Source of the DNA: Candidatus Poseidoniaceae archaeon
GTDB taxonomy: Archaea > Thermoplasmatota > Poseidoniia > Poseidoniales > Poseidoniaceae
NCBI GenBank assembly: GCA_943789275.1
Contig: CALSTM010000003.1
Location: forward strand, 570,001 to 602,000
DNA length: 32,000 nt
Direction of reading: 5' to 3'
Positions within the stretch are counted from its first letter, which is position 1. The number at the start of each line of letters is the position of its first letter. Both the position numbers and the translations under genes were made by a program. Below are positions 1 through 32,000 of the stretch, one piece after another. Under the pieces are notes generated by a model that did no database searches, was not told the DNA's origin, and saw only the letters and a program-made list of their open reading frames with translations.

Positions 1-1
1 G

Positions 2-823
2 GCCGTTGCTGTGTCTGCTGGAGGTTCCCACATCTGCGCCATCCTTGACAACGGCGACCTGAAGTGTTGGGGGCGGGACAATTACGGACAGTTGGGCGAC
101 GGTGGAAGCAACACGGACACCAACGCACCTTCATCCACCGCCATCAACCTCGGCACGGGCCGAACGGCCGTTGCGGTGGCTGCTGGATCTTACCATGAGT
201 TTACCTGTGCCATCCTTGACAACGGCGACCTGAAGTGTTGGGGGCGGGACACTTCGGGACAGTTGGGCGATGGAGCAGGCACCAATAACCTCAACGCACC
301 TTCTTCCACGCCGATTGACCTTGGCAGTGGCCGAACGGCCGTTGCGGTGTCTGCTGGAAGTGCCCACGCCTGCGCCATCCTTGACAACGGTGACCTGAAG
401 TGTTGGGGGTCTAACTCCTTTGGGTCGTTGGGCGATGGAGGAAGCCACGCGTACACCAACGCACCTTCATCCACCGCCATCAACCTCGGCACGGGCCGAA
501 CGGCCGTTGCTGTGTCTGCTGGAAATGGCTTCACCTGCGCCATCCTTGACAACGGTGAGGCGAAGTGTTGGGGGTATGACTACAGTGGACAGTTGGGCGA
601 TGGAGGAAGCAACACGAACACCAACGCACCTTCATCCACCGCCATCAACCTCGGCACGGGCCGAACGGCCGTTGCGGTGGCTGGTGGAAATGGCCACAAC
701 TGCGCCATCCTTGACAACGGTGAGGCGAAGTGTTGGGGGTATAACTCCCAAGGAGAGTTGGGCGACGGTGGAAGCAACACCAATCAGGGTTCACCGGTAG
801 CTGTTTCTGGCAGCAACACCTGG
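2..823 (+). repeat. RCC1-type beta-propeller blades (5 in window) of protein A
   Basis: ~159-bp periodic units carry CAILDNG..KCWG and TGRTAVAV[AS]AG. The minus- and plus-strand shadow ORFs between 131 and 857 reflect this periodicity. Confidence 0.85.
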
Positions 824-2815
824 GATGCCACGACCACCATCGCCACTTGGGAAACACACCCTGCTTTACCAGCGGGCATGAGCATCTCAGGCGGTACGAT
901 CAGCGGCACACCTTCGGTCTATGCGACCAATCAAACCTACACGATTTACGCCAATAAGAGCGGTTATTCAACCACGCACGAGTTGTACTTTAGCGTGGAT
1001 ACAGACAATGCGCATACCGTCGTTGAAAATCAGACGATTGATCCAATTGGCTTCCATCCTCCGTTCTGGAACGGTACGACCGCTTGGACGGTCTCACCTG
1101 CCTTGCCGGGCAACCTCTCCATCAACGGAAGCACCGGTGAAATCACCGGAACGGTCAACGGAACGCTGACCAACACCACCTACACGGTGACAGCGACGCA
1201 CAGTGGCTCAGGCGCTGCAACGGAAACCTTCTCGTTCAACTTGCAGAGTCTTGCTGATTACGATGGCGACGGTCTTGCCAACGACTTGCCAAGCGATTAC
1301 GATGCAGCTGAAGGGCCAACCTCTGGTCTTGTTGCTGACGATGATGACGACGGCGACGGCCTTGCCGACAGCATCGAAACGAATACTGGAACCTACATTG
1401 ACGCCAGCGATACGGGCACCGACCCATTGAATCCAGACACCGACGGTGATGGTATCTGCGACGGACCAAATGCAGTACCTCCAATCTGTGTTGCAGGTCC
1501 AGACATGGACCCGAACGGTGAGAGTTTCCCACCAACCTTGGTGGCCATCAACAACACCGCCATCTCAACGCTTGCTCCATACTTGGCAGTAAGCGGTGGA
1601 ACGTACGAAATTGCACCCGACTTGCCAGCAACCCTGTCACTTGACCCCGCAACCGGTGAAATCACCGGTACACCGACCGAAACCATCACCAACACGACCT
1701 TCACCATGTGGTCGAACAACTCCAACGGTGATTCTCTCTCGTGGAACTTCACCATTGAAATCTTGGAAGACAGCGACGGCGACGGAATGCCAAACGAACT
1801 TCCGGGCGATTATGATCCAACCAACCCTGATGCACCTGGCCTTGTGGAAGACACTGACGATGATAACGACGGACTTTCCGACACCAACGAATCAGAGATT
1901 GGCACCAATCCACTCAACCCAGATACAGACGGCGACGGTATGTGCGACGGACCTGTGGCTTCGCCACCAGACTGCGTTGCTGGCCCTGACGCCTTCCCGC
2001 TTGACCCTGCTGGCGACACCGATACAGACGGCGACGGCAACCCAGACACGCTTAACCCTCCTTCAAACAGCGACCCTGCTTTGGTTGAGGACTTGGACGA
2101 CGACGGTGACGGCTTGGACGACGTGAACGAAACGGGCACGGGCATCTACAACAGCAGCACTGACACGGGAACCGACCCGCTTGACCCAGACACCGATAAC
2201 GACGGTATTTGCGACGGACCGAACGCTGTCTATGACGTTCAAGGCAACCTCATCTGCGTTGCTGGACCTGACGATACACCGTTTGGCGAAGCTGCGGAAG
2301 GGGTTGTGTATGGCTTGAACAACACACAGTTCTCAAGTCTCGTACCGCCTTACCAATTGCCTGGTGCAACATGGAGTATTTCTCCAGACTTGCCTGATGG
2401 ACTGAGCATTGACCCAGTCAGCGGAATCATCAGCGGAACACCGACTGAAGTGATGGACAACATCACCTTCACCATTTTCGGCATCGCTCTGATACCTCAT
2501 CCATCACCTTTGATTTCAACTTGCAAATTTTGGAAGACACTGACCGCGACGGTCTGCCCAACGACCTGCCCGACGATTATCCGGTTGACGGAGAACTCAT
2601 CGAAGACTTGGACGACGACGGTGATGGTGCTTCTGACCTCTCAGAAACCGGTACTGGAATCTACAACGGAACGGATGACATGGGTACAGACCCGCTTGAT
2701 CCTGATACGGATGATGACGGAATCTGTGACGGTCCAAACGATGTTCTGCCGCAATGTATCGGTGGTCCTGACTCCAATCCGTTTGGTACTGGACCGCTCG
2801 GGCCTACAGTTTTAG
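2..2815 (+). CDS. Surface protein A, fragment 1 of 3 (5' end off-window): RCC1 beta-propeller blades, then alternating He_PIG-type Ig-like domains and TSP3 Ca-binding repeats
   Basis: Frame 2 is open to the window start (AVAVSAGGSHICAILDNGDLKCWG...). Five ~53-aa blades carry CAILDNG[DE].KCWG....GQLGDG (RCC1 signature). Ig-like motifs LP.G[LM]S....G.I[ST]GTP and many D.D.DG..D loops follow. Family-consistent translation ends at ~2487. Positions 2488-2815 in this frame (ALIPHPSPLISTCKFWKTL...) look like out-of-frame read-through. Confidence 0.85.
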   Translation, partial: AVAVSAGGSHICAILDNGDLKCWGRDNYGQLGDGGSNTDTNAPSSTAINLGTGRTAVAVAAGSYHEFTCAILDNGDLKCWGRDTSGQLGDGAGTNNLNAPSSTPIDLGSGRTAVAVSAGSAHACAILDNGDLKCWGSNSFGSLGDGGSHAYTNAPSSTAINLGTGRTAVAVSAGNGFTCAILDNGEAKCWGYDYSGQLGDGGSNTNTNAPSSTAINLGTGRTAVAVAGGNGHNCAILDNGEAKCWGYNSQGELGDGGSNTNQGSPVAVSGSNTWDATTTIATWETHPALPAGMSISGGTISGTPSVYATNQTYTIYANKSGYSTTHELYFSVDTDNAHTVVENQTIDPIGFHPPFWNGTTAWTVSPALPGNLSINGSTGEITGTVNGTLTNTTYTVTATHSGSGAATETFSFNLQSLADYDGDGLANDLPSDYDAAEGPTSGLVADDDDDGDGLADSIETNTGTYIDASDTGTDPLNPDTDGDGICDGPNAVPPICVAGPDMDPNGESFPPTLVAINNTAISTLAPYLAVSGGTYEIAPDLPATLSLDPATGEITGTPTETITNTTFTMWSNNSNGDSLSWNFTIEILEDSDGDGMPNELPGDYDPTNPDAPGLVEDTDDDNDGLSDTNESEIGTNPLNPDTDGDGMCDGPVASPPDCVAGPDAFPLDPAGDTDTDGDGNPDTLNPPSNSDPALVEDLDDDGDGLDDVNETGTGIYNSSTDTGTDPLDPDTDNDGICDGPNAVYDVQGNLICVAGPDDTPFGEAAEGVVYGLNNTQFSSLVPPYQLPGATWSISPDLPDGLSIDPVSGIISGTPTEVMDNITFTIFGIALIPHPSPLISTCKFWKTLTATVCPTTCPTIIRLTENSSKTWTTTVMVLLTSQKPVLESTTERMTWVQTRLILIRMMTESVTVQTMFCRNVSVVLTPIRLVLDRSGLQF

Positions 2816-5091
2816 TCAACAATTCGATGACTGCACCAATTCCTCCAGCAAACCCAGTACCAGGTGCAGTTTGGGAAGTCTCTCCTGACTTGCCGGATGG
2901 CCTCGTGCTCGACCCAGCAACGGGAATCATTACCGGAACGCCAACACAATCAATGGACAACACGACGTTCACCATGTGGGCCAACACAACCACGCCAAGC
3001 ATGTCGATTATCTCGACGTTCTGGCTTGAAGTGCTTGAGGACAGCGACGGTGATGGAATGCCAGACGCACTTCCAGACGATTATCCTGACATGAATCCAC
3101 CTTACGATTTGGTCGAAGATTTGGACGACGATAACGACGGTATGTCGGATGACGATGAAGCAATCATTGGAACCGACCCTACCAATCCTGATTCAGACGG
3201 CGACGGATTCTGTGATGGTAACGGAACGGGCGATGGCGACTGCTATGCAGGACCTGACTCCTCACCGCTTGACCCAGCACTGCCAGCCAATACTGATGGT
3301 GATGCGTATCCTGATGACGACCCAGACGGTGAAGGCGGCTTAGTTGCTGATACCGATGACGACAACGATGGTTTCCTTGATACCCGTGAATTGGAGTGTC
3401 TATCTGACTCTCTCGATGCGACAGACGTGCCTGAAGACCTTGATGGTGACGGGGAATGTGATGCATTAGACGACGATATTGACGGTGACGGATTGATCAA
3501 CGATCTTGAATCCAATACTGGTGTTTACAATCCACCTTTCGAAACAGGAACAGACCCTCGTAATGCTGACACCGATGGTGACGGCGTTTGCGATGGCGAC
3601 GAATCTCCACCGAACAACAATTGCACTGCAGGACACGATGCGTTCCCGCTTGACCCTGCAGCTCACGCAGACACTGACGGTGACGGGTTCCCTGACGAAC
3701 TGTTCGGAAATTCAACCAGCACTCCTCCACTCACGCTCGATATGGACGATGACAACGATGGATGGACCGACGTTGATGAAACGGCGTGCGGCACAGACAG
3801 TTTGGATGACGCAAGTACACCCGTTGATACCGATGTAGACGGCATTTGTGATGCACTGGATGACCTGTTGGATCTACCGTTTACGATGACATACCCAACC
3901 CAAAATCTAACCATTGGAGTTGGCGAAGAAATGATCCCTTTCCTGCCGAATATTACCGGTTTAGGAGAGGTTGCAACGTGGGAAATCAGTGGAGAATTGC
4001 CCGATGGCCTCACCTTTGGTTGGAGTCCTGCTCGAGATGCCTTGTTGGATGGAAGTATTCGCGGAACACCACTGAATGCCTCGGAAATGAGCAACCTCAC
4101 CATCTGGGCGAACAATTCTGCTTACAGTCAATCGTTCGAAGTGTCTCTCACCGTCAACGATGTTGTTTCAGATGACAGTGATGGTGATGCTGAATCCAGT
4201 CTCAAGTGGGGTTACATCTGTTGTCCTTTACTGCTGTTGATTTTGCTTGCAGTGTTCTTAATCTTCATGCCAAATGAAAAGACCGTTTTGAAAGATGCAG
4301 AGCCTGAACATACGGTTGTGAAACCAAGAACAAAGAAAGGCAGTGGAACAGAAGATGATCCGTTTGTGTTGAAATCGATTAAGGGTGTAAAACCTGGAAG
4401 TCTTGTTTACAGCAAAGAAATCATCACAATCGATGAGATTTCCCCGAACCTTTTGATTAAGTGTGAAGACCGTAACAGTTCTTCGAAGTTCCAAAGCATG
4501 AAATTGTCAAATGAACTGCTTGAAACAGACAGTGAAGAGGATGAACCAGCACTGATTTCTACAGCAATTAATGCGACTGAACACGGTGTCATTCGTTTCA
4601 AGTTGGTCTACGATGACAGCGAATTGCCAACATTTGCAGGCCAGACCGTCAAGGCCTTGGTTAAGGTTGGTAACAATTCTGTCTACTTCCTTTGGGAAAT
4701 TGAAATCAAGAAAGATTCAGATTGGCAGAAAAAGATGGCTGCGAGTGATGCAGAATCCGACGATGAATCTGGAAACGCTGTCGTCGAGTACGTCACTGAA
4801 AAAGCGACGGTTGCCAAAGAGAAAACGCACTCCGTTCTTGATATGGATGGCGACGGTAAACTCACCGTTGAAGACGTTAAGCGCGGTGCTACTCAAATGG
4901 CAGAAAACGCCAAGAAGGGCGTTGAAATCGTCAAAGAGAAGGTTGTTGCTGCTAAGGTTGCGACCGACGCCAAGCTTGCCGAAAGAAAAGCTGCTAAGGA
5001 AACCAAGGCTGCCAAGCAAGCCAAGGCCCAAGCCGATGCAGATGCCAAGGAAGCCAAAGCTGCAGAACAGAAGGCTGCGCAAGGAGGCTGA
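2521..5091 (+). CDS. Surface protein A, fragment 2 of 3: Ig-like/TSP3 modules, membrane-proximal Ig-like domain, TM helix, cytoplasmic juxtamembrane domain, start of Ala/Lys/Glu-rich helix
   Basis: Frame 1 is open from 2449. Homology resumes at 2488 (SDTSSITFDFNLQILEDTDRDG), matching the paralogous junctions SLSWNFTIEILEDSDGDG and IISTFWLEVLEDSDGDG. The fragment is collinear with gene B from its TSP3 block through the TM and the AEPEHT...GSGT..DPFV segment. The ORF-track start TTG 2521 is only the first start-like codon. Confidence 0.85.
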   Translation: MQILEDTDRDGLPNDLPDDYPVDGELIEDLDDDGDGASDLSETGTGIYNGTDDMGTDPLDPDTDDDGICDGPNDVLPQCIGGPDSNPFGTGPLGPTVLVNNSMTAPIPPANPVPGAVWEVSPDLPDGLVLDPATGIITGTPTQSMDNTTFTMWANTTTPSMSIISTFWLEVLEDSDGDGMPDALPDDYPDMNPPYDLVEDLDDDNDGMSDDDEAIIGTDPTNPDSDGDGFCDGNGTGDGDCYAGPDSSPLDPALPANTDGDAYPDDDPDGEGGLVADTDDDNDGFLDTRELECLSDSLDATDVPEDLDGDGECDALDDDIDGDGLINDLESNTGVYNPPFETGTDPRNADTDGDGVCDGDESPPNNNCTAGHDAFPLDPAAHADTDGDGFPDELFGNSTSTPPLTLDMDDDNDGWTDVDETACGTDSLDDASTPVDTDVDGICDALDDLLDLPFTMTYPTQNLTIGVGEEMIPFLPNITGLGEVATWEISGELPDGLTFGWSPARDALLDGSIRGTPLNASEMSNLTIWANNSAYSQSFEVSLTVNDVVSDDSDGDAESSLKWGYICCPLLLLILLAVFLIFMPNEKTVLKDAEPEHTVVKPRTKKGSGTEDDPFVLKSIKGVKPGSLVYSKEIITIDEISPNLLIKCEDRNSSSKFQSMKLSNELLETDSEEDEPALISTAINATEHGVIRFKLVYDDSELPTFAGQTVKALVKVGNNSVYFLWEIEIKKDSDWQKKMAASDAESDDESGNAVVEYVTEKATVAKEKTHSVLDMDGDGKLTVEDVKRGATQMAENAKKGVEIVKEKVVAAKVATDAKLAERKAAKETKAAKQAKAQADADAKEAKAAEQKAAQGG
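3040..3883 (+). other. Long TSP3-like Asp-rich Ca-binding block of protein A
   Basis: Repeated D.D.DG.[PC]D / DTDDDNDG loops with conserved Cys (DGICDG, DGVCDG). It is collinear with 23524-24335 in gene B, including ...ACGTDSLDDASTPVDTD.D.ICD.LD.LLDLPF. Confidence 0.7.
4216..4269 (+). other. Transmembrane helix of protein A
   Basis: ICCPLLLLILLAVFLIFM is preceded by an acidic stalk (DDSDGDAESS) and followed by Lys-rich sequence. Confidence 0.8.
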
Positions 5092-5470
5092 AGCAAGCCA
5101 AGGCTGCTGAAGAGAAGGCTGCTAAGGAAGCCAAAGCACAAGCTGATGCTGACGCAAAGGCTGCCAAGCAAGCCAAGGCTGCTGAAGAGAAGGCTGAGAA
5201 GGAAGCTGAGAAGCAAGCCAAGGCCCAAGCCGATGCAGATGCCAAGCAAGCCAAGGCTGCTGAAGAGAAGGCTGAGAAGGAAGCTGAGAAGCAAGCCAAG
5301 GCCCAAGCCGATGCAGATGCCAAGGAAGCCAAAGCACAAGCTGATGCTGACGCAAAGGCTGCTAAGGAAGCCAAGGCTGCTGAAGAGAAGGCGGCTAAGG
5401 AAGCCAAGGCTGCTGAAGAGAAGGCTGAGAAGGAAGCTGCTGCCAAGAAGAAGGCTGAGAAGAAACCAGC
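4948..5470 (+). repeat. Ala/Lys/Glu/Gln-rich low-complexity helical region of protein A (contains frameshift 2 and a perfect 78-bp tandem duplication)
   Basis: AKQAKAQADADAKEAKAAE... composition. Units 5169-5246 and 5247-5324 are identical. Confidence 0.85.
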
Positions 5471-6086
5471 ATCGAAGGAAGTCAAGAAAAAGGAAGAACT
5501 CAAGCGGGTTCAAGAACGCTCGGAAACGATTGACTTTTCGATTCTTGGAACAGCCAAGGCAAGCGACAAAGACGACCTTCAAGTCATGAAGGGTATTGGC
5601 CCATTCATTGAAGAAAAGCTCAATGCGCTCGGAATCTACACTTACCTACAAGTCTCGAAGATGACCTCAAAACTTGAAACAGACGTCAACGAGGCCATCG
5701 AGTTCTTCCCTGGCCGTGTCAAGCGAGACCAATGGGTCAACCAGGCGAAGATTTTGCTCGGTGAGGACGTGAAACTCGATGAGAAGGCACTCAAGCAAGC
5801 CGAAGACCTCGAACGAATCTCCAAGAAGGCTGAGTCAATTGACTTCGCTACGCTTGGTGTTGCAAGCGCTTCCGAGAAGGACTCGCTGCAGACAATCAAA
5901 GGGATTGGTCCGTTTATTGAAGAGAAGTTGAATGCGCTTGGTATTTACACCTTCGAACAAGTTGGAAACATGACGCCTGATATTGAAGAACAGGTCAACA
6001 AGGCCATCGAGTTCTTCCCAGGCCGTGTCAAGCGAGACCAATGGGCGAAGCAGTCAAGGGCTCTTCACGAACAAACTACTAAGTGA
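5091..6086 (+). CDS. Surface protein A, fragment 3 of 3: rest of Ala/Lys/Glu-rich helix plus two C-terminal helix-hairpin-helix modules
   Basis: Frame 0 has no ATG/GTG/TTG before 5586, which explains ORF track 5586..6086. From 5091 it translates as KQAKAAEEKAAKEAKAQADADAK..., continuous with fragment 2 and collinear with the gene B C-terminus. Stop TGA is at 6084-6086. Confidence 0.8.
   Translation, partial: KQAKAAEEKAAKEAKAQADADAKAAKQAKAAEEKAEKEAEKQAKAQADADAKQAKAAEEKAEKEAEKQAKAQADADAKEAKAQADADAKAAKEAKAAEEKAAKEAKAAEEKAEKEAAAKKKAEKKPASKEVKKKEELKRVQERSETIDFSILGTAKASDKDDLQVMKGIGPFIEEKLNALGIYTYLQVSKMTSKLETDVNEAIEFFPGRVKRDQWVNQAKILLGEDVKLDEKALKQAEDLERISKKAESIDFATLGVASASEKDSLQTIKGIGPFIEEKLNALGIYTFEQVGNMTPDIEEQVNKAIEFFPGRVKRDQWAKQSRALHEQTTK
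5571..6068 (+). other. Two tandem helix-hairpin-helix modules (COG3743/NuoE C-terminal-extension-like) of protein A
   Basis: The pattern L[QK].[IM]KGIGPFIEEKLNALGIYT..Q......[DE]....AIEFFPGRVKRDQW..Q[AS] occurs twice. It matches my memory of the L..I.G[IV]GP..E..L...GI..F.Q[IV]A...........F.GR[IV].R[DE].W..QA motif family. Confidence 0.55.
5589..6053 (+). repeat. 465-bp tract 100% identical to 26149-26613 (copy 1)
   Basis: Line-by-line comparison at offset 20,560 bp found no mismatch. Flanks diverge immediately: 5576, 5579 and 5588 upstream, and 6054 onward downstream. Confidence 0.95.
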
Positions 6087-6108
6087 TTAAACCCGTTATG
6101 AAAGGCTT

Positions 6109-6127
6109 CAAAACCTTTATGCAATAA
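6109..6127 (+). promoter_or_regulatory. Possible archaeal BRE/TATA-like element upstream of gene B
   Basis: AAAACCTTTATGCAATAA is centred ~24 nt upstream of ATG 6142, a spacing compatible with a leaderless transcript. The A-B intergenic region is only 55 bp, so co-transcription is equally possible. Confidence 0.25.
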
Positions 6128-6141
6128 GGGGTCGAAGAATC

Positions 6142-9100
6142 ATGCACGGTGCGGATGCTTTGCTCCCTCTAACATTAAAAGCGAACAAGACTGCCTCGAA
6201 TGGCTCGAACTCGCTAAAATCGGTGATTTTGTCGCTCTTGATGATTTCAATGTCCCTCTCAGCGGGAATTGTTCAATCAAGTCCTTCCCACGAGACTCTG
6301 GAAAAGTCTTCGAGCGAACTGAGCTTGTCGACAATTTCTGACTCCGTCTCATCAGGCCTTGCTGAACTGAGCAGCTTGTTGGGGTTGGTTGAAGATCAGC
6401 CAGCCGAACTTGAACAATCCAATGCTGATGCGATGTTGACTGGGGGTCGCTCCGTTCCTTCAGTATCGTATTCTCCCAGTACGTTCAACCTCGTTCGTAA
6501 CACAGCAATGAGCGACCAAACGCCCACCTCATCTGGGGGCACGGTAACTTCTTGGTCTATTTCGCCGACTCTTCCTTCAGGTATTTCGATTTCATCATCG
6601 ACGGGTACAATCTCCGGAACGCCGACTGTAATCAGCGCATCGACCTCCTACACTGTGACAGCAACCAACGGTGCCGGCAGCGATACTGCAACCATCACCA
6701 TCTCCGTTACCGATGCTTTGCCGGTTATCGTTTACTCTCCGAACACATTCACCGAGGCTGTGGGCACTGCAATGACGTCGGTCACACCGACATCGTACGC
6801 AGGTACGGTCGATTCTTACTCGATTTCTCCGTCGCTACCTCCGGGTTTGTCCTTGGATACCAGCACGGGTACCGTTAGCGGAACGCCAACTGCCGTCTCT
6901 TCATCAACATCCTACACCGTAACGGCGACCAACTCCGCAGGTACAGACACCGCCTCCCTCACTATTGTCGTCAATGACGTTGCACCAACTTCGATCAGTT
7001 ACTCTCCGAACACATTCACGTTAACGAAGGGGACATTGATTTCTACGGTCACGCCGACCTCAAGTGGAGGGGCTGTCACATCATGGACCATTTCACCGTC
7101 TCTTCCAGCAGGACTTTCTTTGGCCTCTTCCGATGGTGCAATCAGCGGAACACCGACTGAAGTGTCATCGTTACAAACTTACACCGTGACAGGTACGAAC
7201 ACTGGCGGGAGTGCTACTGCAGAGATCACGATTCAAGTCAATGATGTTGCTCCAATCATCGGTTACCCTACGACTTCTTACACCCTGGTCAAGGGTAGTG
7301 CCATGTCGAGCCCTGCAACACCTACCTCAACCGGTGGTACAGTTGTTACTTGGGATGTATCCCCTACCCTTCCATCAGGCCTCACTATTTCCAGTTCCAC
7401 TGGTGTTATTTCAGGAACACCCACAACCGTTACTTCTTCTGCAGTCTACACCGTTACTGCGACCAACACCGGAGGCACAGATACAGCAACTGTGACCATT
7501 CAAGTCAATGATGTACAGCCGCTTATCGGTTATTCTCCGAGCTCTATTTTGTTGTCAAAGGGTACGACGATGTCGCCTGCCAGTCCAACGTTGTACGGCC
7601 AAGGACAAGTAGACTCATGGTCCGTCTCACCTTCTCTCCCCGCTGGAATAAGTCTTGACTCATCAACTGGTATCATCACCGGGATGCCTACCACTATCAG
7701 TCCCTCCGCTACGTACACCATCACTGCAACGAACACCGGTGGTACCGATACTGCAACCCTCACCATTACCGTCAATGATGCTACACCTTCAATTGCATTC
7801 TCTACGAATTCATTTACCCTGACCAAAGGCACTGCGATGACAACTACTACTCCATCATCAACCGGAGGAGCAGTTGTCACATGGTCTATCTCTCCATCGC
7901 TCTCGGCGGGGCTCTCTTTTGATTCTTCGACAGGAACACTTTCTGGAACACCAACCGTGGTTTCAGCCTCTACAGTCTACACGATTACTGCAACCAACAC
8001 TGGCGGCAGTGATTCGGCTACCGTAACCATCGTTGTCAACGATATTGCTCCATCCGCTATAGCTTACAGCCCAAGTTCCTTCACCCTGACCAAGGATTCG
8101 GCTATGACTGCTGCCACACCTACCTCGAGCGGAGGTACAGTCGTCTCTTGGGCTGTTAGTCCATCGCTCCCAGCAGGTCTCTTATTGGATACCTCAACAG
8201 GTGAGATTTCTGGAACACCTACAGCCGTGACCTCTTCTGCCACCTACACCGTTACTGCAACCAACACCGGTGGCGATGCTACAACCACCGTGACCATCGT
8301 TGTCAACGACGTGATTCCATCTTCAGTTTCGTACAGCGACAGTCCGTTTACTTTGACGAAAGATTCCCTCATGACGGCTTCTACGCCAACATACAGCGGA
8401 GGGACAGTCATCTCTTGGGCTGTTTCTCCATCGCTCCCAGCAGGTCTTGCCTTCTCTACCTCGACCGGTGAAATTTCAGGTACTCCATCGGCCGTCACTT
8501 CTTCGGCAACCTATACCATTACGGCAACCAACACCGGTGGTGACGCTACGACCACCGTGACCATCGTTGTCAACGACATTATTCCATCTTCAGTTTCGTA
8601 CAGTGGCAGTCCGTTTACCTTGACGAAAGATTCCTTGATGACGGCATCTACACCAACTTACAGCGGCGGAACAGTCATCTCTTGGGCAGTTAATCCTTCG
8701 CTCCCAGCAGGTCTTGTTCTCGATACTTCTACCGGAGAAATTTCCGGAACGCCTACAGCCGTGACCTCTTCTGCAACCTACACCATTACAGCCTCCAACA
8801 CCGGTGGCAGCGCTACGACCACCGTGACCATCGTTGTCAACGACATCATCCCATCATCGGTTACTTACAGCCCGAATTCATTCACCCTGACCAAAGACAG
8901 CAGCATGACTGCTACTACACCAACCGCAAGTGGCGGTCCAGTCGTATCTTGGGCTGTTTCTCCATCGCTACCTGCTGGCATAGTCATCGATTCATCCACC
9001 GGTGAGATCAGCGGAACCCCAACAGCTGTGACCTCTTCGGCAACCTACACCATTACAGCCACCAACACCGGTGGTAGCGCTACGACCACTGTTACCATCG

Positions 9101-12100
9101 TTGTCAACGACATTATTCCATCATCGGTTGCCTACAGCCCGAATTCATTCACCCTGACTAAAGACAGCAGCATGACTGCAACTACGCCTACTTCGAGCGG
9201 CGGTCCAGTCGTTACTTGGACAGTCTCTCCAACGCTACCTGCTGGCATAGTCATCGATTCATCCACCGGTGAGATTTCTGGAACCCCTACAGCCGTCACT
9301 TCTTCGGCAACCTACACCATTACGGCCACCAACACCGGTGGTGACGCTACGACTACTGTTACCATCGTTGTCAACGACATCATCCCATCATCAGTTTCGT
9401 ACAGTGACAGTCCGTTTACCTTGACGAAGGGTACAACCATGACGGCCTCAACCCCGACCTCGAGTGGCGGTACCGTCATTTCCTGGGCTGTTTCTCCATC
9501 GCTCCCAGCAGGTCTTGCCTTCTCTACCTCGACCGGTGAAATTTCAGGTACTCCATCGGCCGTCACTTCTTCGGCAACCTATACCATTACGGCAACCAAC
9601 ACCGGTGGTGACGCTACGACAACCGTGACCATCGTTGTTAACGACGTGATTCCGTCTTCAGTCTCTTACAGCGGAAGTCCGTTCACATTGACCAAAGACT
9701 CGGCTATGACCGCAGCCACACCTACTTCCAGCGGCGGTACCGTTGTATCGTGGGCAGTCTCTCCTTCACTCCCTTCGGGCTTGGTTATCGATTCATCAAC
9801 CGGTGTGATCAGCGGAACACCTACAGCAATCACTGCTTCAGCAACCTATACCATTACAGCCACCAACACCGGTGGAGACGCTACGACAACCGTGACCATC
9901 GTTGTCAACGACATTATTCCATCTTCAGTTTCGTACAGTGGCAGTCCGTTTACCTTGACGAAGGGCACAACCATGACGGCTTCTACGCCTACATACAGCG
10001 GCGGAACAGTCATCTCTTGGGCAGTTAATCCTTCGCTCCCAGCAGGTCTTGTTCTCGATACTTCTACCGGTGAAATTTCAGGTACTCCATCGGCCGTCAC
10101 TTCTTCGGCAACCTACACCATTACTGCAACAAACACCGGTGGAGACGCTACGACCACCGTGACCATCGTTGTCAACGACATCATCCCATCATCGGTTACT
10201 TACAGCCCGAATTCATTCACCTTGACCAAAGACAGCAGCATGACTGCTACTACGCCTACTTCGAGCGGCGGTCCAGTCGTATCTTGGGCTGTTTCTCCAT
10301 CGCTCCCAGCAGGTCTTGTTCTCGATACTTCAACCGGTGAGATTTCTGGAACACCTACAGCCGTCGCCTCTTCTGCGACTTACACCATTACGGCCACCAA
10401 CACCGGTGGTGACGCTACGACCACTGTTACCATCGTTGTCAACGACATCATCCCATCATCAGTTTCGTACAGTGACAGTCCGTTTACCTTGACGAAGGGT
10501 ACAACCATGACGGCCTCAACCCCGACCTCGAGTGGCGGTACCGTCATTTCCTGGGCTGTTTCTCCATCGCTCCCAGCAGGTCTTGCCTTCTCTACCTCGA
10601 CCGGTGAAATTTCAGGTACTCCATCGGCCGTCACTTCTTCGGCAACCTATACCATTACGGCAACCAACACCGGTGGTGACGCTACGACCACCGTGACCAT
10701 CGTTGTTAACGACGTGATTCCGTCTTCAGTCTCTTACAGCGGAAGTCCGTTCACATTGACCAAAGACTCGGCTATGACCGCAGCCACACCTACTTCCAGC
10801 GGCGGTACCGTTGTATCGTGGGCAGTCTCTCCTTCACTCCCTGCGGGCTTGGTTATCGATTCATCAACCGGTGTGATCAGCGGAACCCCAACAGCTGTTA
10901 CCTCTTCTGCGACTTACACCGTTACTGCAACCAACACCGGTGGAAGTTCGACTGCAACTGTCACCATCGTTGTCAACGATGTGATTCCATCTTCAGTTTC
11001 GTACAGCGACAGTCCGTTTACTTTGACGAAAGATTCCCTCATGACGGCTTCTACGCCAACATACAGCGGAGGGACAGTCATCTCTTGGGCTGTTTCTCCA
11101 TCGCTCCCAGCAGGTCTTGCCTTCTCTACCTCGACCGGTGAAATTTCAGGTACTCCATCGGCCGTCACTTCTTCGGCAACCTATACCATTACTGCAACAA
11201 ACACCGGTGGAGACGCTACGACTACCGTGACCATCGTTGTCAACGACATCATCCCATCATCGGTTACTTACAGCCCGAATTCATTCACCTTGACCAAAGA
11301 CTCCGTTATGTCTGCAACAACACCAACCTACAACGGCGGTACAGTCGTCTCTTGGGCAGTTAATCCATCGCTCCCTGCAGGTCTTGCTTTCTCTACTTCA
11401 ACCGGTGAAATTTCTGGAACACCTACATCCGTGACCTCTTCTGCGACCTACACCGTTACCGCAACCAACACCGGTGGTAGTGCGACCACCACCGTGACCA
11501 TCGTTGTCAACGACATCATCCCATCATCGGTTACTTACAGCCCGAATTCATTCACCTTAACCAAAGACTCCGTTATGTCTGCAACAACACCAACCTACAA
11601 CGGCGGTACAGTCGTCTCTTGGGCAGTTAATCCATCGCTCCCAGCAGGTCTTGCTTTCTCTACTTCAACCGGTGAAATTTCTGGAACACCTACATCCGTG
11701 ACCTCTTCTGCGACCTACACCGTTACCGCAACCAACACCGGTGGTAGTGCGACCACCACCGTGACCATCGTTGTCAACGACATCATCCCATCATCGGTTA
11801 CTTACAGCCCGAATTCATTCACCTTAACCAAAGACTCCGTTATGTCTGCATCGACACCAACCTACAACGGCGGTACAGTCATTTCCTGGGCTGTTTCTCC
11901 ATCGCTCCCAGCAGGTCTTGCCTTCTCGACCTCAACCGGTGAGATTTCAGGAACGCCTACAGCCGTGACCTCTTCTGCTACCTACACGGTGACAGCAACC
12001 AACACCGGTGGTGATGCTACGACCACCGTGACCATCGTTGTCAACGACATTATTCCGTCATCGGTTGCCTACAGCCCGAATTCATTCACCCTGACCAAAG

Positions 12101-15100
12101 ACAGCAGCATGACTGCCACTACACCAACCGCAAGTGGCGGTCCCGTCGTTACTTGGACAGTCTCTCCAACGCTACCTGCTGGCATAGTCATCGATTCATC
12201 CACCGGTGAACTTTCTGGTACGCCTACTGCAGTCACCTCCTCTGCAACCTACACCATCACCGCAACCAACACCGGTGGCAGCGCTACGACCACCGTGACC
12301 ATCGTTGTCAACGACATCATCCCATCTTCAGTTTCGTACAGTGACAGTCCGTTTACCTTGACGAAAGATTCCTTGATGACGGCATCTACACCAACTTACA
12401 GCGGTGGAACGGTCATCTCTTGGGCTATTGATTCAACGCTTCCAGCAGGTCTTGCTTTCTCGACTTCGACCGGTGAAATTTCAGGTACTCCATCGGCCGT
12501 CACTTCTTCGGCAACCTACACTATTACAGCCACCAACACCGGTGGCAGCGCTACGACCACCGTGACCATCGTTGTCAACGACATCATCCCATCATCGGTT
12601 GCCTACAGCCCGAATTCATTCACCCTGACCAAAGACAGCAGCATGACTGCTACTACACCAACCGCAAGTGGCGGTCCCGTCGTTACTTGGACAGTCTCTC
12701 CAACGCTACCTGCTGGCATAGTCATCGATTCATCGACCGGTGAGATCAGCGGAACCCCAACAGCTGTGACCTCTTCTGCGACTTACACCGTTACCGCAAC
12801 CAACACCGGTGGTAGCGCTACGACCACTGTTACCATCGTTGTCAACGACATTATTCCATCATCGGTTGCCTACAGCCCGAATTCATTCACCCTGACTAAA
12901 GACAGCAGCATGACTGCAACTACGCCTACTTCGAGCGGCGGTCCAGTCGTATCTTGGGCTGTTTCTCCATCGCTACCTGCTGGCATAGTCATCGATTCAT
13001 CCACCGGTGAGATTTCTGGAACCCCTACAGCCGTCACTTCTTCTGCGACTTACACCATTACGGCAACCAACACCGGTGGTGACGCTACGACAACCGTGAC
13101 CATCGTTGTTAACGACGTGATTCCGTCTTCAGTCTCTTACAGCGGAAGTCCGTTCACATTGACCAAAGACTCGGCTATGACCGCAGCCACACCTACTTCG
13201 AGCGGCGGTACGGTTGTATCGTGGGCAGTCTCTCCTTCACTCCCTGCGGGCTTGGTTATCGATTCATCAACCGGTGTGATCAGCGGAACGCCTACAGCAA
13301 TCACCGCTTCAGCAACCTACACCATTACCGCAACCAACACCGGTGGCGATGCTACGACAACCGTGATGATTGTCGTCAATGATGTTGCTCCATCATCCAT
13401 TACCTACAGTCCAAGTTCTCTCTCACTGAACAAAGATTTGACGATGACTGCAGCCACTCCTACTTCGAGTGGAGGGGCAGTCGTCTCTTGGACGATATCT
13501 CCAACGCTCCCAGCAGGTCTGTCCTTCGATGCTTCAACGGGTACAATTTCTGGAACCCCGACAACAATCACATCCTCTGCCGCATACACTGTAACGGCCA
13601 CCAACACTGGTGGAAGTGCTACTGCAACAATCACCATTGTGGTCAATGATGCGGCCCCTTCTTCCATCACTTACAACCCAAGTTCTTTCACTTTAACGAA
13701 AGGCACCGCTATGACCTCAGTTACCCCGACTTCAAGCGGTGGAACTGTTACAACTTGGTCTGTTTCTCCGCCCCTTCCAAGCGGCATTAGCATCGATTCA
13801 TCGACTGGCCAAATCAGTGGAACTCCAACTGCAGTTGTCTCTTCAGCAGCATATACTGTCACGGCAACCAATGCCGGCGGAAGTGATACTGCAACCGTAA
13901 CCATCGTTGTCAACGATGTGGCACCATCTTCGATCTTCTACAGCGGAAACCCGTTCACCCTGACCAAAGATTCTACCATGCCATCAGCCACACCTTCCTC
14001 TTTTGGAGGCACGGTCATCTCTTGGTCCATATCACCAACTCTACCTGCTGGTCTGGTAATTGACGCCTCAACTGGTGTCATTTCAGGAACACCTACTGCA
14101 GTCACATCATCTGCTACCTACACGGTGACTGCAACCAATTCTGGAGGTAGTGATTCGACCACTATTACCGTTCAGGTGAACGATGTCATCCCTTCATCTG
14201 TTTCATACAGCGGAAGTCCATTCACACTAACTAAAGACGCTGCAATGGCTCCAGCAGCACCAACTGCGAGCGGCGGCACAGTCATCACTTGGGCAGTATC
14301 CCCATCGCTTCCAGCAGGCCTCTCCTTGAGCACCTCGACCGGTGTAATCTCCGGTACACCAACCGCAATCACTTCCTCTGCTACCTACACGGTGACAGCA
14401 ACCAACAGCGGTGGTAGTGCGACTGCTACGATCACCGTTGTCGTCAACGATGTCATCCCTTCTTCGATTACGTACAGTCCAAGTTCGTTCACGCTGACCA
14501 AGGATTCTGCAATGACCGCAGTCACACCTTCTTCAAACGGTGGAACTGTTGAGACGTGGTCCGTCTCTCCATCACTGCCAGCAGGTCTTGCCTTCTCTAC
14601 CTCGACCGGTGAAATCAGCGGAACGCCGACAGCAGTCACTTCCTCTGCGAGCTATACCGTTACAGCAACCAACACCGGTGGCAGTGCAACCACTACCGTG
14701 ACAGTTGTTGTTAACGACATCATTCCATCTTCAGTTGCCTACAGTCCAAGTTCGTTCACGCTGACCAAGGATTCTGCGATGACTACGGCAACTCCGACTT
14801 CGAACGGTGGCACAGTAATTTCCTGGGCGATTTCACCTGCAGTTCCAGCAGGTCTGGCTTTCTCGACTTCAACCGGTGCTATTTCTGGAACACCAACTGA
14901 GATTACTGCATCTGCAACATACACAGTTACAGCAACCAACACCGGTGGTAGCGCAACGACCACTGTGGTCATTGTGGTCAACGATGTAGCACCGTCTTCG
15001 GTCTTCTACAGCGGAAGCCCGTTCACCTTGACCAAAAATTCTGCAATGACATCGGCTACACCTTCCGCCTTCGGTGGTACTGTCGTCTCTTGGTCGGTCT

Positions 15101-18100
15101 CACCATCGCTGCCTGCTGGTCTATCTTTTGATACATCATCCGGTACGATTTCAGGCACCCCGGCAGCGGTAACAGCATCAGCAACATACACAGTGACTGC
15201 AACCAACACCGGTGGTAGCGATTCTGCGACTATCACGATTCAGGTCAACGATGTGGCCCCTTCCTCTGTATCCTACAGCGGAAGTCCATTCACCTTGACC
15301 AAGGATACGACTATGGCTCCATCTGCACCAACCGTGAGCGGTGGCACAGTCATCACTTGGGCAGTATCCCCATCGCTTCCAGCAGGACTCTCCCTGAGCA
15401 CCTCTACTGGTGTAATTTCTGGAACGCCAACAGCGATCACTGCATCAGCATCCTATACCGTGACTGCAACCAACACCGGAGGTAGTACTACTGCTACAAT
15501 CACTGTTATCGTCAACGATGTTGCTCCTTCATCGGTCACCTACAGCCCGAGTTCGCTCACTTTGACCAAAGACCAAGCAATGTCCGCTGCAACGCCTACT
15601 TCAAGCGGTGGTGCTGTCGTCACATGGGCAATTACTCCATCTCTTCCGACAGGACTTGCCTTCTCGACATCAACAGGTACGATTTCTGGAACACCAACTG
15701 CGTTATCTTCTTCGGCGACATATACCGTGACTGCAACCAACACCGGTGGTAGTGCAACCGCCACATTGACGATTGAGGTAAACATCGCTGCTCCAACTTC
15801 AGTTACCTACAGCCCGAGTTCCTTTACACTCACCAAAGATGTCGCCATGACAACGGTCACGCCGACTGCCAGTGGTGGAACCATCACATCGTGGTCTATT
15901 TCTCCAACGCTTCCAGCAGGTCTGTCCTTTGACACTTCGAACGGTGCAGTGAGTGGTACGCCAACAGCTGTTTCTTCCTCTGCAACCTACACCGTGACAG
16001 CAACCAACGCAGGTGGCAGCGGAACCGCAACACTGACCTTCCAGGTCAACGATGTAGCACCGTCTTCTATTGCCTACAGTCCAAGTTCAATCTCGTTAAG
16101 CAAAGACTCGCCTATGACTGCAGTTACCCCAACTGCGAGTGGCGGTGCAGTCGTTTCTTGGTCGATCTCACCAACACTCCCGGCAGGTCTGTCCTTCGAT
16201 ACTTCAACGGGTACAATTTCTGGAACCCCAACAGCAATCACTGCTTCAGCAATTTATACCGTTATTGCAACCAACTCCGGAGGCAGTGCTTCGTCTACAG
16301 TGACCATCGTGGTCAACGATGCAGCACCATCTTCAGTATCGTACAGTCCGAGTTCCTTTACCTTGACAATTAACAACGCCATGACATCGGTTACTCCAAC
16401 TGCGAGCGGTGGAACCGTCACTTCTTGGACGATATCCCCTACGCTCTCATCGGGTCTCTCTTTCGACACATCAACTGGAACCATCAGTGGAACTCCAACA
16501 GCGGTGTCCTCGTCCACGGTTTACACTATCACGGCTACGAACGCCGGTGGAAGCGGTACTGCTACCGTAACGATTCAAGTGAACGATGTAGCTCCTTCGG
16601 GAATTACTTACACTCCAAATTCGTTCACACTTGCGAAAGATTCTGCTATGACAACAGTTACTCCAACTTCGACCGGCGGTACTGTCGTATCATGGTCTGT
16701 CTCACCAACGCTTCCTGCCGGTTTGTCTCTTGACACATCCACTGGAGCCATTTCAGGTACTCCAACGGCAATTTCTTCCAGTGCGACATACACAGTCACT
16801 GCGACCAACAGCGGTGGAAGCGCAACGGCAACAGTGACGATTCAAGTCACGGTAGCTGCGCCTTCTTCAATCGCCTACAGTACGAGTTCATTCACCTTGA
16901 CGAAAGATGTCGCAATAACAGCCGTCACACCTACGTCAAGCGGTGGAACGGTTTCTTCATGGTCGATTTCTCCAACACTTCCTGCAGGTCTTGCTTTCTC
17001 GACGACAGACGGAACAGTTTCAGGAACACCGACCGCGATTTCCGCATTAACCTCATACACAGTGACTGCCACCAATCAAGGTGGTAGCAGTACTGCCACA
17101 TTGACGGTTCAAGTGAACGATGTTGCACCATCTTCTATTGCCTACAGTCCAAGTTTCCTCACATTGACAAAGGACACTCCAATGGTGACTGCAACGCCAA
17201 CATCGAGCGGAGGAACTGTTACATCATGGTCGATTTCGGCAACACTTCCTGCGGGCCTTTCACTGGATGCATCAACCGGTGGAATTTCTGGAACGCCAAC
17301 AGCAACCTCTTCTGCGGTAACATACACGGTAACAGCGACCAACACAGGAGGCAGTTCTACCACTACAGTTACGATTTTGGTTAACGATGCGGCCCCAACC
17401 TCAGTTTCCTACAGTCCAAGTTCATCGATCTTGACAAAGGGTAACGCTATGACCTCCGTCACTCCGACATCGAGCGGCGGTACCGTTACTTCATGGGCAA
17501 TTACTCCATCCCTTCCGGCAGGTTTGTCTTTCTCGACTTCGACCGGTGCGATTGGTGGAACGCCTCAAGCAGTATCCGCCTCGACAACATATACCGTTAC
17601 CGCATCCAACGCCGGTGGCAGCGATACGACAACCGTAACAATCCAGGTCAATGATGTCGCTCCATACTCAGTTTCGTACAGCGGTACACCGTTTACTCTG
17701 ACCAAAGGTTCTGCAATGACCACCGCCACGCCATCTGCAAGCGGTGGTGCTGTTGATTCATGGTCGGTTACACCTCAGCTCCCGGCTGGTCTAACTTTGG
17801 ACACCTCGACCGGTACGATTTCCGGTACGCCTGCAGCAGTAACTTCCTCTGCCAGCTACACCGTCACCGCAACCAACACCGGTGGTAGTTCTACTGCAAG
17901 TGTAACCATTGTTGTCAACGATGTCATTCCTTCATCAATTACGTACAGTGGAAATCCGTTTACTCTGACCAAGGGCTCTCTGATGACTGCGGACACTCCA
18001 ACATCGAGCGGTGGCACTGTTGTTTCATGGTCCGTTTCACCAACGTTGCCTGCTGGACTTTCCTTTGACACCTCGACTGGTACTATTTCTGGAACGCCAA

Positions 18101-21100
18101 ACGCAATCACTGCATCTGCTACATACACCGTTACCGCAACCAATACTGGCGGTAGTGCAACCGCTACGCTGACGATTATTGTCAACGACGCACCACCATC
18201 TTCAGTAGCCTACAGCAGCAGTCCATTCACTTTGACGAAAGATGTTGCAATGACAACGGCCACTCCAACTTCGAGTGGAGGTAGTGTTGACTCATGGTCG
18301 ATTACACCAACCCTCCCTGCTGGCTTATCGTTCGATACTTCGACTGGAGCCATCTCCGGAACCCCAACAGCAATCACATCCTCTGCCACCTACACTGTAA
18401 CTGCTACTAATGAAGGCGGTAGTGCAACCGCTACGGTGACGATTATCGTCAACGATGCCGCCCCATCGTCACTCACATACAATCCAAGTTCATTCAACTT
18501 AGCGAAAGGTACTGCAATGACCACCGTTACTCCAACATCGAGCGGTGGAGCGATCACCTCCTGGACGATTTCATCAACGCTCCCAGCAGGTCTTTCCTTC
18601 GACACTTCGACTGGAGCAATTTCCGGCACACCAACAGCAATTACTGCTTATGCTTCTTACACCATTACTGCAAGCAACACGGGCGGTAGTGATACTGCGA
18701 CAGTGACGATTATTGTCAACGATGCAGCACCGTCTTCCATCACGTACAGTGGTAGTCCGTTTTCCTTGACCAAGGGAGTTGCCATGACCTCGGCTACACC
18801 AACAGCAAGCGGTGGAGCCGTTACTTTCTGGTCGATTTCCCCAACACTTCCAACCGGTCTGTCTTTCGATACTTCGAATGGAACGATCAGCGGAACACCG
18901 GCTGACGTCTCTTCTTCTGCAACCTACACGGTTACAGCAACCAACGCCGGTGGCAGCGATACAGCATCAGTATCGATTCAAGTGAACGATATAGCACCGT
19001 CTTCAGTCGCTTACAGTCCAAGTTTCCTCACATTGACAAAGGATACTCCAATGACGACCTCAACACCGACCTCGAGCGGCGGTACCGTCGTTTCATGGTC
19101 TATCTCCCCATCGCTCACAGCAGGACTTTCCATTGACAGTTCAACTGGAGCGATTTCTGGAACGCCAACCGTAACATCTACCGCAACCACATACACGGTT
19201 ACAGCGACCAATTCCGGTGGCGGTGCTACGACAACAGTAACAATTCTTGTCAACGATGCCGCTCCTTCATCTGTGACATACAGTCCAAGTTCTCACACCT
19301 TGACAAAGGATGTAGCCATGACAACCGTAACCCCAACCGCAAGTGGAGGCGCCGTTACTTCTTGGACAATCTCTCCATCACTCCCAGCAGGTTTGAGTAT
19401 CGATTCATCAACTGGGGCTATCAGTGGAACGCCAACTGCTGTCACTCCTACCACGATCTTCACCGTTTCTGCAACCAATGCCGGTGGCACTGGTACGACA
19501 ACAGTTACGATCCAGGTCAACGATGTAGCGCCTTACGCTGTATCCTACACCGGTACTCCTTTCACTCTGACCAAGGGGTCTGCCATGACAACTACGACTC
19601 CGACCGCTAGCGGCGGTGCTGTTGATTCTTGGTCGATAACACCTGCTCTTCCATCGGGCCTATCCATGGATACGTCAACAGGTGCGCTTTCCGGAACCCC
19701 AATGGTGGTCATTTCTTCCACGACTTATACAATTACCGCCACGAACACCGGCGGTAGTGTTTCCACAACGGTAACTTTTGTTGTCAATGATGTCACTCCT
19801 TCATCAATCGCATACAGCGGTAATCCGTTTACCCTGACCAAAGACATCGCCATGACTGCATCGACGCCTACTTCCAGTGGTGGCGATGTTGTAACTTGGC
19901 AAGTTTCGCCAAGTCTTCCAACAGGTCTCATCTTTGACACTTCGACCGGTGAAATTTCCGGAACGCCGACTGTGATCACGTCTTCTGCAGCATATACCGT
20001 GACAGCCACCAATACGGGTGGTAGTGCAACAACAACAGTGACCATCGTTGTTAACGATGCAGCACCTTCGTCTGTTGCCTTCAGTGGAAACCCATTCTCA
20101 TTGACGAAAGATGTCACCATGACGACAGCTACTCCAACCGCCAGCGGCGGTGCAATCACCTCCTGGTCGGTTACTCCTACGCTCCCAGCAGGCTTGTCTT
20201 TTGACACTTCAACAGGGGCGATTTCCGGAACGCCGACAGCAATCACATCTTCTGCCGCTTACACGGTAACTGCAGTCAACACAGGCGGTAGCGATTCGGT
20301 CACAATTACGATTGAAGTGAACGATGTTATACCTTCATCAATTACCTACAATCCAACTTCCTTCACTTTAATCAAAGACTCGGCAATGACATCAGTGACT
20401 CCAACATCAAGTGGCGGTGCTGTCACTTCATGGACGGTATCTCCATCGCTCCCGGCAGGTCTCTCTCTTGATTCTTCGACAGGAGAAATTTCAGGAACGC
20501 CAACGGCGATTACGGCTTACGGAACGTACACAATTACTGCAAGCAATACGGGTGGCAGTGCAACGGCATCGGTCACGATTCTGGTCAACGACGCAGCTCC
20601 ATCTTCGCTTGCGTACAGTGCCAGTCCGTTCACGTTGACGAAAGGCTCCGCAATGACATCCGCTACACCAACCTTCAGCGGTGGAACTCCAACATTCTGG
20701 GCGATCTCCCCAACGCTCCCAGCTGGTCTTGCGTTCGACACATCAACAGGTACTATATCCGGAACACCAACCGCAGTATCTTCCTCTGCAACATATACGC
20801 TAACTGCGACCAACGCCGGTGGCAGTGACAGTACAACGTTTACCCTACAAGTTAACGACATACCTCCATCGTCGGTATCCTACAGTCAGAGTTTCTTCTC
20901 TTTGGCAAACGGTACGACGATGACTGATGAAACACCATCTACAACAGGTGGAACCGTCACCTCTTGGACGATTTCTCCTGCGCTTCCAGCAGGTCTAACC
21001 TTGTCAGCCACAACAGGTGTCATCTCAGGTACGCCTACGACGACATCCTCTGCAACAACTTACACCGTAACAGCGACCAATTCCGGTGGTGGCGCTACGA

Positions 21101-24100
21101 CAACCTTCACACTTCTCGTGACCGTTGCTCCTCCATCTTCAGTGTCGTACAGTCCGAGCTCCTTTACCTTGACAATAAACAACGCCATGACAACGGTCAC
21201 CCCAACTGCGAGCGGTGGTGAAGTCACCTCTTGGTCGATCACACCAACGCTTCCTGCGGGTCTATCGTTTGACCCTTCAACCGGTAATATCAGTGGTACA
21301 CCAACCGCCGTGTCACCTTCAACATCGTACACCGTTACAGCAACCAATCAAGGAGGAAGCGATACTGCAACAGTGACAATCCAAGTCAACGATGTCACTC
21401 CTTACTCGATTGTATACAGTGGAACTCCGTTCACTTTGACGAAAGGTACAGCCATGACATCTGTGACACCAACCAACAGCGGTGGTTCAGTTGATACCTG
21501 GTCGATAACCCCTGCTCTTCCATCAGGCCTGTCCTTGGATACTTCGACCGGTACTCTTTCTGGAACTCCAGGAGTGGTTTCTTCATCTACTACCTACACA
21601 ATTACCGCCGAAAACACCGGTGGTAGTTCGACCGTAACGGTGAGCATCGTCATCAACGACGTTATTCCTTCGGCAATTACATACAGTGGAAATCCGTTTA
21701 CCCTGACTAAAGATACAGCTATGACCACCTCTACTCCAACCGCGAGTGGCGGTAACGTCACGGGTTGGTCGGTCACACCAGAGCTCCCAGCAGGTCTTTC
21801 CTTCGACACCTCTACTGGTGCAATTTCTGGAACTCCGACCGCAATCACTTCATCTGCTTCATACACAGTGACGGCAACCAATACTGGAGGAAGTGCAACG
21901 ACTACCGTGACCGTTGTGGTCAACGATGTCATACCATCATCTCTTGATTACAGTGGAAGTCCATTTGCACTGACGGTAGGGACAACGATGACTGCGAACA
22001 TTCCTACATCTAACGGCGGTGCTGTCACTTCATGGACGGTATCTCCAACCCTCCCAGCAGGTCTCTCTCTTGATTCGACGACAGGAGAGATTTCAGGAAC
22101 GCCAACAGCGATTACTTCATCCGCCACATACACGGTGACTGCAAGCAACACTGGTGGCAGCGACTCAGTCGCTATCACTCTGGTTGTTAACGATGTGACT
22201 CCATCATCCGTCGTCTACGGTGGAAGTCCTTACGTCCTTACGAATAATTCCATCATGACCGCAGACACACCGACTTCGAGTGGAGGATCAGTAGTTTCGT
22301 GGACGATTTCCCCGTCGCTTCCAGCAGGTCTTACCTTGGACAGTTCAACCGGTGAAATCAGTGGAACCCCTACTGAACTCTCTTCGCTATCGACTTACAC
22401 GGTAACAGCAACCAATACTGGAGGCAGTGCAACGGCTACCGTGACCATTGTGGTCAACGACGTAGTTCCAACGGTTTCTTACTCACCAGATGACCTGAGC
22501 ATGACCAACAACACGGTAAGCAGCGACCTACCACTTGCGCCGACATTGACCGGTGCTGGTGAAGTAGTCTCTTGGACCATAAGCCCGGCATTGCCAAATG
22601 GACTTGCGTTTGACACCTCAACCGGTGTGCTTAGCGGAACTGCTATGGAATTACTCGCCCGCACGATGTTTACCATCAACGCAACGAACAGCGGTGGAAC
22701 TGCAACAACATATGTGAACATCACAGTTGTTGATTCAATTCCAACCGTGACGTACCTACCTGACGACTTGAGTATGACCAACGACACGGCAAGCGTAGAT
22801 TTGCCTCTTGCACCGACATTGACCGGTGCAGGTGAAATTGTCTCCTGGACCATCAGTCCAGCTCTACCAAATGGCCTTACGTTTGACACCTCAACTGGTG
22901 TTCTTAGCGGAACACCAATCGAATTATTCAATCGCACTATGTTCACTGTGAATGCAACGAACACCGGTGGAACCGCGACTGCGTACATCAACATCACTGT
23001 GCTTGACAGCGTTCCGATTGTGGAGTATGTCCCAAGTGATATCGAATTGCTCAGTAATTCCAGTGTTGTCGATATTGTTCCTCTTTCCACCGGTGGAGCT
23101 GTTCTGCAATGGTCGATTACACCTGAACTTTCGCCGGGTCTTTCGTTTGACACCTCAACAGGTCGTATCAGCGGTGTCCCTGCTGAAATTAGCAACCAAA
23201 CGCTCTACACAATCACTGCATCCAATGATGATGGAAGTATAATGGCATACGTAAACATCACCGTTGAAGACACTGTTTACGATACAACTGCTGGCCCGAT
23301 CTACATGCTGGATAATACGACCATCAATGCTATCGCTCCGATCTCAACCATAAGTGGTTCTCAGTTTGAGATTCATCCTGCACTACCACAAGGATTGATG
23401 TTCGGTGAGTCGAATGGAACGATATACGGCACTCCTACTGAAGTTATTGGTCTTACGAACTTTACCATCTATTCGAACTCGAGCCTGTTCAACGACAGTT
23501 TCAAAGTGCAACTTCAAGTTCTCGCCGACACCGATGGCGATTCTATGCCTGACCAATTGCCTGAGAACTACAACTCTACAGGCGGCCTCGTCGAAGACTT
23601 GGACGATGACGGCGATGGTTTCACTGATGCCGATGAAGAAGATTGTCTTTCAGCCTCGCTCGACTTGAATTCCGTGCCACTTGACCTCGATGGGGACAAT
23701 GTGTGTGACGCTCTCGATGACGATATCGACGGCGATGGTCTGCCCAACAGCGTTGAAGACAACAGCGGTATTTTCACGTCGGTCAACAGTACAGGAACAG
23801 ACCCATTGAATGCAGATACAGACGGAGATGGAATCTGTGACGGACCAACAGCCATCAACGGAACTTGCACTCTGGGCCCAGATGCATTCCCGAACGACAA
23901 ATCCGCATCCATCGACACCGACGGTGATGGAATGCCGGACGAATTAAACGGCACCTCGACCAGTACTCCGCCTCTTGTCGAGGATACTGACGATGATGAC
24001 GATTCCGTTCTCGATGTTGATGATGCTTTCCCACTTGATGAAAACGAAACCGTCGATACAGATGGTGATGGAACCGGAGACAACGAAGACACCGACGATG

Positions 24101-26643
24101 ACGGCGATTCAATACTCGACGTCGATGATGCTTTCCCACTTGATGAAAACGAAACCGTTGATACCGATGGTGACGGAACCGGAGACAACGAAGACACTGA
24201 CGATGACGATGACGGATGGTCAGATACCAATGAAAGTGCATGTGGTACTGACGCTCTAAGTAACGCCAGCACTCCTGTAGACACCGATTCAGACCTCATA
24301 TGTGATTCATTGGATGAACTGTTGGACCTACCGTTCAACCTCACTTACCCATCAAACAACTTGACGCTTATGATTGGTGAGGAAATGACTCCACTGCTTC
24401 CAAACATCACCGGTGCTGGTGAAGTCGAAACTTGGGAACTCGAAGGTGAACTACCTGATGGTTTGGTCTTCGGATGGAGTCCTGCTCGTGATGCACAACT
24501 GGATGGAAGTATCCGAGGAACGCCTACAGTGGAATGGGACCTGACGACGTACACCATTTGGGGTAACAACTCAGGATACAGCCAATCGTACGTGGTAACT
24601 CTTGGAGTAGAGACACCTGAACTGACAACGGACTCGGACGATGATAGTAACGATTCAGACTCGAGTTCGATGTACGCTCTATGTTGCCTACCGCTTCTCC
24701 TGTTGCTCCTCCTTGTCTTCCTCCTTCGCCGAAAGAAGTCAGTTCTACTCGACGCAGAGCCAGAACACACAACTTCCAAGCCGAAGTGCAAGAGTGGTTC
24801 AGGTACTCGAGAAGACCCATTCGTGGTTACGCCACTGACCGATGTCACATCTGGATCTCTCGTCTTCAGTAAGGAAGCATTCACGACCAAGGAAGTGGAG
24901 CCTTCTGGAGCATACGATGCTGGAGACGAATACAACTCAGATAACGAAGGCCGATTCAAGGTTGTCAACCACCACATTGACGCTGATGAGTTGGAGGGTG
25001 AGGATGTTGGACTCACACGCCAACTCATTTCCGATGAAGACGGTGTACTCAAGTATCAACTGGCCTTTGATGACCGTGACGTTCCTTCCGATGCCTCGGA
25101 ATCTTACGAAACGCTGTTCAAGGTAGGAAATGGCTCTGTTTACTTCAAGTGGGCTGTTGAAATAGCAAGCGATAAGAAATCTAAGAACAAGTCGAAAAAG
25201 AAGGCTAAAGTTGCCGCTAAGGACGATGGAGAAACACTGGACAAGGCTCAAATTATTGCTGAGGCAACCGGTCGTTCAGTTGAGTCCATTGTTGAAGACT
25301 TGGAAGATGACGGTATAGTGAATCTATCAAATGAATCCAATGAACAGGCTGAAACCGACGCAAAATCTGCAAAGAAAGCCAAGGCAATGGCCGAAGCGGA
25401 TGCTAAGGCTGCTAAGGAAGCCAAGGCAAAGGCCGAAGCAGATGCCAAGGCTGCAAAGGATGCCAAGGCACAGGCCGAAGCCGATGCCAAGGCCGCCAAG
25501 GAGGTCAAGGCAAAAGCCGAAGCAGATGCCAAGGCCGCTAAGGATGCAGAAGCTAAGGCAAAAGCAGAAGCGGACGCTAAGGCTGCAAAGGAAGCCAAGG
25601 CACAGGCCGAAGCCGATGCCAAGGCTGCCAAGGAAGCTAAGGCAAAGGCAGAAGCCGATGCCAAGGCCGCTAAGGAAATCCAAGCTAAAGCAGAAGCTGA
25701 GGCTAAGGCCGCCAAGGATGCTAAAGCCAAAGCGGAAGCTGAAGCAAAGGCTGCCAAGGAAGCCAAAGCCAAGGCAGAAGCAGAGGCAAAGGCTGCGGCT
25801 GCGGCTGCTAAAAAGCAAGCAACAAAGAAACCTGTAACACAGGAAGTCAAGAAGCAGGAAGAATTGAAGCGAGTCAAATCTCGCGCAGATACCATTGACT
25901 TTAAGACTCTAGGAAAAGCCACAACTTCGACTTTGAAGACTGAAGTTAAGAAAGGTGCAACGACTTTGCAAGTATCTGATGCTTCCGAATTCGAAGATTC
26001 AGGTTCCGCTGCCATCACCGATGAAAGCGGTAGTTCAGTCATCTCATGGACCGGCAAGGACGGTAACGCTCTCACCGGTGTTAAAGGCGTAACTCGTGTC
26101 TTTGGTACAGCTACCGTGGTAATGGTCAAGGACGATCTCCAAGTCATCAAGGGTATTGGCCCATTCATTGAAGAAAAGCTCAATGCGCTCGGAATCTACA
26201 CTTACCTACAAGTCTCGAAGATGACCTCAAAACTTGAAACAGACGTCAACGAGGCCATCGAGTTCTTCCCTGGCCGTGTCAAGCGAGACCAATGGGTCAA
26301 CCAGGCGAAGATTTTGCTCGGTGAGGACGTGAAACTCGATGAGAAGGCACTCAAGCAAGCCGAAGACCTCGAACGAATCTCCAAGAAGGCTGAGTCAATT
26401 GACTTCGCTACGCTTGGTGTTGCAAGCGCTTCCGAGAAGGACTCGCTGCAGACAATCAAAGGGATTGGTCCGTTTATTGAAGAGAAGTTGAATGCGCTTG
26501 GTATTTACACCTTCGAACAAGTTGGAAACATGACGCCTGATATTGAAGAACAGGTCAACAAGGCCATCGAGTTCTTCCCAGGCCGTGTCAAGCGAGACCA
26601 ATGGGCGAAGCAGGCTCGTGAATTGCACAGTAACAAAAAGTGA
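6142..26643 (+). CDS. Giant (6,833 aa) type-I membrane surface protein B: signal peptide, 64 tandem He_PIG/cadherin-like Ig domains, TSP3 block, TM helix, long cytoplasmic tail with coiled-coil-like helix and 2 HhH modules
   Basis: Single frame-1 ORF from ATG 6142 to TGA 26641-26643. The N-terminus has a Lys-containing n-region plus hydrophobic SVILSLLMISMSLSAGIV. Positions 6454-23523 hold 64 units of 87-92 aa; units 7-60 are exactly 89 aa (267 bp). The unit core motif is FTLTK...M...TPT.SGG.V.SW..SP.LP.GL......TG.ISGTPT......YTVTATN.GG......TI.VND. Positions 23524-24335 are Asp-rich D.D.DG..D loops. Positions 24336-24610 are a divergent Ig-like domain. The TM helix at 24673-24726 is followed by RRKK. 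Confidence 0.9.
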   Translation: MHGADALLPLTLKANKTASNGSNSLKSVILSLLMISMSLSAGIVQSSPSHETLEKSSSELSLSTISDSVSSGLAELSSLLGLVEDQPAELEQSNADAMLTGGRSVPSVSYSPSTFNLVRNTAMSDQTPTSSGGTVTSWSISPTLPSGISISSSTGTISGTPTVISASTSYTVTATNGAGSDTATITISVTDALPVIVYSPNTFTEAVGTAMTSVTPTSYAGTVDSYSISPSLPPGLSLDTSTGTVSGTPTAVSSSTSYTVTATNSAGTDTASLTIVVNDVAPTSISYSPNTFTLTKGTLISTVTPTSSGGAVTSWTISPSLPAGLSLASSDGAISGTPTEVSSLQTYTVTGTNTGGSATAEITIQVNDVAPIIGYPTTSYTLVKGSAMSSPATPTSTGGTVVTWDVSPTLPSGLTISSSTGVISGTPTTVTSSAVYTVTATNTGGTDTATVTIQVNDVQPLIGYSPSSILLSKGTTMSPASPTLYGQGQVDSWSVSPSLPAGISLDSSTGIITGMPTTISPSATYTITATNTGGTDTATLTITVNDATPSIAFSTNSFTLTKGTAMTTTTPSSTGGAVVTWSISPSLSAGLSFDSSTGTLSGTPTVVSASTVYTITATNTGGSDSATVTIVVNDIAPSAIAYSPSSFTLTKDSAMTAATPTSSGGTVVSWAVSPSLPAGLLLDTSTGEISGTPTAVTSSATYTVTATNTGGDATTTVTIVVNDVIPSSVSYSDSPFTLTKDSLMTASTPTYSGGTVISWAVSPSLPAGLAFSTSTGEISGTPSAVTSSATYTITATNTGGDATTTVTIVVNDIIPSSVSYSGSPFTLTKDSLMTASTPTYSGGTVISWAVNPSLPAGLVLDTSTGEISGTPTAVTSSATYTITASNTGGSATTTVTIVVNDIIPSSVTYSPNSFTLTKDSSMTATTPTASGGPVVSWAVSPSLPAGIVIDSSTGEISGTPTAVTSSATYTITATNTGGSATTTVTIVVNDIIPSSVAYSPNSFTLTKDSSMTATTPTSSGGPVVTWTVSPTLPAGIVIDSSTGEISGTPTAVTSSATYTITATNTGGDATTTVTIVVNDIIPSSVSYSDSPFTLTKGTTMTASTPTSSGGTVISWAVSPSLPAGLAFSTSTGEISGTPSAVTSSATYTITATNTGGDATTTVTIVVNDVIPSSVSYSGSPFTLTKDSAMTAATPTSSGGTVVSWAVSPSLPSGLVIDSSTGVISGTPTAITASATYTITATNTGGDATTTVTIVVNDIIPSSVSYSGSPFTLTKGTTMTASTPTYSGGTVISWAVNPSLPAGLVLDTSTGEISGTPSAVTSSATYTITATNTGGDATTTVTIVVNDIIPSSVTYSPNSFTLTKDSSMTATTPTSSGGPVVSWAVSPSLPAGLVLDTSTGEISGTPTAVASSATYTITATNTGGDATTTVTIVVNDIIPSSVSYSDSPFTLTKGTTMTASTPTSSGGTVISWAVSPSLPAGLAFSTSTGEISGTPSAVTSSATYTITATNTGGDATTTVTIVVNDVIPSSVSYSGSPFTLTKDSAMTAATPTSSGGTVVSWAVSPSLPAGLVIDSSTGVISGTPTAVTSSATYTVTATNTGGSSTATVTIVVNDVIPSSVSYSDSPFTLTKDSLMTASTPTYSGGTVISWAVSPSLPAGLAFSTSTGEISGTPSAVTSSATYTITATNTGGDATTTVTIVVNDIIPSSVTYSPNSFTLTKDSVMSATTPTYNGGTVVSWAVNPSLPAGLAFSTSTGEISGTPTSVTSSATYTVTATNTGGSATTTVTIVVNDIIPSSVTYSPNSFTLTKDSVMSATTPTYNGGTVVSWAVNPSLPAGLAFSTSTGEISGTPTSVTSSATYTVTATNTGGSATTTVTIVVNDIIPSSVTYSPNSFTLTKDSVMSASTPTYNGGTVISWAVSPSLPAGLAFSTSTGEISGTPTAVTSSATYTVTATNTGGDATTTVTIVVNDIIPSSVAYSPNSFTLTKDSSMTATTPTASGGPVVTWTVSPTLPAGIVIDSSTGELSGTPTAVTSSATYTITATNTGGSATTTVTIVVNDIIPSSVSYSDSPFTLTKDSLMTASTPTYSGGTVISWAIDSTLPAGLAFSTSTGEISGTPSAVTSSATYTITATNTGGSATTTVTIVVNDIIPSSVAYSPNSFTLTKDSSMTATTPTASGGPVVTWTVSPTLPAGIVIDSSTGEISGTPTAVTSSATYTVTATNTGGSATTTVTIVVNDIIPSSVAYSPNSFTLTKDSSMTATTPTSSGGPVVSWAVSPSLPAGIVIDSSTGEISGTPTAVTSSATYTITATNTGGDATTTVTIVVNDVIPSSVSYSGSPFTLTKDSAMTAATPTSSGGTVVSWAVSPSLPAGLVIDSSTGVISGTPTAITASATYTITATNTGGDATTTVMIVVNDVAPSSITYSPSSLSLNKDLTMTAATPTSSGGAVVSWTISPTLPAGLSFDASTGTISGTPTTITSSAAYTVTATNTGGSATATITIVVNDAAPSSITYNPSSFTLTKGTAMTSVTPTSSGGTVTTWSVSPPLPSGISIDSSTGQISGTPTAVVSSAAYTVTATNAGGSDTATVTIVVNDVAPSSIFYSGNPFTLTKDSTMPSATPSSFGGTVISWSISPTLPAGLVIDASTGVISGTPTAVTSSATYTVTATNSGGSDSTTITVQVNDVIPSSVSYSGSPFTLTKDAAMAPAAPTASGGTVITWAVSPSLPAGLSLSTSTGVISGTPTAITSSATYTVTATNSGGSATATITVVVNDVIPSSITYSPSSFTLTKDSAMTAVTPSSNGGTVETWSVSPSLPAGLAFSTSTGEISGTPTAVTSSASYTVTATNTGGSATTTVTVVVNDIIPSSVAYSPSSFTLTKDSAMTTATPTSNGGTVISWAISPAVPAGLAFSTSTGAISGTPTEITASATYTVTATNTGGSATTTVVIVVNDVAPSSVFYSGSPFTLTKNSAMTSATPSAFGGTVVSWSVSPSLPAGLSFDTSSGTISGTPAAVTASATYTVTATNTGGSDSATITIQVNDVAPSSVSYSGSPFTLTKDTTMAPSAPTVSGGTVITWAVSPSLPAGLSLSTSTGVISGTPTAITASASYTVTATNTGGSTTATITVIVNDVAPSSVTYSPSSLTLTKDQAMSAATPTSSGGAVVTWAITPSLPTGLAFSTSTGTISGTPTALSSSATYTVTATNTGGSATATLTIEVNIAAPTSVTYSPSSFTLTKDVAMTTVTPTASGGTITSWSISPTLPAGLSFDTSNGAVSGTPTAVSSSATYTVTATNAGGSGTATLTFQVNDVAPSSIAYSPSSISLSKDSPMTAVTPTASGGAVVSWSISPTLPAGLSFDTSTGTISGTPTAITASAIYTVIATNSGGSASSTVTIVVNDAAPSSVSYSPSSFTLTINNAMTSVTPTASGGTVTSWTISPTLSSGLSFDTSTGTISGTPTAVSSSTVYTITATNAGGSGTATVTIQVNDVAPSGITYTPNSFTLAKDSAMTTVTPTSTGGTVVSWSVSPTLPAGLSLDTSTGAISGTPTAISSSATYTVTATNSGGSATATVTIQVTVAAPSSIAYSTSSFTLTKDVAITAVTPTSSGGTVSSWSISPTLPAGLAFSTTDGTVSGTPTAISALTSYTVTATNQGGSSTATLTVQVNDVAPSSIAYSPSFLTLTKDTPMVTATPTSSGGTVTSWSISATLPAGLSLDASTGGISGTPTATSSAVTYTVTATNTGGSSTTTVTILVNDAAPTSVSYSPSSSILTKGNAMTSVTPTSSGGTVTSWAITPSLPAGLSFSTSTGAIGGTPQAVSASTTYTVTASNAGGSDTTTVTIQVNDVAPYSVSYSGTPFTLTKGSAMTTATPSASGGAVDSWSVTPQLPAGLTLDTSTGTISGTPAAVTSSASYTVTATNTGGSSTASVTIVVNDVIPSSITYSGNPFTLTKGSLMTADTPTSSGGTVVSWSVSPTLPAGLSFDTSTGTISGTPNAITASATYTVTATNTGGSATATLTIIVNDAPPSSVAYSSSPFTLTKDVAMTTATPTSSGGSVDSWSITPTLPAGLSFDTSTGAISGTPTAITSSATYTVTATNEGGSATATVTIIVNDAAPSSLTYNPSSFNLAKGTAMTTVTPTSSGGAITSWTISSTLPAGLSFDTSTGAISGTPTAITAYASYTITASNTGGSDTATVTIIVNDAAPSSITYSGSPFSLTKGVAMTSATPTASGGAVTFWSISPTLPTGLSFDTSNGTISGTPADVSSSATYTVTATNAGGSDTASVSIQVNDIAPSSVAYSPSFLTLTKDTPMTTSTPTSSGGTVVSWSISPSLTAGLSIDSSTGAISGTPTVTSTATTYTVTATNSGGGATTTVTILVNDAAPSSVTYSPSSHTLTKDVAMTTVTPTASGGAVTSWTISPSLPAGLSIDSSTGAISGTPTAVTPTTIFTVSATNAGGTGTTTVTIQVNDVAPYAVSYTGTPFTLTKGSAMTTTTPTASGGAVDSWSITPALPSGLSMDTSTGALSGTPMVVISSTTYTITATNTGGSVSTTVTFVVNDVTPSSIAYSGNPFTLTKDIAMTASTPTSSGGDVVTWQVSPSLPTGLIFDTSTGEISGTPTVITSSAAYTVTATNTGGSATTTVTIVVNDAAPSSVAFSGNPFSLTKDVTMTTATPTASGGAITSWSVTPTLPAGLSFDTSTGAISGTPTAITSSAAYTVTAVNTGGSDSVTITIEVNDVIPSSITYNPTSFTLIKDSAMTSVTPTSSGGAVTSWTVSPSLPAGLSLDSSTGEISGTPTAITAYGTYTITASNTGGSATASVTILVNDAAPSSLAYSASPFTLTKGSAMTSATPTFSGGTPTFWAISPTLPAGLAFDTSTGTISGTPTAVSSSATYTLTATNAGGSDSTTFTLQVNDIPPSSVSYSQSFFSLANGTTMTDETPSTTGGTVTSWTISPALPAGLTLSATTGVISGTPTTTSSATTYTVTATNSGGGATTTFTLLVTVAPPSSVSYSPSSFTLTINNAMTTVTPTASGGEVTSWSITPTLPAGLSFDPSTGNISGTPTAVSPSTSYTVTATNQGGSDTATVTIQVNDVTPYSIVYSGTPFTLTKGTAMTSVTPTNSGGSVDTWSITPALPSGLSLDTSTGTLSGTPGVVSSSTTYTITAENTGGSSTVTVSIVINDVIPSAITYSGNPFTLTKDTAMTTSTPTASGGNVTGWSVTPELPAGLSFDTSTGAISGTPTAITSSASYTVTATNTGGSATTTVTVVVNDVIPSSLDYSGSPFALTVGTTMTANIPTSNGGAVTSWTVSPTLPAGLSLDSTTGEISGTPTAITSSATYTVTASNTGGSDSVAITLVVNDVTPSSVVYGGSPYVLTNNSIMTADTPTSSGGSVVSWTISPSLPAGLTLDSSTGEISGTPTELSSLSTYTVTATNTGGSATATVTIVVNDVVPTVSYSPDDLSMTNNTVSSDLPLAPTLTGAGEVVSWTISPALPNGLAFDTSTGVLSGTAMELLARTMFTINATNSGGTATTYVNITVVDSIPTVTYLPDDLSMTNDTASVDLPLAPTLTGAGEIVSWTISPALPNGLTFDTSTGVLSGTPIELFNRTMFTVNATNTGGTATAYINITVLDSVPIVEYVPSDIELLSNSSVVDIVPLSTGGAVLQWSITPELSPGLSFDTSTGRISGVPAEISNQTLYTITASNDDGSIMAYVNITVEDTVYDTTAGPIYMLDNTTINAIAPISTISGSQFEIHPALPQGLMFGESNGTIYGTPTEVIGLTNFTIYSNSSLFNDSFKVQLQVLADTDGDSMPDQLPENYNSTGGLVEDLDDDGDGFTDADEEDCLSASLDLNSVPLDLDGDNVCDALDDDIDGDGLPNSVEDNSGIFTSVNSTGTDPLNADTDGDGICDGPTAINGTCTLGPDAFPNDKSASIDTDGDGMPDELNGTSTSTPPLVEDTDDDDDSVLDVDDAFPLDENETVDTDGDGTGDNEDTDDDGDSILDVDDAFPLDENETVDTDGDGTGDNEDTDDDDDGWSDTNESACGTDALSNASTPVDTDSDLICDSLDELLDLPFNLTYPSNNLTLMIGEEMTPLLPNITGAGEVETWELEGELPDGLVFGWSPARDAQLDGSIRGTPTVEWDLTTYTIWGNNSGYSQSYVVTLGVETPELTTDSDDDSNDSDSSSMYALCCLPLLLLLLLVFLLRRKKSVLLDAEPEHTTSKPKCKSGSGTREDPFVVTPLTDVTSGSLVFSKEAFTTKEVEPSGAYDAGDEYNSDNEGRFKVVNHHIDADELEGEDVGLTRQLISDEDGVLKYQLAFDDRDVPSDASESYETLFKVGNGSVYFKWAVEIASDKKSKNKSKKKAKVAAKDDGETLDKAQIIAEATGRSVESIVEDLEDDGIVNLSNESNEQAETDAKSAKKAKAMAEADAKAAKEAKAKAEADAKAAKDAKAQAEADAKAAKEVKAKAEADAKAAKDAEAKAKAEADAKAAKEAKAQAEADAKAAKEAKAKAEADAKAAKEIQAKAEAEAKAAKDAKAKAEAEAKAAKEAKAKAEAEAKAAAAAAKKQATKKPVTQEVKKQEELKRVKSRADTIDFKTLGKATTSTLKTEVKKGATTLQVSDASEFEDSGSAAITDESGSSVISWTGKDGNALTGVKGVTRVFGTATVVMVKDDLQVIKGIGPFIEEKLNALGIYTYLQVSKMTSKLETDVNEAIEFFPGRVKRDQWVNQAKILLGEDVKLDEKALKQAEDLERISKKAESIDFATLGVASASEKDSLQTIKGIGPFIEEKLNALGIYTFEQVGNMTPDIEEQVNKAIEFFPGRVKRDQWAKQARELHSNKK
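8044..13383 (+). repeat. Homogenised core of the array (units 7-26): a few unit subtypes shuffled, ~99% DNA identity between copies
   Basis: 9313-9817 vs 10381-10885 (offset 1068 = 4 units) shows 3 mismatches in ~505 bp by eye. Units 19 and 20 differ at 2 of 267 positions. Confidence 0.85.
17122..22737 (+). repeat. Three copies of a 7-domain (1869-bp) super-repeat (units 41-47, 48-54, 55-61)
   Basis: Units 41/48/55, 42/49/56 and 43/50/57 resemble each other far more than their neighbours (e.g. VAPY.VSY.GTPFTLTKG.AMT recurs only every 7th unit). Shadow ORFs 17142 and 19011 are 1869 bp apart. Confidence 0.75.
23524..24335 (+). other. TSP3-like Asp-rich Ca-binding block of protein B
   Basis: DTDGDSMPD, DLDDDGDGFTD, DTDGDGICDG and similar loops. 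It includes an internal 105-bp tandem duplication (24001-24105 / 24106-24210). Confidence 0.75.
24673..24726 (+). other. Transmembrane helix of protein B
   Basis: YALCCLPLLLLLLLVFLL is preceded by the acidic DSDDDSNDSDSSS and followed by RRKK. The positive-inside rule places the C-terminal tail in the cytoplasm. Confidence 0.85.
25390..25815 (+). repeat. Ten tandem 14-residue (42-bp) units AEA[DE]AKAAK[ED]AKA[KQ] (one 16-residue unit)
   Basis: Unit boundaries checked at 25390 and 25564. Units differ at synonymous positions (gcc/gca/gct, aag/aaa). Confidence 0.85.
26131..26628 (+). other. Two tandem helix-hairpin-helix modules (COG3743/NuoE C-terminal-extension-like) of protein B
   Basis: Same motifs as 5571-6068. 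Each module is preceded by a short ...IDF..LG.A... element. Confidence 0.55.
26149..26613 (+). repeat. 465-bp tract 100% identical to 5589-6053 (copy 2)
   Basis: See copy 1. Confidence 0.95.
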
Positions 26644-26673
26644 TGCTCTCATTTCTGATTGTCATTTGGTGCG

Positions 26674-26678
26674 TTTTT
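26674..26678 (+). terminator. Oligo-T tract 31 nt after the gene B stop (possible archaeal-type terminator); a second T5 lies at 26753-26757
   Basis: GCGTTTTTGA directly downstream of TGA 26641-26643. Archaeal RNA polymerase commonly terminates at T runs. There is no strong hairpin. Confidence 0.3.
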
Positions 26679-26921
26679 GAGCCAACGGTGCATCGACTCA
26701 AGAAAAAATCTGACGTCGCGGGAATGGAAAACCAGTTCTCCAGAACGGTGGGTTTTTGACACCTCACTACGGCAGTTCCTTAGAAAGGTTCTATTCTTTC
26801 CGACGTCAGCAAACATCATGGGCGTCGTGTTAAACGAGCGTAATGGCTGCATTTGGCGATTGGATGTTGGTCTTGTTCAGATGGTCGAGACTGATGTTTC
26901 TTTTGAAGGAAGGTGATATGT

Positions 26922-27602
26922 ATGGGTGGATTAAAAGCGAGCGGTGATATGCGGTATTTTCAGATACGTATTCTGCATGAGCAAGCCCAGCATTTACCAG
27001 GGAATATCCTTACGAAGTTCTTCAGCAAAGTGGAAATGGTTACTGGAACTGGGGTTGTGGACTCCATCCCAACATGTATTCTCAGGGTAGAGCATGATGG
27101 CGTTGACATTAGGAAACTCAAAGATCAACTCAAGGGGAGTTTAATCATCGATAAAATCCTCCAAGAAGGGGATGATTATGCCTACTTGAAAGCGAAAACT
27201 CCTGGACCGATTCAACTCATTATTGGGGCTGAAGAGGAAGCATGGATTATGCCACCATCGTATCTCTCCAGAGAAAGTGGTTTCTTTATGACCATACACG
27301 GCACGCCGAAAGGGCTGAAGAGAATCAAAGACAAATTAGAGGCATTGATTCCTGAAAAAATGGATATGCGAATTTCAAAACTGATTATCGGCGATTGGAT
27401 GTCTGCTCCAAAACTGCCAAATAAGCGTTATTTAGCTATTAAAACTGCAGTTGATATGGGTTATTACAGCACTCCTCGAAGGTGCAATCAAAGCGATATT
27501 GCAGAAGTTTTGGGTGTTAAACAAGGAACCGTTGCAGAACATTTACACTTCGCTGAAAGCATAATCATCAATTCTTGGTCCGAGCAAACATCGAGTTCAT
27601 AG
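26922..27602 (+). CDS. HTH_10 (bacterio-opsin-activator-type) helix-turn-helix transcriptional regulator
   Basis: The C-terminal RYLAIKTAVDMGYYSTPRRCNQSDIAEVLGVKQGTVAEHLHFAESIII fits the HTH_10 pattern (GY[FY]..PR....[DE][IL]A..LG[IV]...[TV].EHL..AE) typical of Euryarchaeota. An AGGTGAT Shine-Dalgarno-like motif at 26910-26916 lies 5 nt before ATG 26922. Alternative starts are GTG 26913 (ORF track) and ATG 26949 (MRYFQIRIL...). Confidence 0.75.
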   Translation: MGGLKASGDMRYFQIRILHEQAQHLPGNILTKFFSKVEMVTGTGVVDSIPTCILRVEHDGVDIRKLKDQLKGSLIIDKILQEGDDYAYLKAKTPGPIQLIIGAEEEAWIMPPSYLSRESGFFMTIHGTPKGLKRIKDKLEALIPEKMDMRISKLIIGDWMSAPKLPNKRYLAIKTAVDMGYYSTPRRCNQSDIAEVLGVKQGTVAEHLHFAESIIINSWSEQTSSS

Positions 27603-28208
27603 CCCTCGGATTGAGATAATCGTTGCCAATATGAAAAGTAAACTTCCTAAAACAGTAAATGCTTTTTTGAGGAACTTCGGCTCGTCTGTTTTCGATTTTA
27701 TCTTCTCGCCAAGATTCGACCAAACCAACATGGCGAGAATCCCGCCGCTTGTTGTAATGCTGGTGATGGTCAAGATGCCAACTACACCTCCGCCGAAATC
27801 ATCCAAAAATTTCGTCATCAACATGAACACCATGGCCCATTCCTTGCCATTTACATATTGCATCAAGACGCCGGTTTTGAATCCTAATTTAGGGACCACT
27901 TCAGGAAAATTTTGTATTTTTTCCGAACGTCCAAGATACAAAATACCGAAGGCGATTAAAAACATGAATAACGAACCAATGATGTCCATTACGGTGCGGA
28001 CTGTTCCGTCTTCATCAAAAGAATCAACAGCCATACCGCAGATGAAATGTATGGAACTGAAGCCCAAAGCCATTCCAGCAATCAGCGGTAAATTACTTTT
28101 TTTTCCATGCACAACTGCATGAACTGTACAGGTAATGTTGTTCGGTCCAGGCGTAATCAATCCGGCGAGAAGTAATGCCAGTAAGTATGCTAACGAATCC
28201 CACGGCAT
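27597..28208 (-). CDS. LysE/RhtB-family small-molecule (amino-acid type) exporter
   Basis: This is a multi-pass hydrophobic protein. MPWDSLAYLLALLLAGLITPGPNNI... carries the family-typical N-terminal PGP motif and gives ~203 aa. The ORF track extends to 28427, but those extra 73 codons are hydrophilic and atypical for the family, so I prefer the ATG at 28206-28208 (complement). The stop overlaps the HTH gene end by 6 bp (convergent). Confidence 0.75.
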   Translation of the reverse strand: MPWDSLAYLLALLLAGLITPGPNNITCTVHAVVHGKKSNLPLIAGMALGFSSIHFICGMAVDSFDEDGTVRTVMDIIGSLFMFLIAFGILYLGRSEKIQNFPEVVPKLGFKTGVLMQYVNGKEWAMVFMLMTKFLDDFGGGVVGILTITSITTSGGILAMLVWSNLGEKIKSKTDEPKFLKKAFTVLGSLLFILATIISIRGL

Positions 28209-28451
28209 GCTGATGGCAATGAAATACACGGTATAGTTATTTTGTTGTGTTGCCGATTTAATGATTGGTCTGTTCGTTTTTCGGTTTCTTTGAGATTGAC
28301 TAAACCGTCGTAGATTCAGCTCTTCTTGAACGGGGTTGAAGAGCCACTTGTGCGAAATTATAGGGTCAACTATGATAGTCAGTTCGTCGTTGGTTGGCGC
28401 ATGAATGATGCCGATGGTATAGGTCACAGCCGTGTATTTGGACTAAAATCC

Positions 28452-28922
28452 ATGAAATCACTCCTTCTTGCCGTGTTAATGGTCTCCATGTCCCTTTCTG
28501 TGGGCCTTGTGGAACTGAACAAAGCCCCTTGGCTTGTTGAAGACGGTGAAAGCGAACTTGAAGAGTTAAACAATCCCATGCACACAACCGCACCTTCGAT
28601 TTCCTATTCCTCAAGCACACTCGCTCTTTCCAACAACACCGCTATGACGCCAGTGACAGCGACGAATTCAGGTGGTACGGTTGGAGTTCCGGTGGCAATA
28701 GAACTCAGTACCATCGATGAATGGCTGTCTTTAGCCCTTGATTCTGATGGATACAGGCATGTTTCCGCTGCCGACACCACCAGTAGTGATCTCATGTATG
28801 CGACCGACACCAGTGGGGCTTGGGTCAACATAACCGTTGATGCTCCAGGACAGGTCGGGGAATACAACTCAATCGCTGTTGATTCTGAAGACGTCGTGCA
28901 TATTGCCTACTTCAGCCTATAA
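28452..28922 (+). CDS. Surface protein C, fragment 1 of 2: signal peptide, first half of an Ig-like domain, first blades of a beta-propeller
   Basis: I chose ATG 28452 over ORF-track TTG 28326 for two reasons. MKSLLLAVLMVSMSLSVGLVE aligns with the gene B leader LKSVILSLLMISMSLSAGIVQ, and LVEDGESELEELN aligns with LVEDQPAELEQSN. The frame-0 stop at 28920 cuts a repeat unit (..VHIAYFSL*) that continues in frame 1. Confidence 0.8.
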   Translation: MKSLLLAVLMVSMSLSVGLVELNKAPWLVEDGESELEELNNPMHTTAPSISYSSSTLALSNNTAMTPVTATNSGGTVGVPVAIELSTIDEWLSLALDSDGYRHVSAADTTSSDLMYATDTSGAWVNITVDAPGQVGEYNSIAVDSEDVVHIAYFSL

Positions 28923-29787
28923 GGATGATACGAACGCACTTACTCAAGACCTCAAGTACGCTACGTGCGCATCATCATGCGCATCAGCATCTTCATGGTC
29001 AAACATCACCCTTGACGCCACTGGTTTTGTAGGCGAGAGAACCTCCATCGCAGTTGATTCAAATGATGGAGTGCATATTTCCTACACCGATAATACCAAC
29101 AATGCACTGAAGTATACCATGTGCTCCTCATCTTGTGGTACAGCATCTTCATGGTCGAATGTTTCTGTTGACGATATAGGAACCGGTGATACTAAACCAA
29201 CTGATATCGCGATTGATTCAAACGATGCAGTACACATTGCCTACCATTGGCAAGGAATCAGTAATCTCAACATACGATATGCCACGTGTACTACCTCGTG
29301 TGCATCGGCATCCTCATGGACAAACACATCAGGTATTAGCCTCAGCAACATACACGATGTGGCACTCGCAATTGATTCAAACGACGCACTGCACATTGCT
29401 GGCTATGATTATGACAATAAGGATATCATTTACCTCGCATGTACCTCTTCATGTACTTCTACCTCTTCATGGTCAAATATTAGCGCTGTTACCACTGGCG
29501 AAGTTGGTGCACGATTATCGATTGCAGTTGATTCTACGAATAACCCACACATATCCTATCAGGCTGGTGCGTGGGCCGTACATGTTGGTCTGCCCCTTGG
29601 ATACGCCACTTGCACTTCATCGTGTCTAACTGCCTCAAGCTTTTGGACTCACGGTACTGTTCATAGCGGCTCCGCCGTTTACACCTATGGTACATCAATT
29701 GCAGTCAATCATAACAACGATAGCGTACATATCGTCCATGGCAATTTGTTTTCCAAATTTTACTACCTCGGCTCAGACACTGCTCCA
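28719..29787 (+). repeat. Seven ~50-60-aa beta-propeller-like blades; blades 2-6 carry a C-x3-C pair
   Basis: Recurrent SIA[VI]DS.[DN]..HI[AS]Y....[LI].YA[TM]C..SC...SSW[ST]N. The blades start near EWLSLALDSDG, EYNSIAVDSED, ERTSIAVDSND, PTDIAIDSND, DVALAIDSND, ARLSIAVDSTN and YGTSIAVNHNN. Confidence 0.7.
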
Positions 29788-32000
29788 TATACCGTAAGTC
29801 CCGACCTTCCAAGTGGTTTGAGTTTGGATTGGAGCAGCGGAAAAATTTCTGGGACACCGAGAGAACTCTCCACCTCCACGATCTACACCATTACCGCAAG
29901 AAATGCACATGGTTCGGATACCGCAACACTGACCATTTCGGTCAACGCACCACCTTCGCTGTCCTACGATTTGGGTACAGGAAACAGCACTTCAGTCTAT
30001 TCCAACAAACAGGTTGCTGCAGGATACCAACACACCTGCGCCATTCTTGACAATGGTTCTGTGATGTGCTGGGGAGAGAATGGCCACGGACAGTTAGGCA
30101 ATGGTGGAACAGGCGACGAACACATACCCGTTTGGGTTGATCTTGGCACGGATAGGACCGCCGTTGCGATCACTGCTGGATACAGACACACCTGCGCCAT
30201 TCTTGACAACGGTTCAGTTTCCTGTTGGGGACAGGGAATTTTTGGGCAATTAGGTAATGGAGGAACATCACAACAAACCTCACCAACGCTCACCAGCAGC
30301 CTTGGAACCGGCCGTACGGCCGTAGCGATCACTGCTGGATACAGTCACACCTGCGTCATTCTTGACAACGGTTCAGTTTCCTGTTGGGGAATCGGAAATA
30401 AAGGACACTTGGGTAACGGAGGTACATCACAACAAAACTCACCAACGCTCACCAGCAGCCTTGGTACCGGCCGTACGGCCGTAGCGATTTCTGCTGGACA
30501 ATATCACTCCTGCGCCATTCTTGACAGCGGTTCAGTTTCCTGTTGGGGGTATGGAATTGAGGGACAATTGGGTAACGGAGGTACATCACAACAAAACTCA
30601 CCAACACTCACCAGCAGCCTTGGAACCGGTCGTACGGCCGTAGCGATTTCTGCTGGAGGCATCCACACCTGTGCCATACTTGACAACGGTTCAGTCTCAT
30701 GTTGGGGGGAGGGAAGTAAAGGACGATTGGGTAACGGAGGTACATCACAACAAAACTCACCAACGCTCACCAACAGCCTTGGAACCGGTCGTACGGCCGT
30801 AGCGATTTCTGGTGGAGCCAAACACACCTGCGCCATTCTTGACAGCGGTTCAGTCTCATGTTGGGGAGATGGAGCCATTGGCATACTGGGTGACGGGGGG
30901 ACATCAGATCAACACTCACCAACGCTCACCAGCAGCCTTGGAACTGGCCGAACGGCAGTTGCGCTTGAGAATGGACACGCCCACACCTGTGCCATTCTTG
31001 ACGACGCTTCCATGAAGTGTTGGGGAAATGACAACAACAAGCAGTTAGGCAATGGAGCCACAGGCAGCACCGGCGACCCACCCGTTTTGGTATCAGGCAG
31101 CCATACGTGGGACTCCACGATGATTTCAGGTTCATCAAGTACAGTTTACCTTGTACAGAATGCGCTTATGAGTTCACTTTCTCCAACGTTAGACGCTGGC
31201 TTCGGTGCACCCACTTCATGCAACCAAACAGGGCTACCTTCTGGCCTTTTACTTAGCACCACATGCGTGCTCTCAGGAACACCGACAACGTTGGGCAGTA
31301 CAACGCTGACAATTACCCCCTCGAATGCAGAAGGTAATGGTTCTGCAGCCATTTTTATCGTCAATGTGAATGCTTCAGGTGGTTCAATCACCATCAACAC
31401 AACCTCCACCGAAGGTGGCGTAGGCAGTGCCATCTCAGACATCACCATGTCGTATACACACACCGCCAGCATTCCAAATTGGGTCTCAGGTGTGACCAAC
31501 AGCACAATTAATCCAGCCCCCTCAATTCCAGCCGGCGGGGGTTCAAAACTTTCAATCGATTCTGGTCTAAACGGAGACATCGCAGCTGTGTATTCAGTGG
31601 AGCGAACCGGCGCGACCTCAGCCAATCTCTCCTTGCTCTACAAGTGGAACGGGGCATGGACAGAGAGTACCATTGACAGCAGTGTCGATACGGAGGTTCC
31701 ATCGGTTGCTATCGACCGACAGGGAGCACTTCACATCGGGTATGTCGATAAGGACAATGCCAAGTTGAAGTACGCCACCAATGCATCTGGGTCTTGGGTC
31801 GTTGAAACGTTGGGTGATGCAGCGACTCACCAATTTGCACAAACGGCAATTTCAGTGCATCCGGTCACAAATGCAATTCATATCATGGCCGTGAACGGAT
31901 CGACCATCCCAACCGCAGGATTGAATCATCACACAAACGAAACAGGTACCTGGCTCTACTCAACCATTTCTGACCCATCAGAGGAAGAGGGATTCGGGGT
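28918..32000 (+). CDS. Surface protein C, fragment 2 of 2 (3' end off-window): CxxxC beta-propeller blades, Ig-like domain, 7-blade RCC1 propeller, Ig-like domain, second propeller
   Basis: I translated frame 1 codon by codon from 28918 to 32000 and found no stop. It is absent from the ORF track, presumably because it has no in-window stop. It reads YKDDTNALTQDLKYATCASSC..., then seven blades with H[TS]CAILD[ND][GA]S..CWG....G.LG[ND]G, then LPSGLLLSTTCVLSGTPT. Confidence 0.85.
30013..31110 (+). repeat. Complete seven-blade RCC1 beta-propeller of protein C (159-bp period)
   Basis: Seven occurrences of H[TS]C[AV]ILD[ND][GA]S[VM].CWG....G.LG[ND]G, spaced 53 aa apart. Confidence 0.85.
31540..32000 (+). 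repeat. Start of a second propeller of the same blade family, without the Cys pair
   Basis: KLSIDSGLNGDIAAVY..., PSVAIDRQGALHIGYVDKDNAKLKYATNASGSWV and QTAISVHPVTNAIHIMAV repeat the h-h-D-s..g..HI.Y....LKYA....W pattern. Confidence 0.55.

Follow-up and report, generated by a model that had tools for sequence, protein, structure and literature searches.

Ectopic gene conversion between duplicated prokaryotic genes is known from the archaeal thermosome (chaperonin) paralogues and from tufA/tufB in Salmonella, and a pre-conversion allele segregating alongside the converted one is rarely seen. Direct-repeat-mediated deletion is likewise well known, as are variable islands with giant surface-protein genes in marine microbes, and cassette-based antigenic variation is represented by pilE/pilS, vlsE and msp2. 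The locus analyzed here lies in a 32,000-nt stretch of contig CALSTM010000003.1 (the window), in which the ends of two neighboring giant genes, A and B, carry an identical tract. It resembles the thermosome and tufA/tufB cases in showing a non-reciprocal, homology-dependent copy with synonymous identity within diverged sequence, which ends where homology ends. It differs from them in that only the conserved, presumably cytoplasmic tail module of otherwise very different giant genes appears to have been converted, and in that the pre-conversion allele is still segregating in the same population. As in direct-repeat deletion and variable islands, one hybrid copy is left between collinear flanks that are >99.8% identical, and a large surface-protein gene is present or absent among co-occurring strains. 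Unlike the usual direct-repeat deletion, the repeat is domain coding sequence of neighboring genes and not an insertion sequence or intergenic repeat; thus deletion gives an in-frame hybrid gene. Conversion among paralogous surface-protein sequences is shared with pilE/pilS, vlsE and msp2, but no silent cassettes and no expression site are present here, A and B are both complete genes, each with its own start, and it is the conserved intracellular end that is converted rather than the variable region exposed outside. There is no sign of a programmed process of high frequency, and the locus lacks the hallmarks of antigenic cassettes. A literature search on gene conversion in Poseidoniales found nothing specific. 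The locus is a new, well-documented instance of a known process.

The close relatives found in a genome contig search were all Poseidoniaceae or Poseidoniales MAGs, and the host is a Candidatus Poseidoniaceae (MGIIa, Marine Group IIa) archaeon. Gene A (1–6086, forward strand, 5' end cut by the window) was delineated from ORFs, translations and Pfam matches (RCC1, He_PIG, TSP3_bac). It encodes RCC1 repeats, He_PIG/TSP3 blocks, a transmembrane (TM) helix, a Lys/Ala-rich coil and two helix-hairpin-helix (HhH) modules. The TM helix, WGYICCPLLLLILLAVFLIF, is predicted from the sequence at 4207–4266 (forward strand), and the part of the gene 3' of it would encode a cytoplasmic region, which includes the Lys/Ala/Glu-rich repeat of the coil at 4972–5480 (forward strand). 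Gene B (6142–26643, forward strand) is a single ORF of 6,833 aa according to ORF, translation and Pfam analysis. It consists of a signal/TM-like N-terminus, approximately 56 tandem 267-nt He_PIG units, a TSP3 block, a TM helix (24673–24726), a Lys/Ala coil (25348–25830), an insert of approximately 80 aa (TLGKATTS...VMVKDDLQVI; 25906–26148, forward strand) and the tail. The insert is missing in A and marks the B-type tail context in other species. An exact look-up of the 6,833-aa protein in a protein collection gave no match. Most pairs of He_PIG units at 6772–22000 were 60–85% identical, while some non-adjacent units reached 92–97% (for example, 9259–9558 against 10327–10626), which suggests recent intragenic duplication or conversion within gene B.

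Gene B is followed by an HTH_10 (bat-type) regulator gene (26922–27602, forward strand), which served as the downstream anchor for recovering the B-tail context elsewhere, and by a LysE-family transporter gene (27597–28427, reverse strand). The start of a third giant surface-protein gene, gene C (RCC1, He_PIG), occupies 28350–32000 on the forward strand; it is frame-broken at approximately 28922 and hypervariable between strains. Its N-terminal part showed approximately 116 differences in 28500–29100 against an NCBI MAG (L098 2654–7315), and the HTH/LysE region of the same MAG differed from the window by only approximately 1%.

The tails of both A and B consist of two HhH modules of approximately 70 aa joined by a linker. 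In gene A, module 1 begins at 5589 and is followed by the linker and then by module 2 from 5898 (forward strand). Each module matched, over part of the model, the C-terminal extension domain of NuoE, S2, L21 and PhaH (E 6.6e-33 to 1.4e-13), with NF009040 matched at E 6.6e-33 over model positions 301–386 of 400. Matches to PDB entries 9wqv_a (E 8.7e-12) and 8yy9_O (E 4.2e-11) were also obtained, and the Pfam Cdd1 model (Cdd1/DUF4332-like) scored 26 bits against a cut-off of 25.5. In alphaproteobacteria, this domain of approximately 70 aa (NF009040, NF008966, NF008916, NF045508) sits at the C-terminus of NuoE, of extended S2 and L21, and of the phasin PhaH, and each tail module aligns with it; here it is tandem-duplicated and placed on what is probably the cytoplasmic end of archaeal giant surface proteins. 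The tail protein sequence is kept across Poseidoniaceae with 75–98% amino acid identity to the window tail, and because of this family-wide conservation the tail is probably functional. Weaker tail homologues with 45–53% amino acid identity could also be seen in Phaeodactylibacter MAGs (L087, L088).

Direct comparison within the window revealed that 5589–6053 and 26149–26613 (both forward strand) match at 465 of 465 positions, exactly as the original prediction had stated. This 465-nt sequence is referred to as R, with copy 1 in its native gene A context and copy 2 in gene B. The BLASTN match extends to 5567–6053 against 26127–26613 with four mismatches, all in the first 22 nt. Three of them fall within the 13 nt immediately 5' of the tract, and the corresponding boundary zone of gene A (5567–5588, against 26127–26148 in gene B; forward strand) ends in an ATG at 5586–5588. 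Further 5' of this zone, the genes are unalignable because B carries its insert of approximately 80 aa there. On the 3' side, A ends in ten codons, SRALHEQTTK, plus stop (6054–6086, forward strand), with related A-type ends in sister strains P0004, P0006 and P0015, and B ends in nine codons, ARELHSNKK, plus stop (26614–26643, forward strand); the sequences are unrelated beyond these points. The abrupt edges that had been noted on both sides are thus real, and identity stops abruptly because the alignable homology itself ends there.

The prediction that the remaining collinear parts of A and B are diverged also held. In a codon alignment of the collinear tails, pS was 0.67–0.95 (saturated) in 12 flanking windows of 50 codons and 0 inside the tract, and nucleotide identity in aligned codons outside the tract was 44–68%. 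Given a divergence of 89/340 for the native B tail described below, the probability of observing no difference over 340 nt is approximately 1.5e-45. The identity of the two tracts is real and far beyond chance.

The locus could be recovered in 24 stretches by exact match to two anchors, the HTH protein and a 166-aa ORF formed by the tract and the A end. These stretches came from many ENA assemblies with Flye-style contig names and one NCBI MAG, were 97.6–99.96% identical to the window, and represent alleles known from consensus assemblies throughout. Exact R in the A context was present in five of them (L001–L004, L099), R with 1–3 SNPs in the A context in eight more (L090–L097), and exact R in the B context in three (L006, L011, L012). 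Two exact copies occur on one contig in ERZ10646226 contig_2642, 20,560 nt apart, and again in ERZ10646689 contig_18441, 20,561 nt apart. The SNPs in the gene A tails were at tract positions 393 (T>A, Asp to Glu), 411 (C>T) and 246 (G>A); 393T and 411C were present in 6/6 B-context tails.

A repeat-induced misassembly, in which only one of the two contexts would be real, had been named as the alternative to gene conversion. Many short-read MAG contigs of related species do begin or stop at the tail, and some contigs of approximately 21 kb stop inside copy 2, which speaks for a misassembly. However, each of the four junctions was seen in at least four independent assemblies, and both contexts with their unique flanks in more than ten. 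They co-occur on single contigs at constant spacing, and even a chimeric join at a repeat presupposes two real copies. A misassembly is therefore highly improbable. Both loci persist in their own contexts with the donor unchanged, since the order of upstream A, R and downstream A and the order of upstream B, R and downstream B are found on the same contigs. Two scans of JGI metagenomes, with the junction of upstream B and the tract and with the junction of the tract and downstream B, found no independent contigs of this population. Three of the recovered contigs (L004, L092 and L094; 21.2–24.0 kb) begin in the Lys/Ala repeat of gene A and stop 150–270 nt into copy 2. Their shape is that of assembly-graph branches with the gene B unit, which suggests that forms with and without B occur together in the same samples.

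An unconverted allele of gene B could be identified in L014 (ERZ10646675 contig_7157). For 9,227 nt upstream of the tail, its gene B matches the window at 100% identity, free of substitutions and indels, and the identity is again 100% over at least 400 nt downstream of the tail. The tail itself (native tail, Bn) differs from R at 89 sites, all of them at tract positions 12–351, and positions 352–465 are identical. At the codon level, 51 codons differ only synonymously and 18 with an amino acid change. Such a cluster of differences within otherwise identical sequence is the signature of recombination and not of mutation, and the tails of A and B in L014 are presumably diverged within one genome. 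In window coordinates, the 89 sites span 26160–26499 (forward strand), which is the minimal converted segment, and the 114 nt at 26500–26613 (forward strand) are common to R and Bn on sequence comparison; they are a shared tract of older date or else were copied as the 3' part of that conversion event. The tract had been proposed to cover exactly the two HhH modules. Identity does span both modules, but conversion can be demonstrated only for tract positions 12–351, which cover module 1 and the linker and reach into the start of module 2.

The direction of transfer was assessed with 54 full-length tails from other Poseidoniaceae species, which were classed by the preceding sequence and compared over positions 1–351. 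The A-type context was defined by '...IDFxxLGTAKAS.KDDLQV' and the B-type context by the insert '...G[VI]TRVFG...V.VKDDLQV'. Among the A-context tails, 20/22 were closer to R (best 91.7%), and among the B-context tails, 29/32 were closer to the native tail of L014 (best 86.6%); over the same positions, R and the native tail share 74.6% identity. According to these affinities, the window gene B is a B-type insert followed by an A-lineage tail, which marks gene A as the donor and gene B as the recipient. Direction at the B locus could also be read in reverse, with the native allele re-imported, and the A-to-B origin of R is not affected by this. The unconverted B allele with identical flanks, the A-type affinity of the tract and the recurring contexts strongly support the original prediction of a recent gene-conversion tract as opposed to an assembly join.

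The perfect repeat is accompanied by further recombinant forms. Gene B is deleted in at least six assemblies, five with Flye-style names (L005, L007, L009, L010, L013) and the NCBI assembly GCA_028120405.1 (L098), in which upstream A, R and downstream B are joined directly. The missing unit of 20,560 bp corresponds to 6054–26613, or equivalently 5589–26148 (forward strand), and comprises the A end, a 55-nt spacer, gene B and one tract copy. The deletion endpoints lie within the two repeat copies, one copy is left, the flanks are collinear, and the B-specific end is retained. The proteins of the deletion type carry either the 393T or the 393A tract variant, so more than one deletion haplotype exists. 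In addition, L008 has a three-module tail in which Bn[1–353] is fused out of register (309 nt) to R[~45–465], and the A tail on the same contig differs by one SNP. Among the ENA assemblies, B with R is also carried by ERZ10646672, the deletion form by ERZ10646663 and the three-module tail by ERZ10646634. The downstream 5.4 kb contains 13 substitution columns across 11 sequences, which do not sort by allele type; all forms thus segregate in a near-clonal population.

This pattern could also be explained without conversion, if a circular cassette of gene B and one tail had integrated by homologous recombination into the only tail of an A-only, deletion-type genome and thereby duplicated the tail. 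The stretch between the copies is exactly one such cassette, and the presence of gene B at this site varies both among members of the population and among species. Excision from a native-tail genome would yield a cassette with Bn and not R, so that R downstream of the B body would still need a transfer from A to B. Moreover, the A-type ends (xRxLHEQTxK) are diverged among sister strains, which argues that the A-then-B arrangement is old, and integrase or mobile-element genes are absent from the window. Cassette integration is thus distinctly improbable, and gene conversion is preferred.

Comparison of gene A among assemblies revealed that differences cluster at 2290–2520 and in the Lys/Ala repeat at approximately 5000–5590, while the gene is essentially identical elsewhere. 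A point that the original prediction missed is that the window does not contain gene A as a single ORF; the gene runs in frame 2, then in frame 1 from approximately 2521 and in frame 3 from approximately 5082, with frame breaks near 2480–2520 and near 5080. The first break falls in a hot spot (2290–2520, forward strand) where two in-frame alleles of a He_PIG module are known, alpha (L005) and beta (L002), which differed at ~45/~230 nt. Alpha and beta are combined in different ways, with indels, at 2290–2520 of the window and of six other assemblies, and these mosaics give rise to frameshifts in gene A. Besides being a source of artefacts in the consensus, the segment is a second spot of recombination or hypervariability. 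The second break, near 5080, falls in the Lys/Ala/Glu repeat, which is variable in length; between 4972 and 5590, gaps of approximately 40 nt separate the assemblies, and the frame is broken in almost all of them. The gene B counterpart (25348–25830) is identical across all assemblies.

The break near 5080 is not present in L002, L003 and L009, and in L007 and L098 gene A runs uninterrupted in one frame from body to tail. Since the break positions vary by assembly and the frame is continuous in L007 and L098, the frameshifts are consensus artefacts of strain mixtures. The same reading applies to the 166-aa ORF, which is opened by the ATG at 5586 (ATC in B), consists of exactly the tract plus ten codons, and is reported as a separate gene by gene callers because the frame of the repeat is broken in public data. 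One member of this 166-aa cluster is labelled 'predicted flap endonuclease-1-like 5' DNA nuclease' in IMG, which is an annotation only. A stand-alone 166-aa HhH gene starting at the ATG at 5586, with an ATGA overlap with an upstream ORF, was considered and rejected, as the ORF before it is a wrong-frame reading of the Lys/Ala repeat, the correct frame runs on into the tail, and the ORF is uninterrupted in both L007 and L098. Pseudogene status of gene A was rejected as well, since the break positions differ in every assembly and 2290–2520 is a mosaic of clean in-frame alleles.

Strain mixture may also have affected the tail of gene B. The true genomes might comprise only native-tail B and the deletion form, with abundant reads from the deletion strain (upstream A, R, downstream B) piling onto the B tail during polishing and overwriting it with R. 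The assemblies do derive from strain mixtures, as the mosaic and frame-broken consensus at 2290–2520 and in the Lys/Ala repeat of gene A indicates, and deletion-type and B-bearing forms are present in the same sample series. Against such a polishing chimera, the same clean switch occurs in four sequences (the window, L006, L011 and L012), in which B-type bases are kept at 4/4 sites in 26127–26148 and R-type bases follow at 89/89 informative sites; a majority-vote artefact would be expected to flip the four boundary sites too. A mosaic of R and Bn was found nowhere among the recovered tails, and L014 is cleanly native. In addition, the B-bearing strain should dominate the pile-up where gene B lies on the main contig of approximately 0.3–1 Mb. 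An overwritten consensus is accordingly considered unlikely, and conversion of the B tail in the genomes themselves remains the favored reading.

Among related genomes, a search for concerted evolution did not find its pervasive form. Tail pairs within one genome were 74–89% identical, and conversion is thus episodic rather than a general homogenization. The original prediction had further suggested a need for an identical cytoplasmic end-piece on both proteins, which the alleles contradict, as a native B tail with 18 changed codons and a three-module tail coexist with the converted one, and tail pairs within other Poseidoniaceae genomes reach only 74–89% nucleotide identity. Selection holding the two tails identical would agree with the 75–98% amino acid identity of the tail to R across Poseidoniaceae. 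Selection at the protein level is, however, unable to erase synonymous differences, and neither the coexistence of native and three-module tails in one population nor the divergence of within-genome pairs in other species fits it. Such selection is a very improbable cause of the identity, since synonymous identity does not call for any selection.

The order of genes around the tail varies among other species. The tail is followed directly by the HTH gene in L019, L023 and L031 and by a B-like gene in L025, L033, L061 and L070, and three-module tails were also present in L062 and L063. An extra, diverged HhH module right after the juxtamembrane domain could be observed in A-like genes of L015, L019, L020, L021, L025 and L029, approximately 700–900 nt upstream of the main tail and with 46–62% amino acid identity to the window modules; the window gene A is without it. 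The gene end and the sequence after it (AKELHKKK*RSNLPP, then HTH) are identical in the sister species L019 and L027 but follow an A-type tail context in L019 and a B-type insert context in L027, and the pattern of gene B presence and absence seems to occur in this neighboring lineage as well. In L025 (CM001443.1, a 2012 MG-II genome), a partial tail at 14085–14472, 89% identical to window 5475–5861, is embedded in a B-like gene, with inverted He_PIG units after it; this older assembly was probably scrambled here during scaffolding. The typical Poseidoniaceae arrangement of an A-like gene, tail and B-like gene is found in L061 (NHDB01000028.1), which is binned as 'Flavobacteriaceae bacterium TMED48', likely a mis-binning.

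A recent A-to-B gene conversion together with repeat-mediated deletion and unequal exchange, taken as a whole explanation, is assigned a rough probability of 0.82. Genes A and B would be old tandem paralogues, each encoding a giant extracellular protein with a single TM helix as its anchor and a tail that is probably cytoplasmic and consists of a Lys/Ala-rich coil followed by two HhH modules of approximately 70 aa. Homologous recombination would have written the gene A tail over the gene B tail in a non-reciprocal ectopic gene conversion, recently and within the diversity of one near-clonal population. The replaced stretch would measure at least 340 nt (26160–26499) and at most 465 nt (26149–26613), the event having run to where alignable homology ends on either side. 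Either the perfect direct repeat formed in this way or the earlier 114-nt identity may then have served as the substrate for more recombination. In one outcome, the 20,560 bp between the copies would be lost, leaving a hybrid gene with the A body, R and the B end; in the other, an out-of-register exchange between module 2 and module 1 would give the three-module tail. The enzymatic route may be RadA-dependent recombination or SDSA-type repair, and the exchange may have been intrachromosomal or between cells.

A broader role for the HhH-tail coding module is possible, although doubtful at present. It may act as a built-in homology handle shared by tandem giant surface-protein genes, through which whole 20-kb ectodomain genes would be lost, recovered and re-assorted time and again in Poseidoniaceae populations, and through which the number of tail modules would vary. 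The B-present, B-absent and tail-variant alleles would then constitute a standing cell-surface polymorphism, for example under virus or grazer pressure, and possibly among chromosome copies within a cell. The locus is also a warning about public assemblies, in which these repeats and strain mixtures produce consensus sequences with broken frames as well as small ORFs that are spurious. Since the abundant Marine Group II archaea are uncultured, the only way into their recombination biology is through sequence. The locus offers an unusually complete natural record, with the donor, the recipient before and after, the out-of-register product and the deletion product in one near-clonal population, and it indicates that a shared intracellular domain can drive the loss and reshuffling of giant surface-protein genes.

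Follow-up and report, generated by a model that had tools for sequence, protein, structure and literature searches.

A 20.5-kb gene of a Marine Group II archaeon encodes a giant membrane protein with 64 tandem He_PIG domains and a conserved cytoplasmic tail

An intact, selectively maintained gene of 20.5 kb was found in a planktonic Marine Group II (MGII) archaeon. As a whole, it is probably best explained as a real MGII gene whose product, a type I membrane protein, makes up a long surface fibre, likely serving adhesion or contact. The window, which is the whole stretch of DNA analysed here (32,000 nt), covers positions 570,001-602,000 (+) of contig CALSTM010000003.1 in assembly GCA_943789275.1 of Candidatus Poseidoniaceae archaeon. 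Marine Group II is uncultured and among the most abundant planktonic archaea, and to our knowledge the cell surface of these archaea is essentially unknown. Giant fibres of a comparable kind are already known, and the conserved cytoplasmic tail of the present protein is an anchoring design not previously described.

Reading frame, rod and cytoplasmic tail

The giant frame contained no internal stop (Table 1), and a chance origin of an ORF as long as 6,833 aa is impossible. The first-pass annotation of this DNA had described an uninterrupted 20.5-kb frame, which was borne out, and its guess of an archaeal host was right: protein P0136 of an NCBI Candidatus Poseidoniaceae assembly was 100% identical to aa 1-758 of the giant protein. 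The named homologs and loci belonged to Poseidoniaceae, Thalassarchaeaceae or MGIII. Exact look-up of the protein in a collection of 15 billion proteins gave no match, and a tRNA scan found none. Few archaeal proteins in UniProt are longer than 5,000 aa (PMC11573180).

Table 1. Features of the window and collinear contigs from other metagenomes
Feature	Position in window	Strand	Remarks
Upstream paralog	1..6086	+	RCC1 repeats, He_PIG, TSP3, same TM/tail/HhH anchor; truncated by 5' edge of window
465-nt exact direct repeat, copy 1	5589..6053	+	3' HhH module of upstream paralog
Giant ORF	6142..26643	+	6,833 codons (aa), 679 kDa, pI about 4
Signal-peptide-like hydrophobic segment	6214..6279	+	aa 25-46; hydropathy; resembles N-terminus of downstream paralog
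63 He_PIG units	6454..23277	+	aa 105-5712; 89 aa (267 nt) each, exact register
Units 8-26	8317..13389	+	block of concerted evolution; longest exact repeat 266 nt
Membrane-proximal region	22474..24669	+	units 61-64, Ca block, proximal Ig domain, short stalk
Degenerate 64th He_PIG unit	23278..23532	+	aa ~5713-5797; 31.4 bits, E=2.7e-7
Asp-rich Ca-binding block (predicted)	23527..24324	+	bacterial TSP3 repeats, 8 DxDxDG motifs, 6 Cys
Membrane-proximal He_PIG-like domain	24325..24609	+	aa ~6062-6156; conserved across anchor family
Transmembrane helix	24670..24729	+	aa 6177-6196; MYALCCLPLLLLLLLVFLL, then RRKK; hydropathy
Cytoplasmic juxtamembrane beta-sandwich	24730..25176	+	AF2 model, pLDDT 83, pTM 0.78
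Basic Ala/Lys/Glu helical spacer	25354..25827	+	14-aa repeat AEADAKAAKEAKAK about 10 times; 42-nt DNA period
Small cytoplasmic beta-barrel	25924..26127	+	aa ~6595-6662; lacking in upstream paralog
Two HhH (COG3743-type) modules	26128..26640	+	79-97% identity across anchor family
465-nt exact direct repeat, copy 2	26149..26613	+	3' HhH module of giant gene
Downstream paralog	28455..32000	+	similar signal peptide, propeller-like repeats, He_PIG, RCC1; truncated by 3' edge of window
Contigs L011/L012	5322-10115		collinear, equal span
Contig L099	8038-14247		collinear, same 6,210-nt span; crosses whole units 8-26 block
Contig L100	9262-22997		collinear, same 13,736-nt span; frame of 5,094 codons with both ends open
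Contig L102	12418-22997		collinear, equal span
Contig L013	15756-28245		collinear, equal span

Hydropathy analysis gave just two hydrophobic segments in the giant protein, the N-terminal one and the transmembrane helix. Some 58 aa formed a short cap ahead of the first repeat unit. The He_PIG profile (PF05345) matched aa 1-600 with 192 bits against a gathering cut-off of 24 (E=1.8e-57) and aa 5401-6833 with 106.6 bits. The 64 tandem Ig-like domains counted in the first-pass annotation were all He_PIG domains, 63 of them in exact register and the last one degenerate, and one more lay next to the membrane. TRF found tandem arrays with a 267-nt period, and the motif N-D-x-x-P ended 56 of the first 60 units at the exact 89-aa spacing. 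Ser and Thr made up 36 of the 89 residues of unit 8, exactly the earlier count, and 40% of units 1-60 overall; the rod was nearly uncharged (K+R 1%, D+E 4%). The unit profile matched titin Ig domains as well as the cadherin-like stalk modules of SraP (4m03, E=4.7e-10), which at the sequence level supported a predicted Ig-like or cadherin-like β-sandwich fold of the rod unit. No cadherin family was matched in the Pfam scans of the giant protein, in which the cadherin linker motif DxNDNxP did not occur and the looser ND..P occurred 56 times. Since no distal ligand-binding domain or head was found in the protein, the classical adhesin reading is weakened. Matches to I-set, DUF11, MKT1_N and Hom_end in Pfam and to MSCRAMM and TolA in NCBIfam were dismissed as compositional or sub-threshold.

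The membrane-proximal region was enriched in N-X-S/T sequons (28 observed, 9.8 expected), and units 1-60 were depleted of them (5 observed, 62 expected). The Asp-rich block contained an internal 105-nt repeat. TSP3_bac (PF18884) matched a 63-aa fragment of it in three stretches, its score of 26.4 bits (E=6e-6) lying above the cut-off of 25, and the Pfam scan of the whole block gave no match, probably due to the composition filter. Among the profiles named in the first-pass annotation, He_PIG was thus recovered strongly, TSP3 on this 63-aa fragment only and by a small margin, and cadherin not at all. The domain order proposed there (signal peptide, rod, Ca-binding block, proximal Ig domain, transmembrane helix, tail) was correct by Pfam and hydropathy, except that the tail was not a plain one: the transmembrane helix lay 637 residues from the C-terminus, and the tail, about 640 aa in length, was a conserved module of several domains. 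The anchoring also differed from that of giant bacterial adhesins, as had been claimed. The giant protein had no LPxTG motif for sortase anchoring and no RTX nonapeptide (GGxGxDxUx), its N-terminal signal-like segment and C-terminal TM and tail being present, and it lacked the PGF motif of PGF-CTERM/archaeosortase anchoring, with the TM helix not at the extreme C-terminus.

Within the tail, the juxtamembrane domain gave no Pfam match, and the helical spacer showed a weak similarity to TolA. Cdd1 (PF11731) scored 30.0 bits over aa 6584-6833 in two stretches, above its cut-off of 25.5. The HhH modules matched the C-terminal extensions of long-form NuoE, S2, L21 and PhaH (NF009040, E=8e-31; NF008966; NF008916; NF045508), and their partial NCBIfam matches were restricted to these extensions. 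The name "predicted flap endonuclease-1-like 5' DNA nuclease" attached to the HhH module is a source label only. Because both HhH modules were near neutral (net charges -3 and +1), nucleic-acid binding was unsupported by electrostatics. PDB fold searches with the tail-domain models returned generic β-sandwich, β-barrel and HhH similarity with TM-scores of 0.5 or less, and no functional assignment came from the searches with the two models. Literature searches on COG3743 or DUF4332 yielded nothing relevant and no function for the HhH appendage.

The anchor family was defined here by the series of proximal He_PIG domain, TM helix, β-sandwich, helical repeat, β-barrel and two HhH modules. Among the 120 matches listed, the juxtamembrane domain was covered in 93, the β-barrel in 100, and the HhH pair in 117. 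The TM helix with the juxtamembrane module was found in 89 clusters among 1.84 billion representatives, and the GTDB species representatives contained 146 loci with it. As judged from these sequence matches, the anchor is confined to MGII and MGIII archaea. ORFs with the anchor module commonly exceeded 3,000 aa, and at least nine of them extended beyond the 10 kb of sequence retrieved. Since great size is the norm for proteins of the family, the giant gene is an extreme member of it and not an isolated oddity.

Copy number, selection and neighbouring genes

An open frame alone did not prove the copy number, since the collapse or expansion of a 267-nt (89-codon) unit keeps the frame. The contigs from other metagenomes, however, ran collinear to the window over equal spans, with zero gap columns; this was also the outcome of the unit-number comparison with related genomes that the first-pass annotation had proposed. 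These independent contigs from related strains jointly tiled the entire giant gene with fully open frames. Codon alignments against several related strains had no gap columns and gave dN/dS values of 0.10-0.21, and both synteny and unit number were kept in strains that were 10-17% divergent. On this basis, both the gene and the number of its units are taken as real. A chimeric window joined through the shared HhH repeat was ruled out by the 5' junction, which was present in L011 and L012, and the 3' junction, present in L013-L018. No single independent contig or assembly crossed the whole giant gene, and no independent contig in the middle of the gene was more than 90% identical.

Units 8-26 were 90-99.6% identical in DNA to paralogous units of the same genome and less so to their positional orthologs, a pattern of concerted evolution that recurred in three strains. 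With this pattern shared and the spans of L099 and L100 equal to those of the window, an assembly artefact in this block was rejected. The units outside the block were easy to assemble, since their mutual identity was just 60-82%.

The giant gene was one of three tandem paralogs and was flanked on both sides by the other two, which have its anchor in common and were both frameshifted in the window. In the upstream paralog, the frame was interrupted by the loss of 1 nt near 2488 and by 77 extra nt at 5047-5123, and in the downstream paralog by one extra C near 28916. These small indels cast some doubt on the consensus quality. Four other assemblies from near-identical strains crossed the 465-nt repeat once, without the giant gene, which reflects either a real deletion allele or an assembler collapse. 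Owing to these assemblies, the giant gene may be dispensable. Neither the flanking paralogs nor the 465-nt repeat nor the assemblies without the gene had been noted in the first-pass annotation.

Proposed function and rival explanations

The most likely role of the giant protein is that of a Ca-stiffened adhesion or contact fibre of about 0.2 μm. The N-terminal Sec-type signal peptide would direct export, and the short cap followed by 64 tandem He_PIG domains, which are related to dystroglycan/cadherin-like modules, would form the rod. Ca2+ at the domain linkers stiffens the rods of SiiE and RTX adhesins (PMC5466336, PMC7493085, PMC6272769). In the giant protein, the motifs at the junctions suggest that Ca2+ may also be bound at the unit linkers, and the N-D-x-x-P junctions, the acidic composition, and the adjacent TSP3 repeats are consistent with a chain that seawater Ca2+ would stiffen into a rod of ~0.2 μm. 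The sequon-rich and probably N-glycosylated membrane-proximal segment, together with the single TM helix, would retain the rod in the membrane. MGII archaea have been discussed in the context of adhesion and particle attachment (PMC4511931, PMC6461757), and from this literature and the domain types, the fibre may mediate multivalent adhesion to or contact with particles, algal surfaces, or other cells. Since 53 domains of SiiE span 175 nm (PMC6272769), scaling from SiiE gives an expected length of about 0.2 μm. The first-pass annotation had predicted an ectodomain of a few hundred nm, longer than many picoplankton cells are wide; the fibre need not exceed the cell width, since MGII cells are described just as <0.8 μm in diameter (PMC4511931).

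The tail of ~640 aa is a conserved chassis on which a wide variety of large ectodomains is mounted in MGII and MGIII archaea, and it probably links the fibre to a partner inside the cell. More speculatively, this partner may, judging by the HhH modules, be nucleic acid or a large nucleoprotein complex. The 465-nt 3' module, which is identical in the upstream paralog, would allow recombination that could delete or swap ectodomains. That the tail is a transmembrane coupler which ties the fibres to the nucleoid, ribosomes, or another assembly, with the 3' DNA module as a handle for ectodomain recombination, is quite improbable. The helical spacer would then measure roughly 20 nm. If true, MGII and MGIII archaea would have a modular ectodomain-on-common-chassis system, functionally comparable to eukaryotic adhesion receptors that are fastened to structures inside the cell, and swapped or deleted ectodomains would produce surface variation between near-identical strains.

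A different role for the same protein was considered, namely a protective or spacing coat, in which a hydrated and possibly O-glycosylated mucin-like brush would keep off viruses, grazers, or other surfaces, or alter the hydrodynamics of the cell, as in halomucin. The Ser/Thr content and near absence of charge of the rod fit such a coat, and so does the lack of a distal binding head. The concentration of N-glycosylation sequons near the membrane suggests a different surface chemistry of the rod, a giant coat protein is already known from archaea in halomucin (PMC1544339), and presence/absence variation would be typical of surface structures under phage pressure. However, Ser and Thr followed the regular β-strand pattern predicted for folded He_PIG domains and did not form disordered mucin-type PTS tracts, paralogs with the same anchor bear distal RCC1 propellers, which suggests binding, and the MGII literature ties such genes to particle attachment. 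The coat is considered rather unlikely.

The two other alternatives concern the gene itself. It is very improbable that the gene is real while its size is an assembly product, with the count of 64 units wrong, especially in units 8-26, or with strains joined. The high identity and the 266-nt exact repeats of this block would favour such an error, which would leave the frame open; short-read MAG contigs stop right at the block, L011 ending in unit 8, and the missing whole-gene contig, the absence of the exact protein from the collection, and the indels in the neighbouring genes point the same way. The two contigs that run through repeats of the block at the lengths found in the window, the gap-free alignments, the concerted-evolution pattern in three strains, and the easily assembled units outside the block argue against it. 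Hardly any credence was given to a dispensable, decaying member of a surface-gene cluster that is turning into a pseudogene while the giant gene leaves the population. The frameshifts in both neighbours, the four assemblies without the giant gene, and L012, in which the frame was broken after 674 aa, could be read in this way, but the open frame of 20.5 kb, the low dN/dS, and the synteny and unit number kept across divergent strains oppose it. In addition, the upstream paralog was intact with 2,215 aa in the NCBI assembly, and the downstream frameshift was missing from L001 and L002.

With the adhesion or contact fibre as the preferred reading, the 679-kDa protein and the family of large proteins on one anchor offer concrete targets for studying the contact of MGII with particles and algae, including metaproteomic peptides, imaging epitopes, and ~0.2-μm fibres in cryo-ET. 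The giant gene adds a well-supported case of an archaeal protein longer than 5,000 aa, and it illustrates the systematic loss of giant repeat genes in short-read MAGs. The architecture of the tail raises a testable question about the role of the widespread HhH appendage, which is also carried by NuoE, S2, L21, and phasins. A simple mechanism by which a population could vary in the presence or absence of a 20-kb surface gene is suggested by the 465-nt repeat together with the assemblies without the giant gene.

Comparison with known systems

By sequence, the closest solved structure to the repeat unit was that of the CDHL modules of Staphylococcus aureus SraP (PDB 4M00-4M03), which form the stalk of a surface adhesin. 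SraP is a wall-anchored glycoprotein of a Gram-positive bacterium with two CDHL modules only and a lectin head. The giant protein differs in having 64 tandem modules and no lectin head.

Like SiiE of Salmonella (53 BIg domains, 595 kDa) and the RTX adhesins MpIBP and LapA, the giant protein has dozens of tandem domains, here predicted to be β-sandwiches, that would form a long extender, and it shares with the giant T1SS adhesins the acidic composition, Ca-binding elements (recognised here by motif), and a size of 0.6-1.5 MDa. Unlike these adhesins, it has neither RTX nonapeptides nor a C-terminal T1SS signal, and it carries a signal peptide at the N-terminus and, towards the C-terminus, a TM helix with a 640-aa cytoplasmic tail. 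It also lacks a distal ligand-binding region, its repeats are He_PIG instead of BIg, and its host is an archaeon.

Adhesion and thrombospondin genes of MGII, which come from the same host group and share domain types with the giant protein (TSP3 and Ca-dependent adhesin domains), are mentioned just in general terms (PMC4511931, PMC6461757). Literature searches on giant proteins in Poseidoniales turned up no protein of this size, no 64-unit He_PIG array, and no shared cytoplasmic anchor. Halomucin (Hmu1) of Haloquadratum walsbyi was described in 2006 as the largest archaeal protein (PMC1544339), and its length of 9,159 aa had been given correctly in the first-pass annotation. According to the literature rather than a sequence comparison, it shares with the giant protein an enormous size, an archaeal host, secretion to the cell surface, and a signal sequence at the N-terminus. 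Halomucin was described as a mucin-like capsule former with other domains, whereas the present protein consists of Ig-like domains, predicted to be folded, in regular succession, with a TM anchor that leads into a cytoplasmic tail. In NuoE, S2, L21, and PhaH of Proteobacteria, the HhH appendage is found on soluble or complex-bound cytoplasmic proteins, whereas here it ends the tail of a giant surface protein.

Architecture of the giant protein

One ORF of 6,833 codons, free of internal stops, occupied 6142-26643 on the plus strand, and the uninterrupted 20,502-nt frame described in the first-pass annotation was borne out. The computed mass of its product was 679 kDa and the pI was ~4. The anchor motif of the units occurred 63 times, with 58 of the 62 spacings being exactly 89 residues; N-D-x-x-P terminated 56 of the first 60 units at the exact 89-aa spacing, and Tandem Repeats Finder reported arrays with a 267-nt period. 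The 64 tandem Ig-like domains proposed earlier were recovered as 63 in-register units and a degenerate 64th, all He_PIG by Pfam, and the first 600 residues alone matched this suggested profile (PF05345) with E=1.8e-57. Units 1-60 contained 40% Ser+Thr, 1% Lys+Arg, and 4% Asp+Glu, and our count for unit 8 (36 of 89 residues Ser or Thr) was the same as the earlier one. Against solved structures, the unit profile hit SraP, an S. aureus adhesin, at its cadherin-like stalk modules (4m03, E=4.7e-10); its matches to titin Ig domains were weaker.

Several minor features accompanied the gene. GC skew across the array (6001-23000) was strongly negative, about -0.2, probably reflecting the C-rich Thr/Ser/Ala/Pro repeat codons and not a replication signal. 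The 55-nt spacer before the ATG (6087-6141) contained, by eye, a TATA-like TTTATG ~26 nt upstream and AAGGGG ~10 nt upstream, possible candidate expression signals of the giant gene. Opposite the coding sequence for the helical repeats and the Asp-rich block, the minus strand contained long ORFs (≤311 aa) in 4893-5582 and 22479-26183, which apparently arise from low sequence complexity; in L013, a contig from another assembly, the gene caller had annotated many antisense ORFs in place of the real gene.

Hydropathy analysis showed just two hydrophobic segments. The one at aa 25-46 was signal-like and resembled the N-terminus of the downstream paralog, while that at aa 6177-6196 was followed by RRKK, which agreed with the single-pass membrane protein suggested earlier and fits a predicted type I topology. 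By these features the protein is predicted to be exported and anchored in the membrane by a single pass. Pfam did not match the entire Asp-rich block, but a 63-aa fragment of it reached 26.4 bits against the TSP3_bac gathering score of 25 and also matched the TSP3-containing CglD model, so the expected TSP_3 assignment held for the fragment and not for the block as a whole. N-X-S/T sequons numbered 5 in units 1-60 (6454-22467) against 62.4 ± 6.2 in shuffles, a depletion that reflects the sequon-free unit consensus because these units are not independent samples, and 28 in the last 730 extracellular residues (22474-24669) against 9.8 ± 2.7. This distribution predicts an N-glycosylated base beneath a rod of different surface chemistry.

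The tail noted in the first-pass annotation was present, but this cytoplasmic region was not simple, comprising ~640 aa in five parts. The juxtamembrane domain had no match in Pfam; its AF2 model was a β-sandwich (pLDDT 83, pTM 0.78) that found only generic folds in the PDB with TM-score ≤0.5 (GH123 N-terminal domain, HYDIN PapD-like domain, cohesins, pilins). The basic helical region resembled TolA domain II in composition (weak match) and would be roughly 20 nm long if it formed one continuous helix. In NCBIfam, the HhH modules corresponded precisely to the extensions at the C-termini of long-form NuoE (E=8e-31), ribosomal proteins S2 and L21, and the phasin PhaH, which by sequence marks the module as a promiscuous appendage. 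The JGI name for family members, “predicted flap endonuclease-1-like 5' DNA nuclease”, is an automatic name and not evidence. HhH modules usually contact nucleic-acid backbones; the modules here had a net charge near neutral, and our literature search found no paper on the function of the HhH appendage.

Features of the giant gene and its neighbours, and contigs from other assemblies tiling the giant gene (window nt unless marked aa)
Feature	Position	Strand	Description
Upstream paralog	1-6086, continues beyond window	+	RCC1 repeats, He_PIG, TSP3 blocks; same anchor without the β-barrel
Cap, ~58 aa			Between signal peptide and rod; no domain recognised by domain search
63 units	aa 105-5712		Recurring motif spacing
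64th, degenerate unit	aa ~5713-5797		He_PIG, E=2.7e-7
Units 8-26	8317-13389		Near-identical block
Asp-rich Ca block	aa ~5796-6061		8 DxDxDG motifs, 6 Cys
He_PIG-like domain	aa ~6062-6156		Adjoins membrane
Juxtamembrane domain	aa ~6197-6345		Tail part 1
Lys-rich linker			Tail part 2, between juxtamembrane domain and helical region
Basic helical region			Tail part 3; ~10 x 14-residue repeat AEADAKAAKEAKAK, 42-nt DNA period
Small β-barrel	aa ~6595-6662		Tail part 4
Two HhH modules	26128-26640		Tail part 5; Pfam Cdd1 above cut-off
HTH_10 (bacterio-opsin-activator-type) regulator	26913-27602	+	Between giant gene and downstream paralog
LysE-type exporter	27597-28427	-	Between giant gene and downstream paralog
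Downstream paralog	From ~28455, continues past 32000	+	Similar signal peptide, propeller-like repeats, one He_PIG domain, RCC1 repeats
L011	5322-8415		NCBI GCA_028411295.1, Candidatus Poseidoniaceae; 98.9% identity
L012	5663-10115		JGI; 85% identity
L099	8038-14247		JGI; 82.8% identity
L100	9262-22997		JGI; 86.9% identity
L102	12418-22997		ENA-derived record, metagenome scan; 87.8% identity
L013	15756-28245		ENA; about 90% identity

Unit number and presence of the gene among related strains

The open frame itself is weak evidence for copy number, since the unit is exactly 89 codons and its collapse or expansion keeps the frame. The exact protein was absent from a collection of 15 billion proteins and no single contig from other assemblies covered the whole gene; contigs from related strains in other metagenomes together tiled it entirely. 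The span in the window equalled that in each tiling contig, and the codon alignments contained 0 gap columns for L100, L099, L013, and L011 and 2 for L102. Every array contig (L095-L103) was one open frame throughout, that of L100 reaching 5,094 codons with both ends open, and in L013 the frame stayed open for at least 2,571 aa despite 200 N in the contig. The comparison with related genomes suggested earlier thus showed that the unit number was kept among strains 10-17% apart in DNA. The dN/dS values against the tiling orthologs, 0.10-0.21, indicate that the gene is under purifying selection. In the 85% identical strain of L012 (JGI 3300047362), the ortholog was called as 674 aa plus 643 aa with a break at positions 2505-2524 of that contig, near unit 7, which points to a sequencing error or to a pseudogene.

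Units 8-26 had 90-99.6% DNA identity to other units of the gene, with a longest exact repeat of 266 nt, versus only 54-82% identity to the best paralog for the units outside this block. From unit 27 onward the closest relative was the positional ortholog in L099 or L100 for all listed units but two, whereas units 8-26 were closer to paralogs of the same genome in the window, L099, and L100 alike. An artefact of this assembly was rejected as the source of the block, which had the same pattern and equal total length in L099 and L100; units 8-26 undergo concerted evolution, by gene conversion or unequal exchange, with the total length of the block held constant. Owing to this near-identity, short-read MAG contigs stop at the block, L011 for example within unit 8.

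A 465-nt exact direct repeat flanked the giant gene, its copies lying at 5589-6053 in the HhH region of the upstream paralog and at 26149-26613 in the giant gene. The copies were identical although the sequence immediately upstream of them diverged, which suggests recent gene conversion. In four contigs (L001, 345 kb; L002, 561 kb; L003; L004) otherwise 98-100% identical to the window, the 3' flank of the giant gene joined the upstream paralog directly, with the repeat crossed once and 6054-26148 absent. These contigs may represent a true deletion allele that arose when the two repeat copies recombined or, about equally probably, a shortcut taken by the assembler through the loop. Six short contigs (L005-L010) ended within the repeat, 29-113 nt from its right edge, as fits a branching assembly graph; in those samples the repeat accordingly occurs in two contexts. 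A recombination-driven presence/absence polymorphism is possible. Both junctions of the giant gene were independently present in other assemblies, including L014-L018, and the gene is real however the giant-less assemblies are read.

Tandem paralogs, host and the anchor family

The giant gene was the middle of three tandem plus-strand paralogs. In the window, a 1-nt deletion near 2488 and an additional 77-nt segment within the helical repeats (5047-5123) disrupted the upstream paralog; in the NCBI contig JAONNK010000031.1 it was a single intact gene of 2,215 aa, and the site near 2488 varied among assemblies (-2 nt in L001, -3 nt in L002). The downstream paralog, with recurring YATC...SSC...SSWSN...IAVDS motifs in its propeller-like repeats and RCC1 repeats of 159-nt period, had its frame disrupted by an additional C near 28916, which L001 and L002 lack. 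Both 1-nt indels lay in short homopolymer contexts and may be errors of the consensus or mutations specific to the strain; the 20.5-kb gene is intact under either reading. The synteny of the HTH_10 and LysE genes was kept in L013-L018.

The host belongs to the archaeal Marine Group IIa, as the first-pass annotation had guessed conditionally for an archaeal source: a Candidatus Poseidoniaceae protein from NCBI (P0136) was 100% identical to aa 1-758, and the named homologs of the tail belonged to Candidatus Poseidoniales or Thermoplasmatota.

For the TM segment with the juxtamembrane domain, a search of 1.84 billion representative proteins yielded only 89 clusters (E≤1e-3). Across GTDB species representatives there were 146 anchor loci; nearly all of the 80 listed belonged to MGIIa, MGIIb, or MGIII or were archaeal MAG contigs without classification, and two adjacent members lay in CM001443.1, the original MG-II genome. 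Three carriers binned as Rhodobiaceae, Flavobacteriaceae TMED48, and ‘uncultured bacterium’ (L036, L040, L068) are probably mis-binned archaeal contigs. Conservation across hits increased toward the C-terminus, from 29-55% identity in the juxtamembrane domain to 63-96% in the β-barrel and 74-97% in the HhH pair. Anchor-bearing ORFs were typically very long, with complete examples up to 3,468 aa and at least 9 loci where the frame stayed open for over 3,333 aa ahead of the anchor (a lower bound set by the 10 kb covered at each locus), so that among the large surface proteins of this family the 6,833-aa protein is an extreme case.

Possible function and comparison with known systems

Seawater contains ~10 mM Ca2+. 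In SiiE and RTX adhesins, linker Ca2+ rigidifies tandem β-sandwiches (PMC5466336, PMC7493085), and by analogy the rod would be extended and stiffened by Ca2+. Scaling from SiiE, whose 53 domains measure 175 ± 5 nm (PMC6272769), suggests a rod length of ~0.2 µm. MGII cells are reported to be <0.8 µm in diameter (PMC4511931); such a fibre would amount to a substantial part of the cell diameter without necessarily exceeding the cell width. The earlier estimate of a few hundred nm, longer than many picoplankton cells are wide, becomes ~0.2 µm on this scaling. Without a distal head, we propose that binding would be multivalent along the rod, or that the fibre would be a spacer or coat. An adhesive role is the favoured reading, given the domain types, the binding-type RCC1 propeller heads of the paralogs, and what has been published on particle attachment by MGII and on its thrombospondin or adhesion genes (PMC4511931, PMC6461757). 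The least secure part of this model is the putative role of the tail; by sequence, the HhH appendage is present also on ribosomal proteins, complex I, and a phasin.

The observation of the first-pass annotation was confirmed and its interpretation largely supported; the gene is well documented, with an intriguing putative tail function and a possible presence/absence polymorphism. The protein would work like giant bacterial Ig-repeat adhesins, yet it is not a member of that class: RTX repeats, a T1SS-type C-terminus, LPxTG, and PGF-CTERM were all absent in our motif search, in keeping with the adhesin-like domain order and different anchoring noticed earlier. Membership of the classical cadherins was rejected, with no Pfam cadherin match and no DxNDNxP motif; the protein is a He_PIG member. 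Halomucin, whose length of 9,159 aa given in the first-pass annotation proved correct (PMC1544339), is larger, and archaeal proteins of >5,000 aa are relatively few in UniProt (PMC11573180). No description of the giant gene, the He_PIG array, or the shared anchor was found in the literature. Giant repetitive surface proteins are well known as a general phenomenon, and MGII adhesion and thrombospondin genes were known already in general terms. The ectodomain is a familiar design on a scale unusual for an archaeon, and the new elements are the anchor architecture and its family-wide use.

Follow-up and report, generated by a model that had tools for sequence, protein, structure and literature searches.

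The window analysed here, a stretch of 32,000 nucleotides of archaeal DNA, carries a gene of 20.5 kb whose long rod is built of repeated units, some nearly identical to one another in DNA and others much diverged. Two questions follow from this arrangement: what keeps one group of units alike, and does the same process alter the number of units within a population?

Organisation of the gene and its product

The reading frame and its membrane anchor are placed as follows.

6142–26643, + strand: giant open reading frame of 6,833 amino acids, with the same 6,833-residue call on three other long contigs
24673–24726, + strand, inside this frame: transmembrane helix, read from the sequence

The host is a Poseidoniaceae (marine Group II) archaeon and the product is predicted to be a membrane-anchored giant surface protein. 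From the N-terminus it comprises a hydrophobic leader, approximately 63 tandem Ig-like units, an acidic TSP3-like region, the transmembrane helix and a cytoplasmic tail of about 640 residues. The leader and the C-terminal helix are read straight from the sequence, and the protein would accordingly be displayed at the cell surface. Residues 1–112 are the leader and a low-complexity linker, and the acidic TSP3-type repeats lie in the ectodomain, distal to the rod. The units belong to the He_PIG family (Pfam PF05345, E-set Ig-like; E = 2.5e-105, 345.6 bits against a cut-off of 24), with ten He_PIG stretches in the first 979 residues. Pfam gave matches of He_PIG type only for residues 1–979, and a separate N-terminal ligand-binding domain was not found there. 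An AF2 model of three units (pLDDT 93.5) is an all-beta sandwich whose Foldseek matches are tandem Ig or cadherin arrays, such as those of titin, contactin, cadherin-23, SraP and LigA. With about 63 such domains end to end, a fibre might, as a rough estimate, measure some 200 nm or more.

Units were numbered in 267-bp steps counted from 6409. The unit frame of the initial annotation is shifted by +33 nt relative to this register and falls where the AF2 model places the boundary between structural domains. Five classes of unit follow one another along the rod.

6409–8010, + strand: units 1–6, old, diverged and tip-proximal; best-paralog DNA identity 42–64%
8011–8277, + strand: unit 7, transitional; best paralog 81%, basal in the core clade and not homogenised
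8278–13350, + strand: units 8–26, the homogenised core of 19 units, with four subtypes (A–D) in shuffled order
13351–22428, + strand: units 27–60, old; about 66% mutual identity, best-paralog DNA identity 66–82%
22429–22997, + strand: two distal units of 273 bp (91 residues), the number of which varies between assemblies

The initial annotation had described a homogenised core of 20 units at 8044–13383 between diverged flanks. The core is real and stands out from its surroundings, with best-paralog DNA identities of 88.8–99.6% in units 8–26 and 42–82% in the flanking units, but it numbers 19 units, unit 7 being transitional. It makes up the outer, membrane-distal third of the stalk (units 8–26 of 63) and is not central.

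Near-identical tracts and subtypes in the core

Units 7–26 form one clade in a tree of the units (support 93/94), and four subtypes are resolved with supports of 96–100: A (units 8, 9, 12, 14, 16, 18 and 23), B (10, 11, 15, 22, 24 and 25), C (13, 17 and 26) and D (19, 20 and 21). These subtypes are interleaved, as had been proposed from the shuffled order of a few recurring unit types. Homogenisation holds within subtypes and not across the whole core: four subtypes persist, and mean identity within the core is 79.5%, compared with about 66% in the rest of the stalk. The closest copies are the following.

9313–9818, + strand: first copy of a 506-bp tract, covering the end of unit 11, unit 12 and most of unit 13
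10381–10886, + strand: second copy of this tract, covering the end of unit 15, unit 16 and most of unit 17
11224–11850, + strand: units 19-20-21, tandem near-identical copies
13054–13289, + strand: unit-26 tract, near-identical to parts of unit 13 (9583–9818) and unit 17 (10651–10886)

The two copies of the 506-bp tract lie 1068 bp (four units) apart and differ by three mismatches, exactly as first reported for 9313–9817 and 10381–10885; their longest exact run is 266 bp. Within units 19-20-21, 11224–11583 and 11491–11850 match over 360 bp with two mismatches at an offset of 267 bp, and units 19 and 20 have pN = 0 and pS = 0.067. The unit-26 tract (236 bp, three mismatches) is 13 units away from its counterpart in unit 13 and nine from that in unit 17. 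Tracts 8293–8522 and 10963–11192 share 230 bp with one mismatch, 10 units apart, and 9061–9212 and 12799–12950 share 152 bp exactly, 14 units apart. The reported recurrences of whole units likewise hold, unit 13 returning as unit 26 (96.3% identity) and as the first part of unit 17 (the first ~165 nt match), and unit 8 as unit 18 (95.9%). All 33 in-register exact repeats of at least 60 bp in the 20.5-kb gene fall within 8011–13350, with none outside, and the longest measures 266 bp.

A 4-unit (1068-bp) higher-order repeat, also proposed for the core, did not emerge from this analysis. Over lags of 1–12 units we found no identity peak recurring periodically along the array at a multi-unit lag: lag 4 averages 82.2% identity and the other lags 76.6–81.1%. 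Near-identity at lag 4 is limited to one pair of about 1.9 units, the remaining putative lag-4 block (unit pairs 11/15, 14/18 and 15/19) is 87–88% identical, and other near-identical tracts occur at lags 1, 2, 8, 9, 10, 13 and 14. The lag-4 pattern would fit an older duplication of about five units overlaid by one recent conversion tract of about 0.5 kb.

The homogenised zone in other species

All ten orthologues examined contain a zone, beginning at unit 7–8 and some 15–32 units long, in which best-paralog identity is 88–100%, with lower values at both ends. This shows that the same zone of the rod has been homogenised independently in other species. Units 1–6 of the present gene have one-to-one orthologues elsewhere, being reciprocal best units in P0001, P0003, P0009 and P0010, and are 80–91% identical in nucleotide sequence to the matching positions of the metagenome contig L023. 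Unit-by-unit orthology of the rod with the distant orthologues P0001 and P0009 is resolvable only for units 1–5 and 61–63, because all rod units are 70–80% alike; positional arguments rest on closer species pairs. One such pair, P0009 (54 units) and P0003 (58 units), is collinear save for a single 4-unit indel at the proximal edge of the zone. Another, P0001 and P0002, retains one-to-one unit orthology (84–99%) through the homogenised zone, and homogenisation must therefore be slow.

Unit number among assemblies

The initial annotation had predicted copy-number polymorphism of the core, which we did not find. The core unit count is identical in all seven informative long-contig assemblies, which come from different samples but are near-clonal (0–2 differences in 8.8 kb), so that this is a weak test of length variation; the concordant assemblies, which seem to share one project as well as one near-clonal lineage, support the structure and say little on population dynamics. 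A protein of 6,833 residues is called in each of G000, L105, L110 and L113. Assembly L022, from another sample, matches the first 7.5 kb of the gene, up to unit 27, and its units 1–26 are base-identical save for one SNP and one single-base indel, and the ORF lengths of L101 and L102, from which their gene starts were derived, back-calculate exactly to the start codon at 6142. Core unit number thus appears to be fixed within the sampled, near-clonal population.

These counts bear on a Periscope-type length switch, by which frequent recombination would generate alleles with differing core unit numbers and so tune the projection of the fibre. In two deviant assemblies the differences fall exactly on the tracts predicted to recombine. 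P0126, a 20-kb JGI contig, is five units short: the four units that separate the 506-bp repeats are missing, as is one of units 19/20; in L021 unit 13 is joined to unit 26, with 13 units fewer. Each deletion falls on the longest near-identical repeats, which assemblers collapse, and the exact repeats of 137–266 bp exceed short-read k-mers. The contig of P0126 covers no more than the gene and is bounded by two copies of a 465-bp repeat, and the L021 junction unit interleaves bases of units 13 and 26 at a noisy contig end, 3 kb from the terminus in unpolished sequence. Both assemblies probably represent repeat collapse, and they were dropped as proof of copy-number alleles. The length switch could also draw on the sister-species protein P0195, which has lost three out of four identical units, on unit totals that range from 54 to 66 between species, and on the distal 273-bp array, which has two units here, six in L101 and at least six in L103, the six-unit form being read from L101, a contig with a broken frame, and from L103, a short-read scaffold with gaps. 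Against this stand the common count in the seven assemblies and the equal unit numbers in 10 of 11 pairs within sister-species clusters that differ by 1–45 residues. We consider such a switch unlikely.

An artefact of assembly or polishing, in which mis-mapped reads evened out the copies or merged strains created the mosaic, is highly improbable. The upstream neighbour gene does show breaks in its frame here that L022 lacks, and there are frameshifts inside the present gene on other contigs of the project. However, the core recurs base for base in assemblies of other samples, down to the three mismatches that separate the 506-bp copies; random polishing errors would not recur in this way, and the 20.5-kb frame is open both here and on three other contigs.

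The whole gene is absent from five of ten long contigs. The 363 additional residues of L101 correspond to four extra distal 273-bp units, and extra core units were ruled out. Since exact repeats reach 266 bp, the gene comes out truncated or collapsed in short-read MAGs, and repeat counts taken from them are therefore not to be trusted. Neither the 6,833-residue protein nor the N-terminal fragment of L022 gave any members in a protein-cluster look-up. A scan of metagenome contigs with the N-terminal 267 residues, which missed the JGI contig behind P0126, returned one close relative, L023 (5.5 kb, ending near unit ~10).

Recombination among core units

The initial annotation had attributed the homogenised zone to recombination or gene conversion and suggested mapping exchanges among the unit subtypes. 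Low pS, the PHI test, mosaic units and the confinement of exact repeats to the core all speak for this attribution. In the core, pS averages 0.47, against 0.68 (saturated) in the flanks, and it falls to 0.013–0.19 within subtypes. The PHI statistic was 0.396, against 0.68 ± 0.018 in permuted data, with none of 2000 permutations as low (p<0.0005), and 53% of informative site pairs among core units are incompatible. Mosaics exist below the level of the unit, with donor switches every 50–150 nt: painting resolves unit 11 as unit 25, then 22/24, then 25 again, unit 17 as 13 followed by 24, and unit 21 as 20 followed by 12/16. Unequal crossing-over after duplication could also yield hybrid units, and gene conversion is not cleanly separable from it in one sequence.

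Core units are 93–100% identical in amino acid sequence to their best paralog, compared with 71–80% to the best unit of any orthologue. Paralogs are thus closer than orthologous units, silent sites included, as concerted evolution is operationally defined; the nearest relative with DNA for this comparison, L023, spans only units 1–9. DNA-level recombination is favoured over protein constraint because silent sites are alike too, and the sequence comparisons support the view that recombination, rather than constraint on the protein, keeps the core units alike. That old core units were kept alike by purifying selection only, without recent DNA exchange, is hardly tenable: low core pN/pS (0.21) and the conserved position of the zone across species would suit it, but it does not account for the similarity at silent sites, for exact DNA runs of up to 266 bp, or for closest copies whose differences are all synonymous.

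Comparison with known repeat systems

Arrays of rDNA and satellite DNA evolve in concert by unequal crossing-over and gene conversion, which produce a homogeneous centre and diverged edges. The present array resembles them in that paralogs are closer than orthologues, edge units have escaped, mosaics are conversion-like and offsets are integer numbers of units. Unlike them, it is a protein-coding, in-frame array of domains under purifying selection, its homogenised zone is off-centre and it has no true higher-order periodicity.

Recombining repeat stalks are well known from bacterial adhesins, and the Poseidoniaceae gene provides an archaeal example. The Periscope Proteins include SasG/Aap, Rib/alpha-C, Sgo_0707, Esp and CdrA (Whelan et al. 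2021, PMC8201768; review PMC9704523), and variation in repeat number between close relatives defines the class (PMC8201768). Judged from its leader, transmembrane helix and AF2/Foldseek results, the present protein, like these (PMC8201768), would be cell-anchored with a long stalk of tandem folded, mostly Ig-like domains joined by short linkers, and in both cases high DNA identity between units is put down to intragenic homologous recombination. It differs in being archaeal, archaea being unmentioned in PMC8201768, PMC9704523 and the fibrillar-adhesin survey PMC8286594; in its anchor, a transmembrane helix with a large cytoplasmic tail; in the lack of a detected separate N-terminal ligand-binding domain (Pfam, residues 1–979); and in the lack of variation in core repeat number among the seven informative near-clonal assemblies. 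Furthermore, only 19 of about 63 units are alike here, in four interleaved subtypes (mean 79.5%); the portion of PMC8201768 consulted sets no numeric identity threshold for 'highly identical' repeats.

Poseidoniales 'thrombospondin' and other adhesion genes have been noted, as presence only (Rinke et al. 2019, PMC6461757). The present gene shares with them the organism group and a presumed role in cell adhesion, and the ectodomain of its product has acidic TSP3-type repeats; that paper never uses the word 'repeat' and does not analyse how repeats are arranged or how they change. In the uncultured and abundant marine Group II archaea, no lineage-specific genes are more conspicuous than those for giant surface proteins. 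The present case shows that the repeat stalks of these genes evolve by intragenic recombination as bacterial adhesins do, with the position of the active zone conserved across species. A repeat number that appears fixed in the sampled population, in which the whole gene comes and goes, frames the kind of surface variation that these archaea use.

A model for the core

The core is very probably a young, lineage-specific clade of 19–20 He_PIG units that occupies the outer third of the stalk, undergoing slow concerted evolution and not serving as a hypervariable length switch. The sequence comparisons show that one ancestral unit gave rise to the four subtypes, which have been copied over one another by intragenic homologous recombination. 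The offsets are always multiples of 267 bp, so that both reading frame and domain phase are preserved. Two modes may have operated: duplication of blocks or units, giving the older copy of about five units at a 4-unit offset (now 87–88%) and the tandem 19-20-21; and gene conversion in short tracts of about 50–500 bp over distances of 1–14 units, of which the 506-bp tract would be the freshest product. The process is likely to be self-sustaining and confined to the core, because sufficiently long exact matches appear to survive only there, the edges having diverged out of reach.

We put forward more tentatively, and as rather unlikely, that the zone from unit 7–8 is a conserved, selected, membrane-distal 'growth zone' that tunes fibre length or surface identity, which would make it the first periscope-like system to be described in Archaea. 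This suggestion draws on the homogenisation of the zone in every species examined and on the changes in unit number that occur there between species. If it is true, the growth zone is coupled here with all-or-none presence or absence of a whole 20-kb gene in one population.

Units 27–60 retain traces of ancient block duplications, in 7-unit sets (41/48/55, 43/50/57, 44/51/58 and 45/52) and 4-unit sets (29/33 and 30/34).

Architecture of the giant gene

Homologues bear source names that put the window's neighbours and relatives in the Poseidoniaceae (marine Group II archaea, MGII). The genome carrying the window (2.11 Mb, 3 contigs) encodes a giant putative surface protein with the following features.

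Giant ORF, 6142..26643, + strand: encodes 6,833 aa
N-terminal start: hydrophobic leader
After the leader: ~60 units of 89 aa (267 bp)
After the 89-aa units: two to three 91-aa units
Distal to the 91-aa units: acidic TSP3-like region
24673-24726: single TM helix
C-terminal tail, ~640 aa: K/A/E repeats and helix-hairpin-helix (HhH) modules

The repeat units belong to the He_PIG family of Ig-like domains (PF05345, E = 2.5e-105). Three consecutive units modelled with AlphaFold2 give a confident (pLDDT 93.5), all-beta structure whose predicted fold is similar to the tandem Ig/cadherin arrays of titin, contactins, cadherin-23, SraP and LigA. Units are numbered here in 267-bp steps from 6409; the structural domain boundary in the model (VND|IIP) lies 33 nt downstream of this register, and the unit register of the initial annotation coincides with that boundary.

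A homogenised core in the repeat array

Each of units 8-26 (8278-13350) has a best paralog, the most similar other unit in the gene, at 88.8-99.6% identity; the corresponding values are 81% for unit 7, 42-64% for units 1-6 and 66-82% for units 27-60. Pairs of units average 79.5% identity within the core, and 66% both among units 27-60 and between these and the core. A search of the whole gene gave 33 in-register exact repeats of at least 60 bp; every one lies within the core, the longest being 266 bp, and chance is not an issue as their source. The homogenised core described in the initial annotation is real and cleanly documented, and the near-identical pair reported there is exact, 9313-9818 matching 10381-10886 with 3 mismatches in 506 bp. 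Other near-identical tracts occur at offsets of 1, 2, 4, 8, 9, 10, 13 and 14 units.

A 4-unit higher-order repeat had also been proposed, but unit pairs at lag 4 average 82.2% identity, compared with 76.6-81.1% at other lags, and there is no such repeat. Near-identity at lag 4 spans only ~1.9 units, and the adjacent lag-4 pairs 11/15, 14/18 and 15/19 reach 87-88% identity. This is most simply read as a ~5-unit duplication of older date, later overlaid by one recent conversion tract of ~0.5 kb. Outside the core, older block duplications are seen of 7 units (41/48/55, 43/50/57, 44/51/58 and 45/52, 72-76% identity, in units 38-59, 16288-22161) and of 4 units (29/33 and 30/34, 76-82% identity, in units 29-34, 13885-15486). 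The orthologue P0001 has a far younger lag-7 pair, units 48-49 and 55-56, at 94-96% amino acid identity.

Recombination among core units

In a maximum-likelihood tree units 7-26 form one clade (93/94) containing four well-supported subtypes. Silent-site divergence is 0.013 between units 12 and 16, 0.067 between units 19 and 20, 0.09-0.19 for the remaining within-subtype pairs and 0.47 across the whole core, with the flanks saturated at 0.68; the closest copies differ synonymously only. The core silent sites show that the units share recent ancestry.

The core units are also mosaics. Informative site pairs in the core are incompatible in 53% of cases, and the PHI recombination statistic is 0.396 against 0.68±0.018 in permuted data, with 0 of 2000 permutations giving so low a value. 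Window painting shows a switch of donor every 50-150 nt within core units.

Mosaic units in the core, by window painting (donor units in order)
Unit 11: 25, then 22/24, then 25
Unit 17: 13, then 24
Unit 21: 20, then 12/16
Unit 9: 14, then 23, then 14

Exchange offsets are, without exception, integer multiples of 267 bp. Mosaics of this kind are the mark left by gene conversion or by unequal exchange among units that have misaligned. Point differences between assemblies within the repeats comprise A/T at 11643 (L022), S1852A with A1857S (P0014) and N5457D; this last makes unit 61 like unit 62 at that site and is conversion-like.

Assembly support

Across the 7.5 kb that begin at the start codon and close with unit 27, a locus in another assembly (L022; ena:ERZ10646685 contig_34068) differs from the window by 1 SNP and 1 single-base insertion. 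On three contigs of 290-802 kb from other samples (L105, L110, L113) the product is called at exactly 6,833 aa, and the upstream ORF lengths in L101 and L102 (5,816 and 5,530 aa) both back-calculate to a start at 6142. Two homologous proteins match the window from unit 17 on, P0014 (0.99-Mb contig) except for 3 residues and P0122 (1.03-Mb contig) with an additional tail insertion. Judged by this agreement, a polishing or strain-merging artefact is very unlikely to be the source of the core structure. In the adjacent upstream adhesin gene, the 3' part is one open frame of at least 323 aa in L022 (3-974); in the window (5100-6086) the frame is broken and an ORF restarts at 5586, consistent with consensus indel errors or with real pseudogenisation in the window's assembly.

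Unit number in the core

The copy-number polymorphism predicted in the initial annotation was not borne out, the core unit count being the same in seven of seven informative assemblies. The concordant assemblies have 0-2 base differences over 8.8 kb of unique rod, and because the sample is thus near-clonal the lack of length variation is weak evidence. Two assemblies depart from the common count. In P0126 (JGI contig, 20,056 nt), the four units that separate the 506-bp repeats are missing, as is one of units 19/20, and its unit 11 is identical to its own unit 25. L021, whose contig ends within the core, has the order 8-9-10-11-12-[13/26]-27; bases in the junction unit alternate between those specific to unit 13 and those specific to unit 26, and the preceding 1.6 kb is noisy, with indels and 87-95% identity. 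Both patterns are as expected of repeat collapse, where exact repeats are longer than k-mers or overlaps can resolve, and both are treated as unproven.

Sister-species clusters test this more broadly: of 11 pairs whose ectodomains differ by 1-45 aa, 10 have equal unit numbers. P0195, compared with P0010 of the same species cluster (aa 1634-1900), lacks 3 of 4 units that are 100% identical; P0195 is on a shorter, 39-kb contig, and the loss is either real or a collapse.

Variation elsewhere in the gene

The giant gene is itself a whole-gene presence/absence polymorphism. It is absent from 5 of 10 long contigs with the downstream HTH_10 gene (L104, L106, L108, L109 and L112, from other samples). 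These contigs join window position ~6053 to ~26127 (absent span 6054-26126), so that the upstream adhesin tail is followed by the region before the HTH_10 gene. The junction is the ~0.5-kb 3' end common to the upstream adhesin gene and the giant gene, 5589-6053 and ~26179-26643 (9206-9692 in L104).

The distal 273-bp units (91 aa, 'SPDDLSMTNxT'; 22429-22997) occur twice in the window, L022, L102 and L021, six times in L101 (8800-10500) and at least six times in L103 (9700-11600)/P0127. One distal unit of L021 is a hybrid. In the L101 array units 61-62 are repeated with a frameshift inside, and this arrangement may in part represent two alleles merged together. HhH modules in the cytoplasmic tail number 2 or 3, P0122 having three instead of two (+103 aa). 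The tail end (~26100-26640) exists in alternative versions, 'GIYTYLQVSKMTSKLETD...' in the window and 'GITTYRQIANMDAKLETQ...' elsewhere (P0122/L107, P0125/L022, P0123).

Comparison with known systems

Among these, the bacterial 'Periscope Protein' (PMC8201768) comes closest, and the giant protein resembles its stalk in having recombining Ig-like repeats. Archaea are unmentioned in that paper, in a review (PMC9704523) and in a fibrillar-adhesin survey (PMC8286594); the MGII literature notes adhesion genes, and the repeat dynamics of those genes are absent from it. Unlike Periscope Proteins, the giant protein lacks a distinct binding domain at its N terminus, its stalk units are alike in one sub-zone only, and strain-level variation in core length is unproven; for these reasons we do not place it among them. 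The homogenised core is an ordinary type of feature, here in an archaeon.

Comparison across species

The best paralog of a core unit shares 93-100% amino acid identity with it, compared with only 71-80% for the best unit of any orthologue. In 10 of 10 orthologues best-paralog identity is 88-100% in a zone that begins at unit 7-8 and extends for ~15-32 units, and is lower at both ends. Unit totals are 54, 58, 63 and 66 across species. The sister-species proteins P0009 and P0003 are collinear but for a single clean indel of 4 units, located at the homogenised zone's proximal edge (P0003 units 26-29), and P0001 and P0002 keep one-to-one unit orthology throughout. In L023, the nearest relative with DNA, units 1-6 are at 80-91% nucleotide identity and units of subtype A (in the window 8, 9, 12, 14, 16, 18 and 23) are already present at positions 8-9; the subtypes are therefore older than the L023 split, and the near-identities much younger. 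In a congeneric species (L016; G018:C2:125887-127419) a single query segment matches six times at regular 273-bp spacing, which suggests that a 273-bp repeat array has been homogenised separately in that genome.

What the first reader, a model, noticed from the sequence alone, without database searches (positions are those of the whole stretch)
24670..26643. Candidate novel transmembrane connector: giant adhesin-like ectodomain coupled to a cytoplasmic rigid helix and HhH end-piece
The tail begins after one TM helix with RRKK on the inner side and holds four elements in order. (1) A conserved juxtamembrane domain. (2) A Lys-rich linker followed by ~150 aa of 14-residue-periodic AEADAKAAKEAKAK; this is two heptads per unit, compositionally like TolA domain II or ER/K single alpha-helices, so ~20 nm if fully helical. 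(3) A small beta-rich insert. (4) Two HhH modules of a family (COG3743, the C-terminal extension of some NuoE proteins) annotated as FEN1-like H3TH, i.e. potentially nucleic-acid or partner binding. Protein A carries the same tail. The giant prokaryotic adhesins I know of end in short anchors, not in a ~640-aa structured cytoplasmic domain. In logic, not homology, this resembles integrin or LINC-type outside-in connectors. It could tether or signal between an attached surface and the nucleoid or a cytoplasmic partner. I know of no description of this architecture.
Basis: partly seen in the sequence, partly recalled or inferred. Interest (0 to 1): 0.85.

Follow-up and report, generated by a model that had tools for sequence, protein, structure and literature searches.

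The report
Cytoplasmic tail of archaeal giant adhesin
A 6,833-residue surface fibre protein of a marine Group II archaeon crosses the membrane once and ends in a conserved 640-residue intracellular tail (a beta-sandwich, a long charged helix, a small barrel and two helix-hairpin-helix modules) that probably moors the fibre to something inside the cell, a design not described before for prokaryotic adhesins.

Summary
Window 24670-26643 is the C-terminal 657 aa of one intact ORF (6142-26643, 6,833 aa). It has a signal-like N-terminus, about 60 He_PIG Ig repeats, TSP3 repeats and one Leu-rich TM helix followed by RRKK.

The tail contains:
- a new beta-sandwich domain (AF2 pLDDT 93);
- a 160-aa Ala/Lys/Glu repeat with 14-residue period and i/i+4 charge pairing;
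- a small beta-barrel;
- two HhH modules of the family found at the C-terminus of alphaproteobacterial NuoE, S2, L21 and Urf1/protein-O.

The cassette is lineage-wide. It occurs in 57 genes in 82 fetched loci from Poseidoniales (MGII) and MGIII genomes. Of these, 51 read in one frame and 53 have a TM just upstream.

Inside topology is supported by three lines:
- more K+R on the C side of the TM in 44 of 50 genes;
- a K+R jump from 1.5% (ectodomain) to 10.8% (juxtamembrane domain) in 41 of 41 genes;
- the cytoplasmic hosts of the HhH module.

- Spacer length varies from 50 to 378 aa, and MGIII uses (EP)n instead, so it is not a fixed ruler.
- No nuclease domain is present.
- DNA binding is untested and the modules are not basic.
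- Protein A lacks the beta-barrel and is frame-broken.

I read the tail as an intracellular anchoring and docking cassette with an unknown ligand.

The parts
6142..26643 (+). Giant ORF B, 6,833 aa: signal-like N-terminus, about 60 He_PIG Ig repeats, TSP3 repeats, one TM helix and the cytoplasmic tail
6214..6279 (+). N-terminal hydrophobic signal-like segment (residues 25-46)
   Evidence: Hydropathy scan. A similar N-terminus occurs in protein C and in the L009 orthologue.
24673..24726 (+). Single TM helix YALCCLPLLLLLLLVFLL (residues 6178-6195), with conserved Cys-Cys-x-Pro at its outer end
   Evidence: A TM lies just upstream of the JM domain in 53/57 homologous genes.
24727..24738 (+). RRKK basic cluster on the C-terminal (inner) flank of the TM
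   Evidence: At family level, 44/50 genes have more K+R on the C side.
24751..25164 (+). Juxtamembrane (JM) beta-sandwich domain, a new family with no Pfam model
25165..25329 (+). Lys-rich linker (net +7) followed by an acidic segment (net -11)
25330..25809 (+). A/K/E spacer, 160 aa, of which about 140 aa (25367-25796) are the 14-residue (42-bp) repeat, with i/i+4 charge pairs; resembles a single alpha-helix
25810..25911 (+). Basic linker (KKQATKKPV...KRVKSRADTIDF)
25912..26130 (+). Small beta-barrel insert, with no Pfam or PDB sequence relative
26125..26325 (+). HhH module 1 (COG3743 / NuoE-extension family)
26326..26433 (+). Long connecting helix between the two modules
   Evidence: AF2 helix at model residues 158-176
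26434..26643 (+). HhH module 2, short basic end and stop codon
4216..4275 (+). TM helix of protein A (GYICCPLLLLILLAVFLIF)
4294..4710 (+). JM domain of protein A (41% identical to that of B)
4711..5564 (+). A/K/E spacer of protein A, with a frame break at about 5070-5090 and no beta insert
5565..6086 (+). Two HhH modules of protein A. 5567-6053 is 99.2% identical in DNA to 26127-26613.

Best explanation
What it is. The region encodes the intracellular tail of a type-I single-pass giant fibre (adhesin-like) protein of a Poseidoniaceae (Marine Group II) archaeon.

Shown here:
- The ectodomain is about 6,100 aa of Ig-like and Ca-binding-type repeats and is exported.
- One TM helix follows. About 9 residues after it comes a folded beta-sandwich.
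- Next is a long, highly charged, hydrophobic-free Ala/Lys/Glu repeat, most likely a single alpha-helix of up to 24 nm.
- Then come a small beta-barrel and two HhH modules joined by a helix.
- The cassette is conserved across MGII and MGIII genomes.
- It also occurs as a 'tail-only' membrane protein.

Inferred:
- The cassette is an intracellular anchoring and docking device.
- The beta-sandwich under the membrane acts as a stopper that keeps the single helix from being pulled out.
- The extended spacer holds the terminal modules away from the membrane.
- The tandem HhH modules bind an abundant cytoplasmic ligand. Given the HhH hairpins, the nucleoid (DNA) is the first candidate. A protein partner is the main alternative.
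- The 250-nm-scale surface fibre of a cell with no peptidoglycan wall to anchor to (own knowledge; MGII envelope unexamined) would then be moored or positioned from inside.
For: Intact ORF and domain order.

Topology:
- There is a single TM with RRKK on its C side.
- 44/50 homologues have more K+R on the C side, and the TM-to-JM distance has a median of 9 aa.
- K+R is 1.5% in the last ~320 ectodomain residues against 10.8% in the JM domain, in 41/41 genes.
- The HhH module sits on cytoplasmic proteins NuoE, S2 and L21.
- It also sits on Urf1/protein-O, whose TM hairpin has its ends on the cytoplasmic side.

Folded units: JM model pLDDT 93; C-terminal model pLDDT 87.

Spacer: 44 opposite-charge pairs at i/i+4 against 1 at i/i+3, and 3 hydrophobic residues in 160 aa.

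Conservation:
- The C-terminal cassette matched 502 stretches in GTDB species genomes. The best 80 loci were all MGII or MGIII by record title, apart from two contigs binned in bacterial MAGs.
- There are 57 genes with JM plus HhH, of which 51 are in one frame and 53 have a TM.
- Module number varies from 1 to 4.
- The tail-only paralogue shows that the cassette works as a unit without the fibre.
- The HhH cassettes of A and B are 99.2% identical in DNA while their JM domains have diverged. This fits selection for one common ligand.
Against: - No binding partner is known for this HhH family. Both structural papers that include a member call the domain's function obscure or unknown.
- The modules have zero net charge in B.
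- They resemble proven DNA-binding HhH domains only at E 0.2-1.
- Foldseek gave no significant HhH match for the whole C-terminal model.
- Spacer length is not conserved: 50-378 aa, and (EP)n in MGIII. A precise reach is therefore not required.
- The JM fold has relatives in virion fibre proteins, which is an extracellular heritage.
- A single alpha-helix is mechanically soft (own knowledge). It would work as a tether rather than a strut.
- No conserved neighbouring gene for a cytoplasmic partner was found.
Confidence: 0.45

Rival explanations
1. The HhH modules are protein-protein modules rather than nucleic-acid binders. They either self-associate, or dock to a cytoplasmic protein assembly, and so cluster or pattern the giant fibres in the membrane.
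For: - The modules have zero net charge.
- Only one half-module resembles canonical HhH, and weakly.
- The family signature E-x-F-x-G-R-x-x-R-D-x-W-x-x-Q-A is invariant and is not a general HhH feature.
- The module is attached to subunits of large protein complexes: NuoE, S2, L21 and the RC-LH1 protein-O.
- Variable valency (1-4 modules) and the single-module tail-only paralogue suit network formation.
Against: - No partner gene is conserved in the neighbourhood.
- The first hairpin, G-I-G-P, is canonical for backbone-phosphate binding.
- The hosts of the module in bacteria share no obvious common protein partner.
Confidence: 0.3
2. The tail has no specific ligand. It is a bulky, charged intracellular stopper and brush. 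It fixes topology, resists extraction of the single helix, and sets lateral spacing between fibres.
For: - The folded JM domain lies a median of 9 residues from the TM in 50 genes.
- Spacer length and composition are free to vary.
- The spacer is a low-complexity tandem DNA repeat that can easily expand or contract.
Against: - The HhH modules are the most conserved part of the tail, at 70-92% identity across MGII.
- Many columns are invariant.
- The modules are homogenised between paralogues.
- That degree of constraint implies a specific interaction.
Confidence: 0.12
3. The tail is an outside-in signalling device, as in integrins. Load on the fibre changes the state of the tail and is passed to a regulator.
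For: - It is a single-pass connector with structured domains on both sides.
- An HTH_10 regulator gene sits just downstream, here and in 5 fetched loci.
Against: - No kinase, cyclase, receiver or other signalling domain is present.
- The HTH_10 gene is adjacent in only a minority of loci.
Confidence: 0.05
4. The tail is extracytoplasmic. It would span a periplasm-like space, as TolA or TonB do, in a cell with a second envelope layer.
For: - The spacers look like TolA domain II (A/K-rich helix) and like TonB ((EP)n in MGIII).
- The JM fold and the extra He_PIG-like domain have extracellular relatives.
- The MGII envelope has never been imaged in culture (own knowledge).
Against: - With one TM and an exported N-terminal fibre, the C-terminus must be on the opposite side.
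- The positive-inside rule holds in 44/50 genes.
- K+R switches from 1.5% to 10.8% across the TM in 41/41 genes, whereas the phage-type JM relatives keep about 3%.
- The hosts of the module are cytoplasmic.
- The TolA model scores 16.9 bits against a cut-off of 59.45.
Confidence: 0.04
5. The architecture is an artefact: separate genes were fused by misassembly through the 487-bp repeat, or by wrong frame calls.
For: - A 99.2% identical 487-bp repeat ends both A and B.
- Several assemblies split the tail from the fibre gene.
Against: - 51 of 57 homologous genes from independent assemblies read through from TM and JM to the last HhH module in one frame.
- B is open over 20.5 kb.
- The split cases are single frame shifts inside the repeat. 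Two are in polished long-read assemblies.
Confidence: 0.02

Closest known systems
Urf1 / protein-O / protein-3h of alphaproteobacteria (PDB 8yy9 chain O, 9wqv chain a)
   Same: The C-terminal HhH module is the same family (E 1e-11 with one sequence, 1e-30 with a profile). The overall logic is also the same: a membrane anchor, a long flexible linker, then this compact domain on the cytoplasmic side. The MGII tail-only paralogue (TM hairpin + linker + one module) is closest in design.
   Different: Urf1 has no ectodomain, no JM beta-sandwich and no beta-barrel, and carries a single module. Its N-terminus plugs into the RC-LH1 complex. The function of its C-terminal domain is unknown, and the domain is not resolved in the maps.
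C-terminal extensions of alphaproteobacterial NuoE, ribosomal S2 and L21, and phasin PhaH (NCBIfam PRK12373, PRK12311, PRK12278, NF045508)
   Same: The module is the same, appended to the C-terminus of the host protein. From memory, not tested here, it follows a low-complexity linker in those proteins too.
   Different: The hosts are soluble or peripheral cytoplasmic proteins of bacteria. Here the host is a giant archaeal surface protein and the module is in tandem. The full-protein scores are far below the family cut-offs, so only the extension is shared.
TolA and TonB
   Same: These have a TM anchor, an extended spacer (A/K-rich helix in TolA, (EP)n(KP)n in TonB) and a terminal globular binding domain. 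That layout matches the tail, and especially the tail-only paralogue.
   Different: They face the periplasm rather than the cytoplasm. There is no homology (TolA model 16.9 bits against cut-off 59.45). They are energised by ExbBD or TolQR, which are absent here.
Giant bacterial adhesins (Ebh of Staphylococcus, LapA, SiiE, MpIBP)
   Same: They are megadalton-scale fibres of tandem Ig-like repeats with Ca-binding elements. Ebh also has a C-terminal TM followed by a cytoplasmic stretch (own knowledge).
   Different: Those are held by the cell wall, the outer membrane or a secretion pore. Any cytoplasmic part is, from memory, shorter and not known to contain folded adaptor domains. None carries this JM domain or COG3743 modules.
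ER/K-type single alpha-helices (myosin VI/X, caldesmon) and synthetic (EAAAK)n linkers
   Same: They share high charge, i/i+4 opposite-charge pairing and the absence of a hydrophobic seam.
   Different: This repeat is much richer in Ala (47%) and contains no Arg. Its helicity is not measured, and its length is not conserved in the family.
Integrin-talin and LINC (SUN-KASH) connectors
   Same: They follow the same logic: an extracellular or luminal binding part is coupled through one membrane pass to an internal structure.
   Different: There is no sequence or fold relationship. The internal partner here is unknown.
ComEA
   Same: It is a membrane-anchored protein whose functional end is an HhH domain.
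   Different: The ComEA domain is outside the cytoplasm and is a proven DNA binder. Similarity to this module is marginal (E 0.42).

Membership tests
COG3743 / NuoE C-terminal extension HhH module | Local sequence match to the C-terminal ~85 positions of PRK12373, and to Urf1 | tested here: met
   The match to PRK12373 positions 302-386 of 400 has E 3e-27, with two stretches. Urf1 chains match at E 9e-12 and 1e-11, and at 2e-30 and 1e-29 with a profile.
Helix-hairpin-helix superfamily | h-x-x-h-x-G-h-G hairpin between two helices | tested here: met
   L-x-x-I-K-G-I-G-P is present in both modules. In AF2 it lies between helices. Across 14 family members, Cdd1 matched 13, HHH_5 9 and IMS_HHH 9. 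For the whole tail, Cdd1 scores 26.7 bits against a cut-off of 25.5.
Helix-hairpin-helix superfamily | Non-sequence-specific DNA binding through the hairpins | not testable with these tools
   This needs EMSA or anisotropy measurements. The modules have zero net charge in B.
FEN1-like 5' nuclease (H3TH) | PIN-like or XPG nuclease domain with catalytic acidic residues next to the H3TH | tested here: not met
   Neither Pfam nor NCBIfam finds a nuclease domain anywhere in the tail. The database name 'flap endonuclease-1-like' is an automatic label.
DUF4332 (PF14229) | Score at or above the gathering cut-off of 23.2 bits | tested here: not met
   The best score is 20.9 bits, for the protein A modules. 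7 of 14 family members match at E up to 1 (best E 0.01).
Single alpha-helix (SAH) domain | High E/D and K/R content with i/i+4 pairing and no hydrophobic seam | tested here: met
   There are 44 pairs at i/i+4 against 1 at i/i+3. Charged residues are 45% and hydrophobic residues 3 of 160.
Single alpha-helix (SAH) domain | Monomeric, stable helix in solution | not testable with these tools
   This needs circular dichroism, SAXS or AUC.
TolA | Match to TIGR02794 at or above 59.45 bits | tested here: not met
   The score is 16.9 bits, a compositional match to the A/K-rich part only.
He_PIG giant surface protein | Tandem He_PIG Ig domains after a signal sequence | tested here: met
   The first 500 aa score He_PIG E 3e-44 with 4 stretches. 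The segment before the TM scores 2e-8. The repeats are visible throughout the translation.
Type-I single-pass membrane protein with tail inside | N-terminal export signal, exactly one TM helix, and more positive charge on the C-terminal flank | tested here: met
   This is a computational test only; no experiment is available.
PGF-CTERM / archaeosortase-type anchor | Sorting motif + TM + short basic end at the extreme C-terminus | tested here: not met
   638 residues follow the TM. The tail gives no NCBIfam sorting-signal hit.
PapD-like / ASH / MSP Ig-like fold (for the JM domain) | Significant structural superposition | tested here: inconclusive
   PDB Foldseek hits are weak: E 4e-5 to 1e-2 and TM 0.35-0.53. 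The only convincing relative is a cyanophage fibre-like protein, at E 1.4e-8, TM 0.69 and rmsd 2.9 A.

The most novel reading that the evidence does not exclude
The tail is a prokaryotic counterpart of LINC or integrin connectors. A 6,000-residue extracellular fibre would be tied through one membrane pass, a spring-like single helix and tandem HhH modules to the nucleoid. The COG3743 module would then be a general 'hitch-to-the-chromosome' device, also used by ribosomal proteins, complex I and photosynthetic core complexes in alphaproteobacteria.
Probability: 0.15. Interest if true: 0.85.

Novelty: new variant of a known kind. Interest (0 to 1): 0.6.

Why it matters
Marine Group II archaea are among the most abundant microbes in the surface ocean and are uncultured. 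Their giant surface proteins have been noted only as 'adhesion' genes (PMC6461757).

A conserved, structured intracellular cassette on these fibres implies that the cell holds or positions them from inside. That would be a new solution to anchoring in a cell without a wall.

It also puts a spotlight on a widespread HhH module of unknown function. Recent cryo-EM papers on photosynthetic complexes met this module and could not explain it. Tractable alphaproteobacteria carry the same module, so the question of what it binds can be tested directly.

Tried and rejected
- The diverse JM alignment had no conserved stretch usable for a locus scan. I used the C-terminal alignment instead.
- The exhaustive search profile included the N-terminal TSP3 and TM columns of P0001. 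I re-scored its hits with a trimmed JM profile.
- Literature searches for COG3743, DUF4332, H3TH, the NuoE extension and MGII giant proteins found no functional study.
- The third homology search, with bacterial modules, returned mostly short fragments named NuoE or 'endonuclease' and added little.
- A TolA relationship was rejected on score.
- A nuclease reading was rejected because no catalytic domain is present.
- The recurring 259-aa 'proteins' are not separate genes. They are tail ends split from fibre genes by frame shifts in the repeat.
- The sequon count in the tail (5 against 1.8 expected) was too small to use for topology.
- A search for a conserved downstream partner gene found only another fibre gene, LysE, HTH_10 and housekeeping genes.

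Full report
**What is in the window**

- The finding covers the last 657 codons of a single open reading frame, 6142-26643 on the + strand, 6,833 aa.
- The protein starts with a hydrophobic signal-like segment (residues 25-46). It continues with about 60 He_PIG Ig-like repeats and a block of TSP3-type Asp-rich repeats.
- It has exactly one further hydrophobic segment, residues 6178-6195 (YALCCLPLLLLLLLVFLL). RRKK follows it directly.
- Two more fibre genes flank it. Protein A runs from the window start to 6086. Protein C runs from about 28458 to beyond the window end.
- Downstream lie an HTH_10 regulator gene and a LysE-type transporter gene.
- Relatives carry names such as Candidatus Poseidoniaceae, Poseidonia and Thermoplasmatota.
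- The same gene order (tail, HTH_10, LysE) recurs in Poseidoniaceae genomes. The source is therefore a Marine Group II archaeon.

**The four elements of the tail**

1. **Juxtamembrane (JM) domain, 24751-25164.**
   - It is 41% identical to the copy in protein A and 44-57% identical to two database fragments.
   - It has no Pfam or PDB sequence match.
   - An exhaustive profile search found 165 cluster representatives (that profile also covered TSP3/TM columns of P0001, and a trimmed JM profile re-matched 111 of the 150 listed). In most of those where upstream sequence is present, the domain follows a Leu-rich TM within about ten residues.
   - AlphaFold2 on a 32-sequence alignment gives an all-beta sandwich with pLDDT 93.1 and pTM 0.86.
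   - Solved structures match only at the level of generic Ig-like sandwiches: GH123 N-domains, pilins, and PapD-like, ASH and MSP domains, at TM 0.35-0.53.
   - The one convincing structural relative is a fibre-like protein of Synechococcus phage S-CBWM1 (E 1.4e-8, TM 0.69, rmsd 2.9 A).
   - This agrees with distant sequence hits in 1-2 kaa metagenomic proteins that lack a TM and end in Lcl_C domains.
2. **Linker and repeat.**
   - A Lys-rich linker is followed by a 160-aa repeat (tail residues 221-380).
   - Composition is Ala 47.5%, Lys 24% and Asp+Glu 21%. Identity at lag 14 is 0.75.
   - There are 44 opposite-charge pairs at i/i+4 against one at i/i+3, and three hydrophobic residues.
   - The DNA shows a 42-bp unit in 10.1 copies.
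   - This is the pattern of a single alpha-helix. The rise would be 24 nm. Helicity itself was not tested.
3. **Small beta-barrel, 25912-26130.**
   - AF2 predicts seven strands.
   - It has no Pfam or PDB sequence relative.
   - Fold matches are weak: phage tailspike N-domains and the ATPase crown domains, at E 0.01 or worse.
4. **Two HhH modules, 26125-26325 and 26434-26634, joined by a long helix**.
   - They match the C-terminal extension of alphaproteobacterial NuoE (E 3e-27), S2, L21 and phasin PhaH.
   - They also match Urf1 proteins that have been seen in RC-LH1 cryo-EM structures.

**Topology**

- The architecture (export signal plus one TM) forces the two ends to opposite sides.
- The positive-inside rule holds. 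In 50 homologous genes, the 15 residues before the TM have a mean of 0.5 K+R and 4.5 D+E. The 15 after it have 2.0 K+R. In 44 genes the C side has more K+R.
- Composition switches sharply at the TM. The ectodomain of B has 1% K+R. Across 41 genes, the last ~320 ectodomain residues have 1.5% (maximum 2.1%). The JM domain has 10.8% (minimum 5.3%), and is higher in 41 of 41 genes. The TM-less, phage-fibre-like relatives of the JM domain keep about 3%.
- The HhH module is found on cytoplasmic proteins. It is also found on Urf1/protein-O, whose membrane hairpin has its ends on the cytoplasmic side.

**How general the cassette is**

- The C-terminal 257 aa has 2,060 database relatives at E <= 1e-5. 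It matched 502 stretches in GTDB species genomes. The 80 best loci were all MGIIa, MGIIb or MGIII by record title, apart from two contigs binned in bacterial MAGs.
- In the 82 loci held, I found 57 genes with a JM domain followed by HhH modules. Of these, 51 read in one frame and 53 have a TM directly upstream.
- Domain orders found:
  - 37 genes have the order of protein B (JM, beta-barrel, HhH, HhH);
  - others place an extra HhH right after the JM domain, carry three C-terminal modules, or lack the beta-barrel.
- The many 259-aa 'proteins' in databases are tail ends cut from the fibre gene by a frame shift inside the repeat.
- The spacer varies from 50 to 378 aa (median 208). One larger value comes from a locus where two genes were merged.
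- In MGII the spacer is always A/K/E-rich. In MGIII it is a ~55-aa (EP)n linker, and a K/R-rich He_PIG-like domain sits between the TM and the JM domain.
- Four loci have a 537-aa 'tail-only' gene directly after a fibre gene. It encodes a TM hairpin, a JM domain, an acidic spacer and one HhH module.

**What it most likely does**

- *Shown:* the domain order, the conservation, the inside location (computational), and the strong constraint on the HhH modules. These are 70-92% identical across MGII, with many invariant columns.
- *Also shown:* the HhH cassettes of A and B are 99.2% identical over 487 bp, while their JM domains share no DNA similarity. This looks like gene conversion that keeps one common docking end.
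- *Inferred:* the tail is an intracellular anchoring and docking cassette.
  - A folded domain nine residues below the bilayer would block extraction of a lone helix that carries a fibre of roughly 250 nm. That length is my estimate from about 60 Ig domains.
  - The spacer keeps the end modules away from the membrane.
  - The tandem modules bind an abundant internal ligand.
- DNA is the first candidate ligand because of the canonical G-I-G-P hairpin. The support is weak:
  - similarity to proven DNA-binding HhH domains is marginal;
  - the modules have zero net charge;
  - there is no nuclease domain;
  - the only papers that discuss a family member call the domain's role obscure or unknown.
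- A protein partner or self-association is nearly as likely.
- Confidence: high for the architecture and topology, about 0.45 for the anchoring and docking mechanism, and about 0.25 for DNA specifically.

**Comparison with what is known**

- The module belongs to the NuoE-extension / Urf1 family.
- The combination 'membrane anchor + long linker + this module' already exists in Urf1.
- The layout resembles TolA and TonB turned to the cytoplasmic side, without homology.
- Giant bacterial adhesins are held by wall, outer membrane or secretion pore. I know of none with a folded multi-domain cytoplasmic tail (own knowledge).
- Integrin and LINC systems are analogies only.
- I found no paper describing this tail. 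The main MGII genomics paper mentions only thrombospondin genes as adhesion factors.
- The architecture is nevertheless present in the first MG-II genome, CM001443, unremarked.

**Verdict**

A transmembrane connector with a structured cytoplasmic tail is well supported. A fixed rigid rod and nucleic-acid binding are not established.
- I class it as a new variant of a known kind: a TM-anchored giant surface fibre with a new, conserved intracellular cassette. Interest is moderately high.

Noticed in passing
window 5567-6053 and 26127-26613: This is a 487-bp direct repeat, 99.2% identical (4 mismatches), covering the HhH cassettes of proteins A and B. The JM domains of the same two genes share no DNA similarity. 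It looks like gene conversion between tandem paralogues. It is also a possible trap for assemblers.
   Followed up: partly
window ~2470-2490, ~5070-5090 and ~28900: Single-base frame breaks occur in protein A (two) and protein C (one). The 20.5-kb gene B is intact. These could be real pseudogenisation or consensus errors. The sites are not long homopolymers.
   Followed up: partly
window 24679-24693; homologues in L003-L082: A Cys or Cys-Cys, often followed by Pro, sits at the outer end of the TM helix in 48 of 50 homologous genes (for example YALCCLP and WMWCFPC). Its purpose is unknown. Lipidation, a disulfide link between neighbours, or a processing signal are possibilities.
   Followed up: no
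L054 5821-7431; also L056, L078, L079: A 537-aa 'tail-only' gene lies directly downstream of a fibre gene. It encodes an N-terminal TM hairpin, a JM domain, an acidic Ala/Glu spacer (K 4%) and a single HhH module, with no ectodomain. Its design resembles alphaproteobacterial Urf1.
   Followed up: partly
L062 (Marine Group III CG-Epi1), ORF 3-5762: In the MGIII variant, the TM is followed by a K/R-rich He_PIG-like Ig domain (Pfam E 7.8e-4, below cut-off), then the JM domain. A TonB-like (EP)n linker replaces the A/K/E helix.
   Followed up: partly
window 24751-25164; P0253, P0254, P0261, P0202, P0241: The JM domain has distant relatives, sometimes in tandem, near the N-terminus of 1-2 kaa TM-less proteins ending in Lcl_C domains. 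It also has a structural relative in a Synechococcus phage S-CBWM1 fibre-like protein. This suggests exchange of the module between marine viruses and MGII archaea.
   Followed up: partly
window 6280-24672 (ectodomain of B): Lys+Arg are extremely depleted (1% over 6,131 aa). N-x-S/T sequons are enriched in the membrane-proximal 900 aa (29 against 13 +/- 3 expected). They are under-represented in the Ig repeats (33 against 75 expected).
   Followed up: partly
window 26913-27602 (+) and 27597-28427 (-): An HTH_10 regulator gene and a LysE-type transporter gene follow the tail. The window's LysE gene has relatives downstream of the tail in 15 fetched loci, and its HTH_10 gene in 5.
   Followed up: partly
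window 11-2815 and 28834-31998: Proteins A and C both carry RCC1-type beta-propeller repeats next to He_PIG domains. Protein C also has a run of '...DSxxxxHIAY...C.SSC...SSW' repeats. The locus is therefore a tandem array of three different giant surface proteins.
   Followed up: no
L009, L028, L038, L039, L063, L066-L069, L074-L079: In a subset of homologues, an extra HhH module sits about 35 residues after the JM domain, before the spacer. The tail then has modules at both ends of the helix.
   Followed up: no

Follow-up and report, generated by a model that had tools for sequence, protein, structure and literature searches.

Does the first Ig-like unit of protein C, encoded near the end of the window (the whole stretch of 32,000 nucleotides analysed here), enclose a complete beta-propeller, or do two He_PIG fragments simply stand on either side of one? 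A sequence-only reading had proposed a nested architecture, with the first third of a canonical unit at 28590-28682, its continuation only at 29788-29946, about 370 residues of propeller blades in between, and a one-base shift parting the reading frames of the two segments. Protein C begins at 28452 and, like all features described below, lies on the + strand; the window end cuts it, leaving 1182 residues inside the window and the C-terminus outside. Its hydrophobic N-terminus (28452-28520, predicted signal peptide MKSLLLAVLMVSMSLSVGLVELN) is also kept in the relatives P0001, P0003, P0004 and P0022-24 and looks, from its sequence, like a Sec-type secretion signal.

The sequences at both places are as had been claimed, 28590-28682 encoding APSISYSSSTLALSNNTAMTPVTATNSGGTV in frame 0 and 29788-29946 encoding YTVSPDLPSGLSLDWSSGKISGTPRELSTSTIYTITARNAHGSDTATLTISVN in frame +1. 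Compared with a local He_PIG profile made from 62 He_PIG units of the adjacent protein of 6833 aa, residues 47-77 (28590-28682, strands A and B; match from residue 48) correspond to profile positions 3-32 (19.6 bits, E 4e-8), and residues 440-498, beginning at 29770, to positions 29-87 (68.3 bits, E 3e-23). Searched alone, the N-piece scores 26.6 bits and the C-piece (residues 446-498 at 29788-29946, strands C to G) 76.2 bits; after splicing, the halves align without a gap to profile positions 3-87 with 104.1 bits, a value that is additive (26.6 + 76.2). The same picture emerges from Pfam He_PIG (PF05345), for which the unspliced protein gives a contiguous match of residues 437-498 to model positions 32-96 of 96 only, while the spliced halves cover positions 2-96, and no single contiguous stretch of protein C covers the full model. 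The total He_PIG score of 51.3 bits passes the gathering cut-off of 24. Thus, 28590-28682 indeed holds the first third of a canonical unit, and 29788-29946 is not a complete domain by either model, representing just the C-terminal two thirds, with the absent first third being precisely the segment at 28590-28682. Once spliced, the host is a clear member of the tandem "putative Ig" units described by PF05345, but unlike ordinary tandem units it is non-contiguous, which is why Pfam annotates its C-terminal two thirds only.

The 368 residues between the halves (residues 78-445, 28683-29787) proved to be a propeller of seven four-stranded blades, as had been supposed. The motif [S]IA[VI]D-x3-5-H[IV] occurs seven times in the insert, anchored at residues 94, 141, 199, 252, 305, 357 and 414, with blades 1-7 starting at about 28722, 28863, 29038, 29197, 29356, 29512 and 29683, and DSSP assigns 28 strands to the insert in the AlphaFold2 (AF2) model, equivalent to seven blades of four strands each. 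The loops between strands 3 and 4 carry either C-x3-C or an Asp-box-like ATDxSGxW turn; a check for the Asp-box S-x-D-x-G-x-T-W itself returned only the variant ATDTSGAW in blade 1. Sequence models recognize little of this domain: the propeller alone gave no meaningful Pfam match, including none to BNR, and only a sub-threshold match to PDIAV_lipo in NCBIfam (30.5 bits, cut-off 90), and a PDB sequence search with the profile of the whole module matched only the C-piece, to the cadherin-like modules of SraP (4m03), with no propeller relative. The family itself is large, comprising 13,178 clusters at E<=1e-3 without a curated Pfam model. By Foldseek, the propeller comes closest to seven-bladed lectins and to propellers active on glycans, and among PDB structures its fold is matched best by the seven-bladed Photorhabdus lectins PLL2, PLL and PHL (TM 0.70-0.74, normalised to the target; E 3e-14).

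Whether the two He_PIG pieces belong to one folded unit was addressed by AF2 models, and here a serial arrangement has to be weighed, in which the 31-residue N-piece is a decayed He_PIG remnant and the C-piece a truncated domain, the two never assembling. For residues 39-505, AF2 gave a confident model (pLDDT 84.9, pTM 0.82), and in it the 30-residue N-piece is ordered in beta strands (pLDDT 92/90/78) and the C-piece forms five strands. When the C-piece was omitted, the strands of the N-piece were gone and its pLDDT fell to 45/36/38, while the propeller remained unchanged at 85-97; in the model, the N-piece hence owes its order to the C-piece rather than to the propeller. Both runs used one shared alignment of 30 sequences, and AF2 may merely reproduce a canonical He_PIG fold that it recognises. 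The contrast supports, at the level of the model, a mutual dependence of the two halves, whose pairing is read from the deletion rather than seen directly. A decayed remnant would agree with the low score of the N-piece on its own (19.6-26.6 bits) and with a 10-residue block that includes the link into the propeller and reaches a pLDDT of only about 60 in the full model. It does not agree with the ordering of the N-piece by AF2 solely alongside the C-piece, nor with the conservation of the canonical core over 30 aligned modules sharing 34-85% identity with the copy in the window, among which P10, Y14, L21, N34, G36 and G37 are invariant in the N-piece and P412, L414, G417, G425, G429, T443, N446 and G449 in the C-piece. 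Together with the recurrence and constant insert size of the module and the preserved register of its neighbours, both described below, this makes a remnant improbable. A nested domain insertion is supported by the complementary profile matches and, in the predicted structure, by the deletion contrast; combined with 40 instances of the pattern, they indicate a sandwich that is begun before a complete guest and finished after it.

These 40 instances were found among 262 relatives retrieved, chiefly from Poseidoniales, and given this recurrence the split is far beyond chance. In 39 of these modules the insert measures 319-374 aa, and every copy has its junction at about profile position 32/33. 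Several split modules (e.g., those of P0008, P0016 and P0040) have complete He_PIG units on either side, the 89-aa register being kept, and P0122 and P0126 contain two split modules apiece. The designation of the host as an N-terminal Ig domain is therefore right for protein C but too narrow for its relatives, in which the split unit is also found amid the other units of a He_PIG array. The same data bear on the suspicion that the insertion is an artefact of assembly, for instance a chimeric join in repetitive He_PIG/propeller DNA, and that no such protein exists. Frame-breaking indels in the gene of protein C and in the giant gene upstream, private indels on the contigs of related metagenome-assembled genomes (MAGs) and the outlier P0049, whose insert of 137 aa resembles collapsed repeats, might be taken as signs of it. 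However, the architecture occurs in independent assemblies from JGI, ENA, NCBI and GOS/TARA sources, two other MAGs carry it with about 95% DNA identity and are collinear over 3.5 kb, and the junction position is common to all copies, rendering an artefact extremely unlikely.

The reading frame of this particular copy is broken, as had been noted, by a one-base insertion at about 28916-28920, within the stretch 28916-28922. The site reads AGC CTA TAA in frame 0, with an in-frame stop at 28920-28922, and it might be suspected that the gene is a pseudogene or is subject to programmed +1 frameshifting at CUA-UAA (28917-28922), the module being either not made or regulated. The position of the stop codon right at the shift site would fit such an interpretation, as would the lack of an intact product of the window in the protein collection; the truncated products of 28452-28919 and 28401-28919 have no record in the contig index either. 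Yet the shift is not conserved: the orthologues L001 and L002, both about 95% identical, are one base shorter here and read HIAYYSLRDD and HIAYYSNKDA, respectively, P0004 reads HIAYYSLKDD, and P0001 and P0003 are likewise in frame, on which ground a programmed frameshift was rejected. L001 and L002 moreover carry different private indels of their own, which together with the non-conserved shift points to sequencing errors or independent lesions rather than a programmed signal. By this comparison, the extra base probably reflects either an error of sequencing or a lesion private to this gene, and the copy in the window may not be expressed intact, but a pseudogene or a regulated shift appears quite improbable as an account of the module.

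Further downstream, the split module of protein C is followed in series by an RCC1-like propeller of seven repeats at 29965-31092 (Pfam WD40_RLD 1e-96; RCC1 and RCC1_2 also match, in seven stretches each), a complete, uninterrupted and divergent He_PIG unit at 31120-31362 (residues 890-970, local profile positions 4-85, 27 bits) and the start of a second propeller from the same repeat family as the inserted one (31540-32000, cut by the window end; blade motifs VAIDRQGALHIGY...LKYATNASGSW). Around the latter, a second split unit is a candidate, although the local profile detected no He_PIG N-piece there (-2.4 bits). In the orthologue L001, a He_PIG piece covering profile positions 35-87 only comes after the second propeller, and at least 11 He_PIG units in tandem succeed it, which shows that a stalk is present; seen from this orthologue, the putative binding region of protein C is N-terminal and the stalk comes after it.

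Among known systems, this organization comes nearest to the Ig-like split domains that RTX adhesins of bacteria possess (AhLap, FrhA, MpIBP). Split Ig-like domains projecting ligand-binding domains are documented in these adhesins, including a crystal structure (9CSE; PMC12077191, PMC10865825), and the split arrangement serves there as a marker of ligand-binding domains projected from a stalk (PMC12077191, PMC10865825, bioRxiv 10.1101/2025.09.30.679566). Common to both is a beta-sandwich of a long repetitive protein that is interrupted by a complete guest and finished afterwards, and the module of protein C is likewise housed in a long protein with tandem extender domains, as evident from the at least 11 downstream He_PIG units of L001 and the complete units on both sides in relatives. 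The termini of the guest lie on one side in RTX split domains, and the strand count of DSSP in the model of protein C would be compatible with such an adjacency. There are also differences: the host domain is He_PIG rather than BIg, the guest is a seven-bladed propeller of 368 aa, and strands A and B precede the split, which falls about one third into the domain, whereas RTX domains are split after the first strand or immediately ahead of the last two (bioRxiv 10.1101/2025.09.30.679566). The host organism is an archaeon using a Sec-type signal peptide, as predicted for protein C, in contrast to the bacteria harbouring RTX adhesins. The 1182 residues inside the window gave no RTX match in Pfam, and neither a module for type I secretion nor one for retention was found. 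As a protein of a Poseidoniaceae archaeon with a signal-peptide-like N-terminus and without an RTX match in the window, protein C would fall outside the RTX adhesin family. The RTX adhesin literature searched makes no mention of a propeller or of archaea, and nothing relevant on Marine Group II adhesins with nested propellers turned up in the literature searched.

A more distant likeness exists to the beta subunit of integrins, adhesion receptors in which the ligand-binding beta-I domain is inserted in the Ig-like sandwich of the hybrid domain; there, too, a beta-sandwich accommodates a large ligand-binding guest in one of its loops, but this guest has a vWFA fold, and the proteins are eukaryotic and unrelated to protein C in sequence. 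As to the guest, its best structural matches, the Photorhabdus lectins PLL, PLL2 and PHL (6rg2, 8q7u and 6fhy; TM 0.74 to 6rg2), share with it the seven four-stranded blades, consistent with its seven repeats and 28 strands, and CV39L (6gxs) is a fold match with lower TM values of 0.59-0.65. The likeness is one of fold, since identities in the Foldseek alignments amount to only 13-15%, and, unlike the nested guest of protein C, these lectins are free-standing soluble proteins.

Taken together, we consider it very probable that the locus encodes a nested module, with a split He_PIG domain as host and a propeller as the head on a surface protein. Protein C would be a secreted or surface protein of the Poseidoniaceae (Marine Group II), with its first He_PIG unit serving as the split host. 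The chain would begin the sandwich with strands A and B (residues 47-77), leave through the B-C connection to build the propeller of seven four-stranded blades (residues 78-445), and come back for strands C to G (residues 446-498), with which the sandwich is complete. In the DSSP of the model, a long first strand (45-58) is seen, and only three strands follow the anchor of blade 7, a layout consistent with a 1+3 "velcro" closure in which the first and last strands of the propeller share blade 7; the strand PVAIELST (28689-28712) appears to act as the fourth strand of this last blade. If this closure holds, the entry and exit strands of the propeller adjoin in one blade, and the propeller would sit on the Ig domain in the manner of an oversized hairpin loop. 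By analogy with RTX adhesins, the ligand-binding head may be held off the axis of the tandem He_PIG stalk. Its ligand, if the lectin analogy is valid, would most likely be a carbohydrate on particles or other cells, although naming a glycan here is guesswork based on the likeness in fold. For protein C, we infer the velcro geometry as well as its display at the surface, the binding of a ligand and the specificity for glycans.

The Marine Group II are uncultivated archaea that abound in surface waters, and the module matters for the question of how they contact particles or phytoplankton. We only tentatively suggest that the He_PIG::propeller cassette represents a Poseidoniales module not described before, which arose independently of the RTX split domains of bacteria, and that its heads set which glycans of algae or particles serve for attachment of the most abundant archaea of the surface ocean. 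To nest binding domains in Ig-like extenders is an already established principle, which is extended here to archaea without a new mechanism. For practical purposes, the module provides a sequence rule for candidate ligand-binding heads in the giant surface proteins of Marine Group II, namely He_PIG positions 1-32, followed by about 320-375 aa and then positions about 30-89; the same rule is now in use for RTX adhesins. The split unit also explains truncated He_PIG annotations beside long unannotated stretches, and the finding points to the large propeller family that a curated Pfam model has yet to cover. PF15892 (BNR_4) is listed for some homologues and flagged as faint for P0004, a relative of 92% identity whose gene seems to run off the end of its contig.

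Protein C very probably has a nested architecture, in which a propeller is inserted within a split He_PIG domain. Its gene starts at 28452 on the + strand with a signal-peptide-like N-terminus (MKSLLLAVLMVSMSLSVGLV) and is open in frame 0 until a TAA at 28920-28922, after which frame +1 is free of stop codons to the end of the window. The break consists of one extra base, and the repaired protein comprises 1182 residues within the window. Because the homologous protein P0004 (92% identical) spans the site as HIAYYSLKDDTNALTKDLKYATC, and two Poseidoniaceae MAG contigs (~95% DNA identity over 3.5 kb) are each one base shorter at 28916-28919 and bear private frame-breaking indels at other places, the shift is not conserved; the extra base is most simply explained as a sequencing or assembly error or as a private lesion. 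The upstream gene for a large surface protein (11-6086) is also broken into overlapping or adjacent ORFs (11..2815, 2521..5091, and 5586..6086), and the window therefore contains several frame-breaking indels.

The two peptides which the sequence-only reading had regarded as halves of one Ig-like domain were recovered exactly at the positions it gave, namely residues 47-77 (28590-28682; N-piece) and 446-498 (29788-29946; C-piece). A local profile constructed from the 62 He_PIG units of the neighboring 6833-aa protein (6142..26643) shows three real matches in protein C: residues 48-77 correspond to profile positions 3-32 (19.6 bits, E 4e-8), residues 440-498 to positions 29-87 (68.3 bits), and residues 890-970 to a complete but divergent unit. 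The Pfam He_PIG match on residues 437-498 covers only model positions 32-96 of 96, which indicates that the second peptide is not a whole domain, as had been expected from the proposed split. If both pieces are joined, they align to the local profile without gaps over positions 3-87 with a score of 104.1 bits, representing the sum of the parts (26.6 + 76.2), and the spliced construct covers positions 2-96 of the Pfam model.

Within the intervening residues 78-445, a repeat of the type SIA(V/I)D-x-x-D-x-VHI-(A/S)Y ... LKYATC-x3-C-x4-SW-x-N-(I/V)-x-(V/L)-D occurs seven times, with anchors at residues 94, 141, 199, 252, 305, 357, and 414. An AlphaFold2 model of the module, computed from 30 aligned whole-module sequences, shows 28 strands (mean pLDDT 84.9, pTM 0.82), with four strands in each of six blades and three strands following the anchor of the seventh. 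The first propeller strand is unusually long (model residues 45-58) and begins with PVAIELST at the strand-4 position of a blade. Together with the three-stranded blade 7, this fits a 1+3 velcro closure in the model, by which the strands entering and leaving the propeller would be neighbors in blade 7. In each of the five blades 2-6 (28863-29682), the loop joining strands 3 and 4 has a C-x3-C pair (ATCASSCASASSW) and includes a short helix in the model, while an Asp-box-like ATDxSGxW turn occupies this place in blade 1 and in many blades of relatives. The two motifs appear to be loop variants that can replace each other, and a disulfide may form in the C-x3-C version.

As judged from the predicted structures, it is the C-piece, rather than the propeller, that keeps the N-piece ordered. 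With the full module modelled, the N-piece reaches a pLDDT of 92, 90, and 78 by block, and two strands (model residues 12-13 and 18-22) are assigned to it along with bridge residues at 30 and 33-34. When the same alignment was truncated immediately ahead of the C-piece (alignment A2, model residues 1-403), the propeller remained unchanged (pLDDT 85-97), while the stretch containing the N-piece (model residues 12-41) fell below 50 (blocks of 45, 36, and 38) and no strands were assigned before model residue 45. This dependence is predicted by a nested arrangement and is the opposite of that expected from docking of the N-piece on the propeller. The earlier proposal of a propeller within a split Ig-like domain is confirmed as an observation by the exact coordinates, the complementary profile matches, and the seven repeats, and its interpretation as a nested insertion is supported by these matches and by the N-piece being ordered only with the C-piece in the models.

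The split pattern, defined by an N-piece that stops around profile position 32-40 and, across a long gap, a C-piece that begins around position 30, recurs with the local profile in 31 of the 120 homologues listed, and 40 split pairs are present in 262 proteins if the representatives from a phmmer scan are included. Named sources are Poseidoniaceae, Poseidonia, Thalassarchaeum, and "Thermoplasmatota" MAGs. The gap measures 319-374 aa in all pairs except one, P0049, which comes from a 2-kb contig and has a gap of 137 aa. Residues 302-534 of this Thalassarchaeum-labelled protein contain a split unit with only about three blades between the halves, either because repeats were collapsed during assembly or because the insert is truly incomplete. 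Two proteins (P0122 and P0126) carry two split modules each. In several others, including P0008, P0016, P0040, and P0011, the split unit is flanked by complete units and normal linkers, and removal of the insert would bring back the regular He_PIG register of ~89 aa. Over 30 aligned modules (34-85% identical to the copy in the window), the invariant columns are located in both halves and represent canonical He_PIG positions.

The propeller itself belongs to a much wider family. No Pfam model matches it, and NCBIfam yields only a sub-threshold PDIAV_lipo match (30.5 bits vs a cut-off of 90), while phmmer against 1.84 billion cluster representatives recovers 13,178 relatives at E<=1e-3, of which 1,415 reach E<=1e-30. 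He_PIG is wholly absent from 123 of 142 new top representatives, and in proteins lacking it the propeller is associated with fn3, PKD, subtilase, MopE, and other surface-protein domains. The He_PIG-propeller cassette is therefore a lineage-specific combination. The top-ranking Foldseek matches in the PDB are the seven-bladed Photorhabdus lectins PLL2, PLL, and PHL (E 3e-14; TM 0.70-0.74 normalized to the target; 13-15% identity), and further matches include GH145 enzymes, the CV39L lectin, ulvan lyases, and sialidases.

In bacterial RTX adhesins, the well-described Ig-like split domains project ligand-binding domains off axis, already serve as a criterion for finding such binding domains, and are represented together with a guest in crystal structure 9CSE (PMC12077191; PMC10865825; bioRxiv 10.1101/2025.09.30.679566). 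By analogy, the module of protein C would work like these split domains. However, protein C is not a member of the RTX adhesin family: it is archaeal, its host domain is He_PIG, no RTX, type I secretion, or retention modules were found in the 1182 residues in the window, and its guest is a seven-bladed propeller, which is unmentioned in the RTX adhesin texts searched. Moreover, its split comes after strands A and B, whereas a preprint on RTX adhesins describes splits behind the first strand or ahead of the last two (bioRxiv 10.1101/2025.09.30.679566). Fold similarity and the analogy to these adhesins suggest that the propeller is a ligand-binding head, probably for glycans. The hybrid/beta-I arrangement of integrin beta is a further analogue.

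Downstream of the split module, the window contains an RCC1-like propeller (Pfam 1e-96), then a complete He_PIG unit, and finally the first part of a second propeller belonging to the family of the insert (within 31375-32000). The intact orthologue on the ~95%-identical contig L001 has at least 2476 residues; beyond the second propeller (in the region of ORF residues 940-1405) it contains a He_PIG piece covering only profile positions 35-87 (36 bits), and further on at least 11 tandem He_PIG units. This order suggests a second split module, whose N-piece (possibly GSITINTTSTEGGVGSAISDITMSYT) may be too divergent for the profile. Directly after the first split unit, APPSLSYDLG resembles a He_PIG A strand, and the RCC1 propeller starts right behind it (29947-29990). 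This propeller may also be a guest, projecting after a first strand; however, the He_PIG unit that comes next (residues 890-970) apparently has an A strand of its own (31060-31130).

Such proteins would be surface fibrils in which an Ig-like stalk bears the binding heads at its distal N-terminal end; for protein C, whose C-terminus lies beyond the window, we infer anchoring at the surface. The neighboring 6833-aa protein contains about 62 He_PIG units, acidic repeats of the D-x-D-x-D-G type, a hydrophobic segment, and a basic tail, and the upstream surface protein (11-6086) contains RCC1 repeats, He_PIG units, acidic Ca-binding-like repeats, a hydrophobic segment, and a Lys/Ala-rich tail. The C-terminal tails of both (25200-26640 and 5586-6086) have in common a duplicated motif, IKGIGPFIEEKLNALGIYT...FFPGRVKRDQW, located after a long Lys/Ala/Glu-rich repeat and presumably representing a common cytoplasmic module of these surface proteins. 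Between the giant gene and that for protein C lie a 229-aa ORF (26913-27602, + strand) and a hydrophobic, membrane-protein-like ORF of 276 aa (27597-28427, - strand). The contig coding for P0004 carries a similar-sized gene (232 aa, Pfam HTH_10) directly upstream of P0004, and a 363-nt gap with no gene called takes the place of the membrane-protein ORF.
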